From positions 512,001 through 576,000 of the forward strand of contig CAXXGI010000002.1 of assembly GCA_963674695.2 (NCBI GenBank): 64,000 nt of DNA, read 5' to 3'. The translations under genes were made by a program, and so were the position numbers. The notes beneath the pieces are model-generated. The model had not been told where the DNA came from and did not search any database. It saw nothing but the letters and a program-made list of their open reading frames with translations. The stretch is from a bacterium (GTDB lineage: Bacteria; UBA10199; 2-02-FULL-44-16; JAAZCA01). Below, one piece after another: positions 1-64,000 of this stretch; the first letter of the stretch is position 1; the number at the start of each line of letters is the position of its first letter.

Positions 1-407
1 CTGACGACATCATAGGTCTCGCCCGTGGTCGGGTCGAAGGGGACGATCGAAGAGGAGGTGAGCAGATACGCCTCATGCGGGCCTTCGATCAGGAGGCGAG
101 CTGGAAGTCCCGATCCATCGGGTGAACGCATCCCCGTAAAGGTCGACGAGATGATCATCGGGTTTGTATCGAGATCGATGGCGATCACGCCGGCGGGGTC
201 GGAGAAGTTCACCACGAAGGCGGTGGAGCGCATGCCGTCGATGTCGGGGATCACGAGGTCCGCCGGAAAATCGGAGGTCAGCGCGAACGCCGGAGGGATA
301 ACCTCGCTGCCGTCGGGGGTGTCCGGAATGGTGGTGTAGATCTGGCTATGTCCGCAGGCAGTGAGCATGAGTGCCAGCAGGGCTCCCAATAAGAGTTTTC
401 GATACAT
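1..407 (-). CDS. Lipoprotein (5' part only, runs off window), possibly a B12-uptake accessory beta-propeller (BtuG/YncE-like)
   Basis: Missing from the ORF track because it is truncated. Read by hand from ATG at 407: MYRKLLLGALLALMLTAC-GHSQIYTTIPD..., with lipobox LTAC and SD GAAGGAG at 414-420. It is open to the window edge and lies downstream of btuB on the same strand. The function is inferred from context. Confidence 0.75.
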   Translation of the reverse strand, partial: MYRKLLLGALLALMLTACGHSQIYTTIPDTPDGSEVIPPAFALTSDFPADLVIPDIDGMRSTAFVVNFSDPAGVIAIDLDTNPMIISSTFTGMRSPDGSGLPARLLIEGPHEAYLLTSSSIVPFDPTTGETYDVV

Positions 408-427
408 GTGCTTCTCCTTCTGAATGG

Positions 428-498
428 TGTCATTCCCGCGAAGGCGGGAATCTCGACGGTCACGGCCCATCGAGATCCCCGCGTTCGCGGGGATGACA
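428..498. repeat. 71-bp TGTCA-tagged REP-like double hairpin, copy 1
   Basis: TGTCATTCCCGCGAAGGCGGGAATCTCG-spacer-CGAGATCCCCGCGTTCGCGGGGATGACA. Near-identical copies of the same length lie at 3776, 10447 and 59891. Confidence 0.9.
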
Positions 499-514
499 CC
501 CCCAAGGTTTGTCA

Positions 515-2626
515 TCAGCCGGATGAGTCACGAGTCACGGCTTTATAGTTCGCTCCCACCGTCATCCAGTAGCTGCGGCGCGGCAGCGGGAAACCCCGCG
601 CATCGTAGATCTGTACGTTGGTTACATCCTTCACCTCGACGGTGGCGAAGAAATGCTTTGCGAATCGCCAGCGTGCGCCGAGGTTCAGCGCGGTGTGGCC
701 GGTCAGCCAGACGGTGTTCGCTGTATTGACCGGGTAGTCGCCGATGTATTGCACTTCGCCGAAGAGGGTCAGCGTTTTGATGAATCCTTCGAGCCGCGCG
801 TTGGCCTTATGTCGCGGCCGTCCCGGCAGGCGACGGCCATTCGCGACAAACGTCGCGTCGAGAAAGGTGTAGTTCGCGTCGAGATGAACGTATTTCACCG
901 GATCGAAACGGGCGGTCAGTTCCACGCCGCGGCTGCGCGCGCGATCGGTGTTGACCGGCATGATCGTCGTGGCTGAGATGGGCACGAACATGATCTGGTT
1001 GTCGATGCGACGATCAAAATAGATACACTCGAGTCCCGCGATGCGATGATCGAGCGCAATTCCCGCATCCCATTCGAAAGCCTGTTCGTCATTTAAGTTT
1101 GCGTTGCCGCGGATATATCCCTGATCCGGGTAATAGAGTTCGTCGAACGAGGGATAGCGAAAGGAGGTGCCGACGTTCGCTTTGATCGTCAGCCAGGTGA
1201 GCGGTCGTCCGATCGCGCCCACCTTCCAACTCAAATGGCTTCGGCGGGAACTCGCGGTTTCGACCCGCGCGCGCGGCACGAAGACGAGCCGTTCTCCCAG
1301 AAGTCCCACCTCCTCCTCGAGGAAGAGGGCATTGGTCACGCGCCCATGCGTCCCCATGAGATTGGCACCCGCCAGCGGCGATTCGTCATGCGTGTGATCA
1401 TAGCGCAGCTGATACCGGAAGGTGGTGAGCAGGTTCACATGGCGTGATGAAAATCCATGTTGAAGCTTGGCATATCCCTCGGGTGCATAGGAGACCCAGG
1501 TGGTATCGATCGGGCCGCCTAGCGCCGGGCTTGGGTCGGTGAAGTGATCGTGACTGAAGAGGTTGGTGATGCCGACCTCACCGGTGAGCCCTGAGGTGAT
1601 GAGCGGGTCGATCGCGAGCTTGAGGCTCGAGACGGTACGAAAGAGTTCTTCATTCGCTTCCAGCGGATTGGCTGGATAGAGCTGTGTGGTTTCGATCTCC
1701 ATGCCCGGCACCTGGCGGTCGGTCCAGAGGAAGTCGTTGGCGACCGAGACGGTGAGCGCGTCGGTCGGGCGCACATCGAACTTGGCCAGCACATCCTCCA
1801 TGATCGAACGGTTATGCAGGCGCGTATAGATGCGGGGATTTGCGACCTGCCCGCCGGCCAGTGTCACTCCGGCGCTGCGAAAGGTGAAGTCGCCCCCGGT
1901 GGAACGGTGCGAGTGCGCCAGCACCAGATCCCACATCTCATGTGGTTCGCGCCAGGACTCCTGGGTTTTGAGCGTTGCAAACGAGGCGCCGGTCAGCGCC
2001 AGGTCGATGGCGCGAGTTTTTCCCGCGCTCTTGGTGACGATGTTGATGACGCCACCGATCGCGTCCGTGCCGAAGCGAGCCGAGGCATCCCCACGGATGA
2101 TCTCGATGCGATCGATCGCCTCGATCGGAATGGTGGAGAAGTCGACGGCCCCGGCCAGCGCGGTATTGATGCGCACGCCATCGAGGAAGACCGCGACCTG
2201 TTCAGCCGATGATCCGCGGATGGAGACCGTGGAGAGCTGCCCTTCGCCGCCCATGCTGGTGACGTCGACGCCGACGGTCTGTGAGATCATCTCGGAGATC
2301 GATTGGGTGGTGATGCGGGTGGCATCCGGACGGATGATCGTGGCAAACGCGCTGACATCCTCGTTCGATACCCGCCTGGCGCGCCCTTCGACGCGAACTT
2401 CGCCTATATGAACCCCTTCCGTTTCCCCTTCCCCTTTAGGGGGGAGGGAGGTCGGCATCGAAGATGTCGACGGGAGGGGGTGACCTATTGCTTCGATCGC
2501 ACGATCGGGAGCCGTCTCCTGCGCATTGAGGAGTGTCGGGGAGAAATGGATCCCGGCGACGAGGAGGAGGGTGACAAAAAAAACCTTCCGCCTCGCGGGG
2601 AAGGTTTTGGAAACGCGTACCACCAT
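515..2626 (-). CDS. btuB: TonB-dependent outer-membrane receptor, probable vitamin B12 transporter
   Basis: Plug motifs SIRGSSAEQVAVFLDGV and IDRIEIIRG..ARFGTDAIGGVINIVTK, plus a beta-barrel C-terminus (GFPLPRRSYWMTVGANY). It lies directly under a cobalamin riboswitch. The start was moved from 2833 to ATG 2626 (SD GAAAGAGG) because the longer ORF runs through the riboswitch. Confidence 0.88.
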   Translation of the reverse strand: MVVRVSKTFPARRKVFFVTLLLVAGIHFSPTLLNAQETAPDRAIEAIGHPLPSTSSMPTSLPPKGEGETEGVHIGEVRVEGRARRVSNEDVSAFATIIRPDATRITTQSISEMISQTVGVDVTSMGGEGQLSTVSIRGSSAEQVAVFLDGVRINTALAGAVDFSTIPIEAIDRIEIIRGDASARFGTDAIGGVINIVTKSAGKTRAIDLALTGASFATLKTQESWREPHEMWDLVLAHSHRSTGGDFTFRSAGVTLAGGQVANPRIYTRLHNRSIMEDVLAKFDVRPTDALTVSVANDFLWTDRQVPGMEIETTQLYPANPLEANEELFRTVSSLKLAIDPLITSGLTGEVGITNLFSHDHFTDPSPALGGPIDTTWVSYAPEGYAKLQHGFSSRHVNLLTTFRYQLRYDHTHDESPLAGANLMGTHGRVTNALFLEEEVGLLGERLVFVPRARVETASSRRSHLSWKVGAIGRPLTWLTIKANVGTSFRYPSFDELYYPDQGYIRGNANLNDEQAFEWDAGIALDHRIAGLECIYFDRRIDNQIMFVPISATTIMPVNTDRARSRGVELTARFDPVKYVHLDANYTFLDATFVANGRRLPGRPRHKANARLEGFIKTLTLFGEVQYIGDYPVNTANTVWLTGHTALNLGARWRFAKHFFATVEVKDVTNVQIYDARGFPLPRRSYWMTVGANYKAVTRDSSG

Positions 2627-2669
2627 GCGCCGCCTCTTTCCGCGAAGAGTGCACAACAACTGAAAAGGT

Positions 2670-2850
2670 GCCGGCGCAAGGTTTCCTGACTCGGGAGTTT
2701 CGGGATTTTCTCCGAAATCGCTTTCGCCTCGCCTTCCCGTCCCCCTTCGGACAGTGACTGACATACGTGCGGCGAAAGATTGCTCCCTTACAGTGGCGGG
2801 ACCGCGCGGGATTTTCACCCGCTTCCCTTGCACGCCGGACCGCCGACTTC
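2670..2850 (-). ncRNA. Cobalamin (B12) riboswitch
   Basis: The minus strand reads AAGGGAAGCGGGTGAAAATCCCGCGCGGTCCCGCCACTGTAA ... GTCACTG..GGGAAGG ... CCGAGTCAGGAAACCT, the conserved core, B12 box and terminal elements, upstream of a TonB receptor. Boundaries are approximate. Confidence 0.93.
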
Positions 2851-2856
2851 GCCCCC

Positions 2857-2886
2857 TCCCTAGCAGGGCTCACCCCGAGTTGTCAA
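2857..2886 (-). promoter_or_regulatory. Putative sigma70 promoter for the riboswitch-btuB transcript
   Basis: Perfect TTGACA at 2886-2881 and a weak -10 (TGC-TAGGGA) 18 nt downstream, just 5' of the riboswitch. Confidence 0.35.
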
Positions 2887-2940
2887 ATGGGGAGGGTGTT
2901 TTTGTTTTGAACTGCCCGTTGGGAACTGCTAGCGGGGTGT

Positions 2941-3648
2941 ATGCAAAAACCAAAGCCAAGGCCCATGTCCAAACCCAGGCTCACCCCCATGACCACGACG
3001 CTGTGGGAGTATCCTTCCCAGCACTATTCGGCCGTCGGCGAGAAGGGGAAGGAGTATATCGGTGCCACGCCCTCCTGGGTCGTCTGGAATCTCCTCACCC
3101 GCTATACGCGCGAGAAGGATCTGATCGTCGATCCGATGTGCGGCTCCGGTACGACCATCGACGTCGCGCGCGAGTTAGGGCGCCGGGCGCTCGGCTACGA
3201 CATCCATCCCGTTCGCAAGGACATCTTTCGCGCTGATGCACAAAAGCTCCCGCTCGAGGACGGCAAGGCCGATTTCGTCTTCATCGACCCGCCGTATTCG
3301 GATCACATCGTCTATTCGGATGAGAAGGCCTGCATCGGAAAACTCTCGGCATTCGAGGAGCCCTATTTCGACGCGATGAAAAAGGTCATCGCCGAGTGCG
3401 ATCGCGTCCTCAAACCCCGCCGCTGCATGGCGCTGTATGTGAGCGATTCCTATCAGAAGAAGAAGGGGTTCGTGCCGATCGGCTTTCGCCTCTTTACGAT
3501 GCTCTCCCAGCACTTCAGCCCGCTCGATATCGTCTCCGTCGTTCGTCACAACAAAAAGCTCGAGCGCTCCCGTTGGCATACCGAAGCGATCAAAGGCAAC
3601 TACTACCTGCGCGGATTCAATTATCTGTTTATTATGAAGAAGGGGTAA
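2941..3648 (+). CDS. SAM-dependent amino-methyltransferase (N6-A/N4-C DNA methylase or TRM11-like), orphan
   Basis: SAM-binding VDPMCGSGTT precedes catalytic FIDPPY. The start could be 2941, 2965 or 2989. Confidence 0.8.
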   Translation: MQKPKPRPMSKPRLTPMTTTLWEYPSQHYSAVGEKGKEYIGATPSWVVWNLLTRYTREKDLIVDPMCGSGTTIDVARELGRRALGYDIHPVRKDIFRADAQKLPLEDGKADFVFIDPPYSDHIVYSDEKACIGKLSAFEEPYFDAMKKVIAECDRVLKPRRCMALYVSDSYQKKKGFVPIGFRLFTMLSQHFSPLDIVSVVRHNKKLERSRWHTEAIKGNYYLRGFNYLFIMKKG

Positions 3649-3652
3649 ACCT

Positions 3653-3760
3653 CGAAGGGCGAAGGGCGAAGGACGAAGGGCGAAGGGCGAAGGGCGAAGG
3701 GCGAAGGGCGAAGGGCGAAGGGCGAAGGACGAAGGACGAAGGACGAAGGACGAAGGACGA
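3653..3760. repeat. Heptamer tandem array (CGAAGGG/CGAAGGA) x15
   Basis: Counted 9 CGAAGGG and 6 CGAAGGA units plus CGA, starting 5 nt after the methylase stop. Confidence 0.97.
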
Positions 3761-3775
3761 CCGCGAACCGAAATG

Positions 3776-3846
3776 TGTCATTCCCGCGAACGCGGGAATC
3801 TCGCTTTTTACGGCACATCGAGATCCCCGCTTTCGCGGGGATGACA
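3776..3846. repeat. 71-bp TGTCA-tagged REP-like double hairpin, copy 2
   Basis: TGTCATTCCCGCGAACGCGGGAATCTCG...CGAGATCCCCGCTTTCGCGGGGATGACA, between convergent genes. Confidence 0.9.
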
Positions 3847-3863
3847 AAGAGACAGGTTTGTCA

Positions 3864-5348
3864 TCAATACTTTTTCCGCCGATACGCCAGTATTCCCATC
3901 GCCATCAGGAGCATCGCCAGTGCCGAGGGATTGGCACCGGCCGATGAAACGAGCGCGCAGCCACCGCCGCTCCCACCACCGCCTCCACCCTGCGTGCCGG
4001 TTCCCGAGAGCAGGATCTGCTGCGGGCTATCCGCGGCATCATCGGTGACTTCCAGGACCGAGTCGTAGGTTCCCTCCGCCGGTGGGGCGAAGGTGAGCGC
4101 GATCGTGCAGGTTCCTCCCGGGGCGATCGATTCTCCATGACAGGAATCGGTATGGCTGAATCCGCTGGAGTTGCTCTCTCCGGCGAGGGTGACGGAACTC
4201 ACGGCGAGGTTTTCCGAGCCGCTGTTGGTCAGCGTCACCGTCTGTACGTCGCTGGTTGATCCTTTCTCCACGTTTCCGAAATCAATGTTCGTCGCCGACA
4301 GGCTCACCGATGGCGAGCCGGACGAGGTTCCGGTGCCCGTGAGCGCGATCGTCTGCGGACTGTCGGTGGCGTTATCCGTGATCGTCACGGTGCCGGAGAA
4401 GGTTCCCACCGCACTCGGTGTGAAGGTAATCGAGAGCGTGCAGGTCGCATCGACGGCAAGCGTCGCTCCACAGTCATCGGCGACGGCGAAATTTCCGCTG
4501 GCCACGATGGAATCGATGGTCAGCGCGGCCGTTCCGGTATTGGCCAACGTCACTTCCTCGGCGGTGCTCGTCGTCCCGACGGTCTGTCCGGCGAAGGCGA
4601 CGGCATGACGCGAGAACGACGGATCCGGATGCCCCTGTTCGATGCCGGTGCCGGTCAGCGCAATCGTCTGCGGGCTGTCACTGGCATCATCGGTGATCGT
4701 CACCGTGCCCGTGACCGCACCCGTGGCTGTCGGCGTGAAGGTGGCCAGCAGGGTGCAGGTCGCATCCACCGCGAGCGTGTCGCCGCAGTCATCGGTGACC
4801 GCGAACGGCGCATCGGTTTCGATGCTGGTGATCGCAAGTGCCATGTTGCCGGCGTTGGTGAGCGTCACCTCATGCGGGTGGCTGGATTTATTGATCGTCT
4901 GGTCGCCGTAGGCGATGGCAGAGGCCGAGAGCACCGCGCGCGGGCTCACGCCCTGGCCTTCGACCACCGAGGTGTCGACGATCTCGCGGCTCAAGCTCAA
5001 GACCGTGGTGCTGGTCACGTAGTGGCCGCTGCCGGCCGGGGAAAACGAGACGTGGACGTCGCAGCTCTCCTCTTCGAAGAGAAACGCGTTCGAACAGCCG
5101 TCGCTCACGACCGTGAAGTGATCGCTGTCGGCGAGTGTGACCGAAAAGATATAGAGCGGCAGGATGCCGTCGGCTGCGGTGACCGTGAGTGTTTCCGTAT
5201 CCGAGGTCGTGCCCGCACGTGTATCGGAGAACTCGAGCGGGTCGGGCGTGATCTCCGCCTTTGGAATGACCCGCTGGGCAGTGGCCGTGGAGATGAACCC
5301 GAAGAGGGTGAAAGAGAGGACGAGGGCGAAAACCAATGTGCGGCGCAT
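3864..5348 (-). CDS. Surface protein with four choice-of-anchor-D/ASH-type Ig-like repeats and a GGGC + TM + basic C-terminal sorting signal
   Basis: Signal peptide, repeats VTLTNxG...DDCGxTLAVDATCT..TFTP...SPQTIALTGTG, and the end GGGGGGSGGGCALV..LAMLLMAMGILAYRRKKY. Confidence 0.85.
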   Translation of the reverse strand: MRRTLVFALVLSFTLFGFISTATAQRVIPKAEITPDPLEFSDTRAGTTSDTETLTVTAADGILPLYIFSVTLADSDHFTVVSDGCSNAFLFEEESCDVHVSFSPAGSGHYVTSTTVLSLSREIVDTSVVEGQGVSPRAVLSASAIAYGDQTINKSSHPHEVTLTNAGNMALAITSIETDAPFAVTDDCGDTLAVDATCTLLATFTPTATGAVTGTVTITDDASDSPQTIALTGTGIEQGHPDPSFSRHAVAFAGQTVGTTSTAEEVTLANTGTAALTIDSIVASGNFAVADDCGATLAVDATCTLSITFTPSAVGTFSGTVTITDNATDSPQTIALTGTGTSSGSPSVSLSATNIDFGNVEKGSTSDVQTVTLTNSGSENLAVSSVTLAGESNSSGFSHTDSCHGESIAPGGTCTIALTFAPPAEGTYDSVLEVTDDAADSPQQILLSGTGTQGGGGGGSGGGCALVSSAGANPSALAMLLMAMGILAYRRKKY

Positions 5349-5761
5349 GGAGTGCTCCTTGCTGATGAAAGGATATCGTCGTCTATTCTACCGAAACATT
5401 GCCCCGTTGAGGAGGGCGTGACCAAGGGATGAGGTATCGCTTCCCCTCCTGAAGGCGATGGATCGAACCATGGCACAGTTTGTGCTTTGGGGCAACGGAC
5501 GGAAATGGAGTTCATTTTCCATCTATCTCCTCCTTCCGCTGCCGATAAGAGGAGCAATGCCGCCATTTGCTGCGTCTGCAGCGATTGGCATTGAATGCCG
5601 TTTTGTCCGGTGTGTATTCCTTCGTGTGACGATTTAAAATGGACGTTGGTACATTTGACGCTCCTGGGTATTTCAACACGATTTCATCCCCCGCCGACAA
5701 TCAAATGAAGAGAAATACCAATTCATATCAATAGATTATAAAGACCCCATCGATCGCTGTT

Positions 5762-5778
5762 TTGGCACACAACTTGCT
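5762..5778 (+). promoter_or_regulatory. sigma54 (-24/-12) promoter
   Basis: TTGGCACACAACTTGCT has the GG-N10-GC spacing and is near consensus. It lies 48 nt upstream of the ATG at 5826, in an AT-rich region. Confidence 0.8.
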
Positions 5779-5825
5779 CTTATATAGAGGTTGAACAACG
5801 ATGAATACCTCCGTTGGGGGGCTTT

Positions 5826-8030
5826 ATGAAGAACAACACACTGACGCGTCGCTTCTCCTCGACGATAGTCATCATGGGTGCAGCCGCCGTGCTCTTCTGG
5901 CTCGGCTGCGCTTCCGGCATCAATCCACCCGATGGCTGGGATGGAGGTGACTCGGTCACCATTCCCATCCTGACCATCAGCGGCAGCATCATCACACCGA
6001 CGTCCGCCTCCATTGTGGGTGCCGATGCCTCGGTCGTCGCTGATATCAGCGGCGCCACCTACGACGCCACCCTCACGCTCAACGGTGAAGTGGTCGGCAG
6101 CTGCACCGTCGCCAACAGCATACTCGACTGCCCCTTCTACGAGCTGAACGAAGTTCCAGCCGATGGCAGCGAACTGGTCCTCACCGTCACGCCCAGCGGC
6201 GGAACCGAACCCCTGATTCAGGGCAGCTTCTCCTTTACCATGCCGGAGGGCATCTCCTTCGACGCCGGCACCTTTGACATGGACTCTACGCTCGCCTACT
6301 GGTCGCTGCAGTACGAGCCGGTCCAGGCGCACATCGCCAGCCTGAGCCAAAGCGCGGGCAAGGCGATGAGCGCGACGGCCGCCGCGCTTGCCGAACGGTT
6401 CGAAACCGCGATCACATTCGGGACGGGGGACCTCTCTGAAGCGGAAGACGCAGCCACAACGGCTCTGGCCCTGATGTATGCATGGCGCGTGGCCTACGTT
6501 GCGAACTTCGGTGAAGGGCTGGGCGAGGCGATCGAGGGCTACCTCCCCGTGGTCGCCCCCTACCTGTTGGTCATCGCCAACAACGCCGATTCGCTCTCCG
6601 ACGACGATCTGCTCTTCAGTGTGCTGGGCCTCAATTCGGACGCCGTCCAGTCCTCCCTGTTCGACACGCTCATGGCGATGGACTATACGGGAGATCGGGG
6701 CCAGATGTTGCTCGGCGCATTCGCATTTGTCGATTTCCTCTCCGACCTGCAATTGCTGGGCAACGGCGACACCTATGACGAGATCTACCAGCTGATGTTG
6801 GCCCAGGATGGCGGCGACCAGCTGACCAATGCCATCCTCGGGTGCATGGGCGACGGCTCGGTCACCGAGGCCTGCGTCTCCGGTACGATGCGGCCCAGCG
6901 GTGTGGTCTCGGCCAACGGCTGGCAGAACTGCCGCAATCACATGAAGATCTACGGCTTCAGCCTCATGACGACGGCGACGGAGGCCACCCCGAGCGCGGC
7001 GACGCTGCGCGCCATGAACCAAGCGATCGGCTGTTCGATCACCGCGTTCCCTGGTGGTATCGTCGATTATTTCTACCAGACCTTCTCCCATTCGGGAGGA
7101 GTCTCTGGGTTCATCGGGGATATTCTCTCCGGAACCGATCCCACCGGCGGTATCGTCGATCTGGAGGATAGCGAAACGTGGATGAACTGCCTGGTCCAAT
7201 GCGGCCAGACCCTCGGAATCGATGTCCTCAACGGCACGGTCGAGGAGACCTCGTCCTGTCTGATCCCCACCTTCGGGCCCACCTTCGTCGATGCTCAGAT
7301 GACGCCAGTCCTCATCAACGCCTTCGGCGGCAATCCAACCGCTTTCCTCGGTGAGTTCGAAAACAGCTCGGGTGATGATGATGATGGTGATGATGATGAC
7401 GACGAGACCAACGACGACGCCATCTGGACGCTGAGTACGTTGGAGGGCACGTTGTGCACCGCTCTGGAAGCGGCGGGTTACACGGAAGGGATCACCGTCA
7501 CCAGCACGCAGGGATTGGAAGGCGACGACTTCATCCTGTTCACCAAGGACGGCTCCGCCATCTTCACCGGCGACTCCGTCGGTGCACAGGGCGGCATCGA
7601 GATGATCGGCGGCTATTCGCAGCCCTGGGATTCGGATGAAGAGGCTCGCGTCCATCACCTCGTCGCCGATGAAAACGTCCTCTGCAACTTCCATATACTC
7701 TACGACGGGGAAACACCGATAATTCACTTTAGCTGCGACATACCGCAGTACTGCAGGCTCAACTTCGTGCTGAGCAGCGGTACGAGCCCTGTCGAGCCTG
7801 ACGGTGACGATGATGATGATGATGACGGTGGTGAAGATGAGTGTACGGAAGATTCTATCTGTGGCGCTATGACGGCTCAGGGCGGAGAAGTGTTTGGAGG
7901 TTTCTGCATGGCCTGCACATGGCCCGCCGATGGTACTACTCTTGGGTGCTTAGTTGATGTCTGTAATTTGGCTCCGCCTGAACAGGCTGCTCCGTGTGTC
8001 GGCTGGATCAACGAGACGTGTGGAGGGTGA
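5826..8030 (+). CDS. Large acidic lipoprotein of unknown function with poly-Asp linkers and a Cys-rich C-terminal module
   Basis: MKNNTLTRRFSSTIVIMGAAAVLFWLGC has lipobox WLGC. Codons show strong GC3 coding bias and there are two Asp-rich linkers. ATG 5826 is preferred over TTG 5814. Confidence 0.82.
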   Translation: MKNNTLTRRFSSTIVIMGAAAVLFWLGCASGINPPDGWDGGDSVTIPILTISGSIITPTSASIVGADASVVADISGATYDATLTLNGEVVGSCTVANSILDCPFYELNEVPADGSELVLTVTPSGGTEPLIQGSFSFTMPEGISFDAGTFDMDSTLAYWSLQYEPVQAHIASLSQSAGKAMSATAAALAERFETAITFGTGDLSEAEDAATTALALMYAWRVAYVANFGEGLGEAIEGYLPVVAPYLLVIANNADSLSDDDLLFSVLGLNSDAVQSSLFDTLMAMDYTGDRGQMLLGAFAFVDFLSDLQLLGNGDTYDEIYQLMLAQDGGDQLTNAILGCMGDGSVTEACVSGTMRPSGVVSANGWQNCRNHMKIYGFSLMTTATEATPSAATLRAMNQAIGCSITAFPGGIVDYFYQTFSHSGGVSGFIGDILSGTDPTGGIVDLEDSETWMNCLVQCGQTLGIDVLNGTVEETSSCLIPTFGPTFVDAQMTPVLINAFGGNPTAFLGEFENSSGDDDDGDDDDDETNDDAIWTLSTLEGTLCTALEAAGYTEGITVTSTQGLEGDDFILFTKDGSAIFTGDSVGAQGGIEMIGGYSQPWDSDEEARVHHLVADENVLCNFHILYDGETPIIHFSCDIPQYCRLNFVLSSGTSPVEPDGDDDDDDDGGEDECTEDSICGAMTAQGGEVFGGFCMACTWPADGTTLGCLVDVCNLAPPEQAAPCVGWINETCGG

Positions 8031-8142
8031 TGATACCGTCAATTGCTTGACCGACATCTGCAACAATTTTGGAGAGTCGGCTGATGATTGCATCGCCACT
8101 ATTTCCCAGGCCGGGTGTGAATAAGAAACGCAGCGGATAAAC

Positions 8143-8177
8143 AAAAAAACGGACCCCCGAGGGGGCCCGTTTTTTTT
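8143..8177 (-). terminator. Intrinsic terminator after tmRNA (possibly bidirectional)
   Basis: AAAAAAACGGACCCCC-GA-GGGGGCCCGTTTTTTT, a GC hairpin flanked by A and T runs. The stem pairs fully (G-U) on the minus strand. Confidence 0.85.
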
Positions 8178-8519
8178 GGTGGAGGCGGGGAGAATCGCAC
8201 TCCCGTCCGTGAATGCTTTGTGTGTGCCTCTACATGCTTACGCCGTGTATTGAATTTCGCGCGTTGCAGCTCCCACGGAAAGGATCTGCGAGGCACTATC
8301 CCCGATGAGTCTCGCTCTCCCGCGCCGGGGAAGACTTGGGAGAGCCAGCCTGCTAAGGGCGTCTCGCGGCGTAGCGGGCGTCAGCCGGTCGACGTGACGG
8401 CTTTAAGCCGCCATTGCGTAATTGTTGTCAATTACAGGTGTGCCAACAGTTTTACGACTTGCTGACAGGTCGGCATGCCACACACACTCTACGATCCACG
8501 TCGAAATCTCTTCGCCCCC
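8177..8519 (-). ncRNA. ssrA: tmRNA
   Basis: 5' GGGGGCGAAGAGATTTCGAC and 3' GGACGGGAGTGCGATTCTCCCCGCCTCCACCA form an acceptor stem with a G3-U pair. The tag frame is (A)DNNYAMAA* at 8429-8403, and smpB is adjacent. Confidence 0.96.
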
Positions 8520-8654
8520 GCCCGCCACACGAGCCTCGCGCAGCCGGCGGGAACGTCCACCACAGTCACTTTTCAAAGAACAGCTTCATTAGAGCACGCT
8601 TTCAGCGCTTTTGTTTTTCGTCCCTCGTCCCTCGGGCTCTTCAGGTTCCCAGGT

Positions 8655-9122
8655 TCATCGCCTTCTCTTGAGCGCGGCGGACAGTTCGCGATTCGATTCG
8701 CGTTTCTTGATCGAGGCGCGCTTGTCATACTGTTTCTTGCCCCGCCCCAGTCCCAACTCGACCTTCGCGTGACCCTTTCGGAAATAGACCATGAGCGGCA
8801 CGAGCGTCAAGCCGCGTTCGTGCAGTTTCACCGCGAGCTTGGCGATCTCCCGCGCGTGCAGCAGGAGCTTGCGCGTGCGACGGGGTTCGTGCCCGAAGAT
8901 GCTGGCTGGATCGTAGGGCGCGATATGGGCGTGCAAGAGCCAGACCTCATGATCCTTGATGATCGCGTAGGAGTCGGCGAGGTTCACTTTTCCCGCGCGC
9001 AGGCTCTTGACCTCGCTGCCCATGAGCACGAGCCCCGCCTCGATCTTGTCATCGATCTGAAAGTCGTGGAAGGCCTTCCGGTTCTTCGTGACGACCAGGA
9101 TGTCAGAGGGTGTCTTCTTCAT
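8655..9122 (-). CDS. smpB: SsrA-binding protein
   Basis: NRKAFHDF, EAGLVLMGSEVKSLR, RTRKLLLH, GKKQYDKR. The start was corrected to ATG 9122. Confidence 0.97.
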   Translation of the reverse strand: MKKTPSDILVVTKNRKAFHDFQIDDKIEAGLVLMGSEVKSLRAGKVNLADSYAIIKDHEVWLLHAHIAPYDPASIFGHEPRRTRKLLLHAREIAKLAVKLHERGLTLVPLMVYFRKGHAKVELGLGRGKKQYDKRASIKKRESNRELSAALKRRR

Positions 9123-9693
9123 GTGCCAGGTGTCGCCCAAACTGCTCGGCGAAGACGATCGTCTGCAGCGGGTGGCGCGGTGTTGCTTCGGGTTTTTCGC
9201 GCGCGGTGCCCAATGCGATGAGGGTGACGACGTATGCGTTTTCCGGAATGCCCAGCACCGGACGCATCCGTTCCTGTTTGAACTGCGAGATCCAGAGGCT
9301 TCCAAGTCCTTCGTCGGTGGCCGCCATCACCAGGTGATCGGCGGCAATGGTGGCATCGCGTACGGTCTTGATGAGCGCCTCGACGTTCCGCGGGTCATCG
9401 GCGGAGGGCATGCTTGAGGCGAACTCGGGTTTGAGCTTCGCCGAGATATCGCCGATGACGGCGATGGTGACCGGTGCCTCCGTGAGCGAAACCTGTCCCT
9501 CGGCGGCGGTGAAGAGCTTCTTCTTGATTGCCCGGTCGCGCACCACGATGAAACGCCAGGGCTGGCTGTTGTTTCCTGAGGGTGCAAATCGCGCCGCTTC
9601 GAGGATGCGTTCGAGTGTGGCGTCGTCGATGTCGTGCTGTTCATATCGACGAATGCTGCGGCGTTTCTTGGCCAAATCGAGGAAGAAACTCAT
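9103..9693 (-). CDS. Nitroreductase family protein
   Basis: RRSIRRY, APSGNNSQPWRFIVV, AATDEGLGSLWI. Confidence 0.93.
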   Translation of the reverse strand: MSFFLDLAKKRRSIRRYEQHDIDDATLERILEAARFAPSGNNSQPWRFIVVRDRAIKKKLFTAAEGQVSLTEAPVTIAVIGDISAKLKPEFASSMPSADDPRNVEALIKTVRDATIAADHLVMAATDEGLGSLWISQFKQERMRPVLGIPENAYVVTLIALGTAREKPEATPRHPLQTIVFAEQFGRHLAHEEDTL

Positions 9694-9771
9694 GGGGTAG
9701 CTCCGTTGATGTCGTAAAATCGGACCATAGCGGCCGTTTGTCTGCGCGTCAAGTGGCCTGCGAGGAATGGG

Positions 9772-10407
9772 TCAGGGTGTGGCGGGTTCGTGGTCCTGAA
9801 CGATGCCGCCGCTGATGATCAGCTTGAAGGCATATTCGATGCTGATGTTAATCTTGATCGCGTCTTCCTGCGGTACCATGATGAGAAAACCCGAGGTGGG
9901 GTTCGGCGTGGTGGGGACGAAGATGTTGATGACGTGCGCGGCGGTGGCATCCTGAATCTTCCGAATGGGTTCACCCGTGACGAAGCCGAGCACCCAGCAG
10001 CCCTTGCGCGGATATTCCACCAGGACGACGCTCTCGAACTTGTCTTCGCTGCGCGTGAGGATCGTGCCCAGGAATTGTTTGATGCTCTTATAGATCGTGC
10101 GCCCCAGCGGAATCTGTTCGATGATGCGATCGCCGAGTGCCACCATACGGTTGACGATATAGAGGCGCGTGATGAAACCGACTCCCAGGAGGAGGACGAC
10201 GGTCACGATGATGCCGAAGCCGGGAATATTTCGGCCGAAGAGTGAGGCTGGCTGCATGCGCAGCGGCAAGAGCGAGATAACCAGGTCGTCGATGCCGGTG
10301 ATGATAAATTTGAGAATCCAGATCGTGGCGATCAAGGGAATCGTGACCGCCATGCCCGCGAGCAGATAGCGCTTGAAGATTCGTTTGAGGGATGTTCCAA
10401 AGTTCAT
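9772..10407 (-). CDS. DUF502 family membrane protein
   Basis: Two TM segments, VLVEYPRKG, FVPTTPNPTSGFL, LIISGG. Confidence 0.93.
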   Translation of the reverse strand: MNFGTSLKRIFKRYLLAGMAVTIPLIATIWILKFIITGIDDLVISLLPLRMQPASLFGRNIPGFGIIVTVVLLLGVGFITRLYIVNRMVALGDRIIEQIPLGRTIYKSIKQFLGTILTRSEDKFESVVLVEYPRKGCWVLGFVTGEPIRKIQDATAAHVINIFVPTTPNPTSGFLIMVPQEDAIKINISIEYAFKLIISGGIVQDHEPATP

Positions 10408-10446
10408 GGTCTGTCCCTGGAAAAGTTATGCATGTCGTTCATAAGG

Positions 10447-10517
10447 TGTCATTCCCGCGAACGCGGGAATCTCGCTTTTTACAGTAGATCGAGATCCCCG
10501 TTTTCACGGGGATGACA
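10447..10517. repeat. 71-bp TGTCA-tagged REP-like double hairpin, copy 3
   Basis: TGTCATTCCCGCGAACGCGGGAATCTCG...CGAGATCCCCGTTTTCACGGGGATGACA. Confidence 0.9.
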
Positions 10518-10566
10518 AAAAGCAATGCCCCCTTTGCTTGGAGGTATGGTCACGTGAGGACACGCA

Positions 10567-11856
10567 CTACGCCGACTTCAGAATGTTTCCGTCCACCACC
10601 ACGGTGACGACGCGCTGGGGATCGGTCTGTTTCACGAGCTGTTCATAGAGTTCGGATTCGTTCGGTGCGTTTGTCGCCTCGGGTGCGCGCACGACGATGT
10701 AGTCGGCCTTCTTTCCCTGTTCGAGCGTGCCGATCTGCGGGTCCAGCCCCAGCGCGCGCGCGGATCCGACGGTTGCCATGCGCACGACATCGCGGGCAGT
10801 CAGGGCCGACGGCTCCGTCGCCATCGCGGTGCGCATCTCCTCCCACAGGTTGAACCCGAGGCGCGTGTGCCATCCTTCGGTTCCGAGCCCCACCGGAATG
10901 CCGTGCTCCATGAGCTTGGCATAAGGGAATTTGCCGTGCTTCATGACCGCGTTCATTGTGGGGCACCAGACCACGCGCGCGAGACTTCGCGCGAGGACCG
11001 CAAAGTCGTTGCCCGACAGATGGAGCCCGCCGACCACGATCGTGGGTGCGTCGAAGAAGTTGATGTCGGCCAGATAGGTGATCGGCGTCTTGCGCTGTGC
11101 GGGCGGCAGTTCCAGCCACCCCAGCGCGGGGAAGACGTCGGTGGCGATCGGTCCTTCCGAATCGAAGAAGAATTCCATTTCCGCAAACGATTCGGCGGCA
11201 TGGATCATGAGCGGAATGGAGGCATCGTGCGCGTGTCGGCTGATGATGCGTAGGAGATTTCGCGAGAGCAGATACGGTGCGTACGGTCCTAGCCCCACAC
11301 GTGTGCGGTCAAGCGTGTCGTCGGTGTATTTCTCCAGGAGTGCGAGCGCCACTTCGAAGCGCTGCTGAGCCGCATCGCCGCGCCCCGCCAAAATCTCCGG
11401 AAAGATCACGGCGCGCAGGCCCATCTCATCCAGAATCTTGAACGTCCCCTCGAAGTGGGTCATATCGCCCGCACAGGTCACCCCGGTTTCGATGAGGCGG
11501 GTCACCCCCTTCTGGATGCCGTCCATCACTTTCTCGGGTTCCGTCTCCTGTTTATAATCGATGGAGGAAATGAGCGTGTCGATGAATTCGACGTGCACGC
11601 CATCGAGGCTCGCATCGGCAAAGGTTGTCGCCGCGTAGAAGGTGGTCAGGTCCAGGTGGCTGTGGGCGTTGATGAGCCCCGGCATGAGGATCGACTCTGG
11701 ATTGGTTTTGACCGGGGCGTCCGGGTAGCGCTGCGTGAGTGCTTCAAGCGTCCCTACCGCGTGAATCTTGTCCAACTCGACGGCGATGGCGCCGTCAGCC
11801 ACCGGGGCGCAGCCGTTGGTCATGGGGAGCATCTGGGAAGCGGTAATAATTTCCAT
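10567..11856 (-). CDS. Amidohydrolase superfamily protein (MtaD/aminofutalosine-deaminase-like) with a divergent active site
   Basis: MPGLINAHSH, PYAPY, HAAES, GTLEQGKKAD. The substrate cannot be determined from sequence. Confidence 0.85.
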   Translation of the reverse strand: MEIITASQMLPMTNGCAPVADGAIAVELDKIHAVGTLEALTQRYPDAPVKTNPESILMPGLINAHSHLDLTTFYAATTFADASLDGVHVEFIDTLISSIDYKQETEPEKVMDGIQKGVTRLIETGVTCAGDMTHFEGTFKILDEMGLRAVIFPEILAGRGDAAQQRFEVALALLEKYTDDTLDRTRVGLGPYAPYLLSRNLLRIISRHAHDASIPLMIHAAESFAEMEFFFDSEGPIATDVFPALGWLELPPAQRKTPITYLADINFFDAPTIVVGGLHLSGNDFAVLARSLARVVWCPTMNAVMKHGKFPYAKLMEHGIPVGLGTEGWHTRLGFNLWEEMRTAMATEPSALTARDVVRMATVGSARALGLDPQIGTLEQGKKADYIVVRAPEATNAPNESELYEQLVKQTDPQRVVTVVVDGNILKSA

Positions 11857-11879
11857 GGGTGCCTTCCTTGCGGTTGTTC

Positions 11880-11953
11880 GTCATTCTGAGTGAAGCGAAG
11901 AATCCCTTGAACCTATCGATTTACTGGAGATTCTTCGCTTTGCCCAGAATGAC
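11880..11953. repeat. Second REP-like family (GTCATTCTGAG.GAAGCGAAGAATC...GATTCTTCGCT...CAGAATGAC)
   Basis: Terminal inverted repeat GTCATTCTG/CAGAATGAC and inner inverted repeat AAGCGAAGAATC/GATTCTTCGCTT, in an intergenic position. Confidence 0.8.
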
Positions 11954-11994
11954 AGCCGATATGCCAGAACATCCAAAAAAATCGCGTTAATCTA

Positions 11995-12858
11995 TCAGAT
12001 GCGGGCGCGAGGAGCAATATCGAACAGTCGGTTGTCGATGAGGCGGGCCGGGCCCACGAAGGCGGCAAGTGCCAGCAGCGCGTCTTTCTGCACGGTGGGG
12101 ATTTCTTCGAGGGTCTCGGGGTCGACGAGTGTGGCGTAGTCGATGCGGGGGATTCCAGTCGCTTCGATTATTTCACGGACTTCACCGAGGATGCGTTTGG
12201 CCGAGGTCTCGCCCGCGCCGATCATCTCGCCGGCGCGATCGAGCGCGCGGGAGAGCGATGTGGCGGCCGTGCGTTCCTGAGGCGAGAGATAGCGGTTGCG
12301 CGAGCTCATCGCCAGGCCGTCGGCTTCGCGCACGATGGGGCAGCCGACGATCTCGACGGGGAGACCCAGGTCTTGCACCATGCGGCGGATGACGGCCAGC
12401 TGCTGAAAATCCTTTTCGCCAAAGAGGGCGATGTCCGGTTCGACGATGTGGAAGAGTTTCGCCACCACCGTCGCCACACCGGAGAAGTGCCCGGGGCGCG
12501 AGGCGCCACAGAGGTGTCGCGCGATATCCGGAACGTCGATTCGCGTCTGGGCGCCCTCGGGATACATGATCGCATCGGTCGGCAGAAAGACGGCATCGCC
12601 GCCGACGGAGCGGACCTGGTCGAGGTCGCCCGCGAGATTACGCGGATAGGCGGCGAGATCCTCGTTCGGTCCAAACTGGGTCGGGTTCACATAGATGGAG
12701 ACGACGAGGTAATCCGCGTGTCGCTTCCCTTCGCGCATGAGCGAGAGGTGTCCCTCATGCAGCGCGCCCATCGTCGGCACGAAGGCGATGCGCTTTCCCT
12801 CACGCCGGGCGGTGCGGGAGAATGAGCGCATGCGGTCGATGGTGTCGAAGGTCTTCAT
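11995..12858 (-). CDS. panC: Pantoate-beta-alanine ligase
   Basis: VPTMGALHEGH, VNPTQF, FGEKDFQQ, GLAMSSRN, RLIDN. Confidence 0.98.
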   Translation of the reverse strand: MKTFDTIDRMRSFSRTARREGKRIAFVPTMGALHEGHLSLMREGKRHADYLVVSIYVNPTQFGPNEDLAAYPRNLAGDLDQVRSVGGDAVFLPTDAIMYPEGAQTRIDVPDIARHLCGASRPGHFSGVATVVAKLFHIVEPDIALFGEKDFQQLAVIRRMVQDLGLPVEIVGCPIVREADGLAMSSRNRYLSPQERTAATSLSRALDRAGEMIGAGETSAKRILGEVREIIEATGIPRIDYATLVDPETLEEIPTVQKDALLALAAFVGPARLIDNRLFDIAPRARI

Positions 12859-13709
12859 GGTGTTTCGTTCGTCCGATGATGGCCGTGCGCTTCGGTGGGG
12901 AAGGTGCCTTCACGCACTTCGGCGACGAAGCGACTAACGGCGTCGACGACGAACGCGTGGCCGTCGGCATAGACCTTGAGAAAGCCGGGTTGGAAATCGG
13001 GGTTGAGCCCCAGCAGATCTGTCACGACGAGCACCTGTCCCGAGCAGTCTGGTCCCGCCCCGATGCCGACGGTGGGAATGGTGATCGCCGCGGTGACATC
13101 GCGTGCGGCCTCGATGGCCACGCCTTCGAGCACGATGCAGAAGGCACCGGCCTCCTCGAAGGCGCGCGCTTCGTCGATGAGTTCGTTCGTCGCATCCTGT
13201 GTGCGTCCCTGGATCTTGTAGCCGCCCATGGCGTGCACGCGCTGGGGTTTGAGCCCGATGTGCGCGATCACCGGAATGCCGGCGGCCACCATGAGTCGCG
13301 TCGTCTCGACCATCTCGAGGCCGCCTTCGATCTTGATCGCCCCCGCGCGTCCGTCTTTGAGCGCGCGTCCGGCGGCGAGCATCGCCTGTGAGGGAGAAGC
13401 CTGATAACTCATGAAGGGGAGGTCGGCGATCACCATCGCGCGCTGGCTTCCGCGCGCCACGCAGCGGCAGTGATAGAGCACTTCGTCGAGCGTGACGGGA
13501 ATGGTCGAGTCGTGCCCCTGCACGACATGCCCGAGCGAATCGCCCACGAGGATGAAATCCACGCCCGCTTCATCGACGAGCCGCGCCATCGTCGCATCAT
13601 AGGCCGTGATCATCGCGAGCTTCTCCCCCGCGCGATATTTTTTCAGGATGTTCGAAACCGTAGTTCGTTTCATGGTTTTGTAATGGGGGCAAGTTTTGAC
13701 GTGGGACAT
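12855..13709 (-). CDS. panB: 3-methyl-2-oxobutanoate hydroxymethyltransferase
   Basis: TAYD, LVGDSLG, KIEGG, HIGLKPQ, GIGAG. An alternative start is ATG 13673. Confidence 0.98.
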   Translation of the reverse strand: MSHVKTCPHYKTMKRTTVSNILKKYRAGEKLAMITAYDATMARLVDEAGVDFILVGDSLGHVVQGHDSTIPVTLDEVLYHCRCVARGSQRAMVIADLPFMSYQASPSQAMLAAGRALKDGRAGAIKIEGGLEMVETTRLMVAAGIPVIAHIGLKPQRVHAMGGYKIQGRTQDATNELIDEARAFEEAGAFCIVLEGVAIEAARDVTAAITIPTVGIGAGPDCSGQVLVVTDLLGLNPDFQPGFLKVYADGHAFVVDAVSRFVAEVREGTFPTEAHGHHRTNETP

Positions 13710-13723
13710 GTCCTGTTTTTGTT

Positions 13724-13803
13724 TGTCATCCCCGAGTGCTTGAATCGGGGATCTCGATGTACGCTTGAATCGGGATTCCCGATTGAGACATTCGGGAATG
13801 ACA
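13724..13803. repeat. Variant 80-bp TGTCA-tagged REP-like element
   Basis: TGTCATCCCCGA...TCGGGGATCTCG ... CGGGATTCCCGA...TCGGGAATGACA has the same architecture as the 71-bp family with longer loops. Confidence 0.8.
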
Positions 13804-13814
13804 CCTCTTTGGGG

Positions 13815-14456
13815 CTATCTCGCAATCAAATGTACCGTGCCGCCGCGGTGGGAGAGGATTGCCTTCTTGAGGTTGGAGAAGTCCTCGGGGTTTTCGATGT
13901 AGTTCTGGTTCGAGGTGTCCACGACCAGCAGCGGGGTCTCCTCATAGGCGAGGAAGTGCCGGTTGTAGGTATCGGTGAGCTTGCGCAGATAGTCCTCGGT
14001 GATCGGGGTCTCGTATTCGACGCCGCGCTTCTTGATGCGCTGCATGAGCACGCGCGGTTCGGCCTGCAGATAGATCACGAGGTCGGGTTTTAAGAGCCGC
14101 TCGTGCAGGAGCTGGAAGACGGTGTTGTAGAGCGCCATCTCGTCGTCGCTCAAATTGATGCGCGCGAAGATCGCATCCTTGGCGAAGGTATAGTCGACGA
14201 TCGCCATCCGGTTGAACAGATCCATCTGGCGCAGGCCCAGCTGTTGCTGATAGCGGTTGAGCAGAAAGAAGAGCTGCGTCTTGAAGGCGTTGGTCTTGGG
14301 GTCCTTGTAGAACTCCGGCAGAAAGGGGTTCTTCTCCGCCGGTTCGAGCACCAGGTGCGCGTCGATCTCCTCGGAGAGCATGCGCGCCAGGGTGGTCTTT
14401 CCCGCGCCGATCGGTCCATCCACCGCAATATAATGAAGGGGCTTGGTCGATTGCAT
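13815..14456 (-). CDS. Deoxynucleoside (dA/dG/dC) kinase
   Basis: P-loop DGPIGAGKTT, QLFFLLNR, PDLVIYL, RIKKRG. This is its usual position next to panBC. Confidence 0.93.
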   Translation of the reverse strand: MQSTKPLHYIAVDGPIGAGKTTLARMLSEEIDAHLVLEPAEKNPFLPEFYKDPKTNAFKTQLFFLLNRYQQQLGLRQMDLFNRMAIVDYTFAKDAIFARINLSDDEMALYNTVFQLLHERLLKPDLVIYLQAEPRVLMQRIKKRGVEYETPITEDYLRKLTDTYNRHFLAYEETPLLVVDTSNQNYIENPEDFSNLKKAILSHRGGTVHLIAR

Positions 14457-14661
14457 ATCTGGGGTCTAACAGAGCGAAAAACCTTTGTCCAGGACGGGGA
14501 AAATGCGGCATGAGGTCGTGTGCGCGTTGACGCATGTCATGTTTTTGACGCAGATGTCCTCTCGATTCGATTATCGTGATGATAAGTCGTTTTCTTTGTG
14601 AAGAAGTGGCATGTAAGTCTATATATTATAAGCATATTTTAAATTACCCCGCAAAATACAC

Positions 14662-14678
14662 TTGGTACATATTTTGCT
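14662..14678 (+). promoter_or_regulatory. sigma54 (-24/-12) promoter of the giant gene
   Basis: TTGGTACATATTTTGCT has GG-N10-GC spacing, about 63-69 nt upstream of the start. There is an AT-rich tract upstream and a direct repeat TTGACGCA at 14527 and 14545, a candidate enhancer. Confidence 0.7.
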
Positions 14679-14740
14679 TATAAGTCTCCTTGCTCCATGT
14701 TAGGGAAATACATGTCTGTGGATAAAAGTGTGGGAGTATA

Positions 14741-17700
14741 GTGTTCATGCAGCTTAGCGAGCATTTCAGGAAATCGCGAGCCATTCGCATCATCGTCAGT
14801 ATTCTGACAATGGCGATGGTGAACCTGCCAATTCCGCGTCAAATCTGGGCCTCCCAGGCTACCCCACGCACGCCGCTGTATGCCCAGCACCTCAATATGC
14901 CCGGAACCTTCTCCACCCAGACGACGATCGAGAAGACGGCCGAGCCACAGACGATCGATGGCCTCTCAACGGTTGATACGGACATCAAGAAGCTCGGCCC
15001 GATTTCCACCGTGCGCGAGATCGACGCGACGCTCGTTCCCACCAAGACCGACGATCGGTATGCATTGGTTCCGATCGTCAAAGAGATCTCCAAGGGGCTC
15101 TTCGAGGCCGACAGCGATCAGTGTTCAGTCGTCATCGGAAAGAAGATCGAATTACTGGAGTGCAAGGGTTTCATCGTTGTCGATGGCAGCGAGGGCAAGG
15201 GCGAGGTCAAGCTCGCCGATCCGGATCATCTGCGAAAGATGCAGGAGGAGCTCGGCGAGCAGCTCGTGCTGCGCATCGATTTCACCGACCCCGAGACGGG
15301 CGCCGATCTTGTCGTCAGTGCGCGCGTGGAGACGGCGGCCGAGGAGCTGAGCGAAGAGTTGACCGATGGGCTCGGTGACGGCGAAGGTGAGGGCGAAGGC
15401 GAGGGGAGTGGAACACTTACGCAAGAGATCATCGACGGCGCGCCGCCGTCGGAAGAGCCTGCGGCGACGGGAGAGCCGACCGAGGGCACTGAGGCAGTGA
15501 CGGATGCGATTTCCGAGGGTGTGGGGGAGACGACGCCGGAGCAGACTGCGGAAAACACAGATACGGAAGCGCCCGACGATGCCGACGTCCCCGTCGAACC
15601 TGCCGAGACCGCGACGACCGAGAGCGGCGCGGAATCAGCCGAGACCGCACCGACATCGACCGAGCGCCCCGAGGGCGAGACGTCGACCGCCGATGCCGCA
15701 TCGGAATCAACACGCGAAGACACGCAGGCACCCCCTCCCGCCGAGAGCACTGCGGCACCGATCGCGCAGGCCGCGTCCGTTCCGCAAACGGAATCAGCGT
15801 TCGATCGTGTCAGCCGCGCGTTTGGCGAGTTCTTCGGCACGACTCCGTCATCGCCCACACCTGCGCTGACACCGACTGCGCCCATCGGTTCTACGAGCGG
15901 GACGTCCGCTTCGTCTGCCCTGCCATCGGCATCGACGGCATCTTCGATGCAGGCGGATGTCGGTCCGGCAGCATCACAGGCCGAAGTGCAGGCCGCACCG
16001 GAGCCAGAAGGGGGCACGCCGGTCTCTCCGCTGCCCGAAAACGTGGATGTCTCAGGGGGCACGGGTGCCACGTTCGGAACGCAGATCGATCCGGTTCGTG
16101 ACGTTCCCGATCTGTCCGCTTGTTCCTGCGTCGTCGGCGCACCCGACTCCGACAACGACGGCGTCTGCGATTCCTGCGACAACTGTGTCACCGTCCCTAA
16201 CGGCGATTGCATGAAGGATGCCGCGCGCTGTGACATCACCGGCGATGGCAAGGCCAACTCCTACGAGCGCACCGTCGGCAACCAGATGGACCGCGACAAC
16301 GACAAAGTCGGTGATGCGTGTGATAGCGATATCGACGGCGACGGCCTGCCCAACGATATTTTGGTTTTGCCCCAGAATCTCATCGGCGGGGCAAATTTTA
16401 AGGCGCGTATTGTTCGCAATAACGAGATCAAGGTTGTGGCCTATGATCCCATCAACAACGACGATCACGCAGACGAAGGTTTTGATTCCTATTTCCGCGT
16501 CAGCGCGTCGGCCCTGGGTCTCGATGAGTTTCTTTCCTGCTCACGAGGGGTGATTGCATGGGGAAGGAATGATCTCCCTGACAGCAATATTCCCGACTAC
16601 GTGGATATCATCGATACGAGTCTCGACGACTCCTTCAATCCGAACGATTCCCTTCCTGCGGGCAACTGGAAATCGACGCACAGCGGTTGGCGCGAATGGT
16701 ATTACAAATCGAATGCTTGCAGGGACAACAACCCCTTCGTTCCAAACGCTCTGGATGAGAGCGTTCCGGTCTATGAGAAGGCGGGCGATAATTCCACCGA
16801 TCGCCTCTCGCACTGGAAGAGCGCTTCGTTGCCGCAGTTCTATTATGTGAAGACGGGCGATGCATGCCCCGAAGGCGATGCGCGTTCATGTAGGGGAGGG
16901 GGAGATGCGGGCAGCAAATGTATCCGTGGCAACTGTTACAATGTCTGGCGCATACCCGACACCGAATTTGCGGTCTATTCCAAGCAGAATGTCCCTCGCG
17001 AGATCGTCGATGTGCCGGTGGAGGAGGATGTCGAGTTTAAAGATTTTGTGAGCGATATTTATTATGCTCGGTACGAAAATATGCAGCGGTCGTATTTTTC
17101 GAGCGTGGAATCATGCATTGAAGCGAAGGTGGAGGATCTCGTTCCCTGCTCATCCGATTTCAATTGGAGCGTTCCCGGATGCAGCAACTTTGACTGTCTG
17201 GGTGAGAAATTCTCTGCAGTCGATATAGGCGTTACGACTTCAGCGGAACTGGCGGATCGCTCTTTAGATTGTAGTTCCTATCCCAGCATGCTGAGGGTCT
17301 GTGCATGTGGTGCACGCCAATCTTTTTGGTATAACTGTGTAGGTGCCGTTTCGCATAATATCTATAGCGGGCAATCGAGCTTTGGTCCAGATGACGCGTG
17401 TCTCGATAGCAGGTTGCTGTACTGGCTTTGGGATTTCCAGAGCAGAAACAGTAGCTTTGAACCGAGTACATGCGGTGAGGGCGGTCTTGAAAGTAGGTTG
17501 AGGACGGAACTCAATACAAAGCGCGCTTTGATTCGTGAGAAATGGAACGAATGTGAGGCGGCTTGCACTCCAGATGGTGAATGGGCCAAAACGTGTGAAG
17601 ATGCATGGTGCCAAGATCAACGCGCGAAACTGAAATCAGATCCGTCAATACGCGAGGAGTGCGAGGAGGAGCTGCGAGAGAATAGGCTGTTTGCCCTTCG

Positions 17701-20700
17701 TGAGTGGACCGCCCAAGCCCTTCGAACGCCGTTCAGCATCAGTCCCTATATGGCGTGGGCTGGATGGGATCGCCTTGGATATTACTGGGTCCCCTTCGAC
17801 TGGGATCTCGACGGCGTCTGGGAGGTCGATGTCGATGTCAACGGCGACGGGAACGTCGATGCGGAAGACGAGGTTGTGTGGCAGAGGCGAGAAGTCGATT
17901 TCAAATTAGTCGTAGGCAGCAATCACTATATCGATATCTGTCTCGGTATGAAGGAGAATCCTCCGGACTCGCCATATTCTCTCCAAAAGTGGTGTCCCGA
18001 CATCTACGAGATCGAGAGGTTGAAATCCTCCGGCGCCATATCCTGTTCGATCGACAAACTCGGTGCCTCGGATCCGTTTGATCGGGGTTGTTGTAACGAT
18101 CTCAAGTCCTACATGGATGAGAACCGCGATCATCGCATCCTGCGCTGGATCTATATTCGCTACTGTGCAGGTATGCCGCGCCTGGAAGAGGGTAATACAT
18201 GCGCCTCTTTGCCCGCCACCATCGGCTGTGCCGCTGGCAAGTATGTTCGTCCTCTCCCCCCTGAGGAGATCAATGAGGGTGAGCCGATTCGGCCGCTGCT
18301 CTCCGACTATCTGCGCAATATCGAAAATGCATTCGATTTTCAGAATCCGAAGAACGATATCTACGTCGGCCCCGACCCGGATGGCGACGACATCCAGAAC
18401 GCATCCGATGTGAGCGCTCCCAGGTGTCGCAATAGTGTGAGCCAGAGTAGCTCGGGCGTGTGGCCGCTGGCCGCCCGGTATTGTTCGACGAACTGCAACA
18501 GAGAGAATATCGCCGAGAAGGGTCCCGTCTTCGATGGACGCGGCAGCGATGACATCTCTTATGACGCCATGCTGCCCGCGGATCGCCGTCACAACTTCTG
18601 CACCGAGTTCTGTCCGATTCCGCCCAGCGGGGAGAGTTACGACGCTTGGGCGCGCGAGCAACAAGGCTCTCTGCTGAGGGCGGGCGGCCTCTGCGAGGAT
18701 CACAGCGATTGCGGTGATGGGGCACGGTGCGTCGGGGAAGAGGGAAACAAAACCTGCAAAAATATCTTCAAGGAGACGGACCTCGTCGACATGGAGTGCA
18801 GCCGTATGCCGCGCGAGGGCTGGCCGTATCGTAGGTGTGCCCTCCAGAGTAATGGCGGGATCATCCTCGAGGATATGAATGATGGAGTATGCTCGTCGGG
18901 CCGTACGCAGGTCGATTGCTATCCTTTAGAACTCGACTCGACTCTCTGCGGTGAGAGGGTGACGGTGAAAAACTTGAGCACACCTTTCGGGATGCAGCTC
19001 ATCCATTGCTACGACCCGAATCGTCTGCCGGCTGACTGCATCGTCCCCGACCTCACGGCCGACTTCTGCCGTCGCAACTTCGAACGGACGATGGATCTCA
19101 CATACGCCCAGAAGTTCGGTTGTTTCGATAACTGTCCCGATCACTACAATCCTGACCAGAGGGATGCCGACGGTAACGGCATAGGCGATGCGTGCGACTC
19201 GACGCAGGGTGGAGTGGTTGCTAGCCAGACATGTTCAGAGAGCTTCCCGCCGTACTGGGTCGATCTCGACGGGGATGGCTTCGGCGATATCTGTGATAAC
19301 TGCCCCGCGCGCAAACAGGACGGCCAGGCCGATGCCGATGCCGACGGCATCGGCGATGCGTGCGACAACTGTGATGACGAACGCAACCCGCTCCAGAAAG
19401 ACCGCGATTGCAACATGGTGGGCGATGCGTGCGACCAGTATTGTTCCGGACCGGACGATACCTGCATGGGCGATCGGGATCTGCTCCGCGGAACAGATTT
19501 CATCCGCGGCTATTGCAAGGATTCGAAGCATCTCTACTGCGTCGAGAGTGCCTGCCGCCGCTGCGCGCCGCACCAGGTCTTGGCGGGCAGTGTCTGTATC
19601 GATCGCAACGCTTGCAATGGCGATGACGCAACGATCGAGTGCGGTGATTTCGGTGATGAAAAGATGCTCTGGGACGGCCGTGCCTGCACGCCGAAGGCGG
19701 GGTTTGCCTCCGAGATCAATGCCATCATGACCGACCGCGGCCTGCAGTGTCGCTGCCCCGATGCCGATGAAGTCTTCACGCCAGGTGAAGATGGCCAGCC
19801 TGGTTCATGCGGCACGGCTTGTACCCTCGCCGCTGCCGATTGCACGACGCGCGAGTGGAGCTGGCAGAACGATGTTCCCTACACCACCTTCTCTGCGTGC
19901 AAGGTTCCCGGCTTCGATGAAGATGCCTGTGCGTGTGCCATGAAAGACGCCGATAACGGCACGCCGTGCGGAGAGCGCGGATGGTGTGTCGGCGGGTCTT
20001 GCACCAATAATCCTGAAGACTGTGACGAGTGTGATGAGCCAGGCGGTTGTGTTGCTAACGGCCTCGTGCGCTGCTCCGATGGTTCCTGTGTGACTTCATC
20101 CGATCAGTGCGCCTGCGGCAGCGATGCCAACTGCGCGGCGAACGAGGAATGCAAAAACGGTCTCTGCCAAACGCGGCCGTGTGTAATCGATGCAAATTGT
20201 CTGCTGGGACAAATTTGTCAGGAGGAGACGAACGAACGCGGGGTCCAGGTCTCGGAGTGTCAGTATCGCACCTGCAGTGAAGGGGAACCATGTCCCGAGG
20301 GTTCCACCTGCGAGAGCGGGCAGTGCCTTCCGCAGGAGTGCCGTCGCTCCAGCGATTGTCCGACGGGGCTCATCTGCAGCGATCGTATCTGTACCAGCCC
20401 CAGCACGACCTGTACCATCGATGCCGACTGCTTCGACAACAATGAATGTACCGCCGACACCTGCAGCGATGCGGGCGTTTGCCCCTACGACGCCGTCACT
20501 GCTGGTACGTCCTGTGAAGGCGACGCGCTCTGTTCAGAAGACCTGCTGAGCCGCCTGGTCTATGTGTGTCAGGACAAGACCTGTCGCAGCACGCCGAACC
20601 CTTGCGACGGGCAGCAGCTCTGCGCACCGGCCACCGGCGCGTGTTCGAATGCGTGCGACCTCAATGCGGTCGAGGGCGAAGAGTGTGCCGCCGATGAGCG

Positions 20701-23700
20701 CTGCATCGTCGAGTCTGTCGAAGCGGCCGATGGCAGTCGGACCCAGCAGAGCCTCTGCGTCAAGGTGATCGATCAGCCCGAGGAGATGGCCGGGTTCGAC
20801 CTCGACTTCAGCATGATCGGCGCGCAGGGAACGAACGCCGTCTATTTTGATCCCGAGGATAAACGCTATAGCGAATCATTCGTCGGCGTCTCCGGCGGCG
20901 AGCACGAAGCGAGCGCGACGATCCTGGCCACGGGACTCTATGGCGATGGTCCGATTGCGCAGTTGGTGCCGGCCGATGCGCCGCTCGAACAGCTTGTCTC
21001 CGGGTGGGGATTGTTCAGGAATGATTCCCACCTCTTCCTCAGCCGAAGCGTCGTCGCCACTCCCGGCGAAGAGCTGATGGCCTATGCCTGGTTGCGCGAC
21101 GATCGCGGTGCGGGGCTTTCCCTTCCGAACGTCGGTTTTGTTGTTCCCGGAAGCGACGGCGTTGTCTCCGCGCAACAGGTGGTCTTCGATGAGAAGCCGA
21201 TCGCCGGCCTCTACCGCGCCCGCGTTTCGATTGCGGCGTCGGGTTCAATCTGTGCCTCCGTCGCTGGAGCTGAGAGCGATCTGTGTACGACGATCACCGT
21301 CGGTGGAGAACTCCCCGAAGCCGAAGTTGTAGGGACTTCCTTCGCGCGCATCGGTGCCTTTGATCGGTTAACGCTCATCTGGCCCGACTGGCAACAGGCG
21401 CCGCCAGAGGCCAAACTCACCGTCTATCGGATCGTTCGCTGCGCCCTGCCCGAGGGCGGCGCGATGCCATCAAATGATATTGAGATCGATACGGATGCTT
21501 CGCTCGGCGAGAATAGCATTACGTTTCAGGGCCTCGGCGATCCTCAAGGGAGCGATGGAATATTCACCTTCACGCCGCCGGTCGAACAAAATTGTTCCTT
21601 TGGTCCGACCTACGGTGATGTCACGTTGCCTGGTTTCACCGATATACAGACCGTCGATTTTACGATCGCCATCGCACGCCTCTGCAAGGATCAGCACGTC
21701 ATTGTCGATGAGCGCGGTGAGCAGATCAATTCCCTCATGATCCGCCCGGTGCATCACGACCAGGATATCCTGGATCTGACTCCCTTCTGCAGTGCAGATG
21801 AGAATCAGGATGGGGAGGAGGAGGGATGGACGGGACGCAGATACTGCCGGTATGAAGGACAGACCTGCGACGATGTTGAGGCCTTGCGTCGCTATCGGTG
21901 TTCGACTCCCGAAGACATGATCGACATCCGCTATCAGATGCGGCGCCTGCGCATCATGATCTACGGTTCTGCGGGTGAACCCTACGATGTGACCGATCAG
22001 GTCACCTGTACAGCCGCGGATGACGCCATCGTGCGCTTCGATCCGCGCTGGCCCTGCATGGCGCTGGTGCGCTATCGCGATGGAGAGTCCGAGTCGGCGC
22101 GGGCCGATCTCATGATCAACTTCGGCGGCGATGAGGTGACGAAGAGCGATTTCTTCACGGTCAACAATCCGAATGATATGGACGGCATCTACGTCGATCG
22201 CCTCGACATCCGCATCGGCGCGTCAGTTGCGCTTGAAGAGGATCCGGAACCGCTTCGAGCCTATACACCGATCGATGCGGTGGCATCGGTCACCAACTTC
22301 ACCGAGACGATCCACCCTGATGGCGTTCCGGTGAAACTCTGGGTCGTGCCCGACGCGGAGCGTTCGCCGGACGTTGCCGAATGGGAGGTCACCCCGCTCA
22401 TCGAGCTGGGCGTCGTCGATGTAGAGGCGGGGCGTAGCTATCAGGACGAGATTGCTCTCCTGCAGAGCCAGGAGCTCAATATCTTCCGGTACGAGAACGA
22501 TCCGCAGCGCGGTCCGGTGATCAAGGTGAGCCCGATCGGCGACATGCTCTACACCGGCGGTGCGGTCGCGCGCGAATTCAAGACGGTGCAGGCCCCCTAC
22601 AACTTCAAGTGGGGCACGGGGATCATCAGCGCCAACCTCGGCACCGGAAAACTCATCGCCTTCGAGGCCCCCGAGTGGGAGGAGGGCGAGACCGACTTCG
22701 GTACGGAGCAGATGCTCGGCGCGTCGAGAAAGGTGCATCTCTTCTACAGGCCGGCCGAAGGTGCGGAGGATGATGAGACGCAGGTCTATCTGGAATTTAT
22801 CAGTCCGAAGGCCTCCAGCGCGCGCCTCTTTGGAAAACTCAAACTCACGAACCTGCCACCCGCCGACTGGACGATCACGCCTTCGCGCGTGCTCCCCTGG
22901 GCGATGATCACTGCCGGTGAGCACATCGGCTCGCTTATCACCGAGGGAACACTCGAAGCGCTCGGGCAGACCGACTTTGATCTCGAAATGCTCCTTGCAG
23001 GTGATGAAGCGGCGGCGCGTGCAGCCATCTTGCAAGCGTTTCCGGATAAAACGAATGAGGAACGCGAAGCGATTCAACGTGACCTCAAGGCCTATGGCCA
23101 GGCCATGATCGATGCCCTCGACGCCATGCGCATCTTGGAGGAGCAGGGTGTCGACGGCGATGACTCCAGCCCGATCTTCAATATATCGCTCAAAAGCTGG
23201 CTTGTAGAGCCTGTGATGTCTGAGGTGGATGGGGTCGAAGTTGTTGAGACCCCCGGCGTTCCTCTCAATCGCGATACGTTCTCGCGCCTCTTTCCCGAAT
23301 CGAACGGACATTGTGCCCCCTACTTCATGCCCTTCCTGCGCGACATTCTCCTGGTCATGGCGCCGCTCTTCGGCACGCCGCTCGATGCACGCATCGCCGA
23401 GCGTCTGAGTCGTTTTGAGATCTGCGTCAATCCGGTCAACGAGGATGATCAATGTAACGTCGAGGATGGCTGCGCAGGCGATGCCGAGTGCGTCGAGGTG
23501 GAAGACGGCGAAGGATATTGTGTCGAGGTCTGCCCAGCCGAAACGTTCTGGAACGGCTGGGAGTGCGAGTCGGGCGAGCCGACTTCATGTACGGAGGATG
23601 AGGCGTGCATCGCCGTCGGTCTGGAATACTGTGAAGGCGGCATCTGCCGCGAATGTCCTCCGGGGCAGTATCGTCAGAATGGGATGTGCGTCACCTGCGA

Positions 23701-26700
23701 GGGAGTTACCCCGCAGCCGCCTGAGTGCACCGACGATCGCATGTGTACGCTCGATGCCGAGTGCAGCGATGATGACATCTGTACGAACGACACCTGCGGT
23801 CAGTCCTATCCGGGCTACTGCGACGGTTCGGTTCAGATTCCTCGTTGTGGAAATGACTGCGACGATGAACACCCATGCGGCAATGGCCTCGTCTGCACCG
23901 GCGGCCAGTGCATTCCCACCGATATCCCCTGCGACGCCAGCGCTGACTGCGACGATGGGAATGCCTGCACCACCGATGTCTGTGCTGAAGATGGCACCTG
24001 CGCCTATACCGAGACCACCTGTCCGGAGGGTGAGAGCTGCAACCGGGTCACCGGCCAATGTGCAGTGAGTTGCCCTGTGGGTGAGATCTATCACGAGGCC
24101 GATCATACGTGCAGTCACCTCGTCGATGGCGCGCTCGTCGAATTTTCAGCGACGGCCGGCACGGGTCAGTGGAGCGGCCAGACGACATCAGTCGGCGTTG
24201 GCGCCTATGAAGGCCCGATCGTCGGCATGACCATTCCGGCTGCGCTTACCATTCCCGGCAAGAGCGTCTCCGCTCTCTCCGGCGGCGTGATCGGCAGCGC
24301 GGCGGTGACGATTCCAAACGTGCCCGCAAACATCCGCCTCCTGCTCTCTCGTGAAGAGGTCTTTGAAGAGGATCGCAGTCTCGGTCGCGATGCCGCGCGG
24401 CGCCTGAAGGCCTATGCCTTCGTGACCGACGCAAACGGCCAGCCGGTCGAGGGCTTGACCGACGTTGTTTTTACAAAGAACGGGACGCCGCTTCAAAAGA
24501 CGCAGGGTCAGGATCAGCGCCAGGGCCTCTACTATCAGCTCATCGATGGGATCGATGGGGCGAGCTCCATCGCGGTGAGCGCGGGATCCGTTGCGGCAGC
24601 GCCGCAGGAGGTTGCGTTCGTTTCGGATCCGGATGTTGTGTCGCTTCCGAACGATTGGGATGTGTTGCTCGACCTTCCGCGCCGCACGCTCTATCGGGGC
24701 CAGGAGTTTACGATCCCTGTGCGCGTGAATACCGGTGATCAGTTTGGTGTCATGGCGTTCAACTTCCCCGTCGCCTTCGATGCTGATGCCTTTGAATTCG
24801 TTCGCGTTGAAAAGGGGAGCGGCGGCGCATACCTCATGGACCTGCAGCAGCCGACTGCGCAGGGGGGACAGGTTGTCGTCAACGGGGCCAAGGATCCGCA
24901 AAAGGTTGCGACGCTGGGCGATGATGTGGAACTCATTCGTCTCGTCTTCCGCGTGCAGGATGATGAAGCGACGGTGGTCGCATCCCCACGCCTCTTCACC
25001 GCTACGGCGAATCAGCTCTATTCGATGCAGGTCATCCCGGGCCAGGGCAATCCCAACCATGGAAATGGAAAGGTGATGCAGGTCCTGGATCGCACGGGGA
25101 TTTCGAATGCTGGCGTGGTCGTCGTGGAGCCCGAGGCGTATCTGGGCTTGGCGGCTTATATCGAGGACAACGATTGGGTCGACTATCGGCAGGTCAACCA
25201 GGCACGCGTACCTCCAGCGAGCGTGGTATGGATTAAGGGTGTCAGTACGCGCACGCAGGCGCCGACGGATCTGGTGGCCAACGGCGTTGTTTCGATTGCG
25301 AGTCTCACGGGCGAACCGGAAAACGCGGGCCTCGCCTTTGCGCCGGAAGGTGCCGGCCTGGGTATCAGCCTGGCACCGAATGTCCACAGCTCTCAATCGT
25401 TTGCCGTTCGTCATGGTACATCCGAGATCGAAGTACCCATCAGTGTCACCGCGATTTCGTCGTCCGATCTCCAATTCGAACCGGCATCGAGGAGCATCAC
25501 CCTTGGTCGTCTAGCTGAGGGAATCTATGAGCCGATTCAGATTCGGGCAAAGGCGGAAAAGAATGGAACGACATATGACGTCACCGATGTGATCTCCTGT
25601 CAGGCCACAGGCCCCGCGACGGTTCACGATGGGTGCATCATCGAACCGTCGGCCATCGGTCCGATCTCCCTTGTCCTTGCAGAAGATCAATCATTTGCCC
25701 TCACGGTGGCCGATAGCCCGGTGACGATCGAAGGTGATCTCAATGTCGCGATCGTCGGCTCTCTGGATGTGCAAAAGGTAAACGGCACGGCGGTTGGCGA
25801 TGAACCCATCGAGGTCGCAGGGGGCGTTGCGCGCGTGACGGCAGAAGCGACGAATATCTTCGGCGCGAAGGTTGCCTCTCCCGTTCGCGTGACGGCCAAT
25901 TTCTCGTCCGGTCGCACGGTGGATGTGACGCCGATCGTGGCCGGTTCGCTCGAGCTTCGCGGTCAGGGTGAAGCGGTGCCTTCACTCGCTCCGGTTTCGG
26001 GCGAGCCCGGAATGTTCGAAGTGGTGGCACCAGGGATCAGTTTTATCGATGCCCGCTTCGGGGACGCGATGGGCACGGGCGTGGCGGTGGTCGACCTGGG
26101 TGAGGCGAGCTTCGAGGTGACTCCGATGGCGGCAGCGAGTCACGGGTGCAGTCCCGCTGATGCCGAGGATCGCTCCTGCAAGCTTACTCCTGCAGATGAC
26201 TGGGCACGGCCCATTCGCGACTATGGCGCGACCATCGATTTTACAGCGCAACTTACGTATGAAGCGGATCCGGAGCATCCCTTCGATGTGACGCAGGGCG
26301 CTGCATTCGAGGTCGAGGCGATCGATGGGAATCACATCGTCGTTGAGGCGGTCGCTGGCGTGAATGGTCGCTTTGCGGTCAGCGCCGGTGCCGCGCATGG
26401 CGCGAGTCTTGTCACAGCGAGCTATGCGGGGATGACCTCCTCGTGGATCGTTTTGGTGACGGGGATCGACGAGTTCCGCATCGATCTCTTCGAGGACTTC
26501 GATCCGCTCACGACCGACGATCCGCGTTTCGTTGCATTTACGGGCGATCCCGTCGCGGACGCCGACTTTCAGTTGATCCAGGATATCGATTACCAACGCG
26601 GTCGCGCCAAGGTGATGGGGCGCTGGACCGATGGGTCGTGGATGAATCTGACGCGCGAACCGGGCGCGGTGAATCTGGTTTCACTCACCAGTGAAGTCGT

Positions 26701-29700
26701 TGGCATTCCCATCGCCTGGACGACGGCTGCGGAGTATGTCCTGGTTCACCCGCAGGCCGATGGCAGCGGTGACCTGGTCGTGTCGGTGCCCACGGCACCC
26801 GATGCGCCTACGGTGAGAAAGGCCGTGAGCGCGGGTGGAACGATTGCCGTGAATGCGATCGCGATCCTGCCCGGCGGCGGCGCGAACCGCGAGCCGATCG
26901 ATGCCTTTGACGGAACGATCTCGGCCATCAAAGATGCCTCCGCGGACCTGCGCGTCGGCATCAGGATGGCCGATGACACGCGCTTCCTCGCGGCCAAGGA
27001 CGGTGCACAGACGGTGACAGGCGAGACGCAATCGCTGCTCTCATTCGCCCGGAGCGATATTCCCTTTGCGAATGATTCGGACGATCGCTCCATGGCCGTC
27101 GATGTGACCGAGGGCGCGGGCGATCCGAACGGCGTCGTCGTCCGCGCCAATGGTGCGGCGAATATCACGGTCTCGGCGATCGGCAATGCCACGACGGGTG
27201 AGACGCCCTACGCCATCAACCTTCTGCCTGCAATCGGGGATGTTGACCTGGGTGTCGATATCGTCAATGGCATCGACATCGGTCGTTTCATTCCGGTGTT
27301 GGCCTCGGGGGGAAGAAAGACCGTCGAAGTCTTCGTCAACACGGGTGCGGCGCAGCTCAAAGGATATGATTTTGAGTTCTTCTATGATGCGCGGGTCTTC
27401 AGCATTGAGGAGATCAGACCAAATATTACGGGTGTCTTTACGGGTAACCGTCTCGAACCCGAGGGCGCCACGGGTGATGAATCCGGCCACCTGCTCATCA
27501 ACGGCATCGCCGATCCAGCGGTTGGGCCGGGGCGCGTCAAGATCGCCGAATTCGATATTCGTGCGGTCAAAAGTGACGTCAAGATAACGCACGTGACGGG
27601 ATTTGTGAATGCCCTGAGCGATGTGAGCGGTGCGCCGATAGGTACCGCCGGCCGGCATGCCATCGTTGCGGGCGACGGCTACGTCGATCCGGTCAATGTG
27701 CCGCGCGGCAACCTCGCTCCGGAAGACGATTCCTTCGATATCAACGACATCATCATGGTTGCCGAGTTCGACCAGGGGGCTCGCCCATTCGATGACGAGC
27801 AGCAGGCAGCGGCCGACTATTCGCACTCCGGTCTGCCCATCGACAGCCTCGATGTGGCGAAGGGTTCCGAGCTGCTCGCACTCCTCAATCACTTCGTCGA
27901 TCTTGAAGCGACTGTAAATGAAGACGGAACCGCACGGCTCTCCTTCGCGATCATCAATCGCTATGGCCAGTTTGTGGCGGACGCACAGTATGTGCGCTTG
28001 CGCCTCATCGTAGGTGGTGAAGGGACGTTTGAGATCGTCCAGCCGGCAGAGGACGATGGCACCTATTTGGCGGTGGTTGATGGTGATCGGTATGTCTTGA
28101 ATATTCGAAATGCCGAACCGGGTGCCCGGGCGCAGATCGATGCGATGCTCGAGGTGGTCGATACGAACGATCCCGATCGCGTGACGATCAACGCGATCAA
28201 TTTCGGCGTCGTGCAGTTTACAAATACGCCTGGCTGCGATGTCGATTCCGATTGTCCGCAGGAACCGGAGATAATGGTCTGTATCGACGGCAGTTGTGAA
28301 GAACCAATCCCATGTGAAAACGATGATGAATGTAACGGCGCCGGCTACGATTTCTGCGACGAGATCGAAGGCGTCTGCCGTTCCTGCCCCGAGGGCGAGT
28401 TCTTCGATGGAGAGGCCTGTGTTCCGGGTACGGGCTGCGACACCGATCTCGACTGTCCCGATGATCAGGTCTGTTACGAGGACGCCTGCGTCGTTCCGGT
28501 CGAATGCTCCTCTGCCGAGACCGTGAATGCCCCCTGCACCGATGACAATCCCTGCACCGAGAACGATAAATGCCAGGCGGACAACTCGTGCGTCGGAACG
28601 CCTGTCACCTGCCAAGCTGAAAACGGATGTCAGGTGGCAGCCAATGACGGTGCGTGCGACGAGACGTTCGGGTGTACATACGTCTCCGACTGTCCCGACG
28701 AGAACCAAATCTGCACGCCGGCAGGACAGTGCGAAGAACCGCAGGCCTGCGTGGTCGGTGAGTCCGGTCAGACCTGTCAGCCGGATCCGGAAGACATCTG
28801 CATGGTCGGCGAGTGCCTCGATGATGGAACATGCGGCGAAGCGAGTGCCATGCACGATGGGACCGAATGCGGCGAGAACGCCCTCTGTCAGGGCGGCGAG
28901 TGCCGCGAGCGTTGCACGATCGATGTCGAGTGCGACGACGGCCTCTTCTGCAACGGGACCGAGAGCTGTGCCGATGGTCTGTGCGCGGCGGGCACGCCGG
29001 TCGCGTGCAACGGCGATCAGATCTGCAACGAGATCACCGATGCGTGTGAGGAGCCGATCGATTGTACCGGCGATGATGGCTGTCAGCCCGAGGAAGATGC
29101 GGTTTGTTACGCCGGCAGCTGTGTGGAGATGACGGGCGAACCGCTCTCAGGCCACTGCCAGTTCGATGCAGTTTCGGATGGGACGGAGTGCATGACGGCA
29201 ACGATCGCCGCGGGCCAGTGTCTGGCCGGCAACTGCCGTCCGGTCTGCCAGACGCAGGGCGACTGCCCCGACGAGAGCGATCACTGTCTCGAGGGCGTCT
29301 GCGATGCGTGTCCGGAAGGAACGACCTGGTATCAGACCGGTGCCGATACCGGCGAATGCCGCGTGATCGTCGATGGCTGTACAGCCGATACGATCGGCGC
29401 GGCGTGTGATGATACAAAAATTTGCACCGTGAATGATGTTTGTCAGGCGGACGGCATCACCTGTGCGGGTACAGCTTTCTCTTGTGATGATGGCCTCGGT
29501 TGCACCACGAACAATACCTGCGATCCGACCCTCGGATGTACCTATGTCTCTCTCTGCGATGCGGATGAGCTCTGTCTCGCAACGGGTACTGCACCGAACG
29601 GCCAGTGCGTGCCCACGGTTCTGGATTGTAACGGTCAGGCGATAGGAAGCACCTGCGCGATCGAGGACGATCGCTGCCGCGTCGGCGCATGCGTCGTCGA

Positions 29701-32700
29701 AGGGGAAGCGGCATCCTGCGGCGAGCCCTTCGCGGCGTTTGCGGATGGCACCGCTTGCGGCGAAGGCGCTTACTGCCTGAATGGCGAATGCCGCGAGCGC
29801 TGCACGAGCGCTGCCGAGTGCGACGATGGCCTCTTCTGTAACGGAGCAGAAACATGCGGCGCCGACGGTTTCTGCGCAGCGGGTTCGCCGGCATGTGATG
29901 CGACGACCGAGCGCTGCGATGAGGTGAACGCGCGCTGCGTGAGCCTTGTGTGCGGAAACAACGAAGACTGTGCGGCGAACGAGGAATGCATCGAAGGTCT
30001 CTGCACGCCGCGCGAACTGTCGTGCGAAGGGAACGACGACTGCACGTCATTCAGCGGTCTCTGCGGTATCGGGTTCTGTTCGGAGAGTAATCTCTGCGGC
30101 AGCGATGTCTTCGCCGATGGCACTGCCTGCACGCGCGAGGATGGTCGGCCGGGCACTTGCTCCAGCGGCATCTGCACCATCGGGACGGACTGTGACGCAA
30201 CGAGCTGTCTGATCGACGATGCTTGTGTGGCCGAGAATACTCGCAATCCGGAGAACGACTGCGAGATCTGCACGCCGGATCAAAACGCATTTGGATGGAC
30301 GGTCGTGGACAGCTTCCAGGAATGTACCCTCGACGGTTCAACGGGCGAGTGTCGTGCGGGACAGTGTTTCATCCTGTGCCAGATCGATGAGGATTGCGGC
30401 GAGGGCGTGCTCTGTCGCGGTGGAGTCTGTATCACCGCCGGAACGGCCGAGGGGCAGTTTGTCCAATTCAGCGGCGATGCGAATGAGCACGCCTTCTGGG
30501 CGGGCGATCTGGATGAGGCCAGTGCGACCTACGGCGGCACGATCGTCGGCCCGTTTGCGCAGCGTGCATCTCAGTCGGTCACCACGCGCGTGGTCGACGC
30601 CGCCGGTTCCGGCGATGGCTTCGGGCAGCTCGTCGGCACGAAGTCGGCAGCGCGTGCGCTTCCCGAGACGGCTGCGAGCGCAGAGTTCGTCGTGCCGATC
30701 CAGCAGCTCTTCTCCGATGCACGCCCGGGCGGCGATCCTGAAAACCATGGCCGCACGCTCTACGCCTACATGATGCCGCGCGATGACGAGGGTCGCCCGA
30801 TCGTCGCTTCGCCGACGAATGTGAACTTTGCCCTGAGAAATGGTGATACGAGTATCTCCACGTTGACGAGCGGTACGGTGAGGAATGGCCCTGTTCGCTA
30901 TGCGAGCCAGGCCCTTGCCAACGATCTGCTCCAAAACCAGGAGGGGCAGCGCTCGCTTGTCGCACGTTATAACAGTGCGGATGTCGGTGGCGCGATGGAA
31001 TCGATCACGATCGTTGCCGATCAGGGGCATGCGCCGCTCGCGCCACAAACGATTCTGCTCGACCTGCCGCGCCGCGAACTCGCGCCAAACAAGACCTTCT
31101 GGATTGACGTGCGCGTGAACACCGATCCGGATCTGCTCAGCGGCATCACGCTCTTCGTCTTCGATATCGATTTCACGAATACGCCCTTTGCCTATGCGGG
31201 TGAGGTACAAAAGGGTGCAGATGGTCAGGCTTTTGGCGAACCGATCGTCACGACGGATGCCGATCGTATCAACGTGAAGCTGACACCGCCGTCGATCGTC
31301 GCGGGCGGCGCCGACCAGCTCTACGCGCGTGTGAAGGCGCGTGTGCGCGCGAACGCATCGACGCCGCAGACGGCGGGGATTTCCGGTGCGCTCGTGACCC
31401 TCAAGGATCAGTTGAGTGCTGGCTTCGAAGGGCGCGAGATTCCGGCGGTGGCTGCTAACGGTCACGGCGGGAATACGATGGCCGTCGTCGATTACAGTGC
31501 GATCGTCGGTTCCATCGGGTATCTCTCTCGCGAGTTGCTCATCGATCGCCAGTGGGTGGCCGAAGAAACAGCACAGACATCGACGGCGAATCGCATCGAT
31601 GTCTTCGCCAACGGTGGCAATACGATTTCGCAAGCAGCGGTGCCGATGCAGATCATCTCCGGCGGCGATGTCGTCGAGATCGACGGGAATGCGCTCTCCG
31701 TGAAGGCGAGTGCGGCCAAGGGGATGCACGATGTCGCGGTGAACGTCCTGCGCGACGGTGCGGTTGCGACGGCGAACCTCCCCGCGCGCGTCATGCGCTT
31801 CCCGACCGCCGCGCTCGAACTGTTGGGAGGACCGCGCAAGACGGACCGGCGTTTGGAATGGATCGAGAATAGCAATTTCTACCAGCGCACACAGATTCGC
31901 GTTGGCATGACCGTCGACGGTGTCGAATACGACTTCACCGACAGCATCGATTGTGCCGATATCGAACAGGTGCCGGAGAAACTCGCTCTCGATGCAAACT
32001 GCCATCTGTCGGTTCCGGAAGGGGTGCGCAGCGATGTGATCGCCCTGCGCTATGACGGCGCTGACCTCGGTTCGATCGCGATCGATCAGGAGAGGAGACA
32101 GCGCATTGCGCGCGTTCTGGTCGGATCTGCCGGTTCGATGACGATGCCGAATCCGGCGTCCGACGGGTTCACCATCCCGGCGTCCGTTTCGCTCTCCAAC
32201 GAGTTCCAGGTGCAGGGGCACGAGGGGCCCGTGGCGGTCTGGCTCGTCTATACCGACGGCCAGCAGGCCGAGGTGACCCACGAGGCCGAGCTCGTGATCA
32301 AAGACGGCGATCAGAGCGAGTTGAATCCTTTCCGCCTCGATGCGGAGAACAAACGGGTGACGGTTTCCGAGAACGGCTGGGCCGCGGTGCGCGCAAGGCT
32401 CGATGGGGGTATGGGTTTTGGCATGCTCGTCGGAAACCTCGGCGAGGCCTCGCTCGTGGTGAAGGTGGGCGACACTGTTGTCGGCGTCGACTCCACCGTT
32501 GACCTCGCGCGTTCTCAGTCCGATCTGGCGCATGCCGCTGCGGGCATCCCCTATGAGCTGCCGATCACGGTCTCGACCTGTTACGGAACGAACTGTTCCG
32601 GTGGTGGCTCGAACGTGACGACCGTGGCGACCTATGATGTTCAATCGGGTGGTGAAATCGCGCGCGTCGATGCGAGCGGCGATGCGCGTCTGTTGCGCAT

Positions 32701-35700
32701 CAATGAGAGTTCCTTTGTCGATCAACAGCTTGCCGCCGGTGGCGAGGGCGCCTGCCAGGTCGTGACGGTTTCAGTCGGCGGCTTTGAGTCGGTTGACTTC
32801 ACCGTCTGCGGGCGCACGATGCAGGCGGCGGCCGTTCAGTTTACCGAAGACTTCGATCCAAATGCGAACTATCCGGAAGCGTTCCGGCCGATCGCGGTGG
32901 GTGAGCGTGAGCCGACCTCCGGTCCTTCACGTGCCATCACCGGTGAGACGCGCGTCTTTGACGATGCCTTCGGCCTGGTGCAAGCGCCGACCGGATTCCA
33001 GCGCGGTCGCGCCAAGGTCTGGGGGCGCTTCGAGACCTTCGATAATGCGAATCTCTGGAAGAACCTCCTCGATCATCTGACGGATCGAGAACTCATCCTG
33101 AATGGTTCGGAAGCGATCACATTTGGTCAGAAGGTGGGAACTGCTGCCGATGCCTATCGCGTCATTACGCCGCAGGGGGAATGTCCCAGTTGCTCGGTCG
33201 CGTTGAAGCTCGAAGACAATGCGAAGGTGGCACGCATCTTTGACGATGCGGGTGCCTTCAGCGTGTCGACGACGAACGAGGCGGTCGATCGCCTCGCCCT
33301 CTTCGGCGCCTCCGCCAACATCCGTAATCACCTGGGGACATCCTTCGGACAGGGTGCGATGGAGGAGACCTTCGACGGTTCGCTGGGCGCGGTAAAGGGG
33401 ACGGCGGGAAGCATGCGCGTCCTGGCGCGCACGGCCGGCGATGACAGTCGCTTCATCGCCGTGGAAGGACCCGCCCAGCGCTATGCCGACCTCGTGACGG
33501 TCGCGATGCAGCGCCAGCCGTTGCCCGCGGATGCGTCATCCGCAACGGCGCGTGCCTTCAGTGCCTCCTGGGCGGCCGAGCCTGTCTGTGCAGGATCAGG
33601 CATGCAGGAGATCTGTGAGAGCCGCTCCGGCGAACTGAATGCCCAGCAAAACGGCGCGGTGGGACTTGCGGCGAAACTGACCGATGATGACACGATGACG
33701 AGCGAGCCGTATGCCCTGGCCGTCAACCTCCTTCCCGCATATCGCGACGTCGACGTCGGCGGATACGAGGACTATGTGCAGCAGCCCGGACGGTTCATTC
33801 GCGCCCTGAATGCCGGCGATCAGCAGCCGATCGATGTCCTGATCAATATCGGCGCGGGTAATGAACTCTGTACCTATCAGATGATGCTTCAGTGGTTGCC
33901 GGGTGCGCTCTTTTCCTACGTCACGGGTTCCGGCGAAGAGTTCCTCGGCAGTCCCGTCGGTGCCGGCGGCATCACGCCGCAGCCGGGTGCAGATCCGAAG
34001 GTCGTGAAGATCGGCGGTACCAATCCGAACGGCTGCATCGCGGCCGATCCGACTACAGGCCTCGTGCGTGTGGCGCGCTTTGTCCTCGAAGCGGCAAGCG
34101 GTGGAACGGCCGAGCTTTCCGGATCGCTTGAACTCCTGCAGGGGCGCGCGAGCGGTAGTGGCGGCGAGATCACCGATCTCTGCGCGGCATCGGGCGACTG
34201 CAGCGCGTTTACGCCGGTGGCGCCGCATGTCATCGTCGCCGGCGCGGGTTTCATCGACCCGGCTATGGGTGCAGCGTGTTCACGGCCGGACGATTGGCCC
34301 TGCGACGAGAGCCTCTGCGTGCAGGGTCGCTGTGCCGGTCAGCCCGACGGCGTGCCGTTCATCTTCGATACGGCGACGGATGCCTCCTACTTCCGTGGCG
34401 ATGCCAACAAGGATGGCCTCATCGACCTGAGCGATTCCTCTGCGGTGCTGCTGAATCCGGATGCGATCACGCCGGTGGCGGTGGGCGATCTGACTTACGA
34501 CGGTACGGTCACCGATTACGATGGCGTCAAGATCGCGCAGACCTTCCTGGGACGCTCCTTCATTCCGTATGCACGCCAGGCGCAGGACATCGATGGTAAA
34601 CGCCGCATCTCCGTCCTCCTCAAGGGGGTCGATGCAGCGGCGACGCCGAATGTGGAAGACGCGACGGTCTCGATGCGCTTCCCGGATGGTGCGGTCACCA
34701 TTCCCGAAGAGGTCTCCTGTGAGGATGGTTTCTGCCAAGCGACGAACACTTCCGGTTCCATCTTCTCCATCGATGTGACGCCGACCGATCCGACCGCCTC
34801 GATCGCCTACGATCTCCGGGTCCAAGTCTATGACAGCGGCGAGGATCTCGTCTTCGCCGAGACCTATCGGGGATTTATGACCTCCTGCACCACGGACGCC
34901 CAGTGTGCCTCCGGCCAGGTCTGTGATCCGAGCGGGATCTGTGTCGACTCCTGTCTCGATGCTGAGGGCGATGCCGACGATATGCGCTGTGCAGCATCTG
35001 TCGCCTGTGCGGTCGGCAGCTGTACGGAGGAGACGGGTGTCTGTTCCTACGACTATAATGATGCAGACTGCGACGATGGCAACGACTGTACGAGTGACAC
35101 CTGCGATGCGATCGACGGCTGTACATATGCGAGCGTGCCGATTGGGAGTGCGTGTGATGAGGATGCTGGCATTTGCGTTGCAGATGATTTCTGTCAGCGC
35201 TTCTGTAGCGCTGAAAATCCATGCCCGGAGGGCCAGGAATGTGTGAACGGTAGCTGCGTGCCGCCGCTGAATTGTCAGACCATCGACGATGCGAGCTGTG
35301 ACGCCCTCGACGACGGATTGTGTCTGGCCGGCGCCTGCGATGTCGAAGCGGGAACCTGCGAGGCGACGCCTGTTGCGAACGAGACCGCGTGCGGCGCGCA
35401 GGGGCGTTGCGTCGACGGCGTCTGCGAGACCGGTTGTGACGATGATGACCAGTGTCCGCGCGGCCACTGCGATGACGAGACCGGCCAGTGCGTCGCTGGT
35501 TGTGAAGCGCCCACGCCGTTTGAGTGCCCCAACGGCGTCTGTGCGGCCGATGCTGACAGCTGCCCGTGTGCAGACAGTGCCGACTGTGACGACGGTGACC
35601 TCTGTACGACCGATACCTGCGTCAGCGGTACCTGTTCGATGACGCCCAAGGACTGTGCCGCTGATCTCGATCTGACCTCGACCGACTGTCAGGAGGCCAT

Positions 35701-38700
35701 CTGTGCCCCGCAGACTGGCGCATGCGAAGCGCGTTCGGCCAACATCGGCGGCATCTGTGAAGAAAACGGCCACTGCGTGCCGACCGGCGATGGCTCATGT
35801 CTCGTCTGCGCGGAGAATGAGGTCTGGAACGAGGCGCAGGCCGCGTGCGTGAGTGGTGAGAGCTGCACCGACCAGGGCGGCTATGTGCCGACCGGCACGA
35901 GCCTCTGCTGTATGGCCAACGAATTCTACGATGCGCAAAACGGCGCGTGTGTGAGCTGTGCCGACACGCTCATCTGGATCGACGATGTGAATGCGTGCGC
36001 CTGTCCGGACGAGAGCCGTCGCCAGGGTGAGGCCCAGAGCTATGCCTGCTGCGCGGTCGGTCTGCGCTGGAACGGAAGCACATGCGAAGAGATCCCCGAG
36101 GCCGAGCTCGACGTCATCGGCGCGAACATCGCCTTCGGCACGGTGCCGGAAGGATTCGCCGACTGGACGCACGACACCTTCGACATGGGACTGATGGGCG
36201 GGACGCCCGGACAGTACACCTCGAACCTCGTCGGGATGCAATCGCCGGGTGCCGGCAGCGTCGATGCCAAGGCGATGGGGGCGCTCTGGATGCAGCCCGA
36301 AGGGGTGAGCTTTGCCAGCGATAGCCGCGCGGTCGTCGTCGCGGGTGAGCCCGCCGGGGCGCGCATCGTCGTGAGCCGCGATCGGCTCTGGCGCGATCAG
36401 CGCGCGGTCCAGCCGCCGGAGGATGAGCGCACCGATTTCACGAATCAGCTCTACAATGCACTCGCCGCAGAAGATCAAAACGCACGCGCGCTCACGGTCA
36501 TGACGATCGTGACCGACGCCGATGGCCGTCCGGTCGACGCGCCGGGGCTTGTGATCAACGGTGCGAGCGCAACCAAGCGTACAAACAGCACCGGAATCTA
36601 CAGCCGCACGTTCTCGCCGACCGATGGCTTCCAGCCGGGTGTCGACAGCGCATCGCAGGGCATCAAGGTGGAGGCGGGGAATCGGACGCTGGCAGCAACG
36701 GATGTCTCACTCGCCGAAACAGCCGTCTCGGTCGATGCGAATCTCCTGCCCGGCCAGGCCGTCATCGACCTGCCGCGCAACGCGATCTTCATGCCGACGA
36801 GCGGTGAGCAGCAATTCACCGTTCCGGTGCGCGTCAATACGACCGGTGACGACAATCAGACGCACATCATTAGCTCATATAAGCTCGAGATCGACTTCAA
36901 CGCGAGCGCCTTCAGCGTGGTCAGCGTGAAGCCGGGCATGTATGGTGCGCATCTCGGGATCGGTTGGGATGTCGTGGGCGATCGCCTGACGATCGGCGGC
37001 GGTTATCAGCCCAAGCCGGACCGCAACCCGGAGCCGAAGGGAACAAATGCCGAATTCTTCCGGATCACCTTCGCGCTCAAGGCGGGTGTCCCCGCGGGCG
37101 CGGTGGAATGTATCACCGGCGGTACGGTGAAGGAACTCATTGCCGGATACAAGATCGGCGAGCAGTGGTTGGTGCCACAGGGTGCGGGGCGCGGTATCGT
37201 CGTGCGCTCGCGTGAAAACGCATGGCAGGCGACGGGCGCGATCACGGCCGTCGATGGCAGCCAGGTGCAGGGCTTCGTGGCAGAGCTCGCCGACGATCGG
37301 TGGCTGGATACGTCGCACTTTACGCGCGGAAGCCTGCCGGAGAGCATGCTCACGATTATCGGGATGGGGAGGGATGGGAAGATGAAGTCAGTTGATGCCG
37401 ACGCGACTGAGGTGACATTCGAACCAGCCGATGCCGGATTTGCATACGATGCATCAAGCCGTCTCGTGAAACTCGCGCGCAGCGCGGCGTCGATCGCCGC
37501 GGCGGCGGTGGTGACCGTGACGAGCGCGATCTGCAGTGCCGATGTGGCCTGTGCCGATATGACCCTCCCGGTCGATGTCGTCGGTGTCACTCCGGCGGCA
37601 CTCGAGATCAAGGCGCCGGATGTCGTCGGCAAGATCGCTGACAATATCTATCTGCCGGCACAGGTCCGCGCCCTCTGGCCGAATGATACGCTCGAGAATC
37701 CTCCCTTTGGCGAGGCCCAGCTCGACGTGACGCGGCTCGTCGATTGCAAGGCCGATGGGATCTCGATCACCGATTGCATCGTGCGGCCGGAGCAGGCAGG
37801 CGAGATCGATGTGCAGGTCGTCGGCTGTGACGGCGGCAACTGCGGCGCGCCGCACGCGATCACCGTTCGTGATGAGACCATACCGCCGACGATCCACGTC
37901 GCTGTTCCCGCGACGGTGGCGTTCAACGAGGAGACGTTGCAACTTCCGGCGAATATTCTCGATACTGGTGTGGCGCCGACCACGGCCAAGGCCACCAGCG
38001 CGTTCGGCGCGCTTGAAGCAGCAGCACCGCTGACCGTCGTGGCATCCCTCGGCGGCGAACATGTCGACGTGACGGGTCTGAGCGAAATCTCGATCTCGAC
38101 GGGCAACAGCGTTGAGGCGGGTGAGACGGGTGGCGTGAAGGTCGTGCGTTCGGTGGCGCCGGGCGCGACCACGGTCAAGGCGGAGTTCGCCGGCAACGTG
38201 GGTTCGGCGCTCGTCTCGGTCGATCCGGGCGATGCCCTCCCGCCGATCATCCGCGTTGTTGACGGCGATACGGAGCTGCTCCCCAACCGCGAGCAGAACG
38301 ACGATGGTGTCTGGCGTCATGCCCTGGCGCGGAGCGACGATGATCTGTCTGCGCTCATCCCCATCTGCACGCGCGTGCGCGAGACCGATGAGGGTCTGCA
38401 GCGAAGCAACGTCAACTGCAGCCCGACGGCCGACTTCCGCGTCTATGCGTCCTATAGCGATGATCCTGCTCGCCTCTACGACGTGACGCTCTCGGCCAAC
38501 TACGCGATCGAGGTGGCAGACGGCAGCGAACAGGTCATCACCTGGAGCAAGGATGCCGAAGCGGGCCTGTTGCACATCGAGGGCCTGGGCGAGGCGCCGG
38601 GGATCAATCGCATCCTCGTGAACGCCCCGGGCGCACCGCAGGCGGTCCTGGAGATCGCACGCCTCACACTCGCGTCAACGGAAGTTCGCGTCTTCGAGGA

Positions 38701-41700
38701 CTTCACGATCGAGGGTTGGTATCCGCCGACGATCGCGCGCGAAGCGGTTGCCGATGATGAGCTCACCTTCATCGAGAGCGTCCCCTTCTACCAGCGCGGG
38801 CGCGCACGCGTGGCCGGCATCTGGAGCGACGGCACGCGCACCGACTTCATCAGCAATTATCAGGCCGCGCGCGATCTGCTCACGGTCACCTCGTCGGATG
38901 AGGTCACAGCCGCCATCGCGCCTGATGAAAACTTCTACCGCGTCACCCCGGCCGACGAACCTGTCAGCGGCAGCATCGATATCGAGGCCGATCTGACTGA
39001 CGGCATCCTCGAAGGTTACTTCGATCCGGAGCCAAAAGAGATCTTCATCACGCCGACGGCAGTCGATGTCGAGGACGTGGTGCTCACCACCGAAGGGGCG
39101 CCGAGTGCACGCAATGCGGATGATAACGCCCCGATCGACGGCTTCGAGGGAACGGTCTCAGCGGCAAAGGGCGATCGAGTCGTGCGCCGCGCGGTCATCC
39201 GCATGGCCGACGGCACGCGGTTTGTGTCGACGAACGAGGATGGCACGCAGATCGTCGCCAAGGGGAATGTCCGCTTGCTCGGGTTTGGCCCGGCCATCGA
39301 GAACTTCTTCCCGGTCGATCCGAACGAGGATGAGAACTATCGCGACCTGCTCATGAGCCTGCTCGGTGCACAGAACTTCGCGCAGATCGTGAACGGCACG
39401 CAGGCTTCCGCAAAGATCGCCTCTCCCGCAGAGAGTGCGCTCAATGTGAACGCCAACGGTGCGATCGATCTGCCGGTGACGATCGCCGCCAACGCGGGCG
39501 CGCCGCTTGCCGAAGATGCCGTGGGCCACACGCTCGCCATCAACCTCCTGCCGAACGTGGGCGATGTCGATCTGGGCGCCAAGAAGGGCCTCGCCTTCCC
39601 GGTCGTCCAAGCGGGCGAAGAGCTTGCTGCAGATGTGCGCATCAACGTGAGCGGTTCGCAGGGACTGAGCTTCTTCAACGTCTGGATCGCCTACGATCCG
39701 AACGTGCTCGTCTGCACGTCGGTTGCCAATGCCATGCCGGGGGCGCTCAACCTCGCCGACACCTGCAACGCGCCGCAGCCGACGGCCGATGGACGCGTGA
39801 TGCTCAACCTGAACGGTCCGATTACATCCGGCACGCTCCCGACCGGTAGCGACGTGCACGTCGCGACGGTCACGTTCACGGCCCAGGCCGACAAGGGTGT
39901 GGGCCTCGTCGACGGCTTCACGCTCGAGATGATTGAGCGCAGCGACACGACGATCGGCGATGCGATTGTTCCGAATGGCAAGCGCGCCTTCGTCGCCGGA
40001 AAGGCGCTGGCCGATCCGACGCGCCTGGGCGATGTCAACGAAGACGGGGTGTTCTCCGGCTCCGATGTGACCGGCATCTACCTCTATCACTTAAACCCAC
40101 AGCAGAATCCGCTCGGAAACGTCGAGGCGAGTGACGTCGAGGTGGACGGTACCTTTATCACCAACGACGCCTTCCGCGCGCAGCAGGTCTTCGGGCGCGT
40201 CTTCGGCTTCGTCTCGGCAGGCGGCGAGCAGGTCACCCCCGATCGCGCCAATCTCCTCTTTCGCATCCTCGGCGAGACCTACGAACCGCTCAACGATGAG
40301 CAGATGCGCCTGCTCGTGCGCGTCCCCTTCGAGGCCGATGCCTATCGCGTGGCCGGCGGCATGTGCGATGACGATGCCAACCCCTGCCCGATCGACTTCA
40401 CCTGTGCCGAGGCAAGCCCGCGCACCTGCGAGGCGGCAGGCCAGGGGGGCTTTTTCATCGCTACGCATCGCGCCGATGGAAGCTTCGTCCTGCCGCTGGA
40501 AAAGGCGGAGGGGGCGGCGGCATTTGAAAACGTCGTGATCCCCGAGATCAACGCGACCTTCCTCTATCTCGCGGGAGGGGCGCGCGCCAACACGGTGCCG
40601 ATGACCTTCATGAACGTCATGCTCCTGGGACAGGGGTGTGACAACGACGACCAGTGCCAGGATGATCAGATCTGCAACGCCTTCGGCACCTGCGAAGATC
40701 CCGGCGAGTGCTCCTCGGATGCGATGTGCGCGCTCGACGAAACGTGCAACGATGAGCGCATCTGCGTCCCGCGCTGCGCGGCGAACGAATACTGGGATGG
40801 AACGCAGTGTCAAACCGGCGGCGGCTGTGACGACACGCACCCCTGTGACGATGATCTCATCTGCGATATCGCCACAGGCGAGTGTCGGCCGCAGTGTTCT
40901 GTCGATGCCGACTGCGAACCTTACGGCGCCGATCTCCTCTGTGTGAACGGCATCTGCGAAGATCCGATTTCCTGCACCGACGACTGCTCGATTCTCGACG
41001 ACGCCTGCAACGACGGCGCCTGCGTCGGCAACATCTGTGAACGCGCCCCCGCGCGCGACGGCGAGGCGTGCGATGATAACGACCCCGCGACGATCGATGA
41101 TCTCTGCGCCGCCGGCGTCTGTGCCGGAACGCCGCAGAGTTGTGGTCCGCAGAACCCCTGCCCGACGGGACTCATCTGCAACGACAGCGGCGTCTGCGAA
41201 GAGCCGATCAATGCGTGCAATGAGGGACAGAGCTGTGATGACAACGACGTCTGCACCGGTCCGGATGTGTGTAATGATAGTACATCCCTCTGTGAACGCC
41301 CGCCGCTGACGGGCAACGCCTGTTCGCTCGCCGATGGAACCGGCGGCATCTGCTCAAACGGCGTCTGCATCGGCGGCGGCGACTGTGCGTCGAACGAGGA
41401 GTGCATTGCGGCCAATCCGTTGCTGCCGTTCTGCGAGGAGGAGCACTGCGTCTCCTGCCCGGAAGGAGAGATCTGGGATCCGTATGCCGCGAACGCTGCG
41501 GGCGCATGCGTGGCGGAGGAAAATTGTGCGGCGAGCGGTCGCATTGCGCGCGAAGGCGACGGCTTCTGCGTCTGCCCGGACGATAAACCGGTATGGGATG
41601 GCGCACAGTGCTCTGGTGGGAACCCCGAGGACTATCTGAGCCCCGTCGAGGGCGTGCGCATTGATTTTGGCGCGACCGCGAATCGCGGCCTTTGGAACGA

Positions 41701-44700
41701 GGCCTCGACCTGGAACAGCGCGGATGAAGACTACAGCGGCGAGGTCCTCGCCGTGAGTGCGCCCGGCGGCGAGGCGGTCGACTTTACCGCGACGCTCATG
41801 CGGATGAACGGCACGCCGTTTGCGCAGGCGATCCAGGCGAGCGAGGATTTCGATCCCGCGACGCCATATGCGATCAAGCTCTTCCTGACGCGCGAGGCGA
41901 TCTTCGAGGATGCGCGCATCCGGGATGCCAATAAGTCGCACAGCGTTTCGGCCTTTGCCTTCGTCACCGACGCGCGAGGGCGTCCGGTGAACGCAGATGC
42001 CGGCGTGCAGTTTCGGATTGGAAGCGACACTTGGTCTCCAGGGGTCAACGGCAAGTACAGCGGTGTCGATGGCCTCTATGCGACGACGCTCGAGGTGAAC
42101 GCGACGGAGAACACGATGATCTCCGCGCGCTTTTGGGACGTGGGATTTCCGGAAGCGTCGAAGGATGTCGCCTATCAGGCCGATCCCGACGTGACGGATC
42201 TTGCGACCGTCGGCGACATGGTCCTCGAACTGCCGCGTCGACCCATCTTCCCGGGGCAGGATTTCTGGACGACGATCGTGGCCAACACGAATGTGACTGA
42301 TTCCCAGGATCAGTTGATCCATGCGATTAAGGTGAAGGTCATCTATGACGCCGCATCCTATGAATACCGCGCGGTTGATCGCGCCAATAACGGGAAACAG
42401 TTCGGCACGGTGAATGCGGGCGTGAATGATCTGGATGCTGGACGCAAGGAGATCACGCTCTTTGCGACCTTTGATTCGAACTCCGGCTCTGCAGCGCCGA
42501 TGCTCGCCGATCGCGCGGAGCTGCTCGATTTGAACTTCAAGTTCATCGGTGGCAATCCGGGCACGATCGAGGTGAAGCCCGTCGAGCTCCTCTATAAAAA
42601 GGATGGCACGTTCAAGAATATCGTTGATCTCAATGCGAATCCCGCAACTTCAATCTATCCGGCATCTGGACTTAACGTCGCGACCGACGATGTGGTCGGC
42701 TTCGCCGCCGCGATCGCTGACACCGACTGGGTCGATCGCTCCGGCATCGGGGGAACTGCCGATCCGCGCACGATCGACGCGCATCTCATTCGCGCGTATA
42801 CCTTTGTGGATGAAGCCCTGACCGTTCAGGTTCAAGCACCGGCGCCGTTTGTCGCTGATGGGAAAAGTGTGTCGCTTTCGGATGCGGCGCCGGCATTCAG
42901 CAAGGGAACGATCACCGTCTCCTCGAGCGACCTCGGAAATGTCTCCTATCCGATTGAGCTCTCCGCCGATCGGATCTTCCGCGCATCCTGCGCGCTCACC
43001 TTCGAGGGGTTCAATCCCCCGTTCGTGTTGGGGAGGGTGACGCAGACGAGTTTCCAGCGTGCTCAGGGGCGTGTGCTGTGTAAGGACGGCGATCGCGTCG
43101 TCTACGACCTCACGCATGAAGTGCAGTGCCAAAAGGTCTCCGGTGATGCCAATGTCCACAACGAGCTGCTCGCAAGCCGTTGCCTCGTTGCGCCGACCTC
43201 TCTCGGTGAGCTGAGGATCCAAGCGGTCCGCGATGAAGCGCCCGTTGGCGAAGTGATCGAATTCAAAGTGAGCAGCGATCAGGTTGCGGTCGATGAACTC
43301 CTCATCGGTGTTGCCGGCTCGGTCACCGCGCCGAAAAAGCCTGACGAGATAAAGCTCGCTGTTTCGGGGATCCAGGGTGCGGATACCGCGCGCGCGGTTT
43401 CGGCCTCTGCCTTCAACCGCTTCACCGCGATGGAGAACGGGCCGATCGTGGTACTCGCGCGTTATGCGGGCGGCACGACCGCCGACACGACCGCCGATGT
43501 GACCGATCTGGTCCTCGATTCCCTGAGCTTCATGGGTGGGGCCGTGGCGCCGGTGGAAGAGGGTGGTGCGCGCAAGCCTGAGGTGCGCGTCCTCGAGCCG
43601 GGCATCACGACGATCACCGGGAGTTATGCGGGCAAAGAGGGCAAGGGACATGCGATCGTCGCCTTCCCGGGTGAGCCGAAAGTTCACGTCGCGCCGACGG
43701 GAACGGTCCTGCTTTCTCCTTCAAACGATGATTGGGCGAAAAAGCTGGGCAACATCCCGACCGAGCAGGCTATGGTCGTCGATGTCTTCTATGGTGATGA
43801 TCACGCGAACGCCGATGCCATCTATGCAAAGGCGGCGGTGGCGACCTATACGAACGGCACACCCGAGGCGGAGCGCGTCGTCGAGGTGGTCGGCGGCGTC
43901 GTGCGCCCGATTGCGGGGCGTGGCATGGGTTCGGATGAGATCTGTATCACCGTGCCAGGATTTGATTTTGCTCCCACCTGCGTGAAATTTACCGTCACCG
44001 GCATCGATGGCCTCGAGGTCAAGACCTACGAGGACTTCGACCCGAAGGATACCTATCCCGAGGGGTTCAAGCCCGCTGCGGGCGACAAGCCCCAGGTCGA
44101 GCAGAATGCCTTCGGTTTCGTCGAGGGGATCGACGTCTATCAGCAGGGCCGCCTGCGCGTGCAGGGCCACTGGTATCACAATGACACCTGGATCTGGCTC
44201 ACTGACATCACGAACTTCTCCAAGCTCGACTCTTCGCTCCTGCTCGAGACCACGGTGGGCGGAACGATGCGCACCGATGTCGTGGGGATCGCTCCAGCGC
44301 CGGCCACAGGTCGCGATTACTTCGGACTGACACCGCTGATGCCGGCTGAGGCGCGCATCGTCGCGCGCCCCGCAGCCGGGGCGAGCACGGCGGGCATCGC
44401 GGGGGTGCGCATCATCACTATCGCGGATGATCCGGTCGATATCGATCTCCTCGAGATCCTATCGACGAGCTTCTCAACTGCAGGCGCGGGAGTGAGTCGC
44501 AAGAGCGTTTCCGATACGCTCATCGGCGGTGGCGCGACGGCGTTTGCCGGGACGATCGGCGGCGAGCGCGCAAGCTCCCGTTCGCTCACCGTCGGTGGAA
44601 GATTTGCAAACGGCGGCGCGCGCGCAACCCTCGTGGCAAACGGCGTGCAGCAGGTCAGCGATGAGGGCGCTCCTCTGGTGACGATGGGGATGAACGCGAC

Positions 44701-47700
44701 GGGCTATGAGAATCGCAACGCCGCAACGTCAGTCGGTGAGAACGGCACGATCGTCGCCGGCATCCACGACAACGGTGCGGTGATGGTGACGCTAGATCTG
44801 AATCGTGACACGGCGAGCGCATTTGCCGCGACCGCACGCCCCTATGCCATCAACCTCACGCCGAAGGTCGGCGATGTCGATGTGGGCGAGATCACGGGCC
44901 GATTCGTCCCGGTGCTCACGGGTTCCCATGAGGTCGAGCTGCGCATCAACGCGGGGAATCTGCACCTGAATAACTACGAGATCACCGTGACCTATGATCG
45001 TCGCGTCATCGATGTGGCGGGCGGCGCGGGCAACTATGCCATCACCAATCTTCTGGCGAATGATTCGAATATCACCGGACAGGAATTCAACGCCAAGGTC
45101 GAGGTTGCCGATGCCCCGCCGGATGACACCACCGGGCGCATCAATCTCTTCTGGACGGTGACAGCGGGTACGAGCCCCACGGGCGTGATTCCGGTGGCGA
45201 AGATCACCTTCGCTCCTGCGACATCGAAGAGCAGTGGCGATTCGATCACGAACCTCTCCGGTATCATCTTCGCCATCAGCGGTAAGGCCGATATGGGTGG
45301 CACGAGCACGCCCATCGGCGGGACAAACGAGCGCACCTTCGATGCGGGCACGGGGCTCGTCGATCCGCCGACCGGAAACGTGAACGAGGATGAAGCCGGT
45401 GTTTTCAACGGCTTCGACACGGCCAGGATGCGCGAATATATGGTCGAAACGATCGGTGCGGATGATCTTGATCTTTCCGAGGCCGACTTCGACTACAGCC
45501 ACGAGGTGCGGGGCGCTGACGCGACGGTGGAAGCCGGCGATATCGCCGGGTCGGATGTCGTCCAGGCCGAGCAGCTCCTCGTGGGCAACTACTACTTCAT
45601 CGAACCGGTCATCGCGCAGGTGAATGGTTTGAGCGCGAAGCTCTCGGTCGTCTTCCGCGACAAGAAGCGCGAGCCGGTCACTGCCTCCATCCGTCCGGAA
45701 ATCGCGGTTGCAGCGCCAGCCGGTGCGGCGCTCTTCCAGGATGAATCGCTCTTGCAGCCGCTGGTTGCTGGTGAAGCGGGATATGAAATACTCGTGAAGC
45801 CGACCACTGGCCGCGATGCCTTCACCGCCTGGATGCAGCTCCCGGCGGGTTCGACGGAGACGACCTTTACCGTCCGCCTCTTCGTTCTCGACCAGAACAA
45901 TGCGAGCATTGTTCTCAACGACAGCACCGCGACCTTCATGCGCGCGCTGGCGCCGAGCTGTCAGAGCGGTGCCGATTGCGAAGAGGGCTTAAGCTGCGTC
46001 GACGGCGCCTGCATCGACGACTGTCTCGATGACGGCGATTGCGACGGGCTGCTCTGCGATACCGACACCGGCGTCTGCATCGATCCGAACGAGTGCACGA
46101 CCGACGAGGACTGCCCGGATACGGAATACAACGATCGCTACTGCGATCAGCAGACGAACCAGTGTGCGGCCTGTCTCGGCGGGTACCATTGGGATGGAAA
46201 TTCCTGCGAAGCGGGCGAAGAATGTGATGATGAGAATCCCTGCGATGAGGGCTTCATCTGTGCCGACGGCGAGTGTCGTCCGCAGTGCAACTTCTCCATC
46301 GATTGCCCCGATCTCAACCAGATCTGCGTCGACGGCGCCTGCATCGTGCCCGAGTGCGACGAGGGGTATGCCTGGGACGGCATGAGCTGCATCTGCGTCG
46401 CCGATTCCTGTGGCGGCAACGAGTGTCTCCCGCCGCGTCTGCTCGACGCGATGAGCGTCTGCGCCTGCCCGGGCGAGATGCTCTATGACCCGAGCGACGC
46501 CACCTGTATCGATGCGGATGAATGCCTCGAACCGCGCGCGGCCGATCCTGCCAGCGGCATCTGCACCTGTGCGGATGGGCTGCTCTGGACGGGAACCGAA
46601 TGCGTCGACGAGGATGAGGTCGAGTGCGGAATGGGTGCCCATTACGATGACGTCGCACGCGCCTGTGCCTGCGATTCCGGTCAGCAGGAGATGGACGAGA
46701 TCGGCGACTGCGTCGATCGCTGCGACGACGACGACTTCTGGGATGCCGTCGCGCAGGCCTGCGTCGAATGGGAATGCGCCGAGCCGTTGCGCAACTGGTG
46801 GGATCCGCCTGCGTGTTGTGCACAGTACACCGCCTACAATCCGGAGTATGACGCTGAGACGATGCCGGTTGAAGATCAGTGCACGGGTGAAGGCGAAGGG
46901 TGCGAGAATGATACAGATCGCCAGATTCCAAATACGGATCTCTGCTGCGCGTTGGATGCCATCTACGATGATGTCGTCGGCAGCTGTATGGATCGCTGTG
47001 ACGAGGGGCATGTCTGGAACGTCGATACCCAGAGCTGCGATCGCCTGAGCTGCAGCACCGAGGATCGCTGCCCGAGCGGCGGCACCTGCACGATCGAGAC
47101 GAGCCTGTGCGAAGGGGATGGAATCGAACCCTACGACTGCCTGCCCGACATGAGCTGCCCCGAGGGGTATCTCTGTGAAAACGGCGAGTGCCGTGGCGGC
47201 GGCGACGATCCGTGCGTGACCGACGAGGACTGCGCTGATGCCTTCACCTGTGTCGCCGGCGTCTGCAGCGAGTGCGATGCCAACGGCCAGTGTCCGAATG
47301 TGGCCTGCACATTGGCGACCGATTGCCCGGCGGGATTCGAGGCCGCGGTGCTTTCCTGTTCTGAGAGTGTCTGCAGCAACTGCGACACCCAAGGTGTCTG
47401 CATGCCGCAGCCGTTTGTCTGCGAGGCCAACCGCTGCGTTCCGACCGGCGGTGACAACGGCGATGAATGCGATACCGATGATGACTGCATCGAGCCGGGG
47501 CTCGTCTGCCGCGATGGTGTCTGCAGGCGTGACAATTTTGAATGCATCGATAACTGCGAATACGTCCCGGGCGCGAAGGTGGAGTTCGGCACGAATCCAG
47601 AGGATGCAACCGTCTGGACGCAGGATACGAAGGACGTTTGGCTTGCAAGCGGCGTTGATGCCGATCGCGGCAAATACACCAGCCACATCACGGCGCTCAC

Positions 47701-50700
47701 GCATCCGCTCAAAGTCGATGCCAAGGCGCAGGTGCGCGGGCGCAAGAGCGAGAGCCTCTATGACATCCTGACCGATCCGCTCGCGATCCTGACGGATTTT
47801 GCAGCGGAGCAGCCGAACGTGCGCCTCATCCTCAACCGGCGTGCGGTCTTTGAAGAGGTCGATTCGACCGCGGGGGCGAAGGGTCGGCGCATCAAGGCCT
47901 ATGCCTTCGTGCGCGATGCGCAGAATCGTCCGGCCGGTCCCGACCTGATGGACGTGAAGTTCCTCCTCGTCGATGGCGTGACGAACCTGGAGGTCGACGC
48001 TGCTGCTGTGAGCGGAATGCGCGGCCTCTACGGCGCGACGATAACGGCCCCACCGGGCGTCTTCGTCGCAGGCGAAGAGCATGAAGCCCAGGTGCAGGTG
48101 AAGGTGAACGGTGCTCCGATCTTAGCGAATGAGACCGATCCGTTGGCGGTTCCGATTGTGGTCCATCCCGATCCGGCGCGCGCGCAGCTGCTGGCGAACG
48201 TCGGCGACGTGCTCGTCGACCTGCCGCGGCGCGAGATCGTGGGCAGCGAGAGCTTTATCCTGCCGATCCTGGTCAACTCCGGAACGCAGGACCTGATGGG
48301 GATCGAGTTTACCCTCAGCTATGATCAGGCGCGTTTCGAGTTCCTCTCCGGCGGGCGTGGCGCCGGTGTCCCTGCAGGGGCATCGATCATCACGGATCCC
48401 GCAAATCCGGGGCAGGCAGACGGCAGCGTGCGGGTGAGCATCTTCGTTCCCGAGAGTGCCGGACGACGTGCCGGTGCAGCGCTTGAGGTCTTCCGGATGG
48501 CGTTTCGTCCGCGGGGCATCACCGGCCAGGGCGGCGATTTCCGTGCGAGCGTCACCGCGCTGCGCACGACCGGCGATTATCCGATCGGCCCCGACCGGGC
48601 GCGTGATGCGCAGGTCTTCTCGCGCGCAGGTCTCGGCGTTCAAGGGGATGTCGATGTGGTGGTGCGTGCGATCCAGGGGTTTGCGGCCTCTGCCGTGATG
48701 GATGATCTCAATGACTTCACCGCCATCGGCGGCCCTGCGGCGGCAACGCTGGTGCGCATGCCGATCGTATATAATGATGAGGCTGCGCCGATCGATGCAG
48801 CGGCAACCGCCAGCGCGGTGCTAACCCCACTGGGTTCCATGCAGACGATCGCCGCCGAGGGGCGCGTGCAGCTGCGTCCTGGGGCGATGCCGACGCCGAG
48901 CGATGGCGTGCGCGTCTCGTTCTCGGGTGCGGCCGGTTGCGCCGGCGGCACGAATGCTTGCAGCGCCATCACGATTCCGTTCACGGTTGCAAAACTCGCG
49001 ACCGATGCTCCGGAGACCTTCTTCGTCGAGCCGCGGGCACAGACCGTGACGCTCTCCGCCATCAGCGGGACGACGGCCTTCCGTCCGCTTTCCCTCCGGG
49101 CCGTCTGGAACCGCCCGATGGGCGACGCGGATTCGGTGCCGTTCGATGTGACGCACATGCTCACCTGCTCGAGCGATTCGGGCCAGATGATCCCCCCGAT
49201 CGCCTCGATGCCCTGTTACTTCACGGCGCAGTCGACGGGAAACTTCGAGGTGACGATTCGCGGCGGCGATTTCGCCAAGACGTTCAACGTCGAGGTCATT
49301 GCATCGGCCGATCCGGTCAGCGAGATCTTCGTCGCCGTCCCCGGCATCTTCAACCCACAGCCTGAAGGGTTGGTGGGTGCAGTGAATGAACAGGGCGTGG
49401 CGCCGGCCGAGGCCCTGCTCACCAACCGCCTCAAGAAGATCGGTTCGCGCGCACCGGTTGCGGTCTGGGCGCACATCAAGGAGGAGTGGAGCTTGGTGAC
49501 GCCGCTCGTCGCGGCGGATAGTCTGACGGTCACGCAGGGCGACGGTTCGGTCCTCACCCTCGATCCGCAAACCGGCGAGGTGATCGTCCAGGGTCCGGGG
49601 CAGGCGATCGTCACGGCGAGCTTTGGCGAGATGGCTGATGGCAGCCCCGCCCGAGGAACCGGAACGGTCGATGTCCTCTTCGACGGCGTGGGCGAGGTGA
49701 GCGTCGGCGTGCCGACGATGCTGGCGCGCTCGCAAGGTGATCTGGCACAACGCGTCCTTGGTCTCCCGACCTCAAACACGATGCAGGTCGATGTGAACTG
49801 GGGGGCGAACGGGAGCCTACGCAATGTCCAGGGGCAGGAATGGGTGACGTTTGAAAACCTCGACGGCGCATCCGAGCAGGTGATCACGGTCAATGTCGAC
49901 GGGAAATACAGCGTGCGCGAGGATTTTCCGACGGGGCTCAATCTTCAGGATCCGAACGACTGGTGCGATGACATCCAGGTCACGCTCACCGGTCGCGGCG
50001 AGATGGACGGGGCTGCGGGTGAGAACGCCCAGGTCATCACCGACGGAAACGGCGACAACATCGGCGTGACGATCACCGAGCGCGTCTGCGTGGTGACCCT
50101 CGAGTCGCTCGGTGTCGCTACGAACGAGGACTTCGCCGCACGAAGCGACGATCCGCAGGCGTATCAGGGAACAGTTGCCGACAGTCTCTTCACGCCGATC
50201 TTCACGGCGAGCGATGGATCGATCTTCTATCAGCGCGCTCGTGTGGTCGTGACGGCGAACTGGACGGGTGGGCAGGATGCCGTGCGGCTCACGCCCACAA
50301 ATGCGGTCGTCAATGCGGTGCTCGGCGTGGATTCCGGTTTGGGATCGGTCGATGTCGGCGACGCCATCTATCGATTTGTGCCGAGTGGGACGACGGGGAT
50401 CGGAAACGTCCGAGCCAATGTACCCAAACAGGTTGCGCCCGACTTTGACGACCTCATCTATATCGATGCGATCTTCGGCGAACACCCGATCGAGGTGAAG
50501 GCCGATCCTGCGGGCGATGGAACGATGGCGCAGGTCGAGATCCTCGGCTGGCGCGTCGAGCGCACGCAGGGCTATACGCCCGCGCGGACGTCAGCGGGGG
50601 TGGATAGCAGCAACGTGCCGATCGCGTTTGCCGGGACGATCGGTGCCGGCGGTGCGGTGGCAAAGGATGCCGTTCGCCTGCGCCTGGTCGGAACGATGGC

Positions 50701-53167: not shown

Positions 53168-53240
53168 ACGGTGAACGGTGAACGGCATAGTATATCATAT
53201 TTGCTGTTTACGGTTTACCGCTTACTGTTCACCGTTTACG
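53164..53240. repeat. Inverted heptamer element (GTGAACG)3 - AT-rich loop - degenerate (NGTTYAC)n containing the stop codons of both convergent genes
   Basis: The giant gene TGA (53165-53167) is in the first unit. The ybhB-like TGA (53229-53231) is in the inverted arm. Confidence 0.85.
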
Positions 53241-53756
53241 TCTATACGTTCCCATCATCTCTGTCTGCGCCAGAATGCGATCTTTCATCGCGTGTTTGAG
53301 CATTCCCTTGTTGGCTTTCTTGGGGAGTGCGAGCAGGCGATCGAGCGCATAGAGCTTGAAGTAGTAACGGTGTTTTCCGCCCGGCGGGCAGGGGCCGCTA
53401 TAGCCGTATTTGCGGGAATCGTTCAAGCCCTGCTCGCTTTCATCCGGAAGTTTTTCCGTCGGTGCGATCTTCTCGGCAAGCCCGGTTGCGGTTGCCGGGA
53501 TATTCCAGATGACCCAGTGCACCCAGACGCCCATCGGCGCGTCCGGATCGTCGGCGATGAGCGCAAAACTCTTTGTCTTTTTTGGCGCACCGCTCCAGGT
53601 AAACGCCGGCGAGATGTTTGCCCCGTCGCAGGTATACTGCGCCGGAATCGGCGCGCCGTTCGTAAATGCGGGGCTCGTGAGTTCCAAGGCCATGGCATCT
53701 CCTCCCATGATAGCGGTGATGAGAACGATCGTTGCGACGATAAGGGTCCGTTTCAT
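53229..53756 (-). CDS. YbhB/YbcL family (PEBP/Raf kinase inhibitor-like) protein, exported
   Basis: Signal peptide, YTCDGANISP, DDPDAP, WVHWVIWNIP, YSGPCPPGGKHRYYF. Confidence 0.95.
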   Translation of the reverse strand: MKRTLIVATIVLITAIMGGDAMALELTSPAFTNGAPIPAQYTCDGANISPAFTWSGAPKKTKSFALIADDPDAPMGVWVHWVIWNIPATATGLAEKIAPTEKLPDESEQGLNDSRKYGYSGPCPPGGKHRYYFKLYALDRLLALPKKANKGMLKHAMKDRILAQTEMMGTYRRKR

Positions 53757-53771
53757 AGATTCCCTCCGAGG

Positions 53772-54620
53772 TTAGGTTTTGAGCGTTTCAGCCAAATGTA
53801 CATATTCCTCGATCGTGAGCGTCTCCGGGCGGCGGCGGGGATCGATCTGGCACGCGGCCAGCGCTTCGTCGATCGCGTCTGCCGATGCCCCGAGCGAGCG
53901 GTTTCCCATCAGGGCATTGCGGATCGTCTTGCGACGTTTGCCGAAAGCGGCCTTCACCACGGTGCGAAACTGCGCTTCGTCGGCGATGCCGTCGTCTCCC
54001 GTTCGAAAATCGATGCATACGATACTCGAGGTGACCTCCGGCGGGGGGAGAAAACTCTTGGCAGAGACATCGAAGAGGCGACGGACATCCGCGTGTGCTT
54101 GCAGCAGCACTGAGGGGATGCCGTAATCCTTCGTGCCGGGGGAAGCGGCGAGACGCAGCGCCACCTCCTTCTGGACCATGATGATCGCTCGATCGATCAG
54201 CTGGCGTGCGTCGAGCATCCAAAAGATGATTGGCGAGGAGATGTTGTAGGGCAGATTGCCTAAGATCTTGAGACCGTGAACCGTGAACCGTGAACCGTGA
54301 ACGATAACCTTCAGATCGCATTTCAGGATGTCGGCATGTATCCAATCGATGTTGTCGCGGTCGCCGAATTCCTCCTGGGCGATGGCCAAAAGGGCTTCGT
54401 CGCGGTCGATGGCTATCACCCGTCGGGCCTGTTCCGCCGCGAGGCTCGTCATGAGTCCCAAACCGGGGCCGATCTCGACGACCGTATCGTCTTCGTTGAT
54501 TTCAAGCGCGTCGACGATCTTGCGCATCGTGGGCATCGGCGTCAGAAAGTTCTGCCCGAGGCGCTTTTTCGGGCGGATGCCGTGTTTCGCGAGCAGCGAT
54601 TGAATGGAGGGAAGTGACAT
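53772..54620 (-). CDS. rsmA: 16S rRNA m6,2A1518/1519 dimethyltransferase KsgA
   Basis: KKRLGQNFL, VEIGPGLG, GNLPYNISS, MVQKEVA, FLPPPEVTS, RRPETL. Confidence 0.97.
   Translation of the reverse strand: MSLPSIQSLLAKHGIRPKKRLGQNFLTPMPTMRKIVDALEINEDDTVVEIGPGLGLMTSLAAEQARRVIAIDRDEALLAIAQEEFGDRDNIDWIHADILKCDLKVIVHGSRFTVHGLKILGNLPYNISSPIIFWMLDARQLIDRAIIMVQKEVALRLAASPGTKDYGIPSVLLQAHADVRRLFDVSAKSFLPPPEVTSSIVCIDFRTGDDGIADEAQFRTVVKAAFGKRRKTIRNALMGNRSLGASADAIDEALAACQIDPRRRPETLTIEEYVHLAETLKT
54274..54302. repeat. (CCGTGAA)4 heptamer array inside the rsmA coding sequence
   Basis: Translates on the minus strand as VHGSRFTVHG, just before LKILGNLPY. It uses the same unit as the 61109 array. Confidence 0.92.
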
Positions 54621-54629
54621 AAGGACTCG

Positions 54630-54761
54630 TGGGCACCTCTAAAAACTCAACTATTGATGCCACCTCCCGGGGAAAATGGAGATCTTTTTTCCGATACCCC
54701 TGTAAAAAAGATCTCCATTTTTCCCTCGCGTTGGCACATCATAGGTTTTTAGAGGTGCCCA
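54630..54761. mobile_element. 132-bp MITE-like element with 17-bp perfect terminal inverted repeats
   Basis: TGGGCACCTCTAAAAAC (54630-54646) / GTTTTTAGAGGTGCCCA (54745-54761), plus an inner IR AAAATGGAGATCTTTTTT / AAAAAAGATCTCCATTTT. It is non-coding and lies between tsaD and rsmA. Confidence 0.72.
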
Positions 54762-54778
54762 TAAATCCATGGTCGGTA

Positions 54779-55804
54779 TTAAAGGCCGATTTCCTGATTG
54801 GCCGTCACCCCGAGCGTCAGGGGGCTGGTTTCGCCGCGCGCAAGGCGCAGCATTCCCACATGCGCAATCATTGCGGCGTTGTCGGTGCACAGCGCCATCG
54901 GCGGAATGACGGCACGGATGCCGGCGGCCTGGGCTTTGTCCGCAAGCCGTTGCCGCAGCTGCCGGTTTGCCGCGACGCCGCCGGCGAGCACCACCGTCTT
55001 CGCACCGTGCGCGGTGGCTGCTTCGATCACCTTGTCCACGAGAATGCGAACGACTGCCTCCTGAAAGCTGGCGGCGAGATCGCAGACGAAGGCCTCCTGC
55101 TCTCCCGGGTCGTTCGTCGTTGTTTGTGCCTGCTTCTTGTGGAGCAACAGGACGGCCGTCTTGATGCCGGAAAAGCTGAAGTCGAAGGGAGAAGCATCGC
55201 GAAATTTCGGCGGGGTGAAACGGAAGGCCAAAGGATTCCCGCGCTCAGCCGCGCGATCGATGGCCGGACCGCCCGGATATCCCAGACCCAGAAGCTTGGC
55301 TACCTTGTCGAACGCCTCGCCTGCGGCATCGTCGCGCGTGGCGCCGAGGAGTTGGTAGTCGCCAAATCCATGGACGAGATAGAGGCTCGTGTGTCCGCCG
55401 CTGACGACCAATCCCACATATGGTGCGACGATATCATCGCACTCGAGCGCGGCCGCATTCAAGTGCCCCTCGAGATGATTCACGCCGATGAGCGGGAGTC
55501 CTTGCGCGAACGCGATCCCCTTGGCCGCGGCCAGTCCCACGAGCAGCGAGCCGGCTAACCCCGGTGCATAGGTGACGGCGATGCCATCTAAGTCGGCGAA
55601 GGTCATCTGCGCATCGGCGAGTGCTCCTTCGATGACCGGAACGATGTTCTCGAGGTGACGGCGCGAGGCGAGCTCGGGCACGACGCCGCCGAAGCGTTCA
55701 TGCACGTCGTGCTGGGTGGCGATGATGGAGGAGCGGATTGTTCCGTTCTCGACGATGGCGGCGGCGGTTTCGTCGCACGATGATTCGATGCCGAGGATGC
55801 GCAT
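54779..55804 (-). CDS. tsaD: tRNA N6-threonylcarbamoyladenosine synthase subunit TsaD
   Basis: LGIESSCDET, GGVVPELASRRH, NHLEGH, VSGGHT, DDAAGEAFDK, FSFSGIKT, CTDNAAMI. Confidence 0.98.
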   Translation of the reverse strand: MRILGIESSCDETAAAIVENGTIRSSIIATQHDVHERFGGVVPELASRRHLENIVPVIEGALADAQMTFADLDGIAVTYAPGLAGSLLVGLAAAKGIAFAQGLPLIGVNHLEGHLNAAALECDDIVAPYVGLVVSGGHTSLYLVHGFGDYQLLGATRDDAAGEAFDKVAKLLGLGYPGGPAIDRAAERGNPLAFRFTPPKFRDASPFDFSFSGIKTAVLLLHKKQAQTTTNDPGEQEAFVCDLAASFQEAVVRILVDKVIEAATAHGAKTVVLAGGVAANRQLRQRLADKAQAAGIRAVIPPMALCTDNAAMIAHVGMLRLARGETSPLTLGVTANQEIGL

Positions 55805-56703
55805 CAGAACTCCCGATCCGGGATATAGGTAGAATCAGCGTCGGTCTTTTCTTCGGATTTCTTTTTCGATGCTCCATTCATGCGACCCTGGCGTTGCTGA
55901 ATGGTCTCCGTCGGATAGGAGGTCAGCCCCCCGGTGGCGCCAGCTGCGGTGGCTTCGCGATCCTTGATGCGTTCCAGTCGCACCTTGGCCTGATCAGCTG
56001 CGGCACTCGAGGGATATTCCTTGATCGCCTTCTCATAGAACGCCTTCGATTCTTCGGCCATCCCCAGTTCATAGAAGGAGTTTCCCTGCTTGAGCAGGGC
56101 GTCGCCTATCTTTGGGCTGCGGCGGTTGCCCTCGATGAAGGTTTGATATTCCTTGATCGCGCGTCGATAGTCGCGCACGCCATAGAAACATTCGGCGATC
56201 CAGAGCTGTGCGCTTCCCGCATGCTGGCTCTTCGGATATTTATTGCGAAAGCGTTGAAAGGTTGCGGCTGCCTCGAGGTATTTCGATTGGTTCACGAGGT
56301 CGAGCCCCTTTTGATAAAGGGCGATCTCGCTTGCTGCGGCCGGTGCCACCTTGCCCAAGGCCTTGGTCAACTGTGCGGAGAACATTTCGAGGCGTTCCTC
56401 GATCGATTGAATGCGGTGGTCGAGTTCCGTAATGACGCGCATGAGTTCGTCGCTCTGCTTTTGCAGGAGATGGGTGTTTCCCTTCACCTGACCCTTGAGC
56501 GTCGCGAAATCCTGTTGCACGCCTTCGGAGCGCGAAATGGTTGAGGCGACGCGCTGGTTGTTCTGCAGATAGGTCTTTTGGATTTCCTGGATACGATTTT
56601 CCAGTTCGCGAATACGCTTGGCCTCATCGGAGGCTGCGGGCGCAGGGCGAGCGCTCAACAGCAGGAGACTGGCGACGACGAGAAGGGTGAATACCTGTTT
56701 CAT
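55804..56703 (-). CDS. cpoB: Tol-Pal system TPR protein CpoB/YbgF
   Basis: Signal peptide, coiled coil, TPR region (YPKSQHAGSAQLWIAE, SPKIGDALLKQG); it follows pal. Confidence 0.88.
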   Translation of the reverse strand: MKQVFTLLVVASLLLLSARPAPAASDEAKRIRELENRIQEIQKTYLQNNQRVASTISRSEGVQQDFATLKGQVKGNTHLLQKQSDELMRVITELDHRIQSIEERLEMFSAQLTKALGKVAPAAASEIALYQKGLDLVNQSKYLEAAATFQRFRNKYPKSQHAGSAQLWIAECFYGVRDYRRAIKEYQTFIEGNRRSPKIGDALLKQGNSFYELGMAEESKAFYEKAIKEYPSSAAADQAKVRLERIKDREATAAGATGGLTSYPTETIQQRQGRMNGASKKKSEEKTDADSTYIPDREF

Positions 56704-56782
56704 GAATCCTCCGAAGGGGTCGGTTTGATCGGATCTTCCTCGAGTTCCCTCAGTACAGGGGGAGAATACTGAATTCCACTAT

Positions 56783-56821
56783 AAAACACAAAGACGCGCT
56801 CCTCCAGAGAAGGAGCGCGTC
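56783..56821 (-). terminator. Intrinsic terminator downstream of pal
   Basis: 11-bp stem GACGCGCTCCT/AGGAGCGCGTC followed by TTTGTGTTTT on the minus strand. Confidence 0.75.
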
Positions 56822-56858
56822 CCGATGTGTTCAATCATTTCCTGCGCCGTGCGGATGA

Positions 56859-57284
56859 TCAGCGAGCCACAAAGTCATCGCGGCGATTCTGCCACCAGCA
56901 GCTCTCGTTGTGCTGTGTGCACAGCGGGCGCTCCTTACCGTAGCTGATTGTGCTCAGGCGGCTGTCGGGAATGCCCAAGTTCATCATATAGCTCTTGGCC
57001 GACTTCGCACGACGATCACCCAGGGCGATGTTGTACTCGACCGAGCCGCGCTCGTCGCAATTGCCCTCGATGGTGACGGTGGTGCTTGCGTTGGCCTGCA
57101 TCCAGGCGGCATTTGCGCGCAGAACTGGCTCGTACTCGGCCTTGACGTTCGAGCGGTCAAAGTCGAAATGGACACGCTGCAGACCCGCGGCCGGCTTGGC
57201 GACCGGCTTTTTCTGCTGCTGTGCACACCCAAAAACCATGCCGGCACAAATGACCGCTACCACTGCTAACGACAGTCTCTTCAT
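56859..57284 (-). CDS. pal: Peptidoglycan-associated lipoprotein
   Basis: Lipobox VFGC, VHFDFD, IEGNCDERGSVEYNIALGDRRA, ISYGKERP, NRRDDF. The start was corrected to ATG 57284 (SD AAGGAGG). Confidence 0.96.
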   Translation of the reverse strand: MKRLSLAVVAVICAGMVFGCAQQQKKPVAKPAAGLQRVHFDFDRSNVKAEYEPVLRANAAWMQANASTTVTIEGNCDERGSVEYNIALGDRRAKSAKSYMMNLGIPDSRLSTISYGKERPLCTQHNESCWWQNRRDDFVAR

Positions 57285-57354
57285 GACTTCCCTCCTTGGA
57301 AAAGTTGAAATTCCTGAATGATATGAATGAGATCCTTCCCCCGTAGTATTTATA

Positions 57355-57383
57355 AGGTTACGGGAGCCCCCCCCAGTTGTCAA
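57355..57383 (-). promoter_or_regulatory. Putative sigma70 promoter of pal
   Basis: TTGACA-17 nt-TAACCT; the spacer contains G8. Confidence 0.6.
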
Positions 57384-57444
57384 GTCTGGATTGCATGTTT
57401 TATAGCTTCGCAGGCGGGTAGGGAGGCGTGAAACGAACGGGTTC

Positions 57445-57669
57445 TTAGCGATGCGAGCAGGTGCCGCCAGCACAGCAGCTTCCGGGCGTGGTGCAGCTCT
57501 CACACGCTTCGGGCGCCTTTGGCGACCCACCATGTGCGGCAAACGTCGAGAGGAGCTTGTGGAGCTCTGTGCTTCCGCAGGAGGGGCATTGTGGACCGGT
57601 ATCGCTCGTGCGCATCAGCAATTCGCAGCGTTTCCCGCAGCTGCGGCATTCATATTCATAGAGGGGCAT
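57445..57669 (-). CDS. FmdB family zinc-ribbon protein
   Basis: MPLYEYECRSCG..CPSCGS..KLLSTF. The start was corrected to ATG 57669. Confidence 0.9.
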   Translation of the reverse strand: MPLYEYECRSCGKRCELLMRTSDTGPQCPSCGSTELHKLLSTFAAHGGSPKAPEACESCTTPGSCCAGGTCSHR

Positions 57670-57842
57670 AGGGCGTCTCCTTGGCTCGCCATATGCGTCG
57701 TTTTGGGGGCGACTGTCAATTTGTTCGCAGCGATGAGGGGAGTGTTCTTGTAATGCGCTGAAATATATGGAGAAATATGGTGTATGCCGGGCGGGTGCGG
57801 CGATTCTTGCCACCGCATGCGGCATTCGCTAAGCTCTGCTCC

Positions 57843-58223
57843 ATGATCGAGAACCCCCGCATTGCCATCGCCGATCGCTCGCAGTTGGCCGCCAATATCT
57901 ATCAGCTGTTGCTCGTTCCATTTCAGCCGACGCTCGTCGTGCGCCGTCGCTTCGAGGAGTTGCGGCCACACTTCTTTCGGCGTGAGCGCGTGCACCTGGG
58001 GCTTTTTAACTCCAATACCTTTGGCAAGAAGTTCGATGAGATCCTCAAACACCTGACGGAGGATGAACCGCTGCGCCGCGTGAAGAAGGTCTTTCTCTGT
58101 CGAGCGAGCCACGCCGAGGACGAGTGGCGCGAACGTCTCGGTCGCTTGGCAAACAGTACCGTGATCACGCGGCCCTTTCATCCGGCGGAGTTGACACAGT
58201 TGCTGAAGCGGTTGTTGGGGTGA
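57843..58223 (+). CDS. Stand-alone atypical (pseudo-)receiver domain
   Basis: CheY-like pattern RIAIAD..., VHLGLFN (Asn at the phospho-Asp position), VFL, ITRPFHPAELTQLLKRLL. ATG 57843 is preferred. Confidence 0.65.
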   Translation: MIENPRIAIADRSQLAANIYQLLLVPFQPTLVVRRRFEELRPHFFRRERVHLGLFNSNTFGKKFDEILKHLTEDEPLRRVKKVFLCRASHAEDEWRERLGRLANSTVITRPFHPAELTQLLKRLLG

Positions 58224-58239
58224 GGGGTGAAGGAGCAAT

Positions 58240-58587
58240 ATGACGATGGCACCGCCGGAAAAACGCATCCATCAGCGTCGGCCCTATCGCACCGAGGTCG
58301 TCTTCGAGGACGAGTTCGGCGACGGTCTCTTCTATGTGCATTCCGAAGACGTGAGCGCGGGTGGGCTCTATCTCGCCGCCGACATTCCCGTGCGGATGGG
58401 GACGCTGCTCTTCCTCTCCTTTGTCTTGCCCGGTCACAAGCGTCCGCTGCGCGTCACGGGCGAGGTGGTGCGCTGCATTCCCGGTCAGGAGGATCGGCCG
58501 GCCGGCATGGGCGTGCGTTTTGTGGGGCTCTCGGAGCTGGCGTGCAAACGCCTCGATGAGTTCTTAGATCAGACCATAGACCATTGA
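58240..58587 (+). CDS. Single-domain PilZ protein (c-di-GMP receptor, Myxococcales-type)
   Basis: RIHQR (RxxxR), DVSAGG (DxSxGG), GEVVR, GMGVRF. Confidence 0.92.
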   Translation: MTMAPPEKRIHQRRPYRTEVVFEDEFGDGLFYVHSEDVSAGGLYLAADIPVRMGTLLFLSFVLPGHKRPLRVTGEVVRCIPGQEDRPAGMGVRFVGLSELACKRLDEFLDQTIDH

Positions 58588-58592
58588 CCATG
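58572..58592. repeat. (GACCATN)3 heptamer overlapping the PilZ stop codon
   Basis: GACCATA GACCATT GACCATG. Two more units at 58658-58671 overlap the stop of the convergent gene. Confidence 0.7.
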
Positions 58593-58600
58593 ATGTTGCC

Positions 58601-58628
58601 TGTCATTCCCGCGGAGGCGGGAATGACA
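58601..58628. repeat. Single-hairpin (collapsed) TGTCA REP
   Basis: TGTCATTCCCGC-GGAG-GCGGGAATGACA, a perfect 12-bp stem between convergent genes. Confidence 0.85.
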
Positions 58629-58666
58629 ACAATCCGCAAAATCGTTTTTTTCGAGCAGACCATCGA

Positions 58667-59422
58667 CTATTGATCGGGTCGCTCGACGTTTCCAAAAAAT
58701 TCCTTCCAGGGAAAGCGGTCGCCTTTGACGGGGGTCCAGAAAGGTTTTCCGGCGGTGCGCCAAGAGTCCACGGCGATTCCCGTCTCGAAGGGTTTCCCCT
58801 CGGCGGTGATGATCAGCGCGTTGTTCTCACGAAAATCTTTGGGCCAGGCTTCTCCCCAGTGGATATCGAACTGCTTCCAGTCCTTTGTGCCGAGCGCTTC
58901 TCGCAGGTCATCAACATAATGATAGCAGAACCCCTTTTTGCGAAATCCCGTATTGATGAGCACGTTGTGCACGAGTGCGGACACCGCGACGCGGTATTCC
59001 TGTGAGAGGGCGTAGATCGTTTCGATGATGATCTTGGCGATGGCGTCGGCTTCCGCCTGCACCGCAGCCGTCTGGTTGCTTTGGTGGAGGGCGATGAGGT
59101 CGCGCTTGAGGCGGGCGACGGTCTTCCAGAATGTCCGCTCGATGTCCAGTGTGCGCGAGGGGGCAACCGCCTTTCGCTCCTGGCGCGAGAGCCGGAGTCT
59201 TCGATTGTGTTCATAGGCTTGCAGTCGATAGGGGGCGAGCTGCACGGCGAGTTCTTCCCGGCGTTGGTCGAGTTCGTTCACGATCTCTTCCGTCGGTCGT
59301 TCGCGATCGGCGTCGGTGATCGCATAGGTCGGCAGCTGATAGGCCTGCACCGTTCCCGCGAGGCACAGGAGCACGGTCAGGGCGATCGCTCGGATCCAAA
59401 TCTGTCGGATTCGAAAGGGCAT
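58667..59422 (-). CDS. Exported conserved hypothetical protein
   Basis: Signal peptide (..GTVQA-YQ) and a C-terminal domain GFCYHY..ENNALII..GIAVDSWR. Confidence 0.75.
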   Translation of the reverse strand: MPFRIRQIWIRAIALTVLLCLAGTVQAYQLPTYAITDADRERPTEEIVNELDQRREELAVQLAPYRLQAYEHNRRLRLSRQERKAVAPSRTLDIERTFWKTVARLKRDLIALHQSNQTAAVQAEADAIAKIIIETIYALSQEYRVAVSALVHNVLINTGFRKKGFCYHYVDDLREALGTKDWKQFDIHWGEAWPKDFRENNALIITAEGKPFETGIAVDSWRTAGKPFWTPVKGDRFPWKEFFGNVERPDQ

Positions 59423-59869
59423 CTATCGGGTTGGCGTCCTGCGGACCAGGCGTTGCTCCAGGGCACTTACCCGTTTCTTGAGGGCCTCGAGTTCGGCTTG
59501 CACCGAGGGGATGCGCTGGATGTTGTCGACGGCGGGTCGGACCTTCTCATCCACGAAGCCACGCACCTGTTCGAACTCATGGGCGCCGCGGGTGAGTATG
59601 TCTTTGAGGGCTTCGCCGCCGCCCTGGATGATTTGACGAAAGGTTCCCAGCGGCAGGACGTTGGTCTTGCGCTTCTGTTCTTCGAAGATGATCTGCGCCA
59701 GCGTGACCGCGCTGAGGTCCTCTTTGGTCGTGTTATCGATGACCTGAATCTCCTCGCCCTGCTTGATCATCTCGCTGATGTCCTCGAGGGTGACGTAGCA
59801 GGAATCGGAGGTATCGTAGAGTTTGCGATTGGCGTAGCGTTTGATGACCTTCGGATGCTTCGTGCTCAT
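59423..59869 (-). CDS. PhaR-like polyhydroxyalkanoate synthesis regulator (PHB accumulation N-terminal DNA-binding domain)
   Basis: IKRYANRKLYDT..YVTLEDI..VIDNTTKEDLSAVTLAQII and a C-terminal coiled coil. Confidence 0.88.
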   Translation of the reverse strand: MSTKHPKVIKRYANRKLYDTSDSCYVTLEDISEMIKQGEEIQVIDNTTKEDLSAVTLAQIIFEEQKRKTNVLPLGTFRQIIQGGGEALKDILTRGAHEFEQVRGFVDEKVRPAVDNIQRIPSVQAELEALKKRVSALEQRLVRRTPTR

Positions 59870-59890
59870 AACTCCTCCTTAACCGAAATT

Positions 59891-59961
59891 TGTCATTCCC
59901 GCGAAAGCGGGAATCTCGCTTTGCACGGTACATCGAGATCCCCGCGTTCGCGGGGATGACA
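59891..59961. repeat. 71-bp TGTCA-tagged REP-like double hairpin, copy 4
   Basis: TGTCATTCCCGCGAAAGCGGGAATCTCG...CGAGATCCCCGCGTTCGCGGGGATGACA. Confidence 0.9.
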
Positions 59962-59990
59962 AAAAAAGGTTTACCATCAATCTCGTCTGG

Positions 59991-60425
59991 CTATTTCTTC
60001 TTTCGCGCGGTTTTCTTTTTCGCGGGTGTCTTCTTCGTTGCCGCCGGTTTTTTCTTCGTCGTGTCCTTTTTCTTCGGGCTGCGTTTTGCTGCTTTTCGTT
60101 TCGGTTTGGCGGCGCGTTCCTCGGCGGTCATCTCGTTTTCGATCGCGTCGAGAACGGAGCTGGCGACATCGCGGGCGACCTTTTCGACGGGCACCACGCG
60201 GGTGATCTCCTGGGCCAACTCGTCGGCCACCTCGATGGCGCGTGAGAAAAAATCGCCCAGGTGTGGGCGTGAGACGGAGGGGGCCGCATATTCGACGTAG
60301 AGCTTGAGAAAGCGCAGCGCCCCCTGCGAGGCGAGGAGAAGTTCCCGTCCGGCGGCGAGGATGTGGCGCTTGGTGGCCTCCATGTCGGGAATGTCATCGA
60401 CAAACGGTTTTCGTTTTGCAGTCAT
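59991..60425 (-). CDS. Hypothetical helical protein with a Lys/Ala-rich histone-H1-like tail
   Basis: Start corrected to ATG 60425 (SD GGAGGA). Tail AAKPKRKAAKRSPKKK..KKTARKKK. Confidence 0.75.
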   Translation of the reverse strand: MTAKRKPFVDDIPDMEATKRHILAAGRELLLASQGALRFLKLYVEYAAPSVSRPHLGDFFSRAIEVADELAQEITRVVPVEKVARDVASSVLDAIENEMTAEERAAKPKRKAAKRSPKKKDTTKKKPAATKKTPAKKKTARKKK

Positions 60426-60679
60426 GATCGGTTCCTCCGAAAGAGACGGTGCCCTTCGCGGGCGAAGACGATGCACCCCGCTGTGGCGAAGACGAAGAGT
60501 CCGTCGAGCAGGGTGAAATGGGTGATGAATTCGTTCCACGTTGGCATAGGGTCCACCTAGCATGTCTGCGTCATGAATGTCCAACCCTTTCCAAGGAGTA
60601 TATATGAAATAAGGAATAATATCAATGGGATATAATGTGGCTTTCTTTATGACATCATCGGGGCGCGTCATGATTATTC

Positions 60680-61105
60680 TTATTTTCGCGTGCCGGAGAA
60701 GGCGTTGACCGGCGTGGGATCCCGGTCGCGATGATGGAGGGTGATGAGGATCACGTTGACGTGCGCGAGAAAGATGAAGATCGCGGCGACGATCCAGAGC
60801 GGGAGCGCGCGTGGGCTTATGAGGAGCCAGATGCCCGCGAGCGTGAGGAGGTAACCGAGGGGAACGACCGCCTTGGTGAACTGCAGCTCGATGCCGGAGC
60901 CGTGCGGGGCATCGCGGTAGAAGCGCTTCGTGGCGCAGATTCGCAAAAAAACGTAGAGCAGGGCGACGAGGGCGACGGCGATGATGTTCGCGGTCGAGGG
61001 ATTTTGCGCGAGCAGGTGCACGCTTCCGACCGTGGCCAGGATGAGGCCCAGCACCTCCATGAGGCGAACCATCACTGCGTTGCGATGAAAGAAGAATGTG
61101 AGCAT
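60680..61105 (-). CDS. Hypothetical 4-TM membrane protein
   Basis: Four hydrophobic segments and coding-like GC3. Confidence 0.75.
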   Translation of the reverse strand: MLTFFFHRNAVMVRLMEVLGLILATVGSVHLLAQNPSTANIIAVALVALLYVFLRICATKRFYRDAPHGSGIELQFTKAVVPLGYLLTLAGIWLLISPRALPLWIVAAIFIFLAHVNVILITLHHRDRDPTPVNAFSGTRK

Positions 61106-61108
61106 ATT

Positions 61109-61254
61109 CGTGAACCGTGAACCGTGAACCGTGAACCGTGAACCGTGAACCGTGAACCGTGAACCGTGAACCGTGAACCGTGAACCGTGAACCGTGAACC
61201 GTGCATTATAACATGGTCGTGCTTGCTGTTCACCGTTTACGGTTCACCGTTTAC
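61109..61254. repeat. (GTGAACC)13 array, 23-nt loop and four inverted degenerate units
   Basis: 13 perfect units at 61110-61200. The inverted arm TGTTCAC CGTTTAC GGTTCAC CGTTTAC (61227-61254) overlaps the stop of the upstream gene. Confidence 0.96.
61205..61213 (-). promoter_or_regulatory. Extended -10 promoter element TGTTATAAT
   Basis: Perfect TGnTATAAT on the minus strand, in the loop of the inverted heptamer element and pointing at the 4-TM gene. Confidence 0.55.
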
Positions 61255-63299
61255 AGTGATTGGCATGCCGACGCGTTTGTATCCCGACACTTCTGTAACA
61301 GCGAGATGGCGTCCTCCATCTCCAGCTGCTGTCGCTGCGTCCACACGAGCGCGCGTTCCGTGATGGCGATGTGGTCGGCCAGATAGCGATCGTCCACGAT
61401 CTCGTCAGCCCCCTTCTCGTCGCGTTGCCGCACGAGCGCGTCACGGTATTGGCGCATGCTCTTGAGCTGTCTGGCGCGCAGGCGTGATTCGGCACGGGCG
61501 CGCGGGGCGAGTTTCGGGAAGAGGTGCGCGGGCACCTGCGGATGGACCTTGGTGCGGACGAAGTCGGCCACGCCGATCATCTTGATCAGCGGCGTATTCT
61601 CCGAAAGGATCTGTTCGAGCGCGGCCAGTTTTGCGGCGAGCAAATCTTCGCCGCTTGAGCGTGCGAACGGGTCGACGCCGTCCATATGGGCCGTCGGAAC
61701 CTTCAGGCCAAACCACTTCACGAGCAGCGGATAGAGGTCGACCGCACGCGCGGCACCAAAGGATCCCTTCGGCACGCTGGGGCCGGCGATCAGCAACGGC
61801 ACGCGCATATCATCGTTGGTCGCGCCTCCGTGGTTTCCTCGTTTTACCTTACGAAAGCCGAAACGGTCGCGCGTGGTGATGAAGGCGTCGCCGGCGCGTC
61901 CATCATGAAAGATCTGTGAGAGTTCGATCACCGCGTCCGGATAGCGTTCCTCGACCGTCGCCTCCCGCCAGGCACGCGTCGAGTGCGGAAGTCCATCGAG
62001 CAGAGGCGCGAGTTTCGGGTTCTCCGCATAGCCGAGCGGATCGCCGACGAGCGTATCGAAGCGATAGCTGCAATACTCCTCATGACCGATCGGAAAGCAG
62101 TCAATATCGGCGCGCTTTCCCTCATGATTGAACAGACGTGCGCTACGCTGGCCCGCGCGCACGACGAGCAGGTCGGTCGCGGGCATGGCGAGGATCGTTT
62201 CGATCAGGTCGATTCCTTCTCCATCGCTGATCTTCATTTTCCGCAGCACGTCCGGGTTCTCGATCGGTTCGAAGCCGCCGTTGTGGCGCACATAGATATG
62301 CGTGGAGGACACGCCGCGGCTGGCGGCATAGAGCGCATAGTGTTTCTTGCGCGGATTCTTCGGCTTGACGACGATGCCCTTGGCCTCGAGCGCCTTCTGG
62401 AAGCGGAACAGTTTCCCCGTCTCATGCATGCCGTGATCGGCCGATATAATGATGAAGGTCTTGTCCGCGATCCCCTGTTTCTCCAGGAGGGCGAAGAAGT
62501 CGGCGAGGAATCGATCGAACTGGACGAGCACCGCTTCGACCTCCGGGCTCTGCGGTCCATACTTGTGGCCGGAGACGTCGGAGGAGTAGAGGCCCACCAG
62601 GGTGTAGCGCGGAATGGCGGATGCTTCCCCCCCGAACTGATCGAGCACCTCGGTGAAGGCGAGCTGATCGATCTTGGAGATGTTGCCCGAGACGTAGGCC
62701 GACCAGAGCGCGGCGATCGGGGCGTTGGCCGGATGGACGAAAGAGGCCCCGCGGTTAAACGAGCTGTAGATGGCCGCGGTCGGGTGCCCGGCCAGCAGGT
62801 CGAAGATGGCGGTCGGGGCATCGAGGTCAGCGACGTCGGGATTGAGCAGTGCGCGCAGGTTGATGAGGTCCGAGTTGACGTCATCGTGTTGCGTGATGGT
62901 GAGATAGTCCACGGGTTCGCGACGCTCGCGGTCGAAGCGCTCCAGGTGCGGGATGCCCGCATGTCCCGGAAGGAGCCCCGTGGCGAAGGATTGATAGACG
63001 GTCGTCGAGGTCGTTGGAAAGAGTGAGGTCGCCCGGTGGAAGCGCGCGCCGCCCTCGACGAAGTGCTGCGCGATCGTCGGCAATTTTCCCGCGGCGAGCG
63101 TGCGGTCGAAGGCGGTCAGGTTCGTGCCATCGATGATGAAGTGCACGACGTAGACGTCGCGGATGGGTGCCGCGGCGACCGTGGCTTTGGATTCCACGGG
63201 GGAGCGGCTGCGGGCATACTTGTTGCTCGCGCCCTGGGCCGGTGGCGTCAGGGCGATGACGACGAGCGCCACCATCATGGGGAAGAAACGTTGTTTCAT
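61251..63299 (-). CDS. Alkaline phosphatase superfamily enzyme (type I phosphodiesterase/nucleotide pyrophosphatase), exported
   Basis: Signal peptide, FIIDG, SLFPTTST (Thr nucleophile), DVSGHKYGP, SADHG, GNHGG. Confidence 0.88.
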   Translation of the reverse strand: MKQRFFPMMVALVVIALTPPAQGASNKYARSRSPVESKATVAAAPIRDVYVVHFIIDGTNLTAFDRTLAAGKLPTIAQHFVEGGARFHRATSLFPTTSTTVYQSFATGLLPGHAGIPHLERFDRERREPVDYLTITQHDDVNSDLINLRALLNPDVADLDAPTAIFDLLAGHPTAAIYSSFNRGASFVHPANAPIAALWSAYVSGNISKIDQLAFTEVLDQFGGEASAIPRYTLVGLYSSDVSGHKYGPQSPEVEAVLVQFDRFLADFFALLEKQGIADKTFIIISADHGMHETGKLFRFQKALEAKGIVVKPKNPRKKHYALYAASRGVSSTHIYVRHNGGFEPIENPDVLRKMKISDGEGIDLIETILAMPATDLLVVRAGQRSARLFNHEGKRADIDCFPIGHEEYCSYRFDTLVGDPLGYAENPKLAPLLDGLPHSTRAWREATVEERYPDAVIELSQIFHDGRAGDAFITTRDRFGFRKVKRGNHGGATNDDMRVPLLIAGPSVPKGSFGAARAVDLYPLLVKWFGLKVPTAHMDGVDPFARSSGEDLLAAKLAALEQILSENTPLIKMIGVADFVRTKVHPQVPAHLFPKLAPRARAESRLRARQLKSMRQYRDALVRQRDEKGADEIVDDRYLADHIAITERALVWTQRQQLEMEDAISLLQKCRDTNASACQSL

Positions 63300-63335
63300 G
63301 GGGTTGCGCTCTTTAGCACCCGCATGTGCCGACCG

Positions 63336-64000
63336 TCAAGGGGCGCGGTTTGTGGCGGCCAGCGCTCGGCGCACGCCGTCGCGGTGAGCCGCTTCCAGAA
63401 ACGCGATCGCCTCATCTCCAGCCTGGCTCAGGATGGCCTCTACCGCCGCCTGCTGGGGGGCGTCGGCATGGACGCCGAGCCCGTCGATGGGGGTGACGGC
63501 CTGCTCGATGCGTTTGAGCTTCATCTTGATCGCATCGATCCCTGCAAATGTTTCCTCGGCGAAGGGGGTGTGGGGCTTGGGCACGAAGGGGGCGATCGTG
63601 AGCGACACATCGGTGGTGCGCGGGCCCTTCGGGGCGCATCCACGGACCGTGTCGCGGATACGGGTGGCCAGATCCACGATGGCGTCGACGTCCTCGTTCG
63701 TTTCATGCGGCAGGCCGATCATGAAGTAGAGGCGCAGGCGCGTGATACCGGCGCGGGCGAGCGTTGTCGCGGCGTCGATGATCTGCTTGTCGGTGAGTCC
63801 CTTGGCGAGCCGGCGTCGAAGGCGCTCACTGCCCGCCTCGATGCCCAGCGCGATGGAGTGTTGCCCGATCGTCGCCAAGAGCGTTGCGATCCTCTCGTCG
63901 ACGTCAGCGGCGCGCACGGATGAAAGTGAGAAGGTGGCACCGCTCGTTCGAATCTGTTCGACGATGGCGTCGAATTCCGGGTGTGACAATAAATCCGCGC
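63336..64000 (-). CDS. Radical SAM protein (TIGR03960/YgiQ-like), C-terminal part; 5' end outside the window
   Basis: SLSSVRAA, GIEAGSERLR, RLYFMIGLPHET, PFVPKPHTPF. Confidence 0.85.
   Translation of the reverse strand, partial: ADLLSHPEFDAIVEQIRTSGATFSLSSVRAADVDERIATLLATIGQHSIALGIEAGSERLRRRLAKGLTDKQIIDAATTLARAGITRLRLYFMIGLPHETNEDVDAIVDLATRIRDTVRGCAPKGPRTTDVSLTIAPFVPKPHTPFAEETFAGIDAIKMKLKRIEQAVTPIDGLGVHADAPQQAAVEAILSQAGDEAIAFLEAAHRDGVRRALAATNRAP

Follow-up and report, generated by a model that had tools for sequence, protein, structure and literature searches.

A single giant gene among housekeeping genes

The 64,000-nucleotide stretch of bacterial DNA analyzed here (the window) carries on its forward strand one giant gene (Table 1). 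The open reading frame listing and its translation give one unbroken frame of 12,808 aa that opens with GTG; the sole stop is the last codon, and an ATG at codon 3 offers an alternative start. The product has a mass of 1,352.9 kDa, a pI of 4.16, and 556 Cys residues (4.3%), and its gene makes up 1.27% of a 3.03-Mb genome (3 contigs; completeness score of 100%). An earlier reading of this DNA from its letters alone (the sequence-only reading) had described one intact frame of ∼38.4 kb encoding ∼1.3 MDa, which agrees with the single frame and mass that we obtain. The housekeeping character that it gave to the neighbors is likewise evident: panC, panB, and dNK lie upstream, and PEBP/YbhB, rsmA, and tsaD lie downstream, together with genes for a YfiO/TPR protein and an OmpA-family protein. 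The best match of TsaD, at 58%, is to a MAG labelled "uncultured delta proteobacterium", and Rokubacteria, Binatia, and others come next. No transporter adjoins the gene, as had been claimed, and this holds at the loci of the four relatives examined as well. Scans for promoter and terminator consensus sequences at both gene ends did not rise above shuffled expectation.

Table 1. Features of the giant gene and its product (window coordinates; aa, residues of the product)
Feature	Position	Strand	Basis or remark
Whole ORF, 12,808 aa + stop	14741..53167	+	GTG start; alternative ATG 14747
N-terminal region, Sec-type signal aa 1-~38	14741..15340	+	h-region motif MAMVNLPIP kept in orthologues of G008, P0001
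Acidic low-complexity stalk, aa 201-460, Cys-free, 20% D+E	15341..16120	+	composition
TSP3 block 1, aa 461-553, calcium-binding repeats	16121..16399	+	Pfam PF02412 33.9 bits, cut-off 25
Orphan insert, aa 554-1460, 5.1% Cys, candidate variable head	16400..19120	+	without relatives in libraries searched
TSP3 block 2, aa 1461-1590	19121..19510	+	Pfam 17.4 bits (below cut-off); 37% identity to block 1
Cys-rich linker L0, 13.7% Cys	19511..20740	+	
Unique Cys-poor region, aa 2001-2889, probably degenerate Ig-like half-module	20741..23407	+	weak module-HMM match aa 2374-2569; weak Ig-like leads
Cys-rich linker L1, short beta-hairpin module string	23408..24130	+	structure model
Module 1	24131..28192	+	cohesin A 24692-25000; cohesin B + dockerin 27122-27907
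Cys-rich linker L2, 754 aa, 108 Cys	28193..30454	+	
Module 2	30455..34861	+	cohesin B + dockerin 33617-34573
Cys-rich linker L3	34862..36121	+	
Module 3	36122..40636	+	cohesin A 36809-37099; cohesin B + dockerin 39425-40219 (dockerin 40025-40162)
Cys-rich linker L4	40637..41653	+	
Module 4	41654..45934	+	cohesin B + degenerate dockerin 44747-45610
Cys-rich linker L5	45935..47572	+	
Module 5	47573..52141	+	cohesin A near 48248-48394; cohesin B + dockerin 50885-51775
C-terminal Cys-rich region L6	52142..53050	+	
C-terminal tail, poly-Gly-CSC family motif (GGGGGCSCQMCHE)	53051..53164	+	

That the frame is a mis-assembly joining paralogues, a danger the sequence-only reading had itself raised, or a dead gene that is not expressed, is scarcely credible. 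The modular architecture speaks for such an origin, as does the fact that no RNA runs are listed among the sequencing runs that contain the gene. However, self-blastn of the frame yields just two similarities, of 148 bp (76%) and 43 bp (88%), and no DNA-level repeat able to cause a mis-join; the modules are merely 24−27% identical to module 1. A single public contig of 40,953 bases from one run covers window 33300−53299 with 0 differences, and sampled words of 24131−34130 are 100% present in the same run, which is possibly the source of the assembly itself. Contigs from a second run on the same sample and from a third on a second sample of the same study tile the region near-identically. Across window 24131−53299, the span of this support, the artefact reading is contradicted. 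A relic is opposed by the frame itself, since 12,808 open codons at 60% G+C could not be maintained without selection, and by other species, which have intact frames of 9,037−12,096 aa and, in one instance, a complete orthologue of 6,467 aa.

Three relatives (G008, G012, and the P0001 contig) have an orthologue at the corresponding panC-panB-dNK locus; in G001 and G009, where the giant gene is missing, dNK and rsmA are directly adjacent. The intact 38.4-kb frame and the orthologues at a shared locus together point to a real, maintained gene. We define the family by a supermodule of ∼1,350−1,500 aa, composed of cohesin A, an Ig-like array, and a cohesin B-dockerin pair, that alternates with Cys-rich linkers. 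An HMM of this module finds five full copies in the giant protein and one to six in each of 10 relatives' proteins or fragments. The family is rare, with 9 matches among 1.84 billion representative proteins, and is found in 8 of the 92 other species of the phylum (93 species in the collection searched), the genomes of which span ∼1.1−4.6 Mb. Module identity between species is 33−38% where dNK identity is 70−72%, and by these comparisons the family appears patchy and fast-evolving. None of 48 pattern matches was confirmed when genome contigs were searched for related loci with module 1, and alignment A1 contained no conserved stretch for such a search. Word-indexed searches, a method whose silence is weak evidence, returned nothing for module 1 against proteins of 2,381−5,000 aa, for module 1 in a 10,000-aa reference against 5,500−17,500 aa, or for the orphan insert against proteins of 500−1,593 aa.

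Cohesins, dockerins, and Cys-rich linkers

The layout put forward by the sequence-only reading (stalk, TSP3, insert, TSP3, then alternating Cys-rich linkers and modules) is borne out by composition, Pfam, and sequence identities. Pfam backs the first of the two TSP3 blocks above its cut-off; the second falls below, and its assignment leans on the 37% identity to the first. What had been omitted from the description are the cohesins and dockerins, which Pfam, a family profile, and a fold model now place in each module. Every one of the five modules (1,354−1,523 aa) is a string of ∼10 Ig-like β-sandwiches, with one cohesin close to the start and a cohesin-dockerin pair close to the end. This gives ten cohesins and five dockerins in the giant protein, a 2:1 ratio in every module.

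Pfam Cohesin (PF00963) matches three overlapping pieces of the protein at 30.4, 33.5, and 30.1 bits, against a cut-off of 24.1. The family profile A3 aligns with the ScaB cohesin 3l8q over profile positions 63−158 (E 1.2e-5) and with 20 or more solved dockerins over positions 201−259 (E 6.6e-7 to 1e-3). Support for the dockerins from Pfam itself is at or below cut-off, the module 3 dockerin scoring 23.1 bits where the Dockerin_1 cut-off is 22.9, and in the alignment the Ca2+ loops are degenerate in two of the five (modules 1 and 4). Cohesin B is divergent; 6 of its 15 aligned segments match Pfam Cohesin at E ≤ 0.1. Searches of the genome with Pfam Cohesin, Pfam Dockerin_1, and the family cohesin-dockerin profile found neither domain outside the giant frame.

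An AF2 model of module 1 (aa 3291−4490; 17-row alignment; mean pLDDT 72.8) is all-β with three helices at model residues 1044−1089. Foldseek matches this model solely to multi-Ig arrays, among them NUP210, HYDIN, contactin, DSCAM, alpha-2-macroglobulins, and GhpA, as well as the S-layer proteins SbsB, SbsC, Sap, and EA1. In a FastTree analysis of 35 modules, pairing follows orthology across species and not membership of one protein: module 1 of the giant protein groups with P0001 module 1, module 2 with G012 module 1, and module 3 with G008, while the join of module 5 with P0001 module 3 is flagged as a long-branch one. This pattern indicates that the modules are old and separately maintained, and the five supermodules are ancient duplications. 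The N-terminal signal and an Ala/Val-rich stretch inside module 3 are the only stretches with hydropathy above 1.6, and an internal membrane anchor is predicted to be absent.

The linkers that alternate with the five modules contain 12−14.5% Cys and EGF/furin-like repeats, and six to seven such disulfide-rich spacer regions can be counted. An AF2 model of a linker (pLDDT 72.1) depicts short β-hairpins with invariant Cys columns. Foldseek returns no PDB match to it at E ≤ 0.001, and its weak rows (E 0.04−1) are LDLR/EGF, furin-like, and TNFR Cys-rich arrays; the Pfam matches of the linkers (Dicty_CTDC, DUF7107, ADAMTS_CR_2, and Adt-1) each lie below their own cut-off. This species alone has the insert found between the TSP3 blocks; neither the family nor any of the libraries searched provides a relative of it, and the ESM Atlas gives no usable match for aa 551−1460. 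For aa 2001−2890 the same resource offers Ig-like leads alone, all sub-0.9 (Invasin, Big, and NUP210), and PDB sequence searches with both unique regions gave 0 matches at E ≤ 1.

The protein had been called non-enzymatic, and so it appears within the reach of Pfam, NCBIfam, and PDB sequence searches. At E ≤ 0.01 Pfam finds Cohesin and TSP_3 alone, NCBIfam gives a single match far below threshold, and neither collection finds lytic, glycosidase, or peptidase domains. The orphan insert could conceal an enzyme beyond the recognition of these libraries. Pfam at E ≤ 0.01 and NCBIfam also uphold the claim that NRPS/PKS, RTX, RHS/YD, haemagglutinin, and autotransporter motifs are absent: neither finds a T5SS β-barrel translocator or TPS domain, YD repeats, or condensation, adenylation, or KS domains, and HemolysinCabind or related families are not found.

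In all family members for which an end is known, one terminus bears a Gly-rich CxC motif; the N-terminus of P0004 lacks it. The motif is C-terminal in the giant protein and in P0001, and it sits just behind the signal peptide in G037, G071, G035, G070, G058, and P0003. The genome contains three six-frame matches to GGGCxC, one of which is the giant protein. A lipobox can be eliminated as its identity, the motif lying 11−19 residues past the hydrophobic core where it is N-terminal, and at the opposite end of the chain in the giant protein, and a genome-wide sorting tag is eliminated by the lack of any other plausible ORF with the motif. The C-terminal CQMCH was also considered as a haem-binding CXXCH feature of the family and was rejected; orthologue P0001 has CSVCT there. 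Present at one end or the other in this family, the Gly-rich CxC motif is a concrete candidate handle for anchoring or polymerization.

Candidate export route and a proposed self-associating surface fiber

By inspection, the N-terminus appears Sec-like, in agreement with the sequence-only reading: a basic RKSR is followed by a hydrophobic stretch at aa 14−32 (Kyte-Doolittle 1.75), the sole strong one at the protein start, and then by IWA/SQ. The export route and disulfide handling had been described as unexplained, but ordinary candidates (Sec, T2SS, and VKOR-DsbA) sit elsewhere in the genome. The inventory of Dsb, T2SS, and T4P genes that had been proposed gives one complete T2SS, the only one in the genome, with gspD (including its N0 domain), E, F, G, pseudopilins, and L/M at G000:C3:61−74 kb; T4P and Tad systems; a VKOR-DsbA (VKOR-Thioredoxin_4) fusion at C2:626904−628070; and a second DsbA-like protein at C2:305066. 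DsbB was not found in the genome. The T2SS lies ∼1 megabase off on another contig and is unlinked to the giant gene in every genome examined, so the export route is one that we purely infer. The T2SS and the VKOR-DsbA fusion are candidates to act on the giant protein.

We propose, with an even chance of being right, that the giant protein is a non-enzymatic extracellular structural or adhesive protein that forms a self-associating surface fiber of a diderm bacterium. The chain would pass the inner membrane via Sec, its ∼550 cysteines would be oxidized in the periplasm by the VKOR-DsbA fusion or the DsbA-like protein, and it would arrive at the surface through the T2SS. Outside, it may stretch into a thread a few hundred nanometers long (rough arithmetic from domain counts), stiffened by Ca2+ and disulfides. 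The lack of cohesins and dockerins in other proteins of the genome leads us to read the protein as self-associating. The most likely targets of its five dockerins would be the ten cohesins that this protein species itself carries, either in cis or from one copy to another, and this pairing may gather the threads into bundles or nets that make up a surface fiber or mesh. The insert between the TSP3 blocks would be the likeliest ligand-binding head and the terminal CxC handle the likeliest anchoring or end-linking point.

A somewhat unlikely alternative is that the fiber belongs to a cell-to-cell attachment organelle of an epibiotic, predatory, or syntrophic bacterium, in which it grabs another cell and the cohesin-dockerin parts just fold or stiffen it; an organelle of this sort has been proposed for giant ORFs of Omnitrophota. 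The small genomes of the phylum, the patchy distribution and fast evolution of the family, the species-unique insert, and the T4P and Tad pili all fit such a lifestyle. So does the reading of giant TSP3/dockerin frames of Omnitrophota as adhesins in the portions of the published account available to us. It is countered by the missing lytic, glycosidase, and peptidase domains, and by a 3.03-Mb genome with a full completeness score and biosynthetic panB and panC in the window, which give no pointer to host dependence.

Within the surface-fiber reading, the family might represent a bacterial thread of the mucin or von Willebrand type that polymerizes itself, cohesin-dockerin pairs zipping copies sideways and the CxC motif making redox-controlled disulfides at ends or anchors; we rate this version as doubtful. 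Peptides with a CxC motif are known to mimic disulfide isomerase, and the move of the handle within the family from the mature N-terminus to the extreme C-terminus would imply that it works at any free end. If true, the polymer would give this small, uncultured phylum a sheath or matrix specific to the lineage.

It is improbable that the protein is instead a scaffold within the envelope, a spacer or sheath layer oxidized by VKOR-DsbA and retained between the membranes. Its Sec signal comes without recognizable outer-membrane targeting, autotransporter barrel, T1SS signal, or sorting tag, and secretion genes are absent beside the giant gene in the five genomes examined, both of which suit retention. 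However, a thread of such size is hard to fit in a periplasm, a complete T2SS is at hand, and proteins with TSP3, cohesin, dockerin, and EGF-like Cys-rich repeats are typically extracellular. It is highly improbable that the protein works as a scaffoldin of the cellulosome kind, using its ten cohesins to bring other proteins or enzymes with dockerin tags to the cell surface: the excess of cohesins over dockerins in every module and the resemblance of several cohesins plus a dockerin to adaptor scaffoldins such as ScaB (profile match) favor this reading, but the genome, complete by its score, offers no partner beyond the giant frame, and CBM, SLH, and sortase signals were not found.

Comparison with known systems

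The giant RTX adhesins of T1SS (LapA, SiiE, and MpIBP) are chains of Ig-like domains on the megadalton scale, stiffened by Ca2+, that extend from the Gram-negative surface. The giant protein resembles them in its scale, its Ig-like strings, and its predicted Ca2+ stiffening. Unlike them, it starts with a Sec signal and contains cysteines by the hundred, and it lacks RTX repeats, a C-terminal T1SS signal, and adjacent ABC/MFP/TolC genes.

The scaffoldins of Clostridia (CipA/ScaA and ScaB; PDB 3l8q, 1ohz, and 2ccl) likewise combine cohesins and duplicated F-hand dockerins on one chain and assemble in a Ca2+-dependent manner, which is predicted here. In contrast to them, our protein comes from a diderm host, has no dockerin-bearing enzymes, CBM, or SLH/sortase anchor, and sets its cohesins within long Ig-like arrays; Pfam finds no CBM, SLH, or sortase families in it at E ≤ 0.01, and a C-terminal sorting signal with a TM helix is absent. 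A further likeness is to eukaryotic adhesion molecules of the TMEM132 type, which, in the part of the source available, place a cohesin-like domain amid an Ig-like run of an extracellular adhesion protein (PMC6030884). The cohesin B region weakly matches eukaryote-like proteins (E 7e-5 to 4e-4), one of which has cadherin and TMEM132 domains. This similarity is weak and local, and TMEM132 proteins are single-pass membrane proteins that are not known to carry dockerin, Cys-rich spacers, or TSP3.

The closest published parallels that we considered are the "Dockerin-type giant proteins" of Omnitrophota, which the available portions of the reports describe as at least 30,000 aa long, highly repetitive, built of discoidin and dockerin/CBM35-like repeats, and adjoining a conserved T2SS-like locus (bioRxiv 10.1101/2023.11.21.568195; PMC10066038). 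As far as those portions go, both groups comprise very large, secreted-looking proteins of uncultured bacteria with small genomes (bioRxiv 10.1101/2023.11.21.568195; PMC10066038), and in both, TSP3 Ca2+ repeats occur together with dockerins of a non-cellulosomal kind, transmembrane helices are missing from the interior, and the proposed role is attachment. Against these descriptions, the protein presented here is 12,808 aa long, is encoded by non-repetitive DNA, has no F5_F8_type_C match, and is built from ∼1,400-aa supermodules (two cohesins and one dockerin each) with 14%-Cys spacers; its upstream neighbors are dNK, panB, and panC, and the T2SS is on another contig. None of the nine database matches is named as an Omnitrophota dockerin giant, and no sequence relationship emerged from them. 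Since giant TSP3/dockerin proteins have been published (bioRxiv 10.1101/2023.11.21.568195; PMC10066038), the "new class" of the sequence-only reading is overstated.

The giant protein most likely comes from a rare, lineage-restricted family and not from a wholly new protein class. Giant genes usually break assemblies, which makes a fully defined example rare; this one is a clean, complete megadalton surface protein from a near-closed genome, with module boundaries, orthologues, and a fixed locus defined. The family may explain the cell covering of a barely known phylum. The idea that cohesin and dockerin serve as a general device for self-assembly at the cell surface can be tested directly on small recombinant domains. 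Two cohesins and a dockerin in each Ig-like module place the protein among the non-cellulosomal cohesin-dockerin giant surface proteins, where it stands as a case in which the plug-and-socket pair of the cellulosome is used five times over within a single non-enzymatic chain, and the genome encodes no further partner.

An intact giant reading frame and its layout

The giant gene runs from 14741 to 53167 (+) as one ORF of 12,808 codons. It opens with GTG, has an ATG at the third codon and contains a single stop, at its end, so that translation bears out the single intact ORF of the sequence-only reading. The encoded protein has a mass of 1,352.9 kDa, a pI of 4.16 and 556 Cys residues, and the gene makes up 1.27% of the 3.03-Mb genome (three contigs; completeness score 100%). 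At the nucleotide level the ORF resembles itself only over 148 bp (76%) and 43 bp (88%), and at the protein level the other modules share just 24-27% identity with module 1. We compared window 24131-53299 with public runs. The sampled words of window 24131-34130 are all (100%) present in run X1, and one 40,953-base public X1 contig spans window 33300-53299 with 0 differences. The latter interval is also tiled by near-identical pieces from X2, a run of the same sample, and X3, a run of a second sample from the same study; because X1 is possibly the assembly's own source, only X3 is partly independent. Taken together, the lack of DNA repeats, the divergent modules, the X1 words and the matching contigs make a mis-assembly joining paralogues very unlikely over the stretch compared. 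Within window 33300-53299 the X3 contigs show a C>T change at 36589 and two short-sided skip joints with side 30 (41833>44996; 43447>44429), all probably strain or assembly noise.

The layout was derived from the Cys density profile, self-BLAST and a module HMM, and it agrees with the order first proposed: stalk, TSP3, insert, TSP3, then Cys-rich linkers and modules. The linkers between the five modules span 339-754 aa each at ∼14% Cys. Strong hydrophobicity is confined to two segments, the core of the signal (aa 14-32) and an Ala/Val-rich stretch in module 3.

Regions of the giant protein in N- to C-terminal order
Feature	Position (aa)	Remark
Signal-like N-terminus	1-~38	
Small N-terminal region	up to 200	
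Stalk	201-460	acidic, Cys-free
TSP3 block 1	461-553	Pfam 33.9 bits, cut-off 25
Orphan insert	554-1460	
TSP3 block 2	1461-1590	
Linker L0	1591-2000	Cys-rich
Unique region	2001-2889	Cys-poor; weak module-like stretch inside
Linker L1	2890-3130	Cys-rich
Module 1	3131-4484	
Module 2	5239-6707	
Module 3	7128-8632	
Module 4	8972-10398	
Module 5	10945-12467	
Final region L6	12468-12770	Cys-rich
C-terminal tail	12771-12808	ends GGGGGCSCQMCHE

Modules and linkers

Across the whole protein, Pfam recognises just two families, TSP_3 and Cohesin, the latter passing its cut-off on each of the three pieces; NCBIfam gives nothing meaningful. An AlphaFold2 model of module 1 (aa 3291-4490; mean pLDDT 72.8), built on 17 aligned rows of paralogous and orthologous modules, depicts a chain of beta-sandwiches with one three-helix segment (model residues 1044-1089), and its Foldseek matches in the PDB are exclusively multi-Ig arrays (NUP210, HYDIN, contactin, DSCAM, S-layer proteins, alpha-2-macroglobulins, GhpA). 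In a 15-row profile of the module ends, positions 63-158 match solved cohesins (ScaB 3l8q, E 1.2e-5) and positions 201-259 match >20 solved dockerins at E 6.6e-7 to 1e-3, 1ohz_B and 2ccl_B among them. The dockerin positions also draw sub-threshold Pfam Dockerin_1 matches in modules 2, 3 and 5, and in the genome search the module 3 dockerin, at 23.1 bits, just passes the cut-off of 22.9; the alignment shows acidic EF-hand-like loops kept in modules 2, 3 and 5 and degenerate in modules 1 and 4. In order, each module therefore comprises a cohesin A close to its beginning, a stretch of Ig-like domains and a cohesin B fused to a dockerin. Three eukaryote-like proteins, P0007-P0009, match cohesin B alone (query residues 1002-1194, E 7e-5 to 4e-4) and carry VWA and Thr-rich, ankyrin and TNFR, and cadherin and TMEM132 domains, respectively. 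These matches hint at a TMEM132-type cohesin lineage for cohesin B.

Alignment resolves the linkers into small disulfide-rich units arranged in tandem, whose Cys columns are invariant, and for L1 the AF2 model (pLDDT 72.1) shows one short hairpin after another. Against the PDB this model has no significant match, only weak rows (EGF/LDLR, furin-like and TNFR Cys-rich arrays), and every Pfam match in the linkers is below its cut-off. In another genome of the phylum, G071, two adjoining RCC1-repeat genes (L015:10745-13295) precede that genome's giant gene by ∼7-10 kb. One of them additionally encodes a Cys-rich repeat of the Dicty_CTDC type, the type hinted at in the giant protein's linkers, and here it clears the Pfam cut-off (45.9 bits).

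Family, locus and terminal motif

With 1,200 aa of module 1 as query, HMMER searched 1.84 billion representative proteins exhaustively and returned 9 matches at E<=0.001, 4 of them at E<=1e-10, marking the family as rare. The matches comprise P0001 (6,467 aa, 38% identical), P0003 (7,894 aa), P0004 (4,481 aa), the partial P0002 (named just 'cohesin domain-containing protein' by NCBI), one small fragment, one generic multi-cohesin protein and the three eukaryote-like proteins. The collection holds 93 species genomes of the phylum, in one class; a single-protein query finds the family in 4 of the 92 other species and the module profile (E<=1e-10) in 8, with open frames including 12,096, 9,627 and 9,037 aa, absence being weak evidence as these genomes are mostly fragmented. 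In a FastTree analysis of 35 modules, those of the giant protein's subfamily form one clade (support 99). Inside this clade modules pair across species: m1 with P0001 m1, m2 with G012 m1, m3 with a G008 module, m4 with P0001 m2 and a G008 module, and m5 with P0001 m3 (flagged as a long-branch join). The duplications are thus older than these genera, each module having been kept separately.

As in the window, the giant gene and the deoxynucleoside kinase gene (dNK) are divergent neighbours in G008 and G012, two genomes of the same taxonomic family. The P0001 metagenome contig reads panC-panB-dNK and then the giant gene, its dNK being 70% identical to the window's, and P0001 is complete with just three modules. 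No homologue was found in G001 and G009 (99% complete), where dNK and rsmA are 710 bp and 110 bp apart, and no conserved neighbour gene in the distant members G037 and G071. Elsewhere in the window are a tmRNA gene (8177-8519 (-), 150.7 bits), a cobalamin riboswitch (2658-2852 (-), 79 bits) immediately 5' of a TonB-dependent receptor gene (515-2833 (-)), and two overlapping opposite-strand ORFs, 5736-7727 (-) of 663 aa and 5814-8030 (+) of 738 aa, neither with a Pfam match at 1e-5. A 494-aa secreted-looking protein (3864-5348 (-)) with three HYDIN/ASH/DUF1573-type Ig-like domains is a further beta-sandwich surface protein close to the giant gene.

P0001 and the giant protein have in common a C-terminal motif and the signal-peptide core MAMVNLP[IV]P. 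The pattern …[LM][AL]M[VA]NLP[IV]P is conserved at window 14747-14881, at L012:8742-8876 in a relative's locus and at the P0001 N-terminus, the orthologues being ∼35% identical elsewhere; this conservation exceeds the needs of a generic Sec signal. Among 241 million metagenome records the pattern matched 95 stretches, 1 of which encodes a relative (the P0001 contig). The C-terminal motif, a glycine run followed by C-[S/G/N]-C, stands at the extreme C-terminus in these two proteins and a few residues past the signal peptide in G037, G071, G035, G070, G058 and P0003. It occurs exactly once in all four proteins with both ends known (the giant protein, P0001, G071 and G035), is missing from the P0004 N-terminus, and was found in no other plausible ORF of the source genome. 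No membrane helix follows it, and a lipobox is ruled out by its distance from the hydrophobic core; our guess is thiol-based anchoring or end-linking. The giant protein's closing residues, CQMCH (53150-53164, aa 12803-12807), resemble a CXXCH haem-attachment site, probably by chance, since P0001 has CSVCT there.

Proposed self-association, candidate export route and known systems

We read the giant protein, from its sequence features, as a thread stiffened by Ca2+ and disulfides that would bundle or net with itself on the cell surface. Its five dockerins are predicted, most plausibly, to bind cohesins of the same protein species, and the likely binding head would be the insert flanked by the two TSP3 blocks, which is specific to this species. 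The main rival reading, a cell-cell attachment adhesin of the sort proposed among Omnitrophota giant ORFs, fits most of the evidence. A cellulosome-like role recruiting other proteins is unlikely, because Pfam Cohesin, Pfam Dockerin_1 and the family cohesin-dockerin profile have no match in the genome outside the giant ORF.

Export and disulfide handling of the proposed self-bundling thread, called unexplained at first, now have ordinary candidates from an inventory of Dsb and T2SS genes, with no specific tie to the giant gene. The genome encodes one complete T2SS (GspD with N0 domain, E, F, G, pseudopilins, L/M), a PilMNOPQ type IV pilus system and a Tad system. VKOR and a DsbA-like thioredoxin domain share one 432-aa open frame (G000:C2:626904-628070, ∼51 kb past the window end); a second DsbA-like protein is present and DsbB was not found in this genome, making the fusion its likely disulfide-forming enzyme. 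The route would run from Sec through periplasmic oxidation to the T2SS.

Non-cellulosomal cohesin and dockerin modules were reportedly reviewed by Peer et al. in 2009. One preprint describes proteins of at least 10,000 aa in many phyla and, for Omnitrophota, 'Dockerin-type giant proteins' with TSP3 repeats (bioRxiv 10.1101/2023.11.21.568195); a second paper interprets giant ORFs with dockerins as adhesins (PMC10066038). We found no description of the present family in the literature, and the supplements of both papers may list relatives. The Omnitrophota proteins have giant size, TSP3 repeats and dockerins in common with ours, so that, with the non-cellulosomal modules, this kind of protein is already known and the "new class" of the sequence-only reading is overstated. 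New are a supermodule of 1,400 aa that combines two cohesins with one dockerin, occurring five times in a single chain and alternating with Cys-rich spacers, the terminal Gly-CxC handle, the conserved housekeeping locus without partner genes, and the restriction of the family to a small uncultured phylum.

What the first reader, a model, noticed from the sequence alone, without database searches (positions are those of the whole stretch)
24122..52192. Ten cohesin-like and five dockerin-like domains in one chain: a possible self-assembling lattice or non-cellulosomal scaffoldin
Seen: each of five diverged modules has the same order of Ig-like, cohesin A, several BIG-like domains (DVT..A.Y/C), cohesin B, a duplicated EF-hand dockerin-like pair, and Ig-like. 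Known: cohesin-dockerin pairs are Ca-dependent, very high-affinity links, normally on separate cellulosome proteins. Inference: with both partners in cis at 2:1 and no CAZyme visible, chains could cross-link into a mesh or fold back while leaving spare cohesins to dock other dockerin-tagged proteins. The five dockerins differ strongly, suggesting orthogonal pairing.
Basis: partly seen in the sequence, partly recalled or inferred. Interest (0 to 1): 0.92.

Follow-up and report, generated by a model that had tools for sequence, protein, structure and literature searches.

The report
Giant cohesin-dockerin surface protein
One 12,808-residue secreted bacterial protein carries five old copies of a large adhesion-type module with two cohesin-like domains and one dockerin-like domain each, a module also found in other giant proteins of bacteria and some protists, so it is real and unusual but a variant of a known kind rather than a new machine.

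Summary
A single ORF (window 14741-53167, +; 12,808 aa) contains five diverged super-modules (about 21-29% mean identity between copies). With HMMs built from its own copies I count ten cohesin-like and five dockerin-like domains, all inside the stated coordinates. Cohesin and dockerin identity is supported by Pfam, profile-versus-PDB searches, AlphaFold2 models and a fold search.

No other ORF in this 3.03-Mb genome carries a cohesin or dockerin, so a scaffoldin for dockerin-tagged cargo is unlikely. The dockerins are no more diverged than the rest of the module. Two of the five have degenerate Ca loops. Each dockerin is fused directly to cohesin B, an adjacency that recurs in related database proteins. 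A complex prediction gave weak support for binding, which was lost when cohesin B was replaced.

The first half of each module (cohesin A followed by Ig domains) remotely resembles the TMEM132/coherin ectodomain. The whole module recurs in giant proteins of related bacteria, and a similar domain order occurs in a green alga; a choanoflagellate and a haptophyte protein share parts of it.

Best reading: a secreted, Ca-binding, disulfide-rich adhesin or matrix protein. Whether it assembles with itself is open.

The parts
14741..53167 (+). Giant ORF of 12,808 aa. The only strongly hydrophobic segment is N-terminal (aa 14-32), read as a signal peptide. There is no later membrane segment.
19118..19480 (+). 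Thrombospondin type-3 (Ca-binding) repeats in the N-terminal 3,100-aa part (aa 1460-1580). This lies outside the five modules.
   Evidence: COMP 3fby_A, E 2.2e-14; Pfam TSP_3 at aa 517-539
24113..30415 (+). Super-module M1 (aa 3125-5225): beta/Ig region, cohesin A, Ig array, cohesin B, dockerin-like, Ig, Cys-rich stalk
30416..36085 (+). Super-module M2 (aa 5226-7115). It has an insertion of about 45 aa, containing Cys, between cohesin B and the dockerin.
36086..41611 (+). Super-module M3 (aa 7116-8957)
41612..47554 (+). Super-module M4 (aa 8958-10938)
47555..53164 (+). Super-module M5 (aa 10939-12808), including the C-terminal Cys-rich tail
24629..25057 (+). Cohesin A of M1 (aa 3297-3439)
   Evidence: Pfam Cohesin E 2.2e-12, 47.8 bits
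31046..31462 (+). Cohesin A of M2 (aa 5436-5574)
36725..37192 (+). Cohesin A of M3 (aa 7329-7484)
   Evidence: Pfam Cohesin 21.9 bits, below the cut-off
42185..42646 (+). Cohesin A of M4 (aa 9149-9302)
48152..48607 (+). Cohesin A of M5 (aa 11138-11289)
   Evidence: Pfam Cohesin E 6.9e-4
25127..25453 (+). Ig-like domain directly after cohesin A in M1 (aa 3463-3571), remotely like the TMEM132 fourth domain
   Evidence: hhalign 94%, E 1.3e-7, 96 columns; as bridging evidence
27218..27706 (+). Cohesin B of M1 (aa 4160-4322)
33725..34270 (+). Cohesin B of M2 (aa 6329-6510)
39542..40027 (+). Cohesin B of M3 (aa 8268-8429)
   Evidence: Pfam Cohesin E 0.0028; AF2 beta-sandwich; cohesins are the top PDB fold hits
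44852..45376 (+). Cohesin B of M4 (aa 10038-10212)
50996..51583 (+). Cohesin B of M5 (aa 12086-12281)
27695..27940 (+). Dockerin-like segment of M1 (aa 4319-4400). Both Ca loops are degenerate.
34385..34609 (+). Dockerin-like segment of M2 (aa 6549-6623). Both loops fit the 12-residue Ca-loop pattern.
40016..40255 (+). Dockerin of M3 (aa 8426-8505). The first loop is canonical; the second has E at position 3. The model shows three helices.
   Evidence: Pfam Dockerin_1, 23.1 bits vs cut-off 22.9
45362..45643 (+). Dockerin-like segment of M4 (aa 10208-10301). The loops carry insertions and are degenerate.
51569..51808 (+). Dockerin-like segment of M5 (aa 12277-12356). Both loops fit the Ca-loop pattern.
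28241..30415 (+). Cys-rich stalk after M1 (13-16 Cys per 100 aa) with an internal duplication. Similar stalks lie at 34892-36085, 40643-41611, 45965-47554 and 52115-53164.

Best explanation
This is a secreted, non-cellulosomal giant adhesin or matrix protein. After an N-terminal signal peptide and about 3,100 aa that include thrombospondin-type Ca-binding repeats, it repeats a module of about 1,900 aa five times. Each module is a rod of Ig-like beta-sandwich domains with two halves. The first half is an adhesion cassette: cohesin A followed by Ig domains remotely like TMEM132 domain 4. The second half is a fixed didomain: cohesin B fused directly to a dockerin, then an Ig domain. A disulfide-rich EGF-like stalk separates each module from the next.

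Shown here: the domain identities, counts and order; the absence of any other cohesin or dockerin protein in the genome; conservation of the whole module in related giant proteins; and the age of the module duplication.

Inferred: the protein is exported and acts outside the cell in Ca-dependent adhesion or matrix building. The dockerin partners with its neighbouring cohesin B, either folded back in cis as a rigid clasp or swapped between chains. Cohesin A stays free for a ligand that is not a dockerin of this organism. My odds: about 0.85 that it is an extracellular adhesin or matrix protein with true cohesin and dockerin folds, about 0.45 that the dockerin binds cohesin B at all, and about 0.2 that this builds a mesh between chains.
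For: Gene reality:
- A 38.4-kb open frame.
- One contig of run X1 spans window 33200-53190 with 0 differences, though it may be this DNA's own source. Run X3, a second sample of the same study, covers 30 of 30 bins.

Domain identity:
- Pfam Cohesin E 2.2e-12, and Cohesin matched in 8 of 12 module copies from this and related genomes.
- The dockerin profile's best PDB match is 4fl4_A at E 5e-6, and most of the 30 listed chains are dockerin-bearing proteins.
- The cohesin B profile matches a ScaB cohesin dyad, 3l8q, at E 0.006.
- The AF2 model of M3 cohesin B-dockerin-Ig (pLDDT 74.2) shows a beta-sandwich, three helices, then a beta-sandwich.
- Its top PDB fold hits are cohesins: 2w1n E 6.6e-8; 1anu TMt 0.68, rmsd 3.4.
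- The AF2 model of M1 residues 1-1036 (pLDDT 71.9) is almost all beta. It matches strings of Ig-like domains: a nuclear-pore chain, titin, contactins, S-layer proteins and GhpA.

Export: the only strongly hydrophobic segment is aa 14-32. The stalks hold 13-17 Cys per 100 aa.

No cargo: cohesin and dockerin models hit only this ORF in the genome.

Fixed didomain:
- The linker from cohesin B to the first dockerin loop is 3-6 residues in four of five modules.
- In the 150 best database proteins, 92 of 203 cohesin-B-type domains are followed by a dockerin, against 2 of 110 cohesin-A-type domains.

Binding: verdict 'weak support'.
- Median ipSAE 0.44 (runs 0.00, 0.44, 0.59); best of 3 controls 0.00.
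- One control kept cohesin A and the dockerin but replaced cohesin B.
- The runs agree in at least 0% of contacts, and the partner's pLDDT is at least 64.
- Calibration: the mark was reached by 58 of 80 solved complexes and 2 of 110 mismatched pairs. At 0.60 or under it was reached by only 7 of those 80, and by both mismatches that passed.
- Cohesin-dockerin complexes are solved, so the pass may come from memory.

Family:
- The unit occurs in 7 of 92 other genomes of the phylum, in frames of 9,037, 9,627 and 12,096 aa.
- Of 1.84 billion representative proteins, 425 match at E <= 1e-3 and 98 at E <= 1e-10, most of the best being 4,000-8,000 aa long.
- Of the 160 fetched proteins, 23 carry a near-full first half of the module.

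Precedent: papers propose adhesion for cohesin/dockerin proteins of syntrophic sulfate reducers (PMC10553843, passages) and for dockerin plus TSP3 giant proteins of Omnitrophota (bioRxiv 10.1101/2023.11.21.568195, passages).
Against: - No anchor to the cell was found. There is no C-terminal membrane segment and no sorting-signal family in NCBIfam. Whether the protein stays on the surface or is released is therefore unknown.
- No secretion genes flank it. The neighbours are housekeeping genes.
- Two of the five dockerins (M1, M4) lack regular Ca loops, so at most three may be functional.
- One of the three complex runs scored 0.00 and the runs shared no contacts.
- Both AF2 models have pTM 0.51, so the relative placing of the domains is not known. 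I could not inspect coordinates to see whether the dockerin packs on cohesin B in cis.
- Dockerin detection after cohesin-B-type domains reached only 92 of 203, partly limited by the sensitivity of my HMM.
- Pfam scores for most of the ten cohesins are below the family cut-off when scanned alone.
- There is no evidence of expression.
Confidence: 0.6

Rival explanations
1. Self-assembling lattice. Dockerins of one chain bind cohesins of other chains, A or B, in trans. With ten sockets and five plugs per chain, the protein polymerises into a Ca-dependent mesh or sheath around the cell.
For: - Both partner types sit on one chain at 2:1, and no other partner is encoded in the genome.
- The complex prediction gave weak support: median 0.44, best control 0.00, with the calibration caveats stated.
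- Each module has its own orthologue in other genera. own_M1 pairs with P0001_m1 (support 100) and own_M3 pairs with a G008 module (support 99), so the modules are kept distinct. This fits different specificities (quick tree).
Against: - The dockerin is tied to cohesin B by 3-6 residues in four of five modules.
- The prediction lost its score when cohesin B alone was replaced while cohesin A stayed. That points to the neighbour, not to a free choice among ten sockets.
- Dockerin divergence equals that of all other module parts, so there is no special sign of specificity evolution.
- Two dockerins have degenerate loops.
- Module orthology is equally expected from plain inheritance.
Confidence: 0.2
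2. Inter-species adhesin or scaffold. The cohesins, the dockerins or both bind complementary modules or other surface structures of a different organism, such as a partner, host or prey, rather than anything encoded in this genome.
For: - No self-encoded partner exists outside the chain.
- Cohesin/dockerin proteins expressed by both partners of methane-oxidising consortia have been proposed to act in partnership (PMC10553843, passages).
- Dockerin-type giant proteins of Omnitrophota are proposed to attach to host or prey (bioRxiv 10.1101/2023.11.21.568195, passages).
- Genomes of this phylum are small, 1.1-4.6 Mb.
- The unit is patchily distributed: 7 of 92 other genomes.
Against: - Nothing here identifies a partner organism.
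- A small genome is not evidence of dependence; this genome scores 100% complete.
- Patchy distribution may partly reflect fragmented assemblies that lose giant genes.
Confidence: 0.15
3. Purely structural domains. The cohesin-like sandwiches and dockerin-like helices are only building blocks of a rigid Ca-stabilised fibre, and no cohesin-dockerin recognition remains. Adhesion, if any, uses other surfaces.
For: - Most of the ten cohesins score below the Pfam cut-off when scanned alone.
- M1 and M4 dockerin loops are degenerate.
- TMEM132 has a cohesin without any detectable dockerin in vertebrates (PMC6030884, whole text read).
- The Omnitrophota preprint describes dockerin-like helices packed with a beta-sandwich as a repeating structural ladder.
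- One of the three complex runs scored 0.00.
Against: - Six of ten loops keep the Ca-ligand pattern or nearly so.
- The cohesin B-dockerin adjacency is common among related database proteins, and units of related genomes align throughout.
- Two of three complex runs scored 0.44 and 0.59, against 0.00 in all three controls.
Confidence: 0.2
4. Cellulosome-type scaffoldin that collects dockerin-tagged enzymes of the same cell.
For: Multiple cohesins on one chain.
Against: - No other dockerin in the genome by the Pfam model or by own HMMs at E <= 1.
- No CBM, SLH or enzyme family found in the ORF.
- Neighbours are housekeeping genes.
Confidence: 0.03

Closest known systems
Non-cellulosomal cohesin/dockerin proteins. 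Examples: cohesin and dockerin modules outside cellulolytic organisms (Peer et al. 2009, FEMS Microbiol Lett, recalled, not read here); Clostridium perfringens glycoside-hydrolase cohesin modules (PDB 2w1n, 2jh2, 2vo8); adhesins of ANME-partner sulfate reducers (PMC10553843).
   Same: Cohesin and dockerin folds occur in an organism with no sign of a cellulosome. The best fold hit of the cohesin B model is the C. perfringens GH84C cohesin-FN3 construct, 2w1n (E 6.6e-8). An adhesion role has been proposed for such proteins.
   Different: Here ten cohesins and five dockerins lie in one 12,808-aa chain. No second protein carries either module. The dockerin is fused directly to a cohesin. Enzyme domains are absent.
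Cellulosomal scaffoldins that carry cohesins plus a dockerin on one chain. Example: C. thermocellum CipA; the naming of the 4fl4_C and 3kcp_A chains as CipA Coh-X-Doc fragments is recalled.
   Same: Several cohesins and a dockerin sit on one polypeptide. The dockerin profile matches type I dockerins.
   Different: No CBM, no enzyme-borne dockerins in the genome and no anchoring protein. The cohesin:dockerin pairing is repeated five times rather than many cohesins with one terminal dockerin. Ig arrays and Cys-rich stalks are interposed.
TMEM132 / coherin ectodomain architecture: conserved region, cohesin, three BIG domains (Sanchez-Pulido & Ponting 2017, PMC6030884).
   Same: The order is the same: a beta region, a cohesin, then Ig/BIG-like domains.
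- The domain after cohesin A aligns with a TMEM132-4th-like alignment at 94%, E 1.3e-7.
- A one-module relative, P0115, passes the Pfam cut-offs for Ig_TMEM132_4th and Ig_TMEM132_5th, passes the Cohesin cut-off, and has a weak Dockerin_1 match.
- A Salpingoeca rosetta protein with TMEM132 4th and 5th domains matches the cohesin B profile.
   Different: The window's own sequence does not reach any TMEM132 Pfam cut-off. It has no C-terminal membrane helix or cytoplasmic motifs. It adds a second cohesin with a dockerin, whereas the paper reports that no dockerin is detectable in vertebrates.
'Dockerin-type' giant proteins of Omnitrophota (West-Roberts et al., bioRxiv 10.1101/2023.11.21.568195; passages read).
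   Same: A giant extracellular protein with dockerin-like and thrombospondin type-3 Ca-binding repeats. Repeating units pair a beta-sandwich with dockerin-like helices. Attachment is the proposed role.
   Different: Those proteins are 30,000 aa or more. They have C-terminal membrane anchors, SecA-like and enzyme-like domains, and CBM35-like rather than cohesin sandwiches. None of these was found here.

Membership tests
Cohesin (Pfam PF00963) | Match to the family HMM above the curated cut-off (24.1 bits) | tested here: met
   M1 cohesin A scores 47.8 bits, E 2.2e-12, and 30.8 bits in the genome scan. The other copies are weaker and below the cut-off: 18.3-21.9 bits. 8 of 12 module copies from this and related genomes match at E <= 0.1. 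All ten are tied together by own HMMs and by hhalign A versus B, 93.9%.
Cohesin (Pfam PF00963) | Flattened beta-sandwich (jelly-roll) fold like solved cohesins | tested here: met
   Tested for M3 cohesin B only. The AF2 model (pLDDT 74.2) gives cohesins as top PDB fold hits: 1anu TMt 0.68, 5nrk_A 0.68, 2vo8 0.67. Cohesin A lies in an all-beta stretch of the M1 model but was not searched on its own.
Cohesin (Pfam PF00963) | Binds a dockerin | tested here: inconclusive
   The complex prediction gave weak support: median 0.44, best of 3 controls 0.00; runs agree in at least 0% of contacts; partner pLDDT at least 64. A like complex is solved, so the pass may come from memory.
Dockerin (Pfam PF00404) | Match to the family HMM above the curated cut-off (22.9 bits) | tested here: met
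   Only M3, and only just: 23.1 bits. It scores 17.8 bits when scanned within a 2,500-aa piece. A profile of all five copies hits the PDB dockerin-bearing chain 4fl4_A at E 5e-6, and most of the 30 listed chains are dockerin-bearing proteins.
Dockerin (Pfam PF00404) | Two 12-residue Ca-binding loops (acidic or amide residues at positions 1, 3, 5, 12), each followed by a helix | tested here: inconclusive
   Pattern scan: M2 fits in both loops, M5 in both, M3 in the first (its second has E at position 3), M1 and M4 in none (insertions). Helices are seen in the M3 model at residues 173-184, 194-197 and 207-217. The loop pattern itself is recalled from the dockerin literature.
Cellulosomal scaffoldin | Dockerin-bearing enzymes encoded in the same genome | tested here: not met
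   Dockerin models hit only the giant ORF. The genome scores 100% complete in 3 contigs.
Cellulosomal scaffoldin | Carbohydrate-binding module and/or cell-anchoring module (SLH, sortase signal) | tested here: not met
   No such Pfam or NCBIfam family in the ORF.
TMEM132 family | Ig_TMEM132_4th (PF16070) above the cut-off (27 bits) | tested here: not met
   The best own match is 17.3 bits at aa ~2401-2477, outside the five modules. 1 of 12 module copies matches at E 0.011. There is remote support only: hhalign 94%, E 1.3e-7 to an alignment seeded on a Pfam-verified domain; the Atlas first named hit at 0.94 is a TMEM132_4th cluster; the relative P0115 passes the cut-off.
TMEM132 family | TMEM132_3rd (PF23039) and Ig_TMEM132_5th (PF23486) domains | tested here: not met
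   No match inside the giant ORF at E <= 1.
TMEM132 family | C-terminal transmembrane helix and cytoplasmic motifs | tested here: not met
   No hydrophobic segment after aa 32 other than a weak one inside a beta domain.
Omnitrophota 'Dockerin-type' giant proteins | Many dockerin and TSP3 repeats with a C-terminal membrane anchor and SecA-like domains | tested here: not met
   TSP3 and dockerin-like segments are present. No membrane anchor and no SecA-like family were found.

The most novel reading that the evidence does not exclude
The module is an ancient adhesion cassette shared by bacteria and protists, and the animal TMEM132/coherin ectodomain is a reduced form of it. In the full cassette the natural ligand of a cohesin is a dockerin carried on the same chain. 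In this bacterium, five old and individually conserved cohesin-dockerin pairs let chains zip together in register into a Ca-dependent extracellular lattice. If so, these bacterial modules would be a tractable model for what the orphan cohesin of TMEM132 binds.
Probability: 0.15. Interest if true: 0.85.

Novelty: new variant of a known kind. Interest (0 to 1): 0.55.

Why it matters
Cohesin-dockerin pairs are among the strongest known protein links and are widely used in protein engineering, yet their roles outside cellulosomes are mostly untested. This protein has three notable features.

First, it is a closed system: ten cohesins and five dockerins on one chain, with no other carrier in the genome. 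Any binding must therefore be with itself or with another organism.

Second, it offers a set of old, diverged pairs that could be tested for orthogonality.

Third, together with its relatives it shows a domain order resembling the TMEM132/coherin ectodomain, joined to a dockerin. For the vertebrate family no dockerin is known, and the cohesin's partner is an open question (PMC6030884).

A full-text search for papers holding both 'TMEM132' and 'dockerin' found only that paper (1 of about 8.4 million texts). Its supplementary figures, which list the taxa, could not be seen and may already include bacterial homologues.

Tried and rejected
- Single-sequence phmmer of the module region (two pieces, 4,693 and 4,985 aa) against PDB found 0 matches at E <= 0.1. 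Profiles were needed.
- Whole-ORF translation and one Pfam call were over size limits. I repeated them in smaller pieces.
- A whole-versus-whole BLASTP self-comparison returned only the self hit. The tile approach was used instead.
- NCBIfam found no family in M3 or M5, and only a sub-threshold Omp28-related match in the N-terminal part.
- Pfam on the 715-797-aa mid regions alone gave nothing significant.
- The search for related loci with alignments A5 and A8 failed because no stretch was conserved enough. The best matches are MAGs labelled 'bacterium' or 'Deltaproteobacteria bacterium' at 63-67%, followed mainly by Myxococcota-labelled MAGs and genomes at about 51-58%.
- TMEM132_5th and TMEM132_3rd Pfam models hit nothing in the ORF.
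- Haptophyte-type proteins (P0012, P0004 and similar) do not match the first-half profile A6 at E <= 1e-3. With the window's protein they share only the cohesin B unit; P0012 has only a below-cut-off Pfam Dockerin_1 match and none by my dockerin HMM.
- Expression: no RNA holder listed.
- The + strand ORFs just downstream (53178-54113, 54629-55558) were considered as partners and rejected. They have no family and overlap minus-strand ORFs that I read by eye as a PEBP-like protein, KsgA and TsaD.
- Assembly artefact was rejected. The copies are only about 21-29% identical (mean), so repeat collapse is not a risk, and contigs of two samples cover the region.
- Thrombospondin-type repeats as the true identity of the 'dockerins' was rejected. 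The profile hits dockerins specifically and the model is helical.
- The careful tree search did not finish. Only the quick IQ-TREE tree is reported.


Full report
**1. The gene.** The window holds one open frame from 14741 to 53167 on the + strand, 12,808 aa, with a single terminal stop. The protein is rich in Ala, Gly, Asp, Val and Thr and has 556 cysteines. The only strongly hydrophobic 19-residue window is aa 14-32, followed by an Ala-rich cleavage-like site. I read this as a signal peptide (inference). No later membrane segment exists.

One contig of run X1 spans window 33200-53190 without a difference, although it may be the source of this DNA. Contigs of run X3, a second sample of the same study, cover 30 of 30 bins, with 87 of 88 pieces at least 99% alike. 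A frame this long, supported in this way, is a real gene.

**2. The repeat.** Tiles of 200 aa blasted against the whole protein show five collinear super-modules. A MAFFT alignment shows the same at about aa 3101-5220, 5221-7126, 7127-8949, 8950-10933 and 10934-12808. Mean pairwise identity between copies is 21-29% depending on the part.

HMMs built from the five copies of each domain recover exactly ten cohesin-like and five dockerin-like segments, all between aa 3297 and 12356. They find none in the first 3,100 aa.

**3. What the domains are.**

*Cohesins.*
- Pfam Cohesin hits M1 cohesin A at E 2.2e-12.
- Weaker Cohesin hits fall on M3 cohesin A, M3 cohesin B and M5 cohesin A.
- 8 of 12 module copies from this and related genomes match Cohesin at E <= 0.1.
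- The cohesin A and cohesin B profiles match each other: hhalign 93.9%, E 1.6e-7.
- Each also weakly matches solved cohesins: 5nrm_A at E 0.037 and 3l8q at E 0.006.

*Dockerins.*
- The dockerin profile's best PDB match is 4fl4_A at E 5e-6, and most of the 30 listed chains are dockerin-bearing proteins.
- Pfam Dockerin_1 reaches 23.1 bits on M3, against a cut-off of 22.9.

*Models.*
- An AF2 model of M3 cohesin B-dockerin-Ig was built on 18 aligned units from this and four related genomes (pLDDT 74.2, pTM 0.51). It shows a beta-sandwich, three helices and a second beta-sandwich.
- Its best PDB fold matches are cohesins: 2w1n E 6.6e-8; 1anu and 5nrk_A TMt 0.68.
- An AF2 model of M1 from the N-terminal beta region through the mid region covers 1,036 aa (pLDDT 71.9) and is almost all beta.
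- It matches strings of Ig-like domains: a nuclear-pore chain at E 4.7e-19, titin, contactins, DSCAM, S-layer proteins and GhpA.

*Other parts.*
- The region before cohesin A weakly matches Big_1 or Invasin_D3.
- The stalks between modules hold 13-17 Cys per 100 aa. They give weak matches to ADAMTS, Adt-1, DUF7107 and Dicty_CTDC cysteine-rich families.
- The N-terminal 3,100 aa include thrombospondin type-3 repeats: COMP 3fby_A at E 2.2e-14 and Pfam TSP_3.
- No catalytic family was found anywhere in the ORF.

**4. State of the dockerins.** I scanned for the 12-residue Ca-loop pattern, which is recalled from the dockerin literature.
- M2 and M5 fit the pattern in both loops.
- M3 fits in the first loop and has Glu at position 3 of the second.
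- M1 and M4 fit in neither loop and carry insertions.

Mean identity among the five dockerins is 22-23%. The same measure gives cohesin A 25%, cohesin B 29%, mid region 24%, terminal Ig 21% and N-terminal beta region 24%. The dockerins are thus not specially diverged.

The first dockerin loop starts 3-6 residues after the conserved 'DP' that ends cohesin B in M1, M3, M4 and M5. M2 has an insertion of about 45 residues with cysteines at this point. The unit from genome G012 has a similar insertion.

**5. Partners in the genome.** The assembly is 3.03 Mb in three contigs and scores 100% complete. Pfam Dockerin_1 and Cohesin hit only the giant frame. My own dockerin, cohesin A and cohesin B HMMs, run at E <= 1 over 40,797 six-frame pieces of 40 aa or more, also hit only that frame.

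The flanking genes are housekeeping:
- Upstream: a deoxynucleoside kinase, PanB and PanC.
- Downstream on the minus strand: ORFs I read by eye as a PEBP-like protein, KsgA and TsaD, then a YbgF/CpoB-like TPR protein and an OmpA/Pal-like protein.

No secretion or anchoring partner is adjacent.

**6. Relatives.**
- The cohesin B-dockerin-Ig profile finds units in 4 of 40 nearest relatives.
- At E <= 1e-5 it finds them in 7 of the 92 other genomes held for the phylum. They lie in open frames of 9,037, 9,627 and 12,096 aa. These assemblies are fragmented, so this is 'not found in those searched', not 'absent'.
- Against 1.84 billion representative proteins the profile finds 425 at E <= 1e-3, 98 at E <= 1e-10 and 12 at E <= 1e-30. 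Most of the best are 4,000-8,000 aa long with 2-6 units.
- Of the 160 proteins fetched, 45 match the first-half profile (A6), and 23 match over at least 700 positions. The whole super-module, not only the didomain, is therefore the conserved unit.
- In the 150 best proteins, 92 of 203 cohesin-B-type domains are followed by a detectable dockerin, against 2 of 110 cohesin-A-type domains. 76 of 170 dockerin matches have no cohesin just before them.
- A quick IQ-TREE tree of 28 module first halves pairs own_M1 with a module of P0001 (support 100) and own_M3 with a module of G008 (99). It also pairs own_M4 with modules of G008 and P0001 (94). The careful search did not finish, and branches are long. 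The module duplications are older than these genera.
- Few of the looked-up proteins carry names: two 'MAG: hypothetical protein' entries (Deltaproteobacteria bacterium, Myxococcales bacterium), 'cohesin domain-containing protein [bacterium]', and proteins of Prymnesium parvum, Salpingoeca rosetta and Cymbomonas tetramitiformis.

**7. The TMEM132 link.** The TMEM132 paper, whose whole main text I read, describes the ectodomain as a conserved region, a cohesin and three BIG domains. The same order occurs in choanoflagellate and sponge cadherin-family proteins. The paper also states that no dockerin is detectable in vertebrates.

Evidence for a link here:
- The Atlas look-alike search of M1's first half gives a cluster carrying Ig_TMEM132_4th as its first named hit (0.94, 193 shared features). 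Big_2 and NUP210-type Ig clusters follow. This is a lead only.
- The domain directly after cohesin A (aa 3463-3571 in M1) aligns by hhalign at 94%, E 1.3e-7 over 96 columns. The target was a 67-sequence alignment seeded on the Pfam-verified TMEM132 fourth domain of the Prymnesium protein.
- The one-module relative P0115 matches my first-half profile over positions 61-797. It passes the Pfam cut-offs for Ig_TMEM132_4th (37.9 bits) and Ig_TMEM132_5th (35.8 bits). It also has a Cohesin match and a weak Dockerin_1 match.
- The Salpingoeca protein has TMEM132 4th (E 4.7e-42) and 5th (E 6.6e-19) domains. Its cohesin matches my cohesin B profile end to end, at E 2.7e-20.
- The Cymbomonas protein shows the order cohesin-A-type, TMEM132-4th-like, cohesin B, dockerin-like.

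Evidence against membership:
- The window's own sequence reaches no TMEM132 Pfam cut-off. The best match is 17.3 bits, and it lies outside the modules.
- Only 1 of 12 module copies matches the fourth domain, at E 0.011.
- The third- and fifth-domain models hit nothing in the ORF.
- There is no membrane anchor.

I therefore call it a remote resemblance of cassette and order, not membership.

**8. Binding test.** I sent M3 cohesin A, M3 cohesin B and the M3 dockerin (as the partner), each as an alignment, with two Ca ions. The verdict was 'weak support'.
- Runs scored 0.00, 0.44 and 0.59, median 0.44. The best of 3 controls was 0.00.
- One control kept cohesin A and the dockerin but replaced cohesin B.
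- The runs agree in at least 0% of their contacts, and the partner's pLDDT is at least 64.
- In the tool's calibration, the mark was reached by 58 of 80 solved complexes and 2 of 110 mismatched pairs. At 0.60 or under it was reached by only 7 of those 80, and by both mismatches that passed.
- These counts hold only roughly, because my own alignments and a riding ligand were used.
- Cohesin-dockerin complexes are solved, so such a pass may reflect likeness rather than binding.

I take it as a small push towards 'the dockerin sits on cohesin B', no more.

**9. Reading.** The shown facts fit a secreted, Ca-binding, disulfide-rich fibrous protein of the adhesin or matrix kind. Because no other carrier of either module exists in the genome, a scaffoldin for the cell's own cargo is very unlikely.

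Three things point to cohesin B as the dockerin's partner: the direct fusion and recurrence of cohesin B-dockerin, the near absence of cohesin A-dockerin, and the control result. The pairing could be a cis clasp that stiffens the rod, or a swap between chains. The precedent for a cis clasp is a prediction in the Omnitrophota preprint of ladder-like units of a sandwich and dockerin-like helices (passages).

Cohesin A, set in the TMEM132-like cassette, would then be the outward-facing binding site with an unknown ligand. A true lattice remains possible; I give it about 0.2. So does binding to another organism, as proposed for cohesin/dockerin proteins in methane-oxidising consortia (passages). 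Loss of all recognition is the third possibility.

**10. Novelty and limits.** Several things are already known:
- Non-cellulosomal cohesin and dockerin modules (Peer et al. 2009, recalled).
- Scaffoldins with both modules on one chain.
- Giant dockerin plus TSP3 proteins.

What I did not find in print is this super-module: a TMEM132-like cohesin-Ig cassette joined to a cohesin-dockerin didomain, repeated in giant bacterial proteins and seen in some protists. The searches behind that statement were:
- 'TMEM132' + 'dockerin': 1 paper.
- 'coherin' + 'choanoflagellate' + 'cohesin domain': 3 papers held the terms, 2 listed.
- 'giant' + 'cohesin' + 'dockerin' + 'adhesin': 12 papers, of which I read passages of two.

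The taxon lists in the TMEM132 paper's supplement, and the adhesin table of PMC10553843, may bear on this claim.

Other limits:
- Both AF2 models have moderate confidence, and I could not inspect inter-domain geometry.
- There is no evidence of expression or localisation.
- The organism is an uncultured bacterium of a small phylum (93 genomes held). Its PanB is closest to MAGs labelled 'bacterium' or 'Deltaproteobacteria bacterium' (63-67%), followed mainly by Myxococcota-labelled MAGs and genomes at about 51-58%.

Noticed in passing
window 53165-53185: The stop codon of the giant gene begins three tandem copies of the heptamer TGAACGG. This is the kind of gene-boundary heptamer array that earlier notes reported elsewhere in this genome.
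   Followed up: partly
window 19118-19480 (aa 1460-1580) and 16289-16357 (aa 517-539): Thrombospondin type-3 Ca-binding repeats lie in the N-terminal 3,100 aa. They are similar to COMP and thrombospondin-2 (E 2.2e-14). NCBIfam gives a sub-threshold Omp28-related match at the same place.
   Followed up: partly
window 21932-22171 (aa ~2398-2477): A lone Ig-like domain in the N-terminal part weakly matches Pfam Ig_TMEM132_4th (17.3 bits). It also matches positions 505-548 of the module profile (iE 0.0015). The surrounding aa 2000-2900 are Cys-poor and have no family.
   Followed up: partly
window ~34271-34384 (M2, between cohesin B and dockerin); L017: A Cys-containing insertion of about 45 residues separates cohesin B from the dockerin in M2 only. 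The unit from related genome G012 has a similar insertion at the same point, so this module type seems conserved.
   Followed up: no
window 28241-30415 (aa 4501-5225): The Cys-rich stalk after M1 contains its own internal duplication: aa ~4540-4830 versus 4850-5145, 37-46% identical. This makes M1 the longest module.
   Followed up: no
window 53178-54113 and 54629-55558 (+): Two long + strand ORFs downstream of the giant gene look spurious. They have no family and overlap minus-strand ORFs that I read by eye as a PEBP-like protein, KsgA and TsaD.
   Followed up: yes
P0062 (Salpingoeca rosetta), P0012 (Prymnesium parvum), P0142 (Cymbomonas tetramitiformis): Eukaryotic proteins of 3,200-7,300 aa combine TMEM132 4th/5th-type Ig domains with a cohesin of the cohesin B type. 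In two of them (P0062, P0142) my dockerin HMM finds a weak dockerin-like segment after the cohesin; P0012 has only a below-cut-off Pfam Dockerin_1 match.
   Followed up: partly
window 53124-53164 (C-terminal residues): The protein ends in a Gly run followed by a CxCxxC-like motif, with no hydrophobic tail. No known sorting signal matched. Its meaning is unknown.
   Followed up: no

What the first reader, a model, noticed from the sequence alone, without database searches (positions are those of the whole stretch)
24660..49690. Each module's first half looks like the animal TMEM132 ectodomain (cohesin + three BIG domains)
Seen, in the same order in every module: xLPRRxxxPGxxF (cohesin start); GxxAxxxDxDxxD; D..L..I...YQRxQxRV...DVTxxxxC; VxxxxVxVxxLxxxxxGS; NxF....EGPVAVWLVYTDG; GxGxxxVx(L/F). 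Known: TMEM132 was described as a cohesin plus three BIG domains with pre-metazoan roots (Sanchez-Pulido and Ponting 2018). From memory its motifs (LP.RPL.PG, D..L.QI, YQ.A.VRV, DVT.LV, QEA.L..W.QFSDG, A.G.G.V.V.F) match this series, and NLxPxxGDVDLG-cohesin-GDxNxD recalls giant protist/sponge proteins. Inference: a bacterial member of this family, either its ancestral source or a horizontal acquisition. The match was made by eye and has not been computed.
Basis: partly seen in the sequence, partly recalled or inferred. Interest (0 to 1): 0.9.

Follow-up and report, generated by a model that had tools for sequence, protein, structure and literature searches.

The report
Bacterial giant protein with TMEM132-like modules
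A 12,808-residue bacterial surface-type protein carries five repeated modules whose first halves are distant but real relatives of the cohesin-plus-three-Ig array that forms the outside part of animal TMEM132 adhesion proteins, so this array is not confined to animals and their closest relatives.

Summary
The finding lies in one uninterrupted ORF (window 14741-53167, +, 12,808 aa) with five diverged super-modules (22-29% identical). The motif series is real, in the same order in all five, at the given coordinates.

The TMEM132 idea holds at the level of remote homology. A profile of the five first halves finds, in 1.84 billion proteins, 12 collinear full-length matches. Four are algal proteins that pass Pfam's Ig_TMEM132_4th cut-off. 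Profile-profile comparison of bacteria-only and protist alignments gives 99.8%, E 1e-27, over about 420 collinear columns; reversed or shuffled controls give 0.3% or less. Each domain alone lands at its collinear place. Pfam Cohesin, 4th, 5th and 6th domains in intermediates map onto cohesin, D1, D2 and D3. The protist profile hits only this ORF in the 3.03-Mb genome, once per module.

Limits: no Pfam TMEM132 model reaches its cut-off on the window; there is no C-terminal membrane helix; no animal sequence or structure model could be obtained. So this is a relative, not a member.

The whole super-module (second cohesin plus dockerin) is shared with protist giants and Myxococcales MAGs. Direction of transfer is unresolved. 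Function, probably adhesion or self-assembly, is inferred.

The parts
14741..53167 (+). Giant ORF, 12,808 aa, GTG start, no internal stop
   Evidence: One Logan contig of 40,953 nt spans window 24638-44637 with 0 differences (it may be the source sample).
14741..14860 (+). N-terminal basic + hydrophobic stretch (signal-peptide-like)
   Evidence: Read directly from the sequence. No predictor was run. No other membrane-helix-like segment was found except one Ala/Val-rich beta-like stretch at aa 7582.
21932..22642 (+). Module 0: truncated copy with only the D2-D3-like part
   Evidence: A2 HMM 26.2 bits, positions 290-487. PF16070 17.3 bits, E 0.009, at window 21941-22171.
24665..26122 (+). Module 1 TMEM132-like array: cohesin1 24665-25132, D1 25133-25462, D2 25463-25753, D3 25754-26122
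   Evidence: Boundaries from A1. Pfam Cohesin 27.9-30.8 bits, over the cut-off. Protist profile A3 E 9.4e-9. Pfam domains mapped through intermediates.
31055..32461 (+). Module 2 array: cohesin1 31055-31495, D1 31496-31807, D2 31808-32128, D3 32129-32461
   Evidence: A3 profile E 3.1e-4 on D3.
36761..38236 (+). Module 3 array: cohesin1 36761-37258, D1 37259-37594, D2 37595-37906, D3 37907-38236
   Evidence: A3 profile E 3.5e-11 over profile positions 22-371. Pfam Cohesin 19.8-21.9 bits, below the cut-off.
42221..43690 (+). Module 4 array: cohesin1 42221-42685, D1 42686-42988, D2 42989-43312, D3 43313-43690
   Evidence: A3 profile E 0.01, cohesin start only.
48212..49705 (+). Module 5 array: cohesin1 48212-48664, D1 48665-49003, D2 49004-49339, D3 49340-49705
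   Evidence: A3 profile E 2.7e-4 on D2-D3.
27194..27937 (+). Module 1 second cohesin-like domain (27194-27694) + dockerin-like segment (27695-27937; the most degenerate copy)
   Evidence: A5/A7 alignments. The A5 profile matches PDB dockerins.
33695..34606 (+). Module 2 second cohesin-like + dockerin-like
39518..40252 (+). Module 3 second cohesin (39518-40021) + dockerin (40022-40252)
   Evidence: Pfam Dockerin_1 23.1 bits, over the 22.9 cut-off, at window 40025-40162. Pfam Cohesin 16.8 bits at window 39608-39919.
44828..45640 (+). Module 4 second cohesin-like + dockerin-like
50972..51805 (+). Module 5 second cohesin-like + dockerin-like
28241..30340 (+). Cysteine-rich spacer between modules 1 and 2. 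Similar spacers lie at about 18941-20740, 23441-24040, 34841-36040, 40541-41590, 45941-47440 and 52241-53164.
   Evidence: 13-16 Cys per 100 aa in this spacer (10-17 in the bins cited for the others); 556 Cys in all. Weak Pfam hits to DUF7107, Adt-1 and ADAMTS_CR_2, all below their cut-offs.
16139..16357 (+). Thrombospondin type 3 (calcium-binding) repeats near the N-terminus
   Evidence: Pfam TSP_3 27.4 bits, over the cut-off of 25. NCBIfam MtsC-like repeat region 34.4 bits, far below its 350 cut-off.

Best explanation
The window encodes one giant, exported, disulfide-rich modular protein. It has a signal-like N-terminus, calcium-binding TSP3 repeats, cysteine-rich spacers and five ~1,900-aa super-modules, plus one truncated copy. 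Each super-module begins with cohesin - Ig(D1) - Ig(D2) - Ig(D3). This array is a remote but genuine homologue of the cohesin + BIG1-3 array of the TMEM132 ectodomain. More Ig-like domains follow, then a second cohesin and a two-loop dockerin.

The same super-module occurs in giant proteins of a haptophyte and a green alga, which carry Pfam's TMEM132 fourth domain. It also occurs in relatives of this bacterium and in Myxococcales MAGs. The window protein therefore belongs to a family of giant extracellular proteins that spans bacteria and eukaryotes. On this reading (an inference), animal TMEM132 keeps only the first array, fused to a membrane anchor.

Shown: the ORF, its repeats, the collinear homology, and the cohesin and dockerin signatures. 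Inferred: export and an extracellular location. Also inferred is the function: multivalent adhesion or scaffolding. Because cohesin and dockerin signatures occur nowhere else in this genome, any cohesin-dockerin pairing would be between copies or modules of this same protein (self-assembly into a surface mesh) or with partners on other cells.
For: ORF and repeats.

Homology:
- The window-only profile A1, searched against 1.84e9 representatives, gave 152 hits at E<=1e-3. Of the 150 listed, 12 have a single stretch spanning cohesin to D3.
- Of those 12, P0014, P0018, P0042 and P0086 pass PF16070's 27-bit cut-off (76, 45.1, 33 and 47.1 bits). They come from Pavlovales sp. CCMP2436 and Cymbomonas tetramitiformis.
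- hhalign of A1 against the protist-type alignment A3 gives 99.2%, E 1e-19, 406 columns.
- hhalign of the bacteria-only A4 (13 rows from 4 genomes plus one MAG protein) against A3 gives 99.8%, E 9.6e-28. Against reversed A3 it gives 0.1%, and against 5 column shuffles 0.0-0.1%.
- Single domains land collinearly: cohesin 98.0%, D1 92.2%, D2 93.5%, D3 61%.
- Pfam domains in intermediates map to giant aa 3319-3442 (Cohesin), 3470-3574 (4th; 7 of 7 intermediates), 3593-3644 (5th; P0171 17.4 bits, below its cut-off, and P0163 39.7 bits) and 3662-3779 (6th; P0163).
- Reciprocal test: the A3 profile on the whole 3.03-Mb genome gives 5 matches, all in this ORF, one per module.
- A protein-language-model and structure look-up of the bacterial homologue P0002 puts a haptophyte PF16070 cluster first (score 0.90). 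Chordate TMEM132C and TMEM132D clusters come 2nd and 4th by structure, at TM 0.38 and 0.33. These are leads only.

Whole super-module shared: the second-half profile hits P0042, P0154, P0014, P0163, P0164 and P0086 downstream of their first halves. Second halves follow first halves directly in G009, G016 and G023. Myxococcales MAG loci score 110 and 55 bits with A4 and 108 and 71 bits with A3.

Cohesin and dockerin: Pfam Cohesin 30.8 bits (module 1) and Dockerin_1 23.1 bits (module 3), both over their cut-offs. All 5 Cohesin matches, and the only Dockerin_1 match over its cut-off, lie in this ORF. The A5 profile hits PDB dockerins in 20 of 24 rows, best E 4.9e-4.

Genuine chromosomal gene: the flanks are KsgA, TsaD, a BamD-like lipoprotein, dNK, PanB and PanC. 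GC is 0.57-0.645 in the 4-kb bins over the ORF and 0.58-0.62 in the flanks.
Against: - No Pfam TMEM132 model reaches its cut-off on the window. PF16070's best is 17.3 bits, in the truncated module 0, where by collinearity it lies on the D2-like domain rather than on D1. PF23486, PF23487 and PF23039 give nothing in the ORF at E<=10.
- No bacterial relative passes either. None of 93 genomes of the phylum is over the PF16070 cut-off. The two Myxococcales modules show only Cohesin. In A2, the 5 of 17 members that hit PF16070 match the count of protist-type members that hit it in A3 (5 of 6).
- The protist stretches in A3 themselves show no 5th or 6th hit at E<=1. The D2/D3 = 5th/6th equation therefore rests on two unnamed metagenome proteins: P0163, and P0171 whose 5th-domain hit is below the cut-off.
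- The window-only profile scores P0163 only weakly: domain scores from -12.3 to 13.9 bits, with the collinear alignments at 2.0 and -12.3 bits.
- D3 alone reaches 61%, and it also resembles ordinary Big_2 (LigB E 0.019).
- HMMER flagged compositional bias (22.5 bits) in the P0018 alignment.
- The pre-cohesin region finds no protist protein.
- No animal sequence and no 3D model could be compared.
- Function is inferred throughout. No RNA or protein evidence was obtained, and there is no anchor motif at the C-terminus.
Confidence: 0.78

Rival explanations
1. The resemblance is only generic. Any bacterial protein with a cohesin followed by Ig-like (Big_2) domains would align this well, and there is no specific kinship with the TMEM132-type array.
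For: All four Pfam TMEM132 models fail on the window. D3 matches LigB Big_2 domains (E 0.019-0.023) and the cohesin matches cellulosomal cohesins (E 0.034) in the PDB. In the atlas look-up of P0002, rows 2 to 10 of the feature list are Big_2 clusters, apart from one Cohesin-annotated cluster at rank 9, and their scores are close to the first (0.89 against 0.90).
Against: In one search the many generic Big_2 proteins match only profile positions ~400-500, and generic cohesin proteins only ~10-150. Only 12 of the 150 listed hits span D1-D2. The named non-bacterial ones among those 12 all carry PF16070. D1 and D2 alone, without the cohesin and D3, reach 97.8%, E 9.8e-13, at the collinear place. 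Reversed and shuffled controls are flat. The second half of the module is shared as well.
Confidence: 0.07
2. The gene is a recent horizontal acquisition from a eukaryote (an alga or other protist). It is a eukaryote-like adhesin borrowed by a bacterium that lives on or preys on such cells.
For: The nearest named relatives outside bacteria are algal. Cysteine-rich spacers give weak hits to eukaryote-type modules such as ADAMTS_CR_2, Adt-1 and TSP_3. The distribution in the phylum is patchy: 8 of 93 genomes at E<=1e-5.
Against: - Identity to the protist sequences is only 17-20%.
- The 13 modules of the window's family form one starred group (98), and each of three window modules pairs with a module of another genome (100, 100, 98). 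The modules therefore duplicated before those lineages split.
- Relatives exist in four more families of the phylum and in Myxococcales MAGs of 7.6 and 9.3 Mb.
- All known and suspected eukaryotic rows sit on one side of a starred branch (99).
- There is no GC break at the gene, and the flanks are housekeeping genes.
Confidence: 0.05
3. It is a cellulosome-like scaffoldin. Its ten cohesins recruit dockerin-bearing enzymes of the same organism.
For: There are several cohesins per molecule plus dockerins, as in scaffoldins. The profile matches cellulosomal dockerins and cohesins.
Against: Pfam Dockerin_1 at E<=0.1 finds only this ORF in the whole genome, plus one 15-bit match below the cut-off in a 3,402-aa frame. 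No enzyme-linked dockerin was seen. That model covers type I dockerins only, so divergent dockerins could be missed.
Confidence: 0.07
4. The giant ORF is an assembly artefact or a chimera of eukaryotic and bacterial DNA in a metagenome bin.
For: The genome is a metagenome-type assembly. All three runs that hold the sequence belong to one study.
Against: The frame is open for 38.4 kb. The modules are only about 25% identical, so they cannot collapse or mis-join through repeats. An independently built contig of 40,953 nt spans 20 kb with 0 differences, and pieces from a second sample agree. Bacterial housekeeping genes lie on both sides. Homologous giant ORFs occur in other genomes.
Confidence: 0.02

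Closest known systems
Animal TMEM132A-E ectodomain (Pfam TMEM132_3rd PF23039, Ig_TMEM132_4th PF16070, 5th PF23486, 6th PF23487; Sanchez-Pulido and Ponting 2018, PMC6030884)
   Same: The order is the same: cohesin, then three Ig/BIG-type domains. Homology is supported through intermediates by profile-profile comparison.
   Different: - The window has five copies per protein instead of one.
- It has no membrane helix and no cytoplasmic tail.
- No Pfam TMEM132 model reaches its cut-off.
- The BIG1 cysteine pair is absent; instead there are two invariant cysteines in D2.
- The array is followed by a second cohesin and a dockerin. [quoted passage not shown]
- The pre-cohesin conserved region was not matched to any protist intermediate.
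Protist giant proteins carrying PF16070: Cymbomonas tetramitiformis KAK3278768.1/KAK3278767.1/KAK3276506.1 and Pavlovales sp. CCMP2436 KAJ1626334.1/KAJ1626336.1
   Same: The whole super-module is collinear: cohesin-D1-D2-D3, further Ig-like part, second cohesin. P0014 holds two such modules about 1,470 aa apart. The bacteria-only profile scores them 85-113 bits.
   Different: Identity is 17-20%. These proteins pass Pfam's 4th-domain cut-off and keep the BIG1 cysteine pair. They have other accessory domains (NHL/teneurin-type in P0086). They form a separate starred clade.
Choanoflagellate and sponge cadherins (lefftyrins, coherins, hedglings) with the TMEM132-type five-domain block, as described in PMC6030884
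   Same: The same block is embedded in very large multi-domain extracellular proteins rather than standing alone.
   Different: They are cadherin-rich. No cadherin model matched the window pieces that were scanned. I had no sequences of these proteins, so no direct comparison was made.
Giant modular proteins of the same phylum (G009, G016, G023, G062, G064) and of Myxococcales MAGs (L020, L021)
   Same: They have the same first-half and second-half modules in ORFs of 2,200-12,096 aa. Modules show one-to-one orthology across genomes.
   Different: The number and mix of modules differ. G062 and G064 have 4-7 second halves but only the cohesin part of the first half at E<=1e-5.
Cellulosomal scaffoldins (cohesin-dockerin systems of cellulolytic bacteria)
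   Same: Several cohesins and a calcium-loop dockerin sit in one secreted protein.
   Different: No dockerin-bearing enzymes were detected in the genome. The cohesins are embedded in Ig arrays and cysteine-rich spacers. No carbohydrate-binding module was seen in the pieces scanned.

Membership tests
TMEM132 (animal family) | Pfam Ig_TMEM132_4th (PF16070) at or above its 27-bit cut-off | tested here: not met
   The best hit in the whole genome is 17.3 bits, E 0.009, at window 21941-22171 (module 0). There is none in modules 1-5. None of 93 genomes of the phylum is over the cut-off.
TMEM132 (animal family) | Pfam Ig_TMEM132_5th (PF23486), 6th (PF23487) and TMEM132_3rd (PF23039) at or above their cut-offs | tested here: not met
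   No hit in the giant ORF at E<=10. One of the five second halves gives a 6th-domain hit at E 0.094.
TMEM132 (animal family) | Collinear order cohesin - BIG1 - BIG2 - BIG3 | tested here: met
   hhalign gives 99.8% over about 420 columns to PF16070-bearing proteins. Each domain lands collinearly on its own. Pfam Cohesin, 4th, 5th and 6th in intermediates map in order onto aa 3319-3779. The link is indirect, through protist and metagenome intermediates.
TMEM132 (animal family) | Single-pass membrane anchor near the C-terminus with cytoplasmic motifs (WIRS, RVxF) | tested here: not met
   A hydropathy scan finds no helix-like segment in the C-terminal part. The protein ends in a Cys-rich, Gly-rich tail. 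The cytoplasmic motifs were not searched for, since there is no cytoplasmic tail.
TMEM132 (animal family) | Conserved cysteine pair inside BIG1, and the BIG2-BIG3 cysteine pair | tested here: not met
   In A2/A3 the protist rows, and P0020 and P0023, have two Cys in the BIG1 region (A3 invariants C375 and C392). The five window rows have none there. The window instead has invariant C321 and C333 in D2. Equating the protist cysteines with the animal ones is my inference from the paper's text, not a test.
TMEM132 (animal family) | Conserved region (CR) preceding the cohesin | tested here: inconclusive
   A profile of the ~220 aa before each window cohesin finds only the bacteria-like P0003 and P0009, and none of the 9 protist-type proteins tested. 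No animal CR sequence or Pfam accession was available to me.
TMEM132 (animal family) | Fold-level match to TMEM132 models or structures | not testable with these tools
The only data are the atlas look-up of the homologue P0002: TM 0.38 and 0.33 to chordate TMEM132C and TMEM132D clusters, under the tool's bar.
Cohesin (PF00963) | Pfam score at or above 24.1 bits | tested here: met
   Module 1 cohesin1 scores 27.9-30.8 bits. Module 3, 5 and 4 cohesin1 and module 3 cohesin2 score 15.8-21.9 bits, below the cut-off.
Dockerin type I (PF00404) | Pfam score at or above 22.9 bits; two calcium-loop repeats | tested here: met
   Module 3 scores 23.1 bits. Two of 5 second halves hit at E<=1. The A5 profile hits PDB dockerins, best E 4.9e-4. 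Two D.N.DG-type loops are visible in modules 2-5, and module 1 is degenerate (read).
Protist/bacterial giant 'cohesin-BIG3 + cohesin-dockerin' super-module family (unnamed) | First half and second half both present and adjacent, repeated in one giant ORF | tested here: met
Cellulosomal scaffoldin system | Dockerin-bearing enzymes encoded in the same genome | tested here: not met
   The only Dockerin_1 match over the cut-off in the 3.03-Mb genome is in this ORF.

The most novel reading that the evidence does not exclude
The TMEM132-type adhesion block arose in bacteria. It began as the leading part of a larger cohesin-Ig-cohesin-dockerin super-module of giant surface proteins in deltaproteobacteria-like lineages and Myxococcota. 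It entered eukaryotes once, early enough to be inherited or spread among haptophytes, green algae and the ancestors of choanoflagellates and animals. In animals it was cut down and fused to a membrane anchor. An animal neural adhesion family would then descend from a bacterial self-assembling giant adhesin. The lost dockerin partner would explain why the animal cohesin has no known ligand.
Probability: 0.3. Interest if true: 0.78.

Novelty: new variant of a known kind. Interest (0 to 1): 0.58.

Why it matters
TMEM132 proteins are disease-linked adhesion molecules whose ectodomain has no known ligand. The literature I could read places the origin of their architecture in the lineage leading to animals. 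PMC6030884 speaks of an 'early holozoan origin'. [quoted passage not shown]

Here the same collinear array is found, by computed profile comparisons, in giant proteins of two bacterial phyla. Database-annotated relatives also occur in a green alga and a haptophyte. In these proteins the array is always coupled to a second cohesin and a dockerin.

This widens the family's range. It gives a concrete hypothesis for what the TMEM132 cohesin once bound: a dockerin in the same super-module. It also offers many diverged natural copies for structure and binding studies. It adds to the list of animal cell-adhesion modules with bacterial counterparts.

None of my three literature searches returned a paper describing a bacterial protein with this architecture. 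The supplements of PMC6030884 were closed and may bear on this.

Tried and rejected
- Direct Pfam scans of window pieces found only Cohesin, TSP_3 and weak Cys-rich modules. NCBIfam found only TSP3-repeat similarity far below the cut-offs.
- Fetching animal TMEM132 sequences failed. The search for homologous proteins with A2 ('longer': 1,428-4,075 aa searched) and with A3 ('near': 251-1,427 aa) returned no animal protein. No direct window-versus-animal profile comparison was therefore made.
- A PDB search with P0018 and with the A1 profile found no TMEM132 entry.
- The atlas could not read the window sequence. I used the stored homologue P0002 instead.
- The search for related loci with alignments A2 and A1 failed because no stretch was conserved enough. 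With module 1 it found no relative in genome contigs. With P0023, most of the 80 loci match only the MopE-like Cys repeats. Only L020 and L021 cover the module.
- Complex prediction (cohesin1 + cohesin2 + dockerin of module 3) did not complete and then declared unavailable, so the self-binding idea is untested.
- Sequencing runs: no RNA holder listed. There are three DNA holders, all of one study.
- Rejected: a shifted domain register, in which PF16070's weak hit on the D.T....C motif of module 0 would mean that D2 equals BIG1. All seven intermediates, and the single-domain hhalign runs, place PF16070 on D1.
- Rejected: an enzyme scaffoldin.
- Rows left out of the tree: only domains covering at least 350 profile positions were used, so partial copies (for example P0004, P0010, P0012, G048, G062-G064) were not included.

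Full report
WHAT IS THERE. The finding's coordinates lie inside a single open reading frame, window 14741-53167 on the + strand. It is 12,808 aa long with no internal stop. Many shorter ORFs listed on the opposite strand overlap it. I take them to be by-products of about 62% G+C.

The genome holding the window is 3.03 Mb in three contigs, scored 100% complete. The gene is flanked by ordinary bacterial housekeeping genes. Downstream lie KsgA, TsaD and a BamD/YfiO-like outer-membrane lipoprotein. Upstream lie a deoxynucleoside kinase, PanB, PanC and an amidohydrolase. G+C in the 4-kb bins over the gene is 0.57-0.645, against 0.58-0.62 in the flanks.

An independently assembled contig of 40,953 nt from a public run spans window 24638-44637 with no difference. 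Pieces from a second sample agree. All runs are from one study and may include the source.

ANATOMY. The protein starts with a basic and then hydrophobic segment that looks like a signal peptide (read from the sequence, no predictor run). An acidic, low-complexity stretch follows, then thrombospondin type 3 calcium-binding repeats (Pfam TSP_3, 27.4 bits).

It holds 556 cysteines (4.3%), concentrated in spacers with 10-17 Cys per 100 residues. There is no membrane-helix-like segment towards the C-terminus.

Self-comparison defines five super-modules starting near aa 3105, 5207, 7127, 8937 and 10910. They are 22-24% identical to each other. Local profiles show that each consists of three parts:
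- a ~220-aa pre-cohesin part;
- a ~480-500-aa first half, which is the subject of the finding;
- a ~710-850-aa second half.

A sixth, truncated copy with only the last two domains of the first half lies at aa ~2398-2634.

THE OBSERVATION. Aligning the five first halves (A1) gives 23-29% identity to module 1 and 22 invariant columns. The literal strings are looser than written. LPRR occurs in 4 of 5. YQR and GPVAV are literal in 1 of 5 each.

IS IT TMEM132-LIKE? Direct tests with Pfam fail. hmmscan of the window pieces finds only Cohesin (module 1 over the cut-off, module 3 below it).

Searching the whole genome with the four TMEM132 domain models gives very little:
- PF16070: one sub-threshold hit (17.3 bits against a cut-off of 27), in the truncated module 0.
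- PF23486, PF23487 and PF23039: nothing in the ORF.

The profile route gives a different answer. A profile of the five window sequences alone, searched against 1.84 billion representative proteins, found 152 proteins at E<=1e-3. Most of the 150 listed match only the last domain (generic Big_2 repeat proteins) or only the cohesin.

Twelve match in a single stretch from the cohesin to the third Ig domain: P0001, P0002, P0003, P0009, P0014, P0018, P0020, P0023, P0042, P0086, P0131 and P0146. Four of these are proteins of the haptophyte Pavlovales sp. CCMP2436 and the green alga Cymbomonas tetramitiformis: P0014 (E 9.9e-16), P0018 (6.4e-14), P0042 (1.1e-9) and P0086 (9.2e-6). All four pass Pfam's cut-off for Ig_TMEM132_4th, at 76, 45.1, 33 and 47.1 bits. 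P0146 is just below it at 24.3 bits. UniRef already names the Cymbomonas proteins 'Transmembrane protein family 132 fourth domain-containing protein'.

Profile-profile comparison confirms the link:
- Window-only A1 against the protist-type alignment A3 (six sequences, five of which hit PF16070): 99.2%, E 1e-19, 406 collinear columns.
- Bacteria-only A4 against A3: 99.8%, E 9.6e-28. A4 has 13 rows: the five window modules, seven modules from three other genomes of the phylum, and P0002.
- Controls: A3 reversed gives 0.1% (E 0.62). Five column shuffles give 0.0-0.1%.

Cut into single domains, each part of A4 finds its own collinear counterpart in A3 as best hit (the shallower A1 gave the same places with lower probabilities):
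- cohesin: 98.0%
- D1: 92.2%
- D2: 93.5%
- D3: 61%
- D1+D2 without the cohesin: 97.8%, E 9.8e-13

I projected the Pfam domain coordinates of the intermediates through their alignment to the bacteria-only profile. This gave one consistent map:
- Cohesin maps to giant aa 3319-3442.
- The 4th domain (in 7 of 7 intermediates) maps to aa 3470-3574.
- The 5th domain (P0171 at 17.4 bits, below the cut-off, and P0163 at 39.7 bits) maps to aa 3593-3644.
- The 6th domain (P0163, 44.2 bits) maps to aa 3662-3779.

Reciprocally, the protist-type profile A3 searched over all six frames of the 3.03-Mb genome finds five matches. All are in this ORF, one in each module at the right place, with E from 3.5e-11 to 0.01.

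An independent, weaker lead comes from the atlas record of the bacterial homologue P0002 (E 7e-62 to A1). By language-model features, its nearest named cluster is a haptophyte PF16070 cluster (0.90). By structure, chordate 'T132C' and 'Transmembrane protein 132D' clusters rank 2nd and 4th (TM 0.38 and 0.33, under the tool's bar).

WEAK POINTS. The link to animals is transitive. I could not fetch an animal TMEM132 sequence and could not make a structure model.

The equation of D2 and D3 with the 5th and 6th domains rests on two unnamed metagenome proteins. The A3 protist stretches themselves give no 5th or 6th hit at E<=1. The window-only profile scores P0163 poorly.

In the 17-member alignment A2, two members give a weak 5th-domain hit (best E 0.0075). 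Since one search shows that none of the six A3 members does, these must be bacteria-like members. I did not identify which.

D3 is also like ordinary Big_2. HMMER reported compositional bias in these Ala/Ser/Thr/Val-rich alignments. The reversed and shuffled controls argue that bias is not the cause.

The BIG1 cysteine pair seen in the protist rows is missing from the window's D1. The window has instead two invariant cysteines in D2.

MORE THAN THE FIRST HALF IS SHARED. A profile of the window's second halves hits the same protist proteins downstream of their first halves:
- P0042: 600-767 and 857-1122
- P0014: 898-1243 and 2367-2557 (two modules about 1,470 aa apart)
- P0163, P0164, P0086 and P0154 as well

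The second half contains a second cohesin and a dockerin. Pfam Dockerin_1 reaches its cut-off in module 3 (23.1 bits). The A5 profile hits PDB dockerins in 20 of 24 rows (best E 4.9e-4). P0163 carries Pfam Cohesin (86.6 bits) and Dockerin_1 (35.7 bits) at the corresponding place.

The pre-cohesin part finds only bacteria-like proteins.

DISTRIBUTION. In the window's phylum (93 species genomes held), 8 have a first-half match at E<=1e-5. Full modules occur in G009 and G016 (same family) and in G023 (another family). Second halves follow directly in the same ORFs. G062 and G064 carry 4-7 second halves in ORFs of 9,627 and 12,096 aa.

Two Myxococcales MAGs (7.6 and 9.3 Mb) received new handles outside the 93. 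They carry full modules that score about as well with the protist-type profile (108 and 71 bits) as with the bacterial one (110 and 55 bits). Pfam sees only Cohesin in them.

A quick maximum-likelihood tree of 35 modules puts all 13 known or suspected eukaryotic rows on one side of a starred branch. The 13 modules of the window's family fall in one starred group. Window modules 1, 2 and 4 each pair with a module from another genome. The five modules are therefore old duplicates kept in parallel, not recent repeats. The tree is unrooted, so the direction of any transfer between domains of life is open.

HOW IT PROBABLY WORKS. Shown: the domain content. Inferred: export through the signal-like N-terminus; an extracellular, oxidising location (556 cysteines in spacers, calcium-binding repeats, Ig, cohesin and dockerin domains); and a role in adhesion or scaffolding.

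All five Pfam Cohesin matches, and the only Dockerin_1 match over its cut-off in the genome, lie in this one ORF. An enzyme-recruiting scaffoldin is therefore unlikely. The simplest mechanism is cohesin-dockerin pairing between modules or between molecules of this protein, building a multivalent mesh or cell-cell contacts. I put this at about one in three. There is no recognisable C-terminal anchor, and how the protein stays on the cell is unknown.

COMPARISON AND NOVELTY. The architecture 'cohesin + three BIG domains' is known from Sanchez-Pulido and Ponting. I read parts 1 and 2 of the three parts of that paper's text, which cover the whole body; part 3 holds only the rest of the reference list. 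Its supplements were closed. The paper places the origin of the architecture early in holozoans and notes that cohesins are common in prokaryotes.

A passage of a 2026 preprint (PMC13692072, passages only) states that the architecture is absent from plants and fungi. Three literature searches listed no paper reporting a bacterial protein with the whole array.

The window protein fails every family-membership test I could run except domain order. It is therefore not a TMEM132 family member. It is a new, bacterial, multi-copy variant of the same supra-domain, embedded in a larger conserved super-module. I rate it a new variant of a known kind, with interest about 0.58. It is surprising to those who treat this architecture as a holozoan invention. 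It is less surprising in that both constituent domain types were already called bacterial.

Noticed in passing
window 21932-22642 (aa ~2398-2634): A sixth, truncated module lies upstream of the five. It has only the D2-D3-like part, with no cohesin or D1. It carries the genome's best direct hit to Pfam Ig_TMEM132_4th (17.3 bits), although by collinearity this motif (D.T....C...C) belongs to the D2-type domain.
   Followed up: partly
P0014/P0018 (Pavlovales sp. CCMP2436); P0042/P0086/P0154 (Cymbomonas tetramitiformis): Pfam's TMEM132 fourth domain, with a cohesin before it, occurs above the cut-off in a haptophyte and in a green alga (Viridiplantae). This is at odds with the statement in a 2026 preprint that the architecture is absent from plants. 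The atlas lists a 161-member PF16070 cluster that is mostly haptophyte.
   Followed up: partly
window 52241-53164 (C-terminal ~300 aa): The protein ends in a Cys-rich region and a Pro/Ser/Gly-rich tail that closes with five glycines and a short Cys-rich peptide. There is no membrane helix and no sorting signal that I recognise. How the protein is retained on the cell is unexplained.
   Followed up: no
G064:C37 (12,096-aa open frame) and G062:C10 (9,627-aa open frame): Other genomes of the same class hold giant ORFs with 4-7 copies of the second-half module (second cohesin + dockerin) but only the cohesin part of the first half at E<=1e-5. This suggests the two halves can be shuffled independently.
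   Followed up: partly
G000:C1:511444-511494 (-), in a 3,402-aa open frame: A second very large ORF in the same genome gives a weak Dockerin_1 match (15 bits, E 0.09). I did not check whether it is a partner of the giant protein.
   Followed up: no
window 53178-54113 (+): A 311-aa ORF starts 11 bases after the giant gene's stop and has no Pfam match. Its 3' part overlaps the KsgA gene on the other strand, so it may be shorter or spurious. If real, it could be an accessory of the giant protein.
   Followed up: no
P0163 and P0164 (metagenome proteins, 3,397 and 3,345 aa): These are the only proteins seen here that pass the Pfam cut-offs for the TMEM132 4th, 5th and 6th domains, Cohesin and Dockerin_1 all together (seen directly for P0163; for P0164 from the precomputed list). 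Each has two super-modules. They are the best bridge between the animal models and the bacterial modules. Their organism is unknown.
   Followed up: partly
alignment A2: Two of the 17 members give a weak direct hit to Ig_TMEM132_5th (best E 0.0075). By exclusion, they are among the bacteria-like members. I did not determine which.
   Followed up: no
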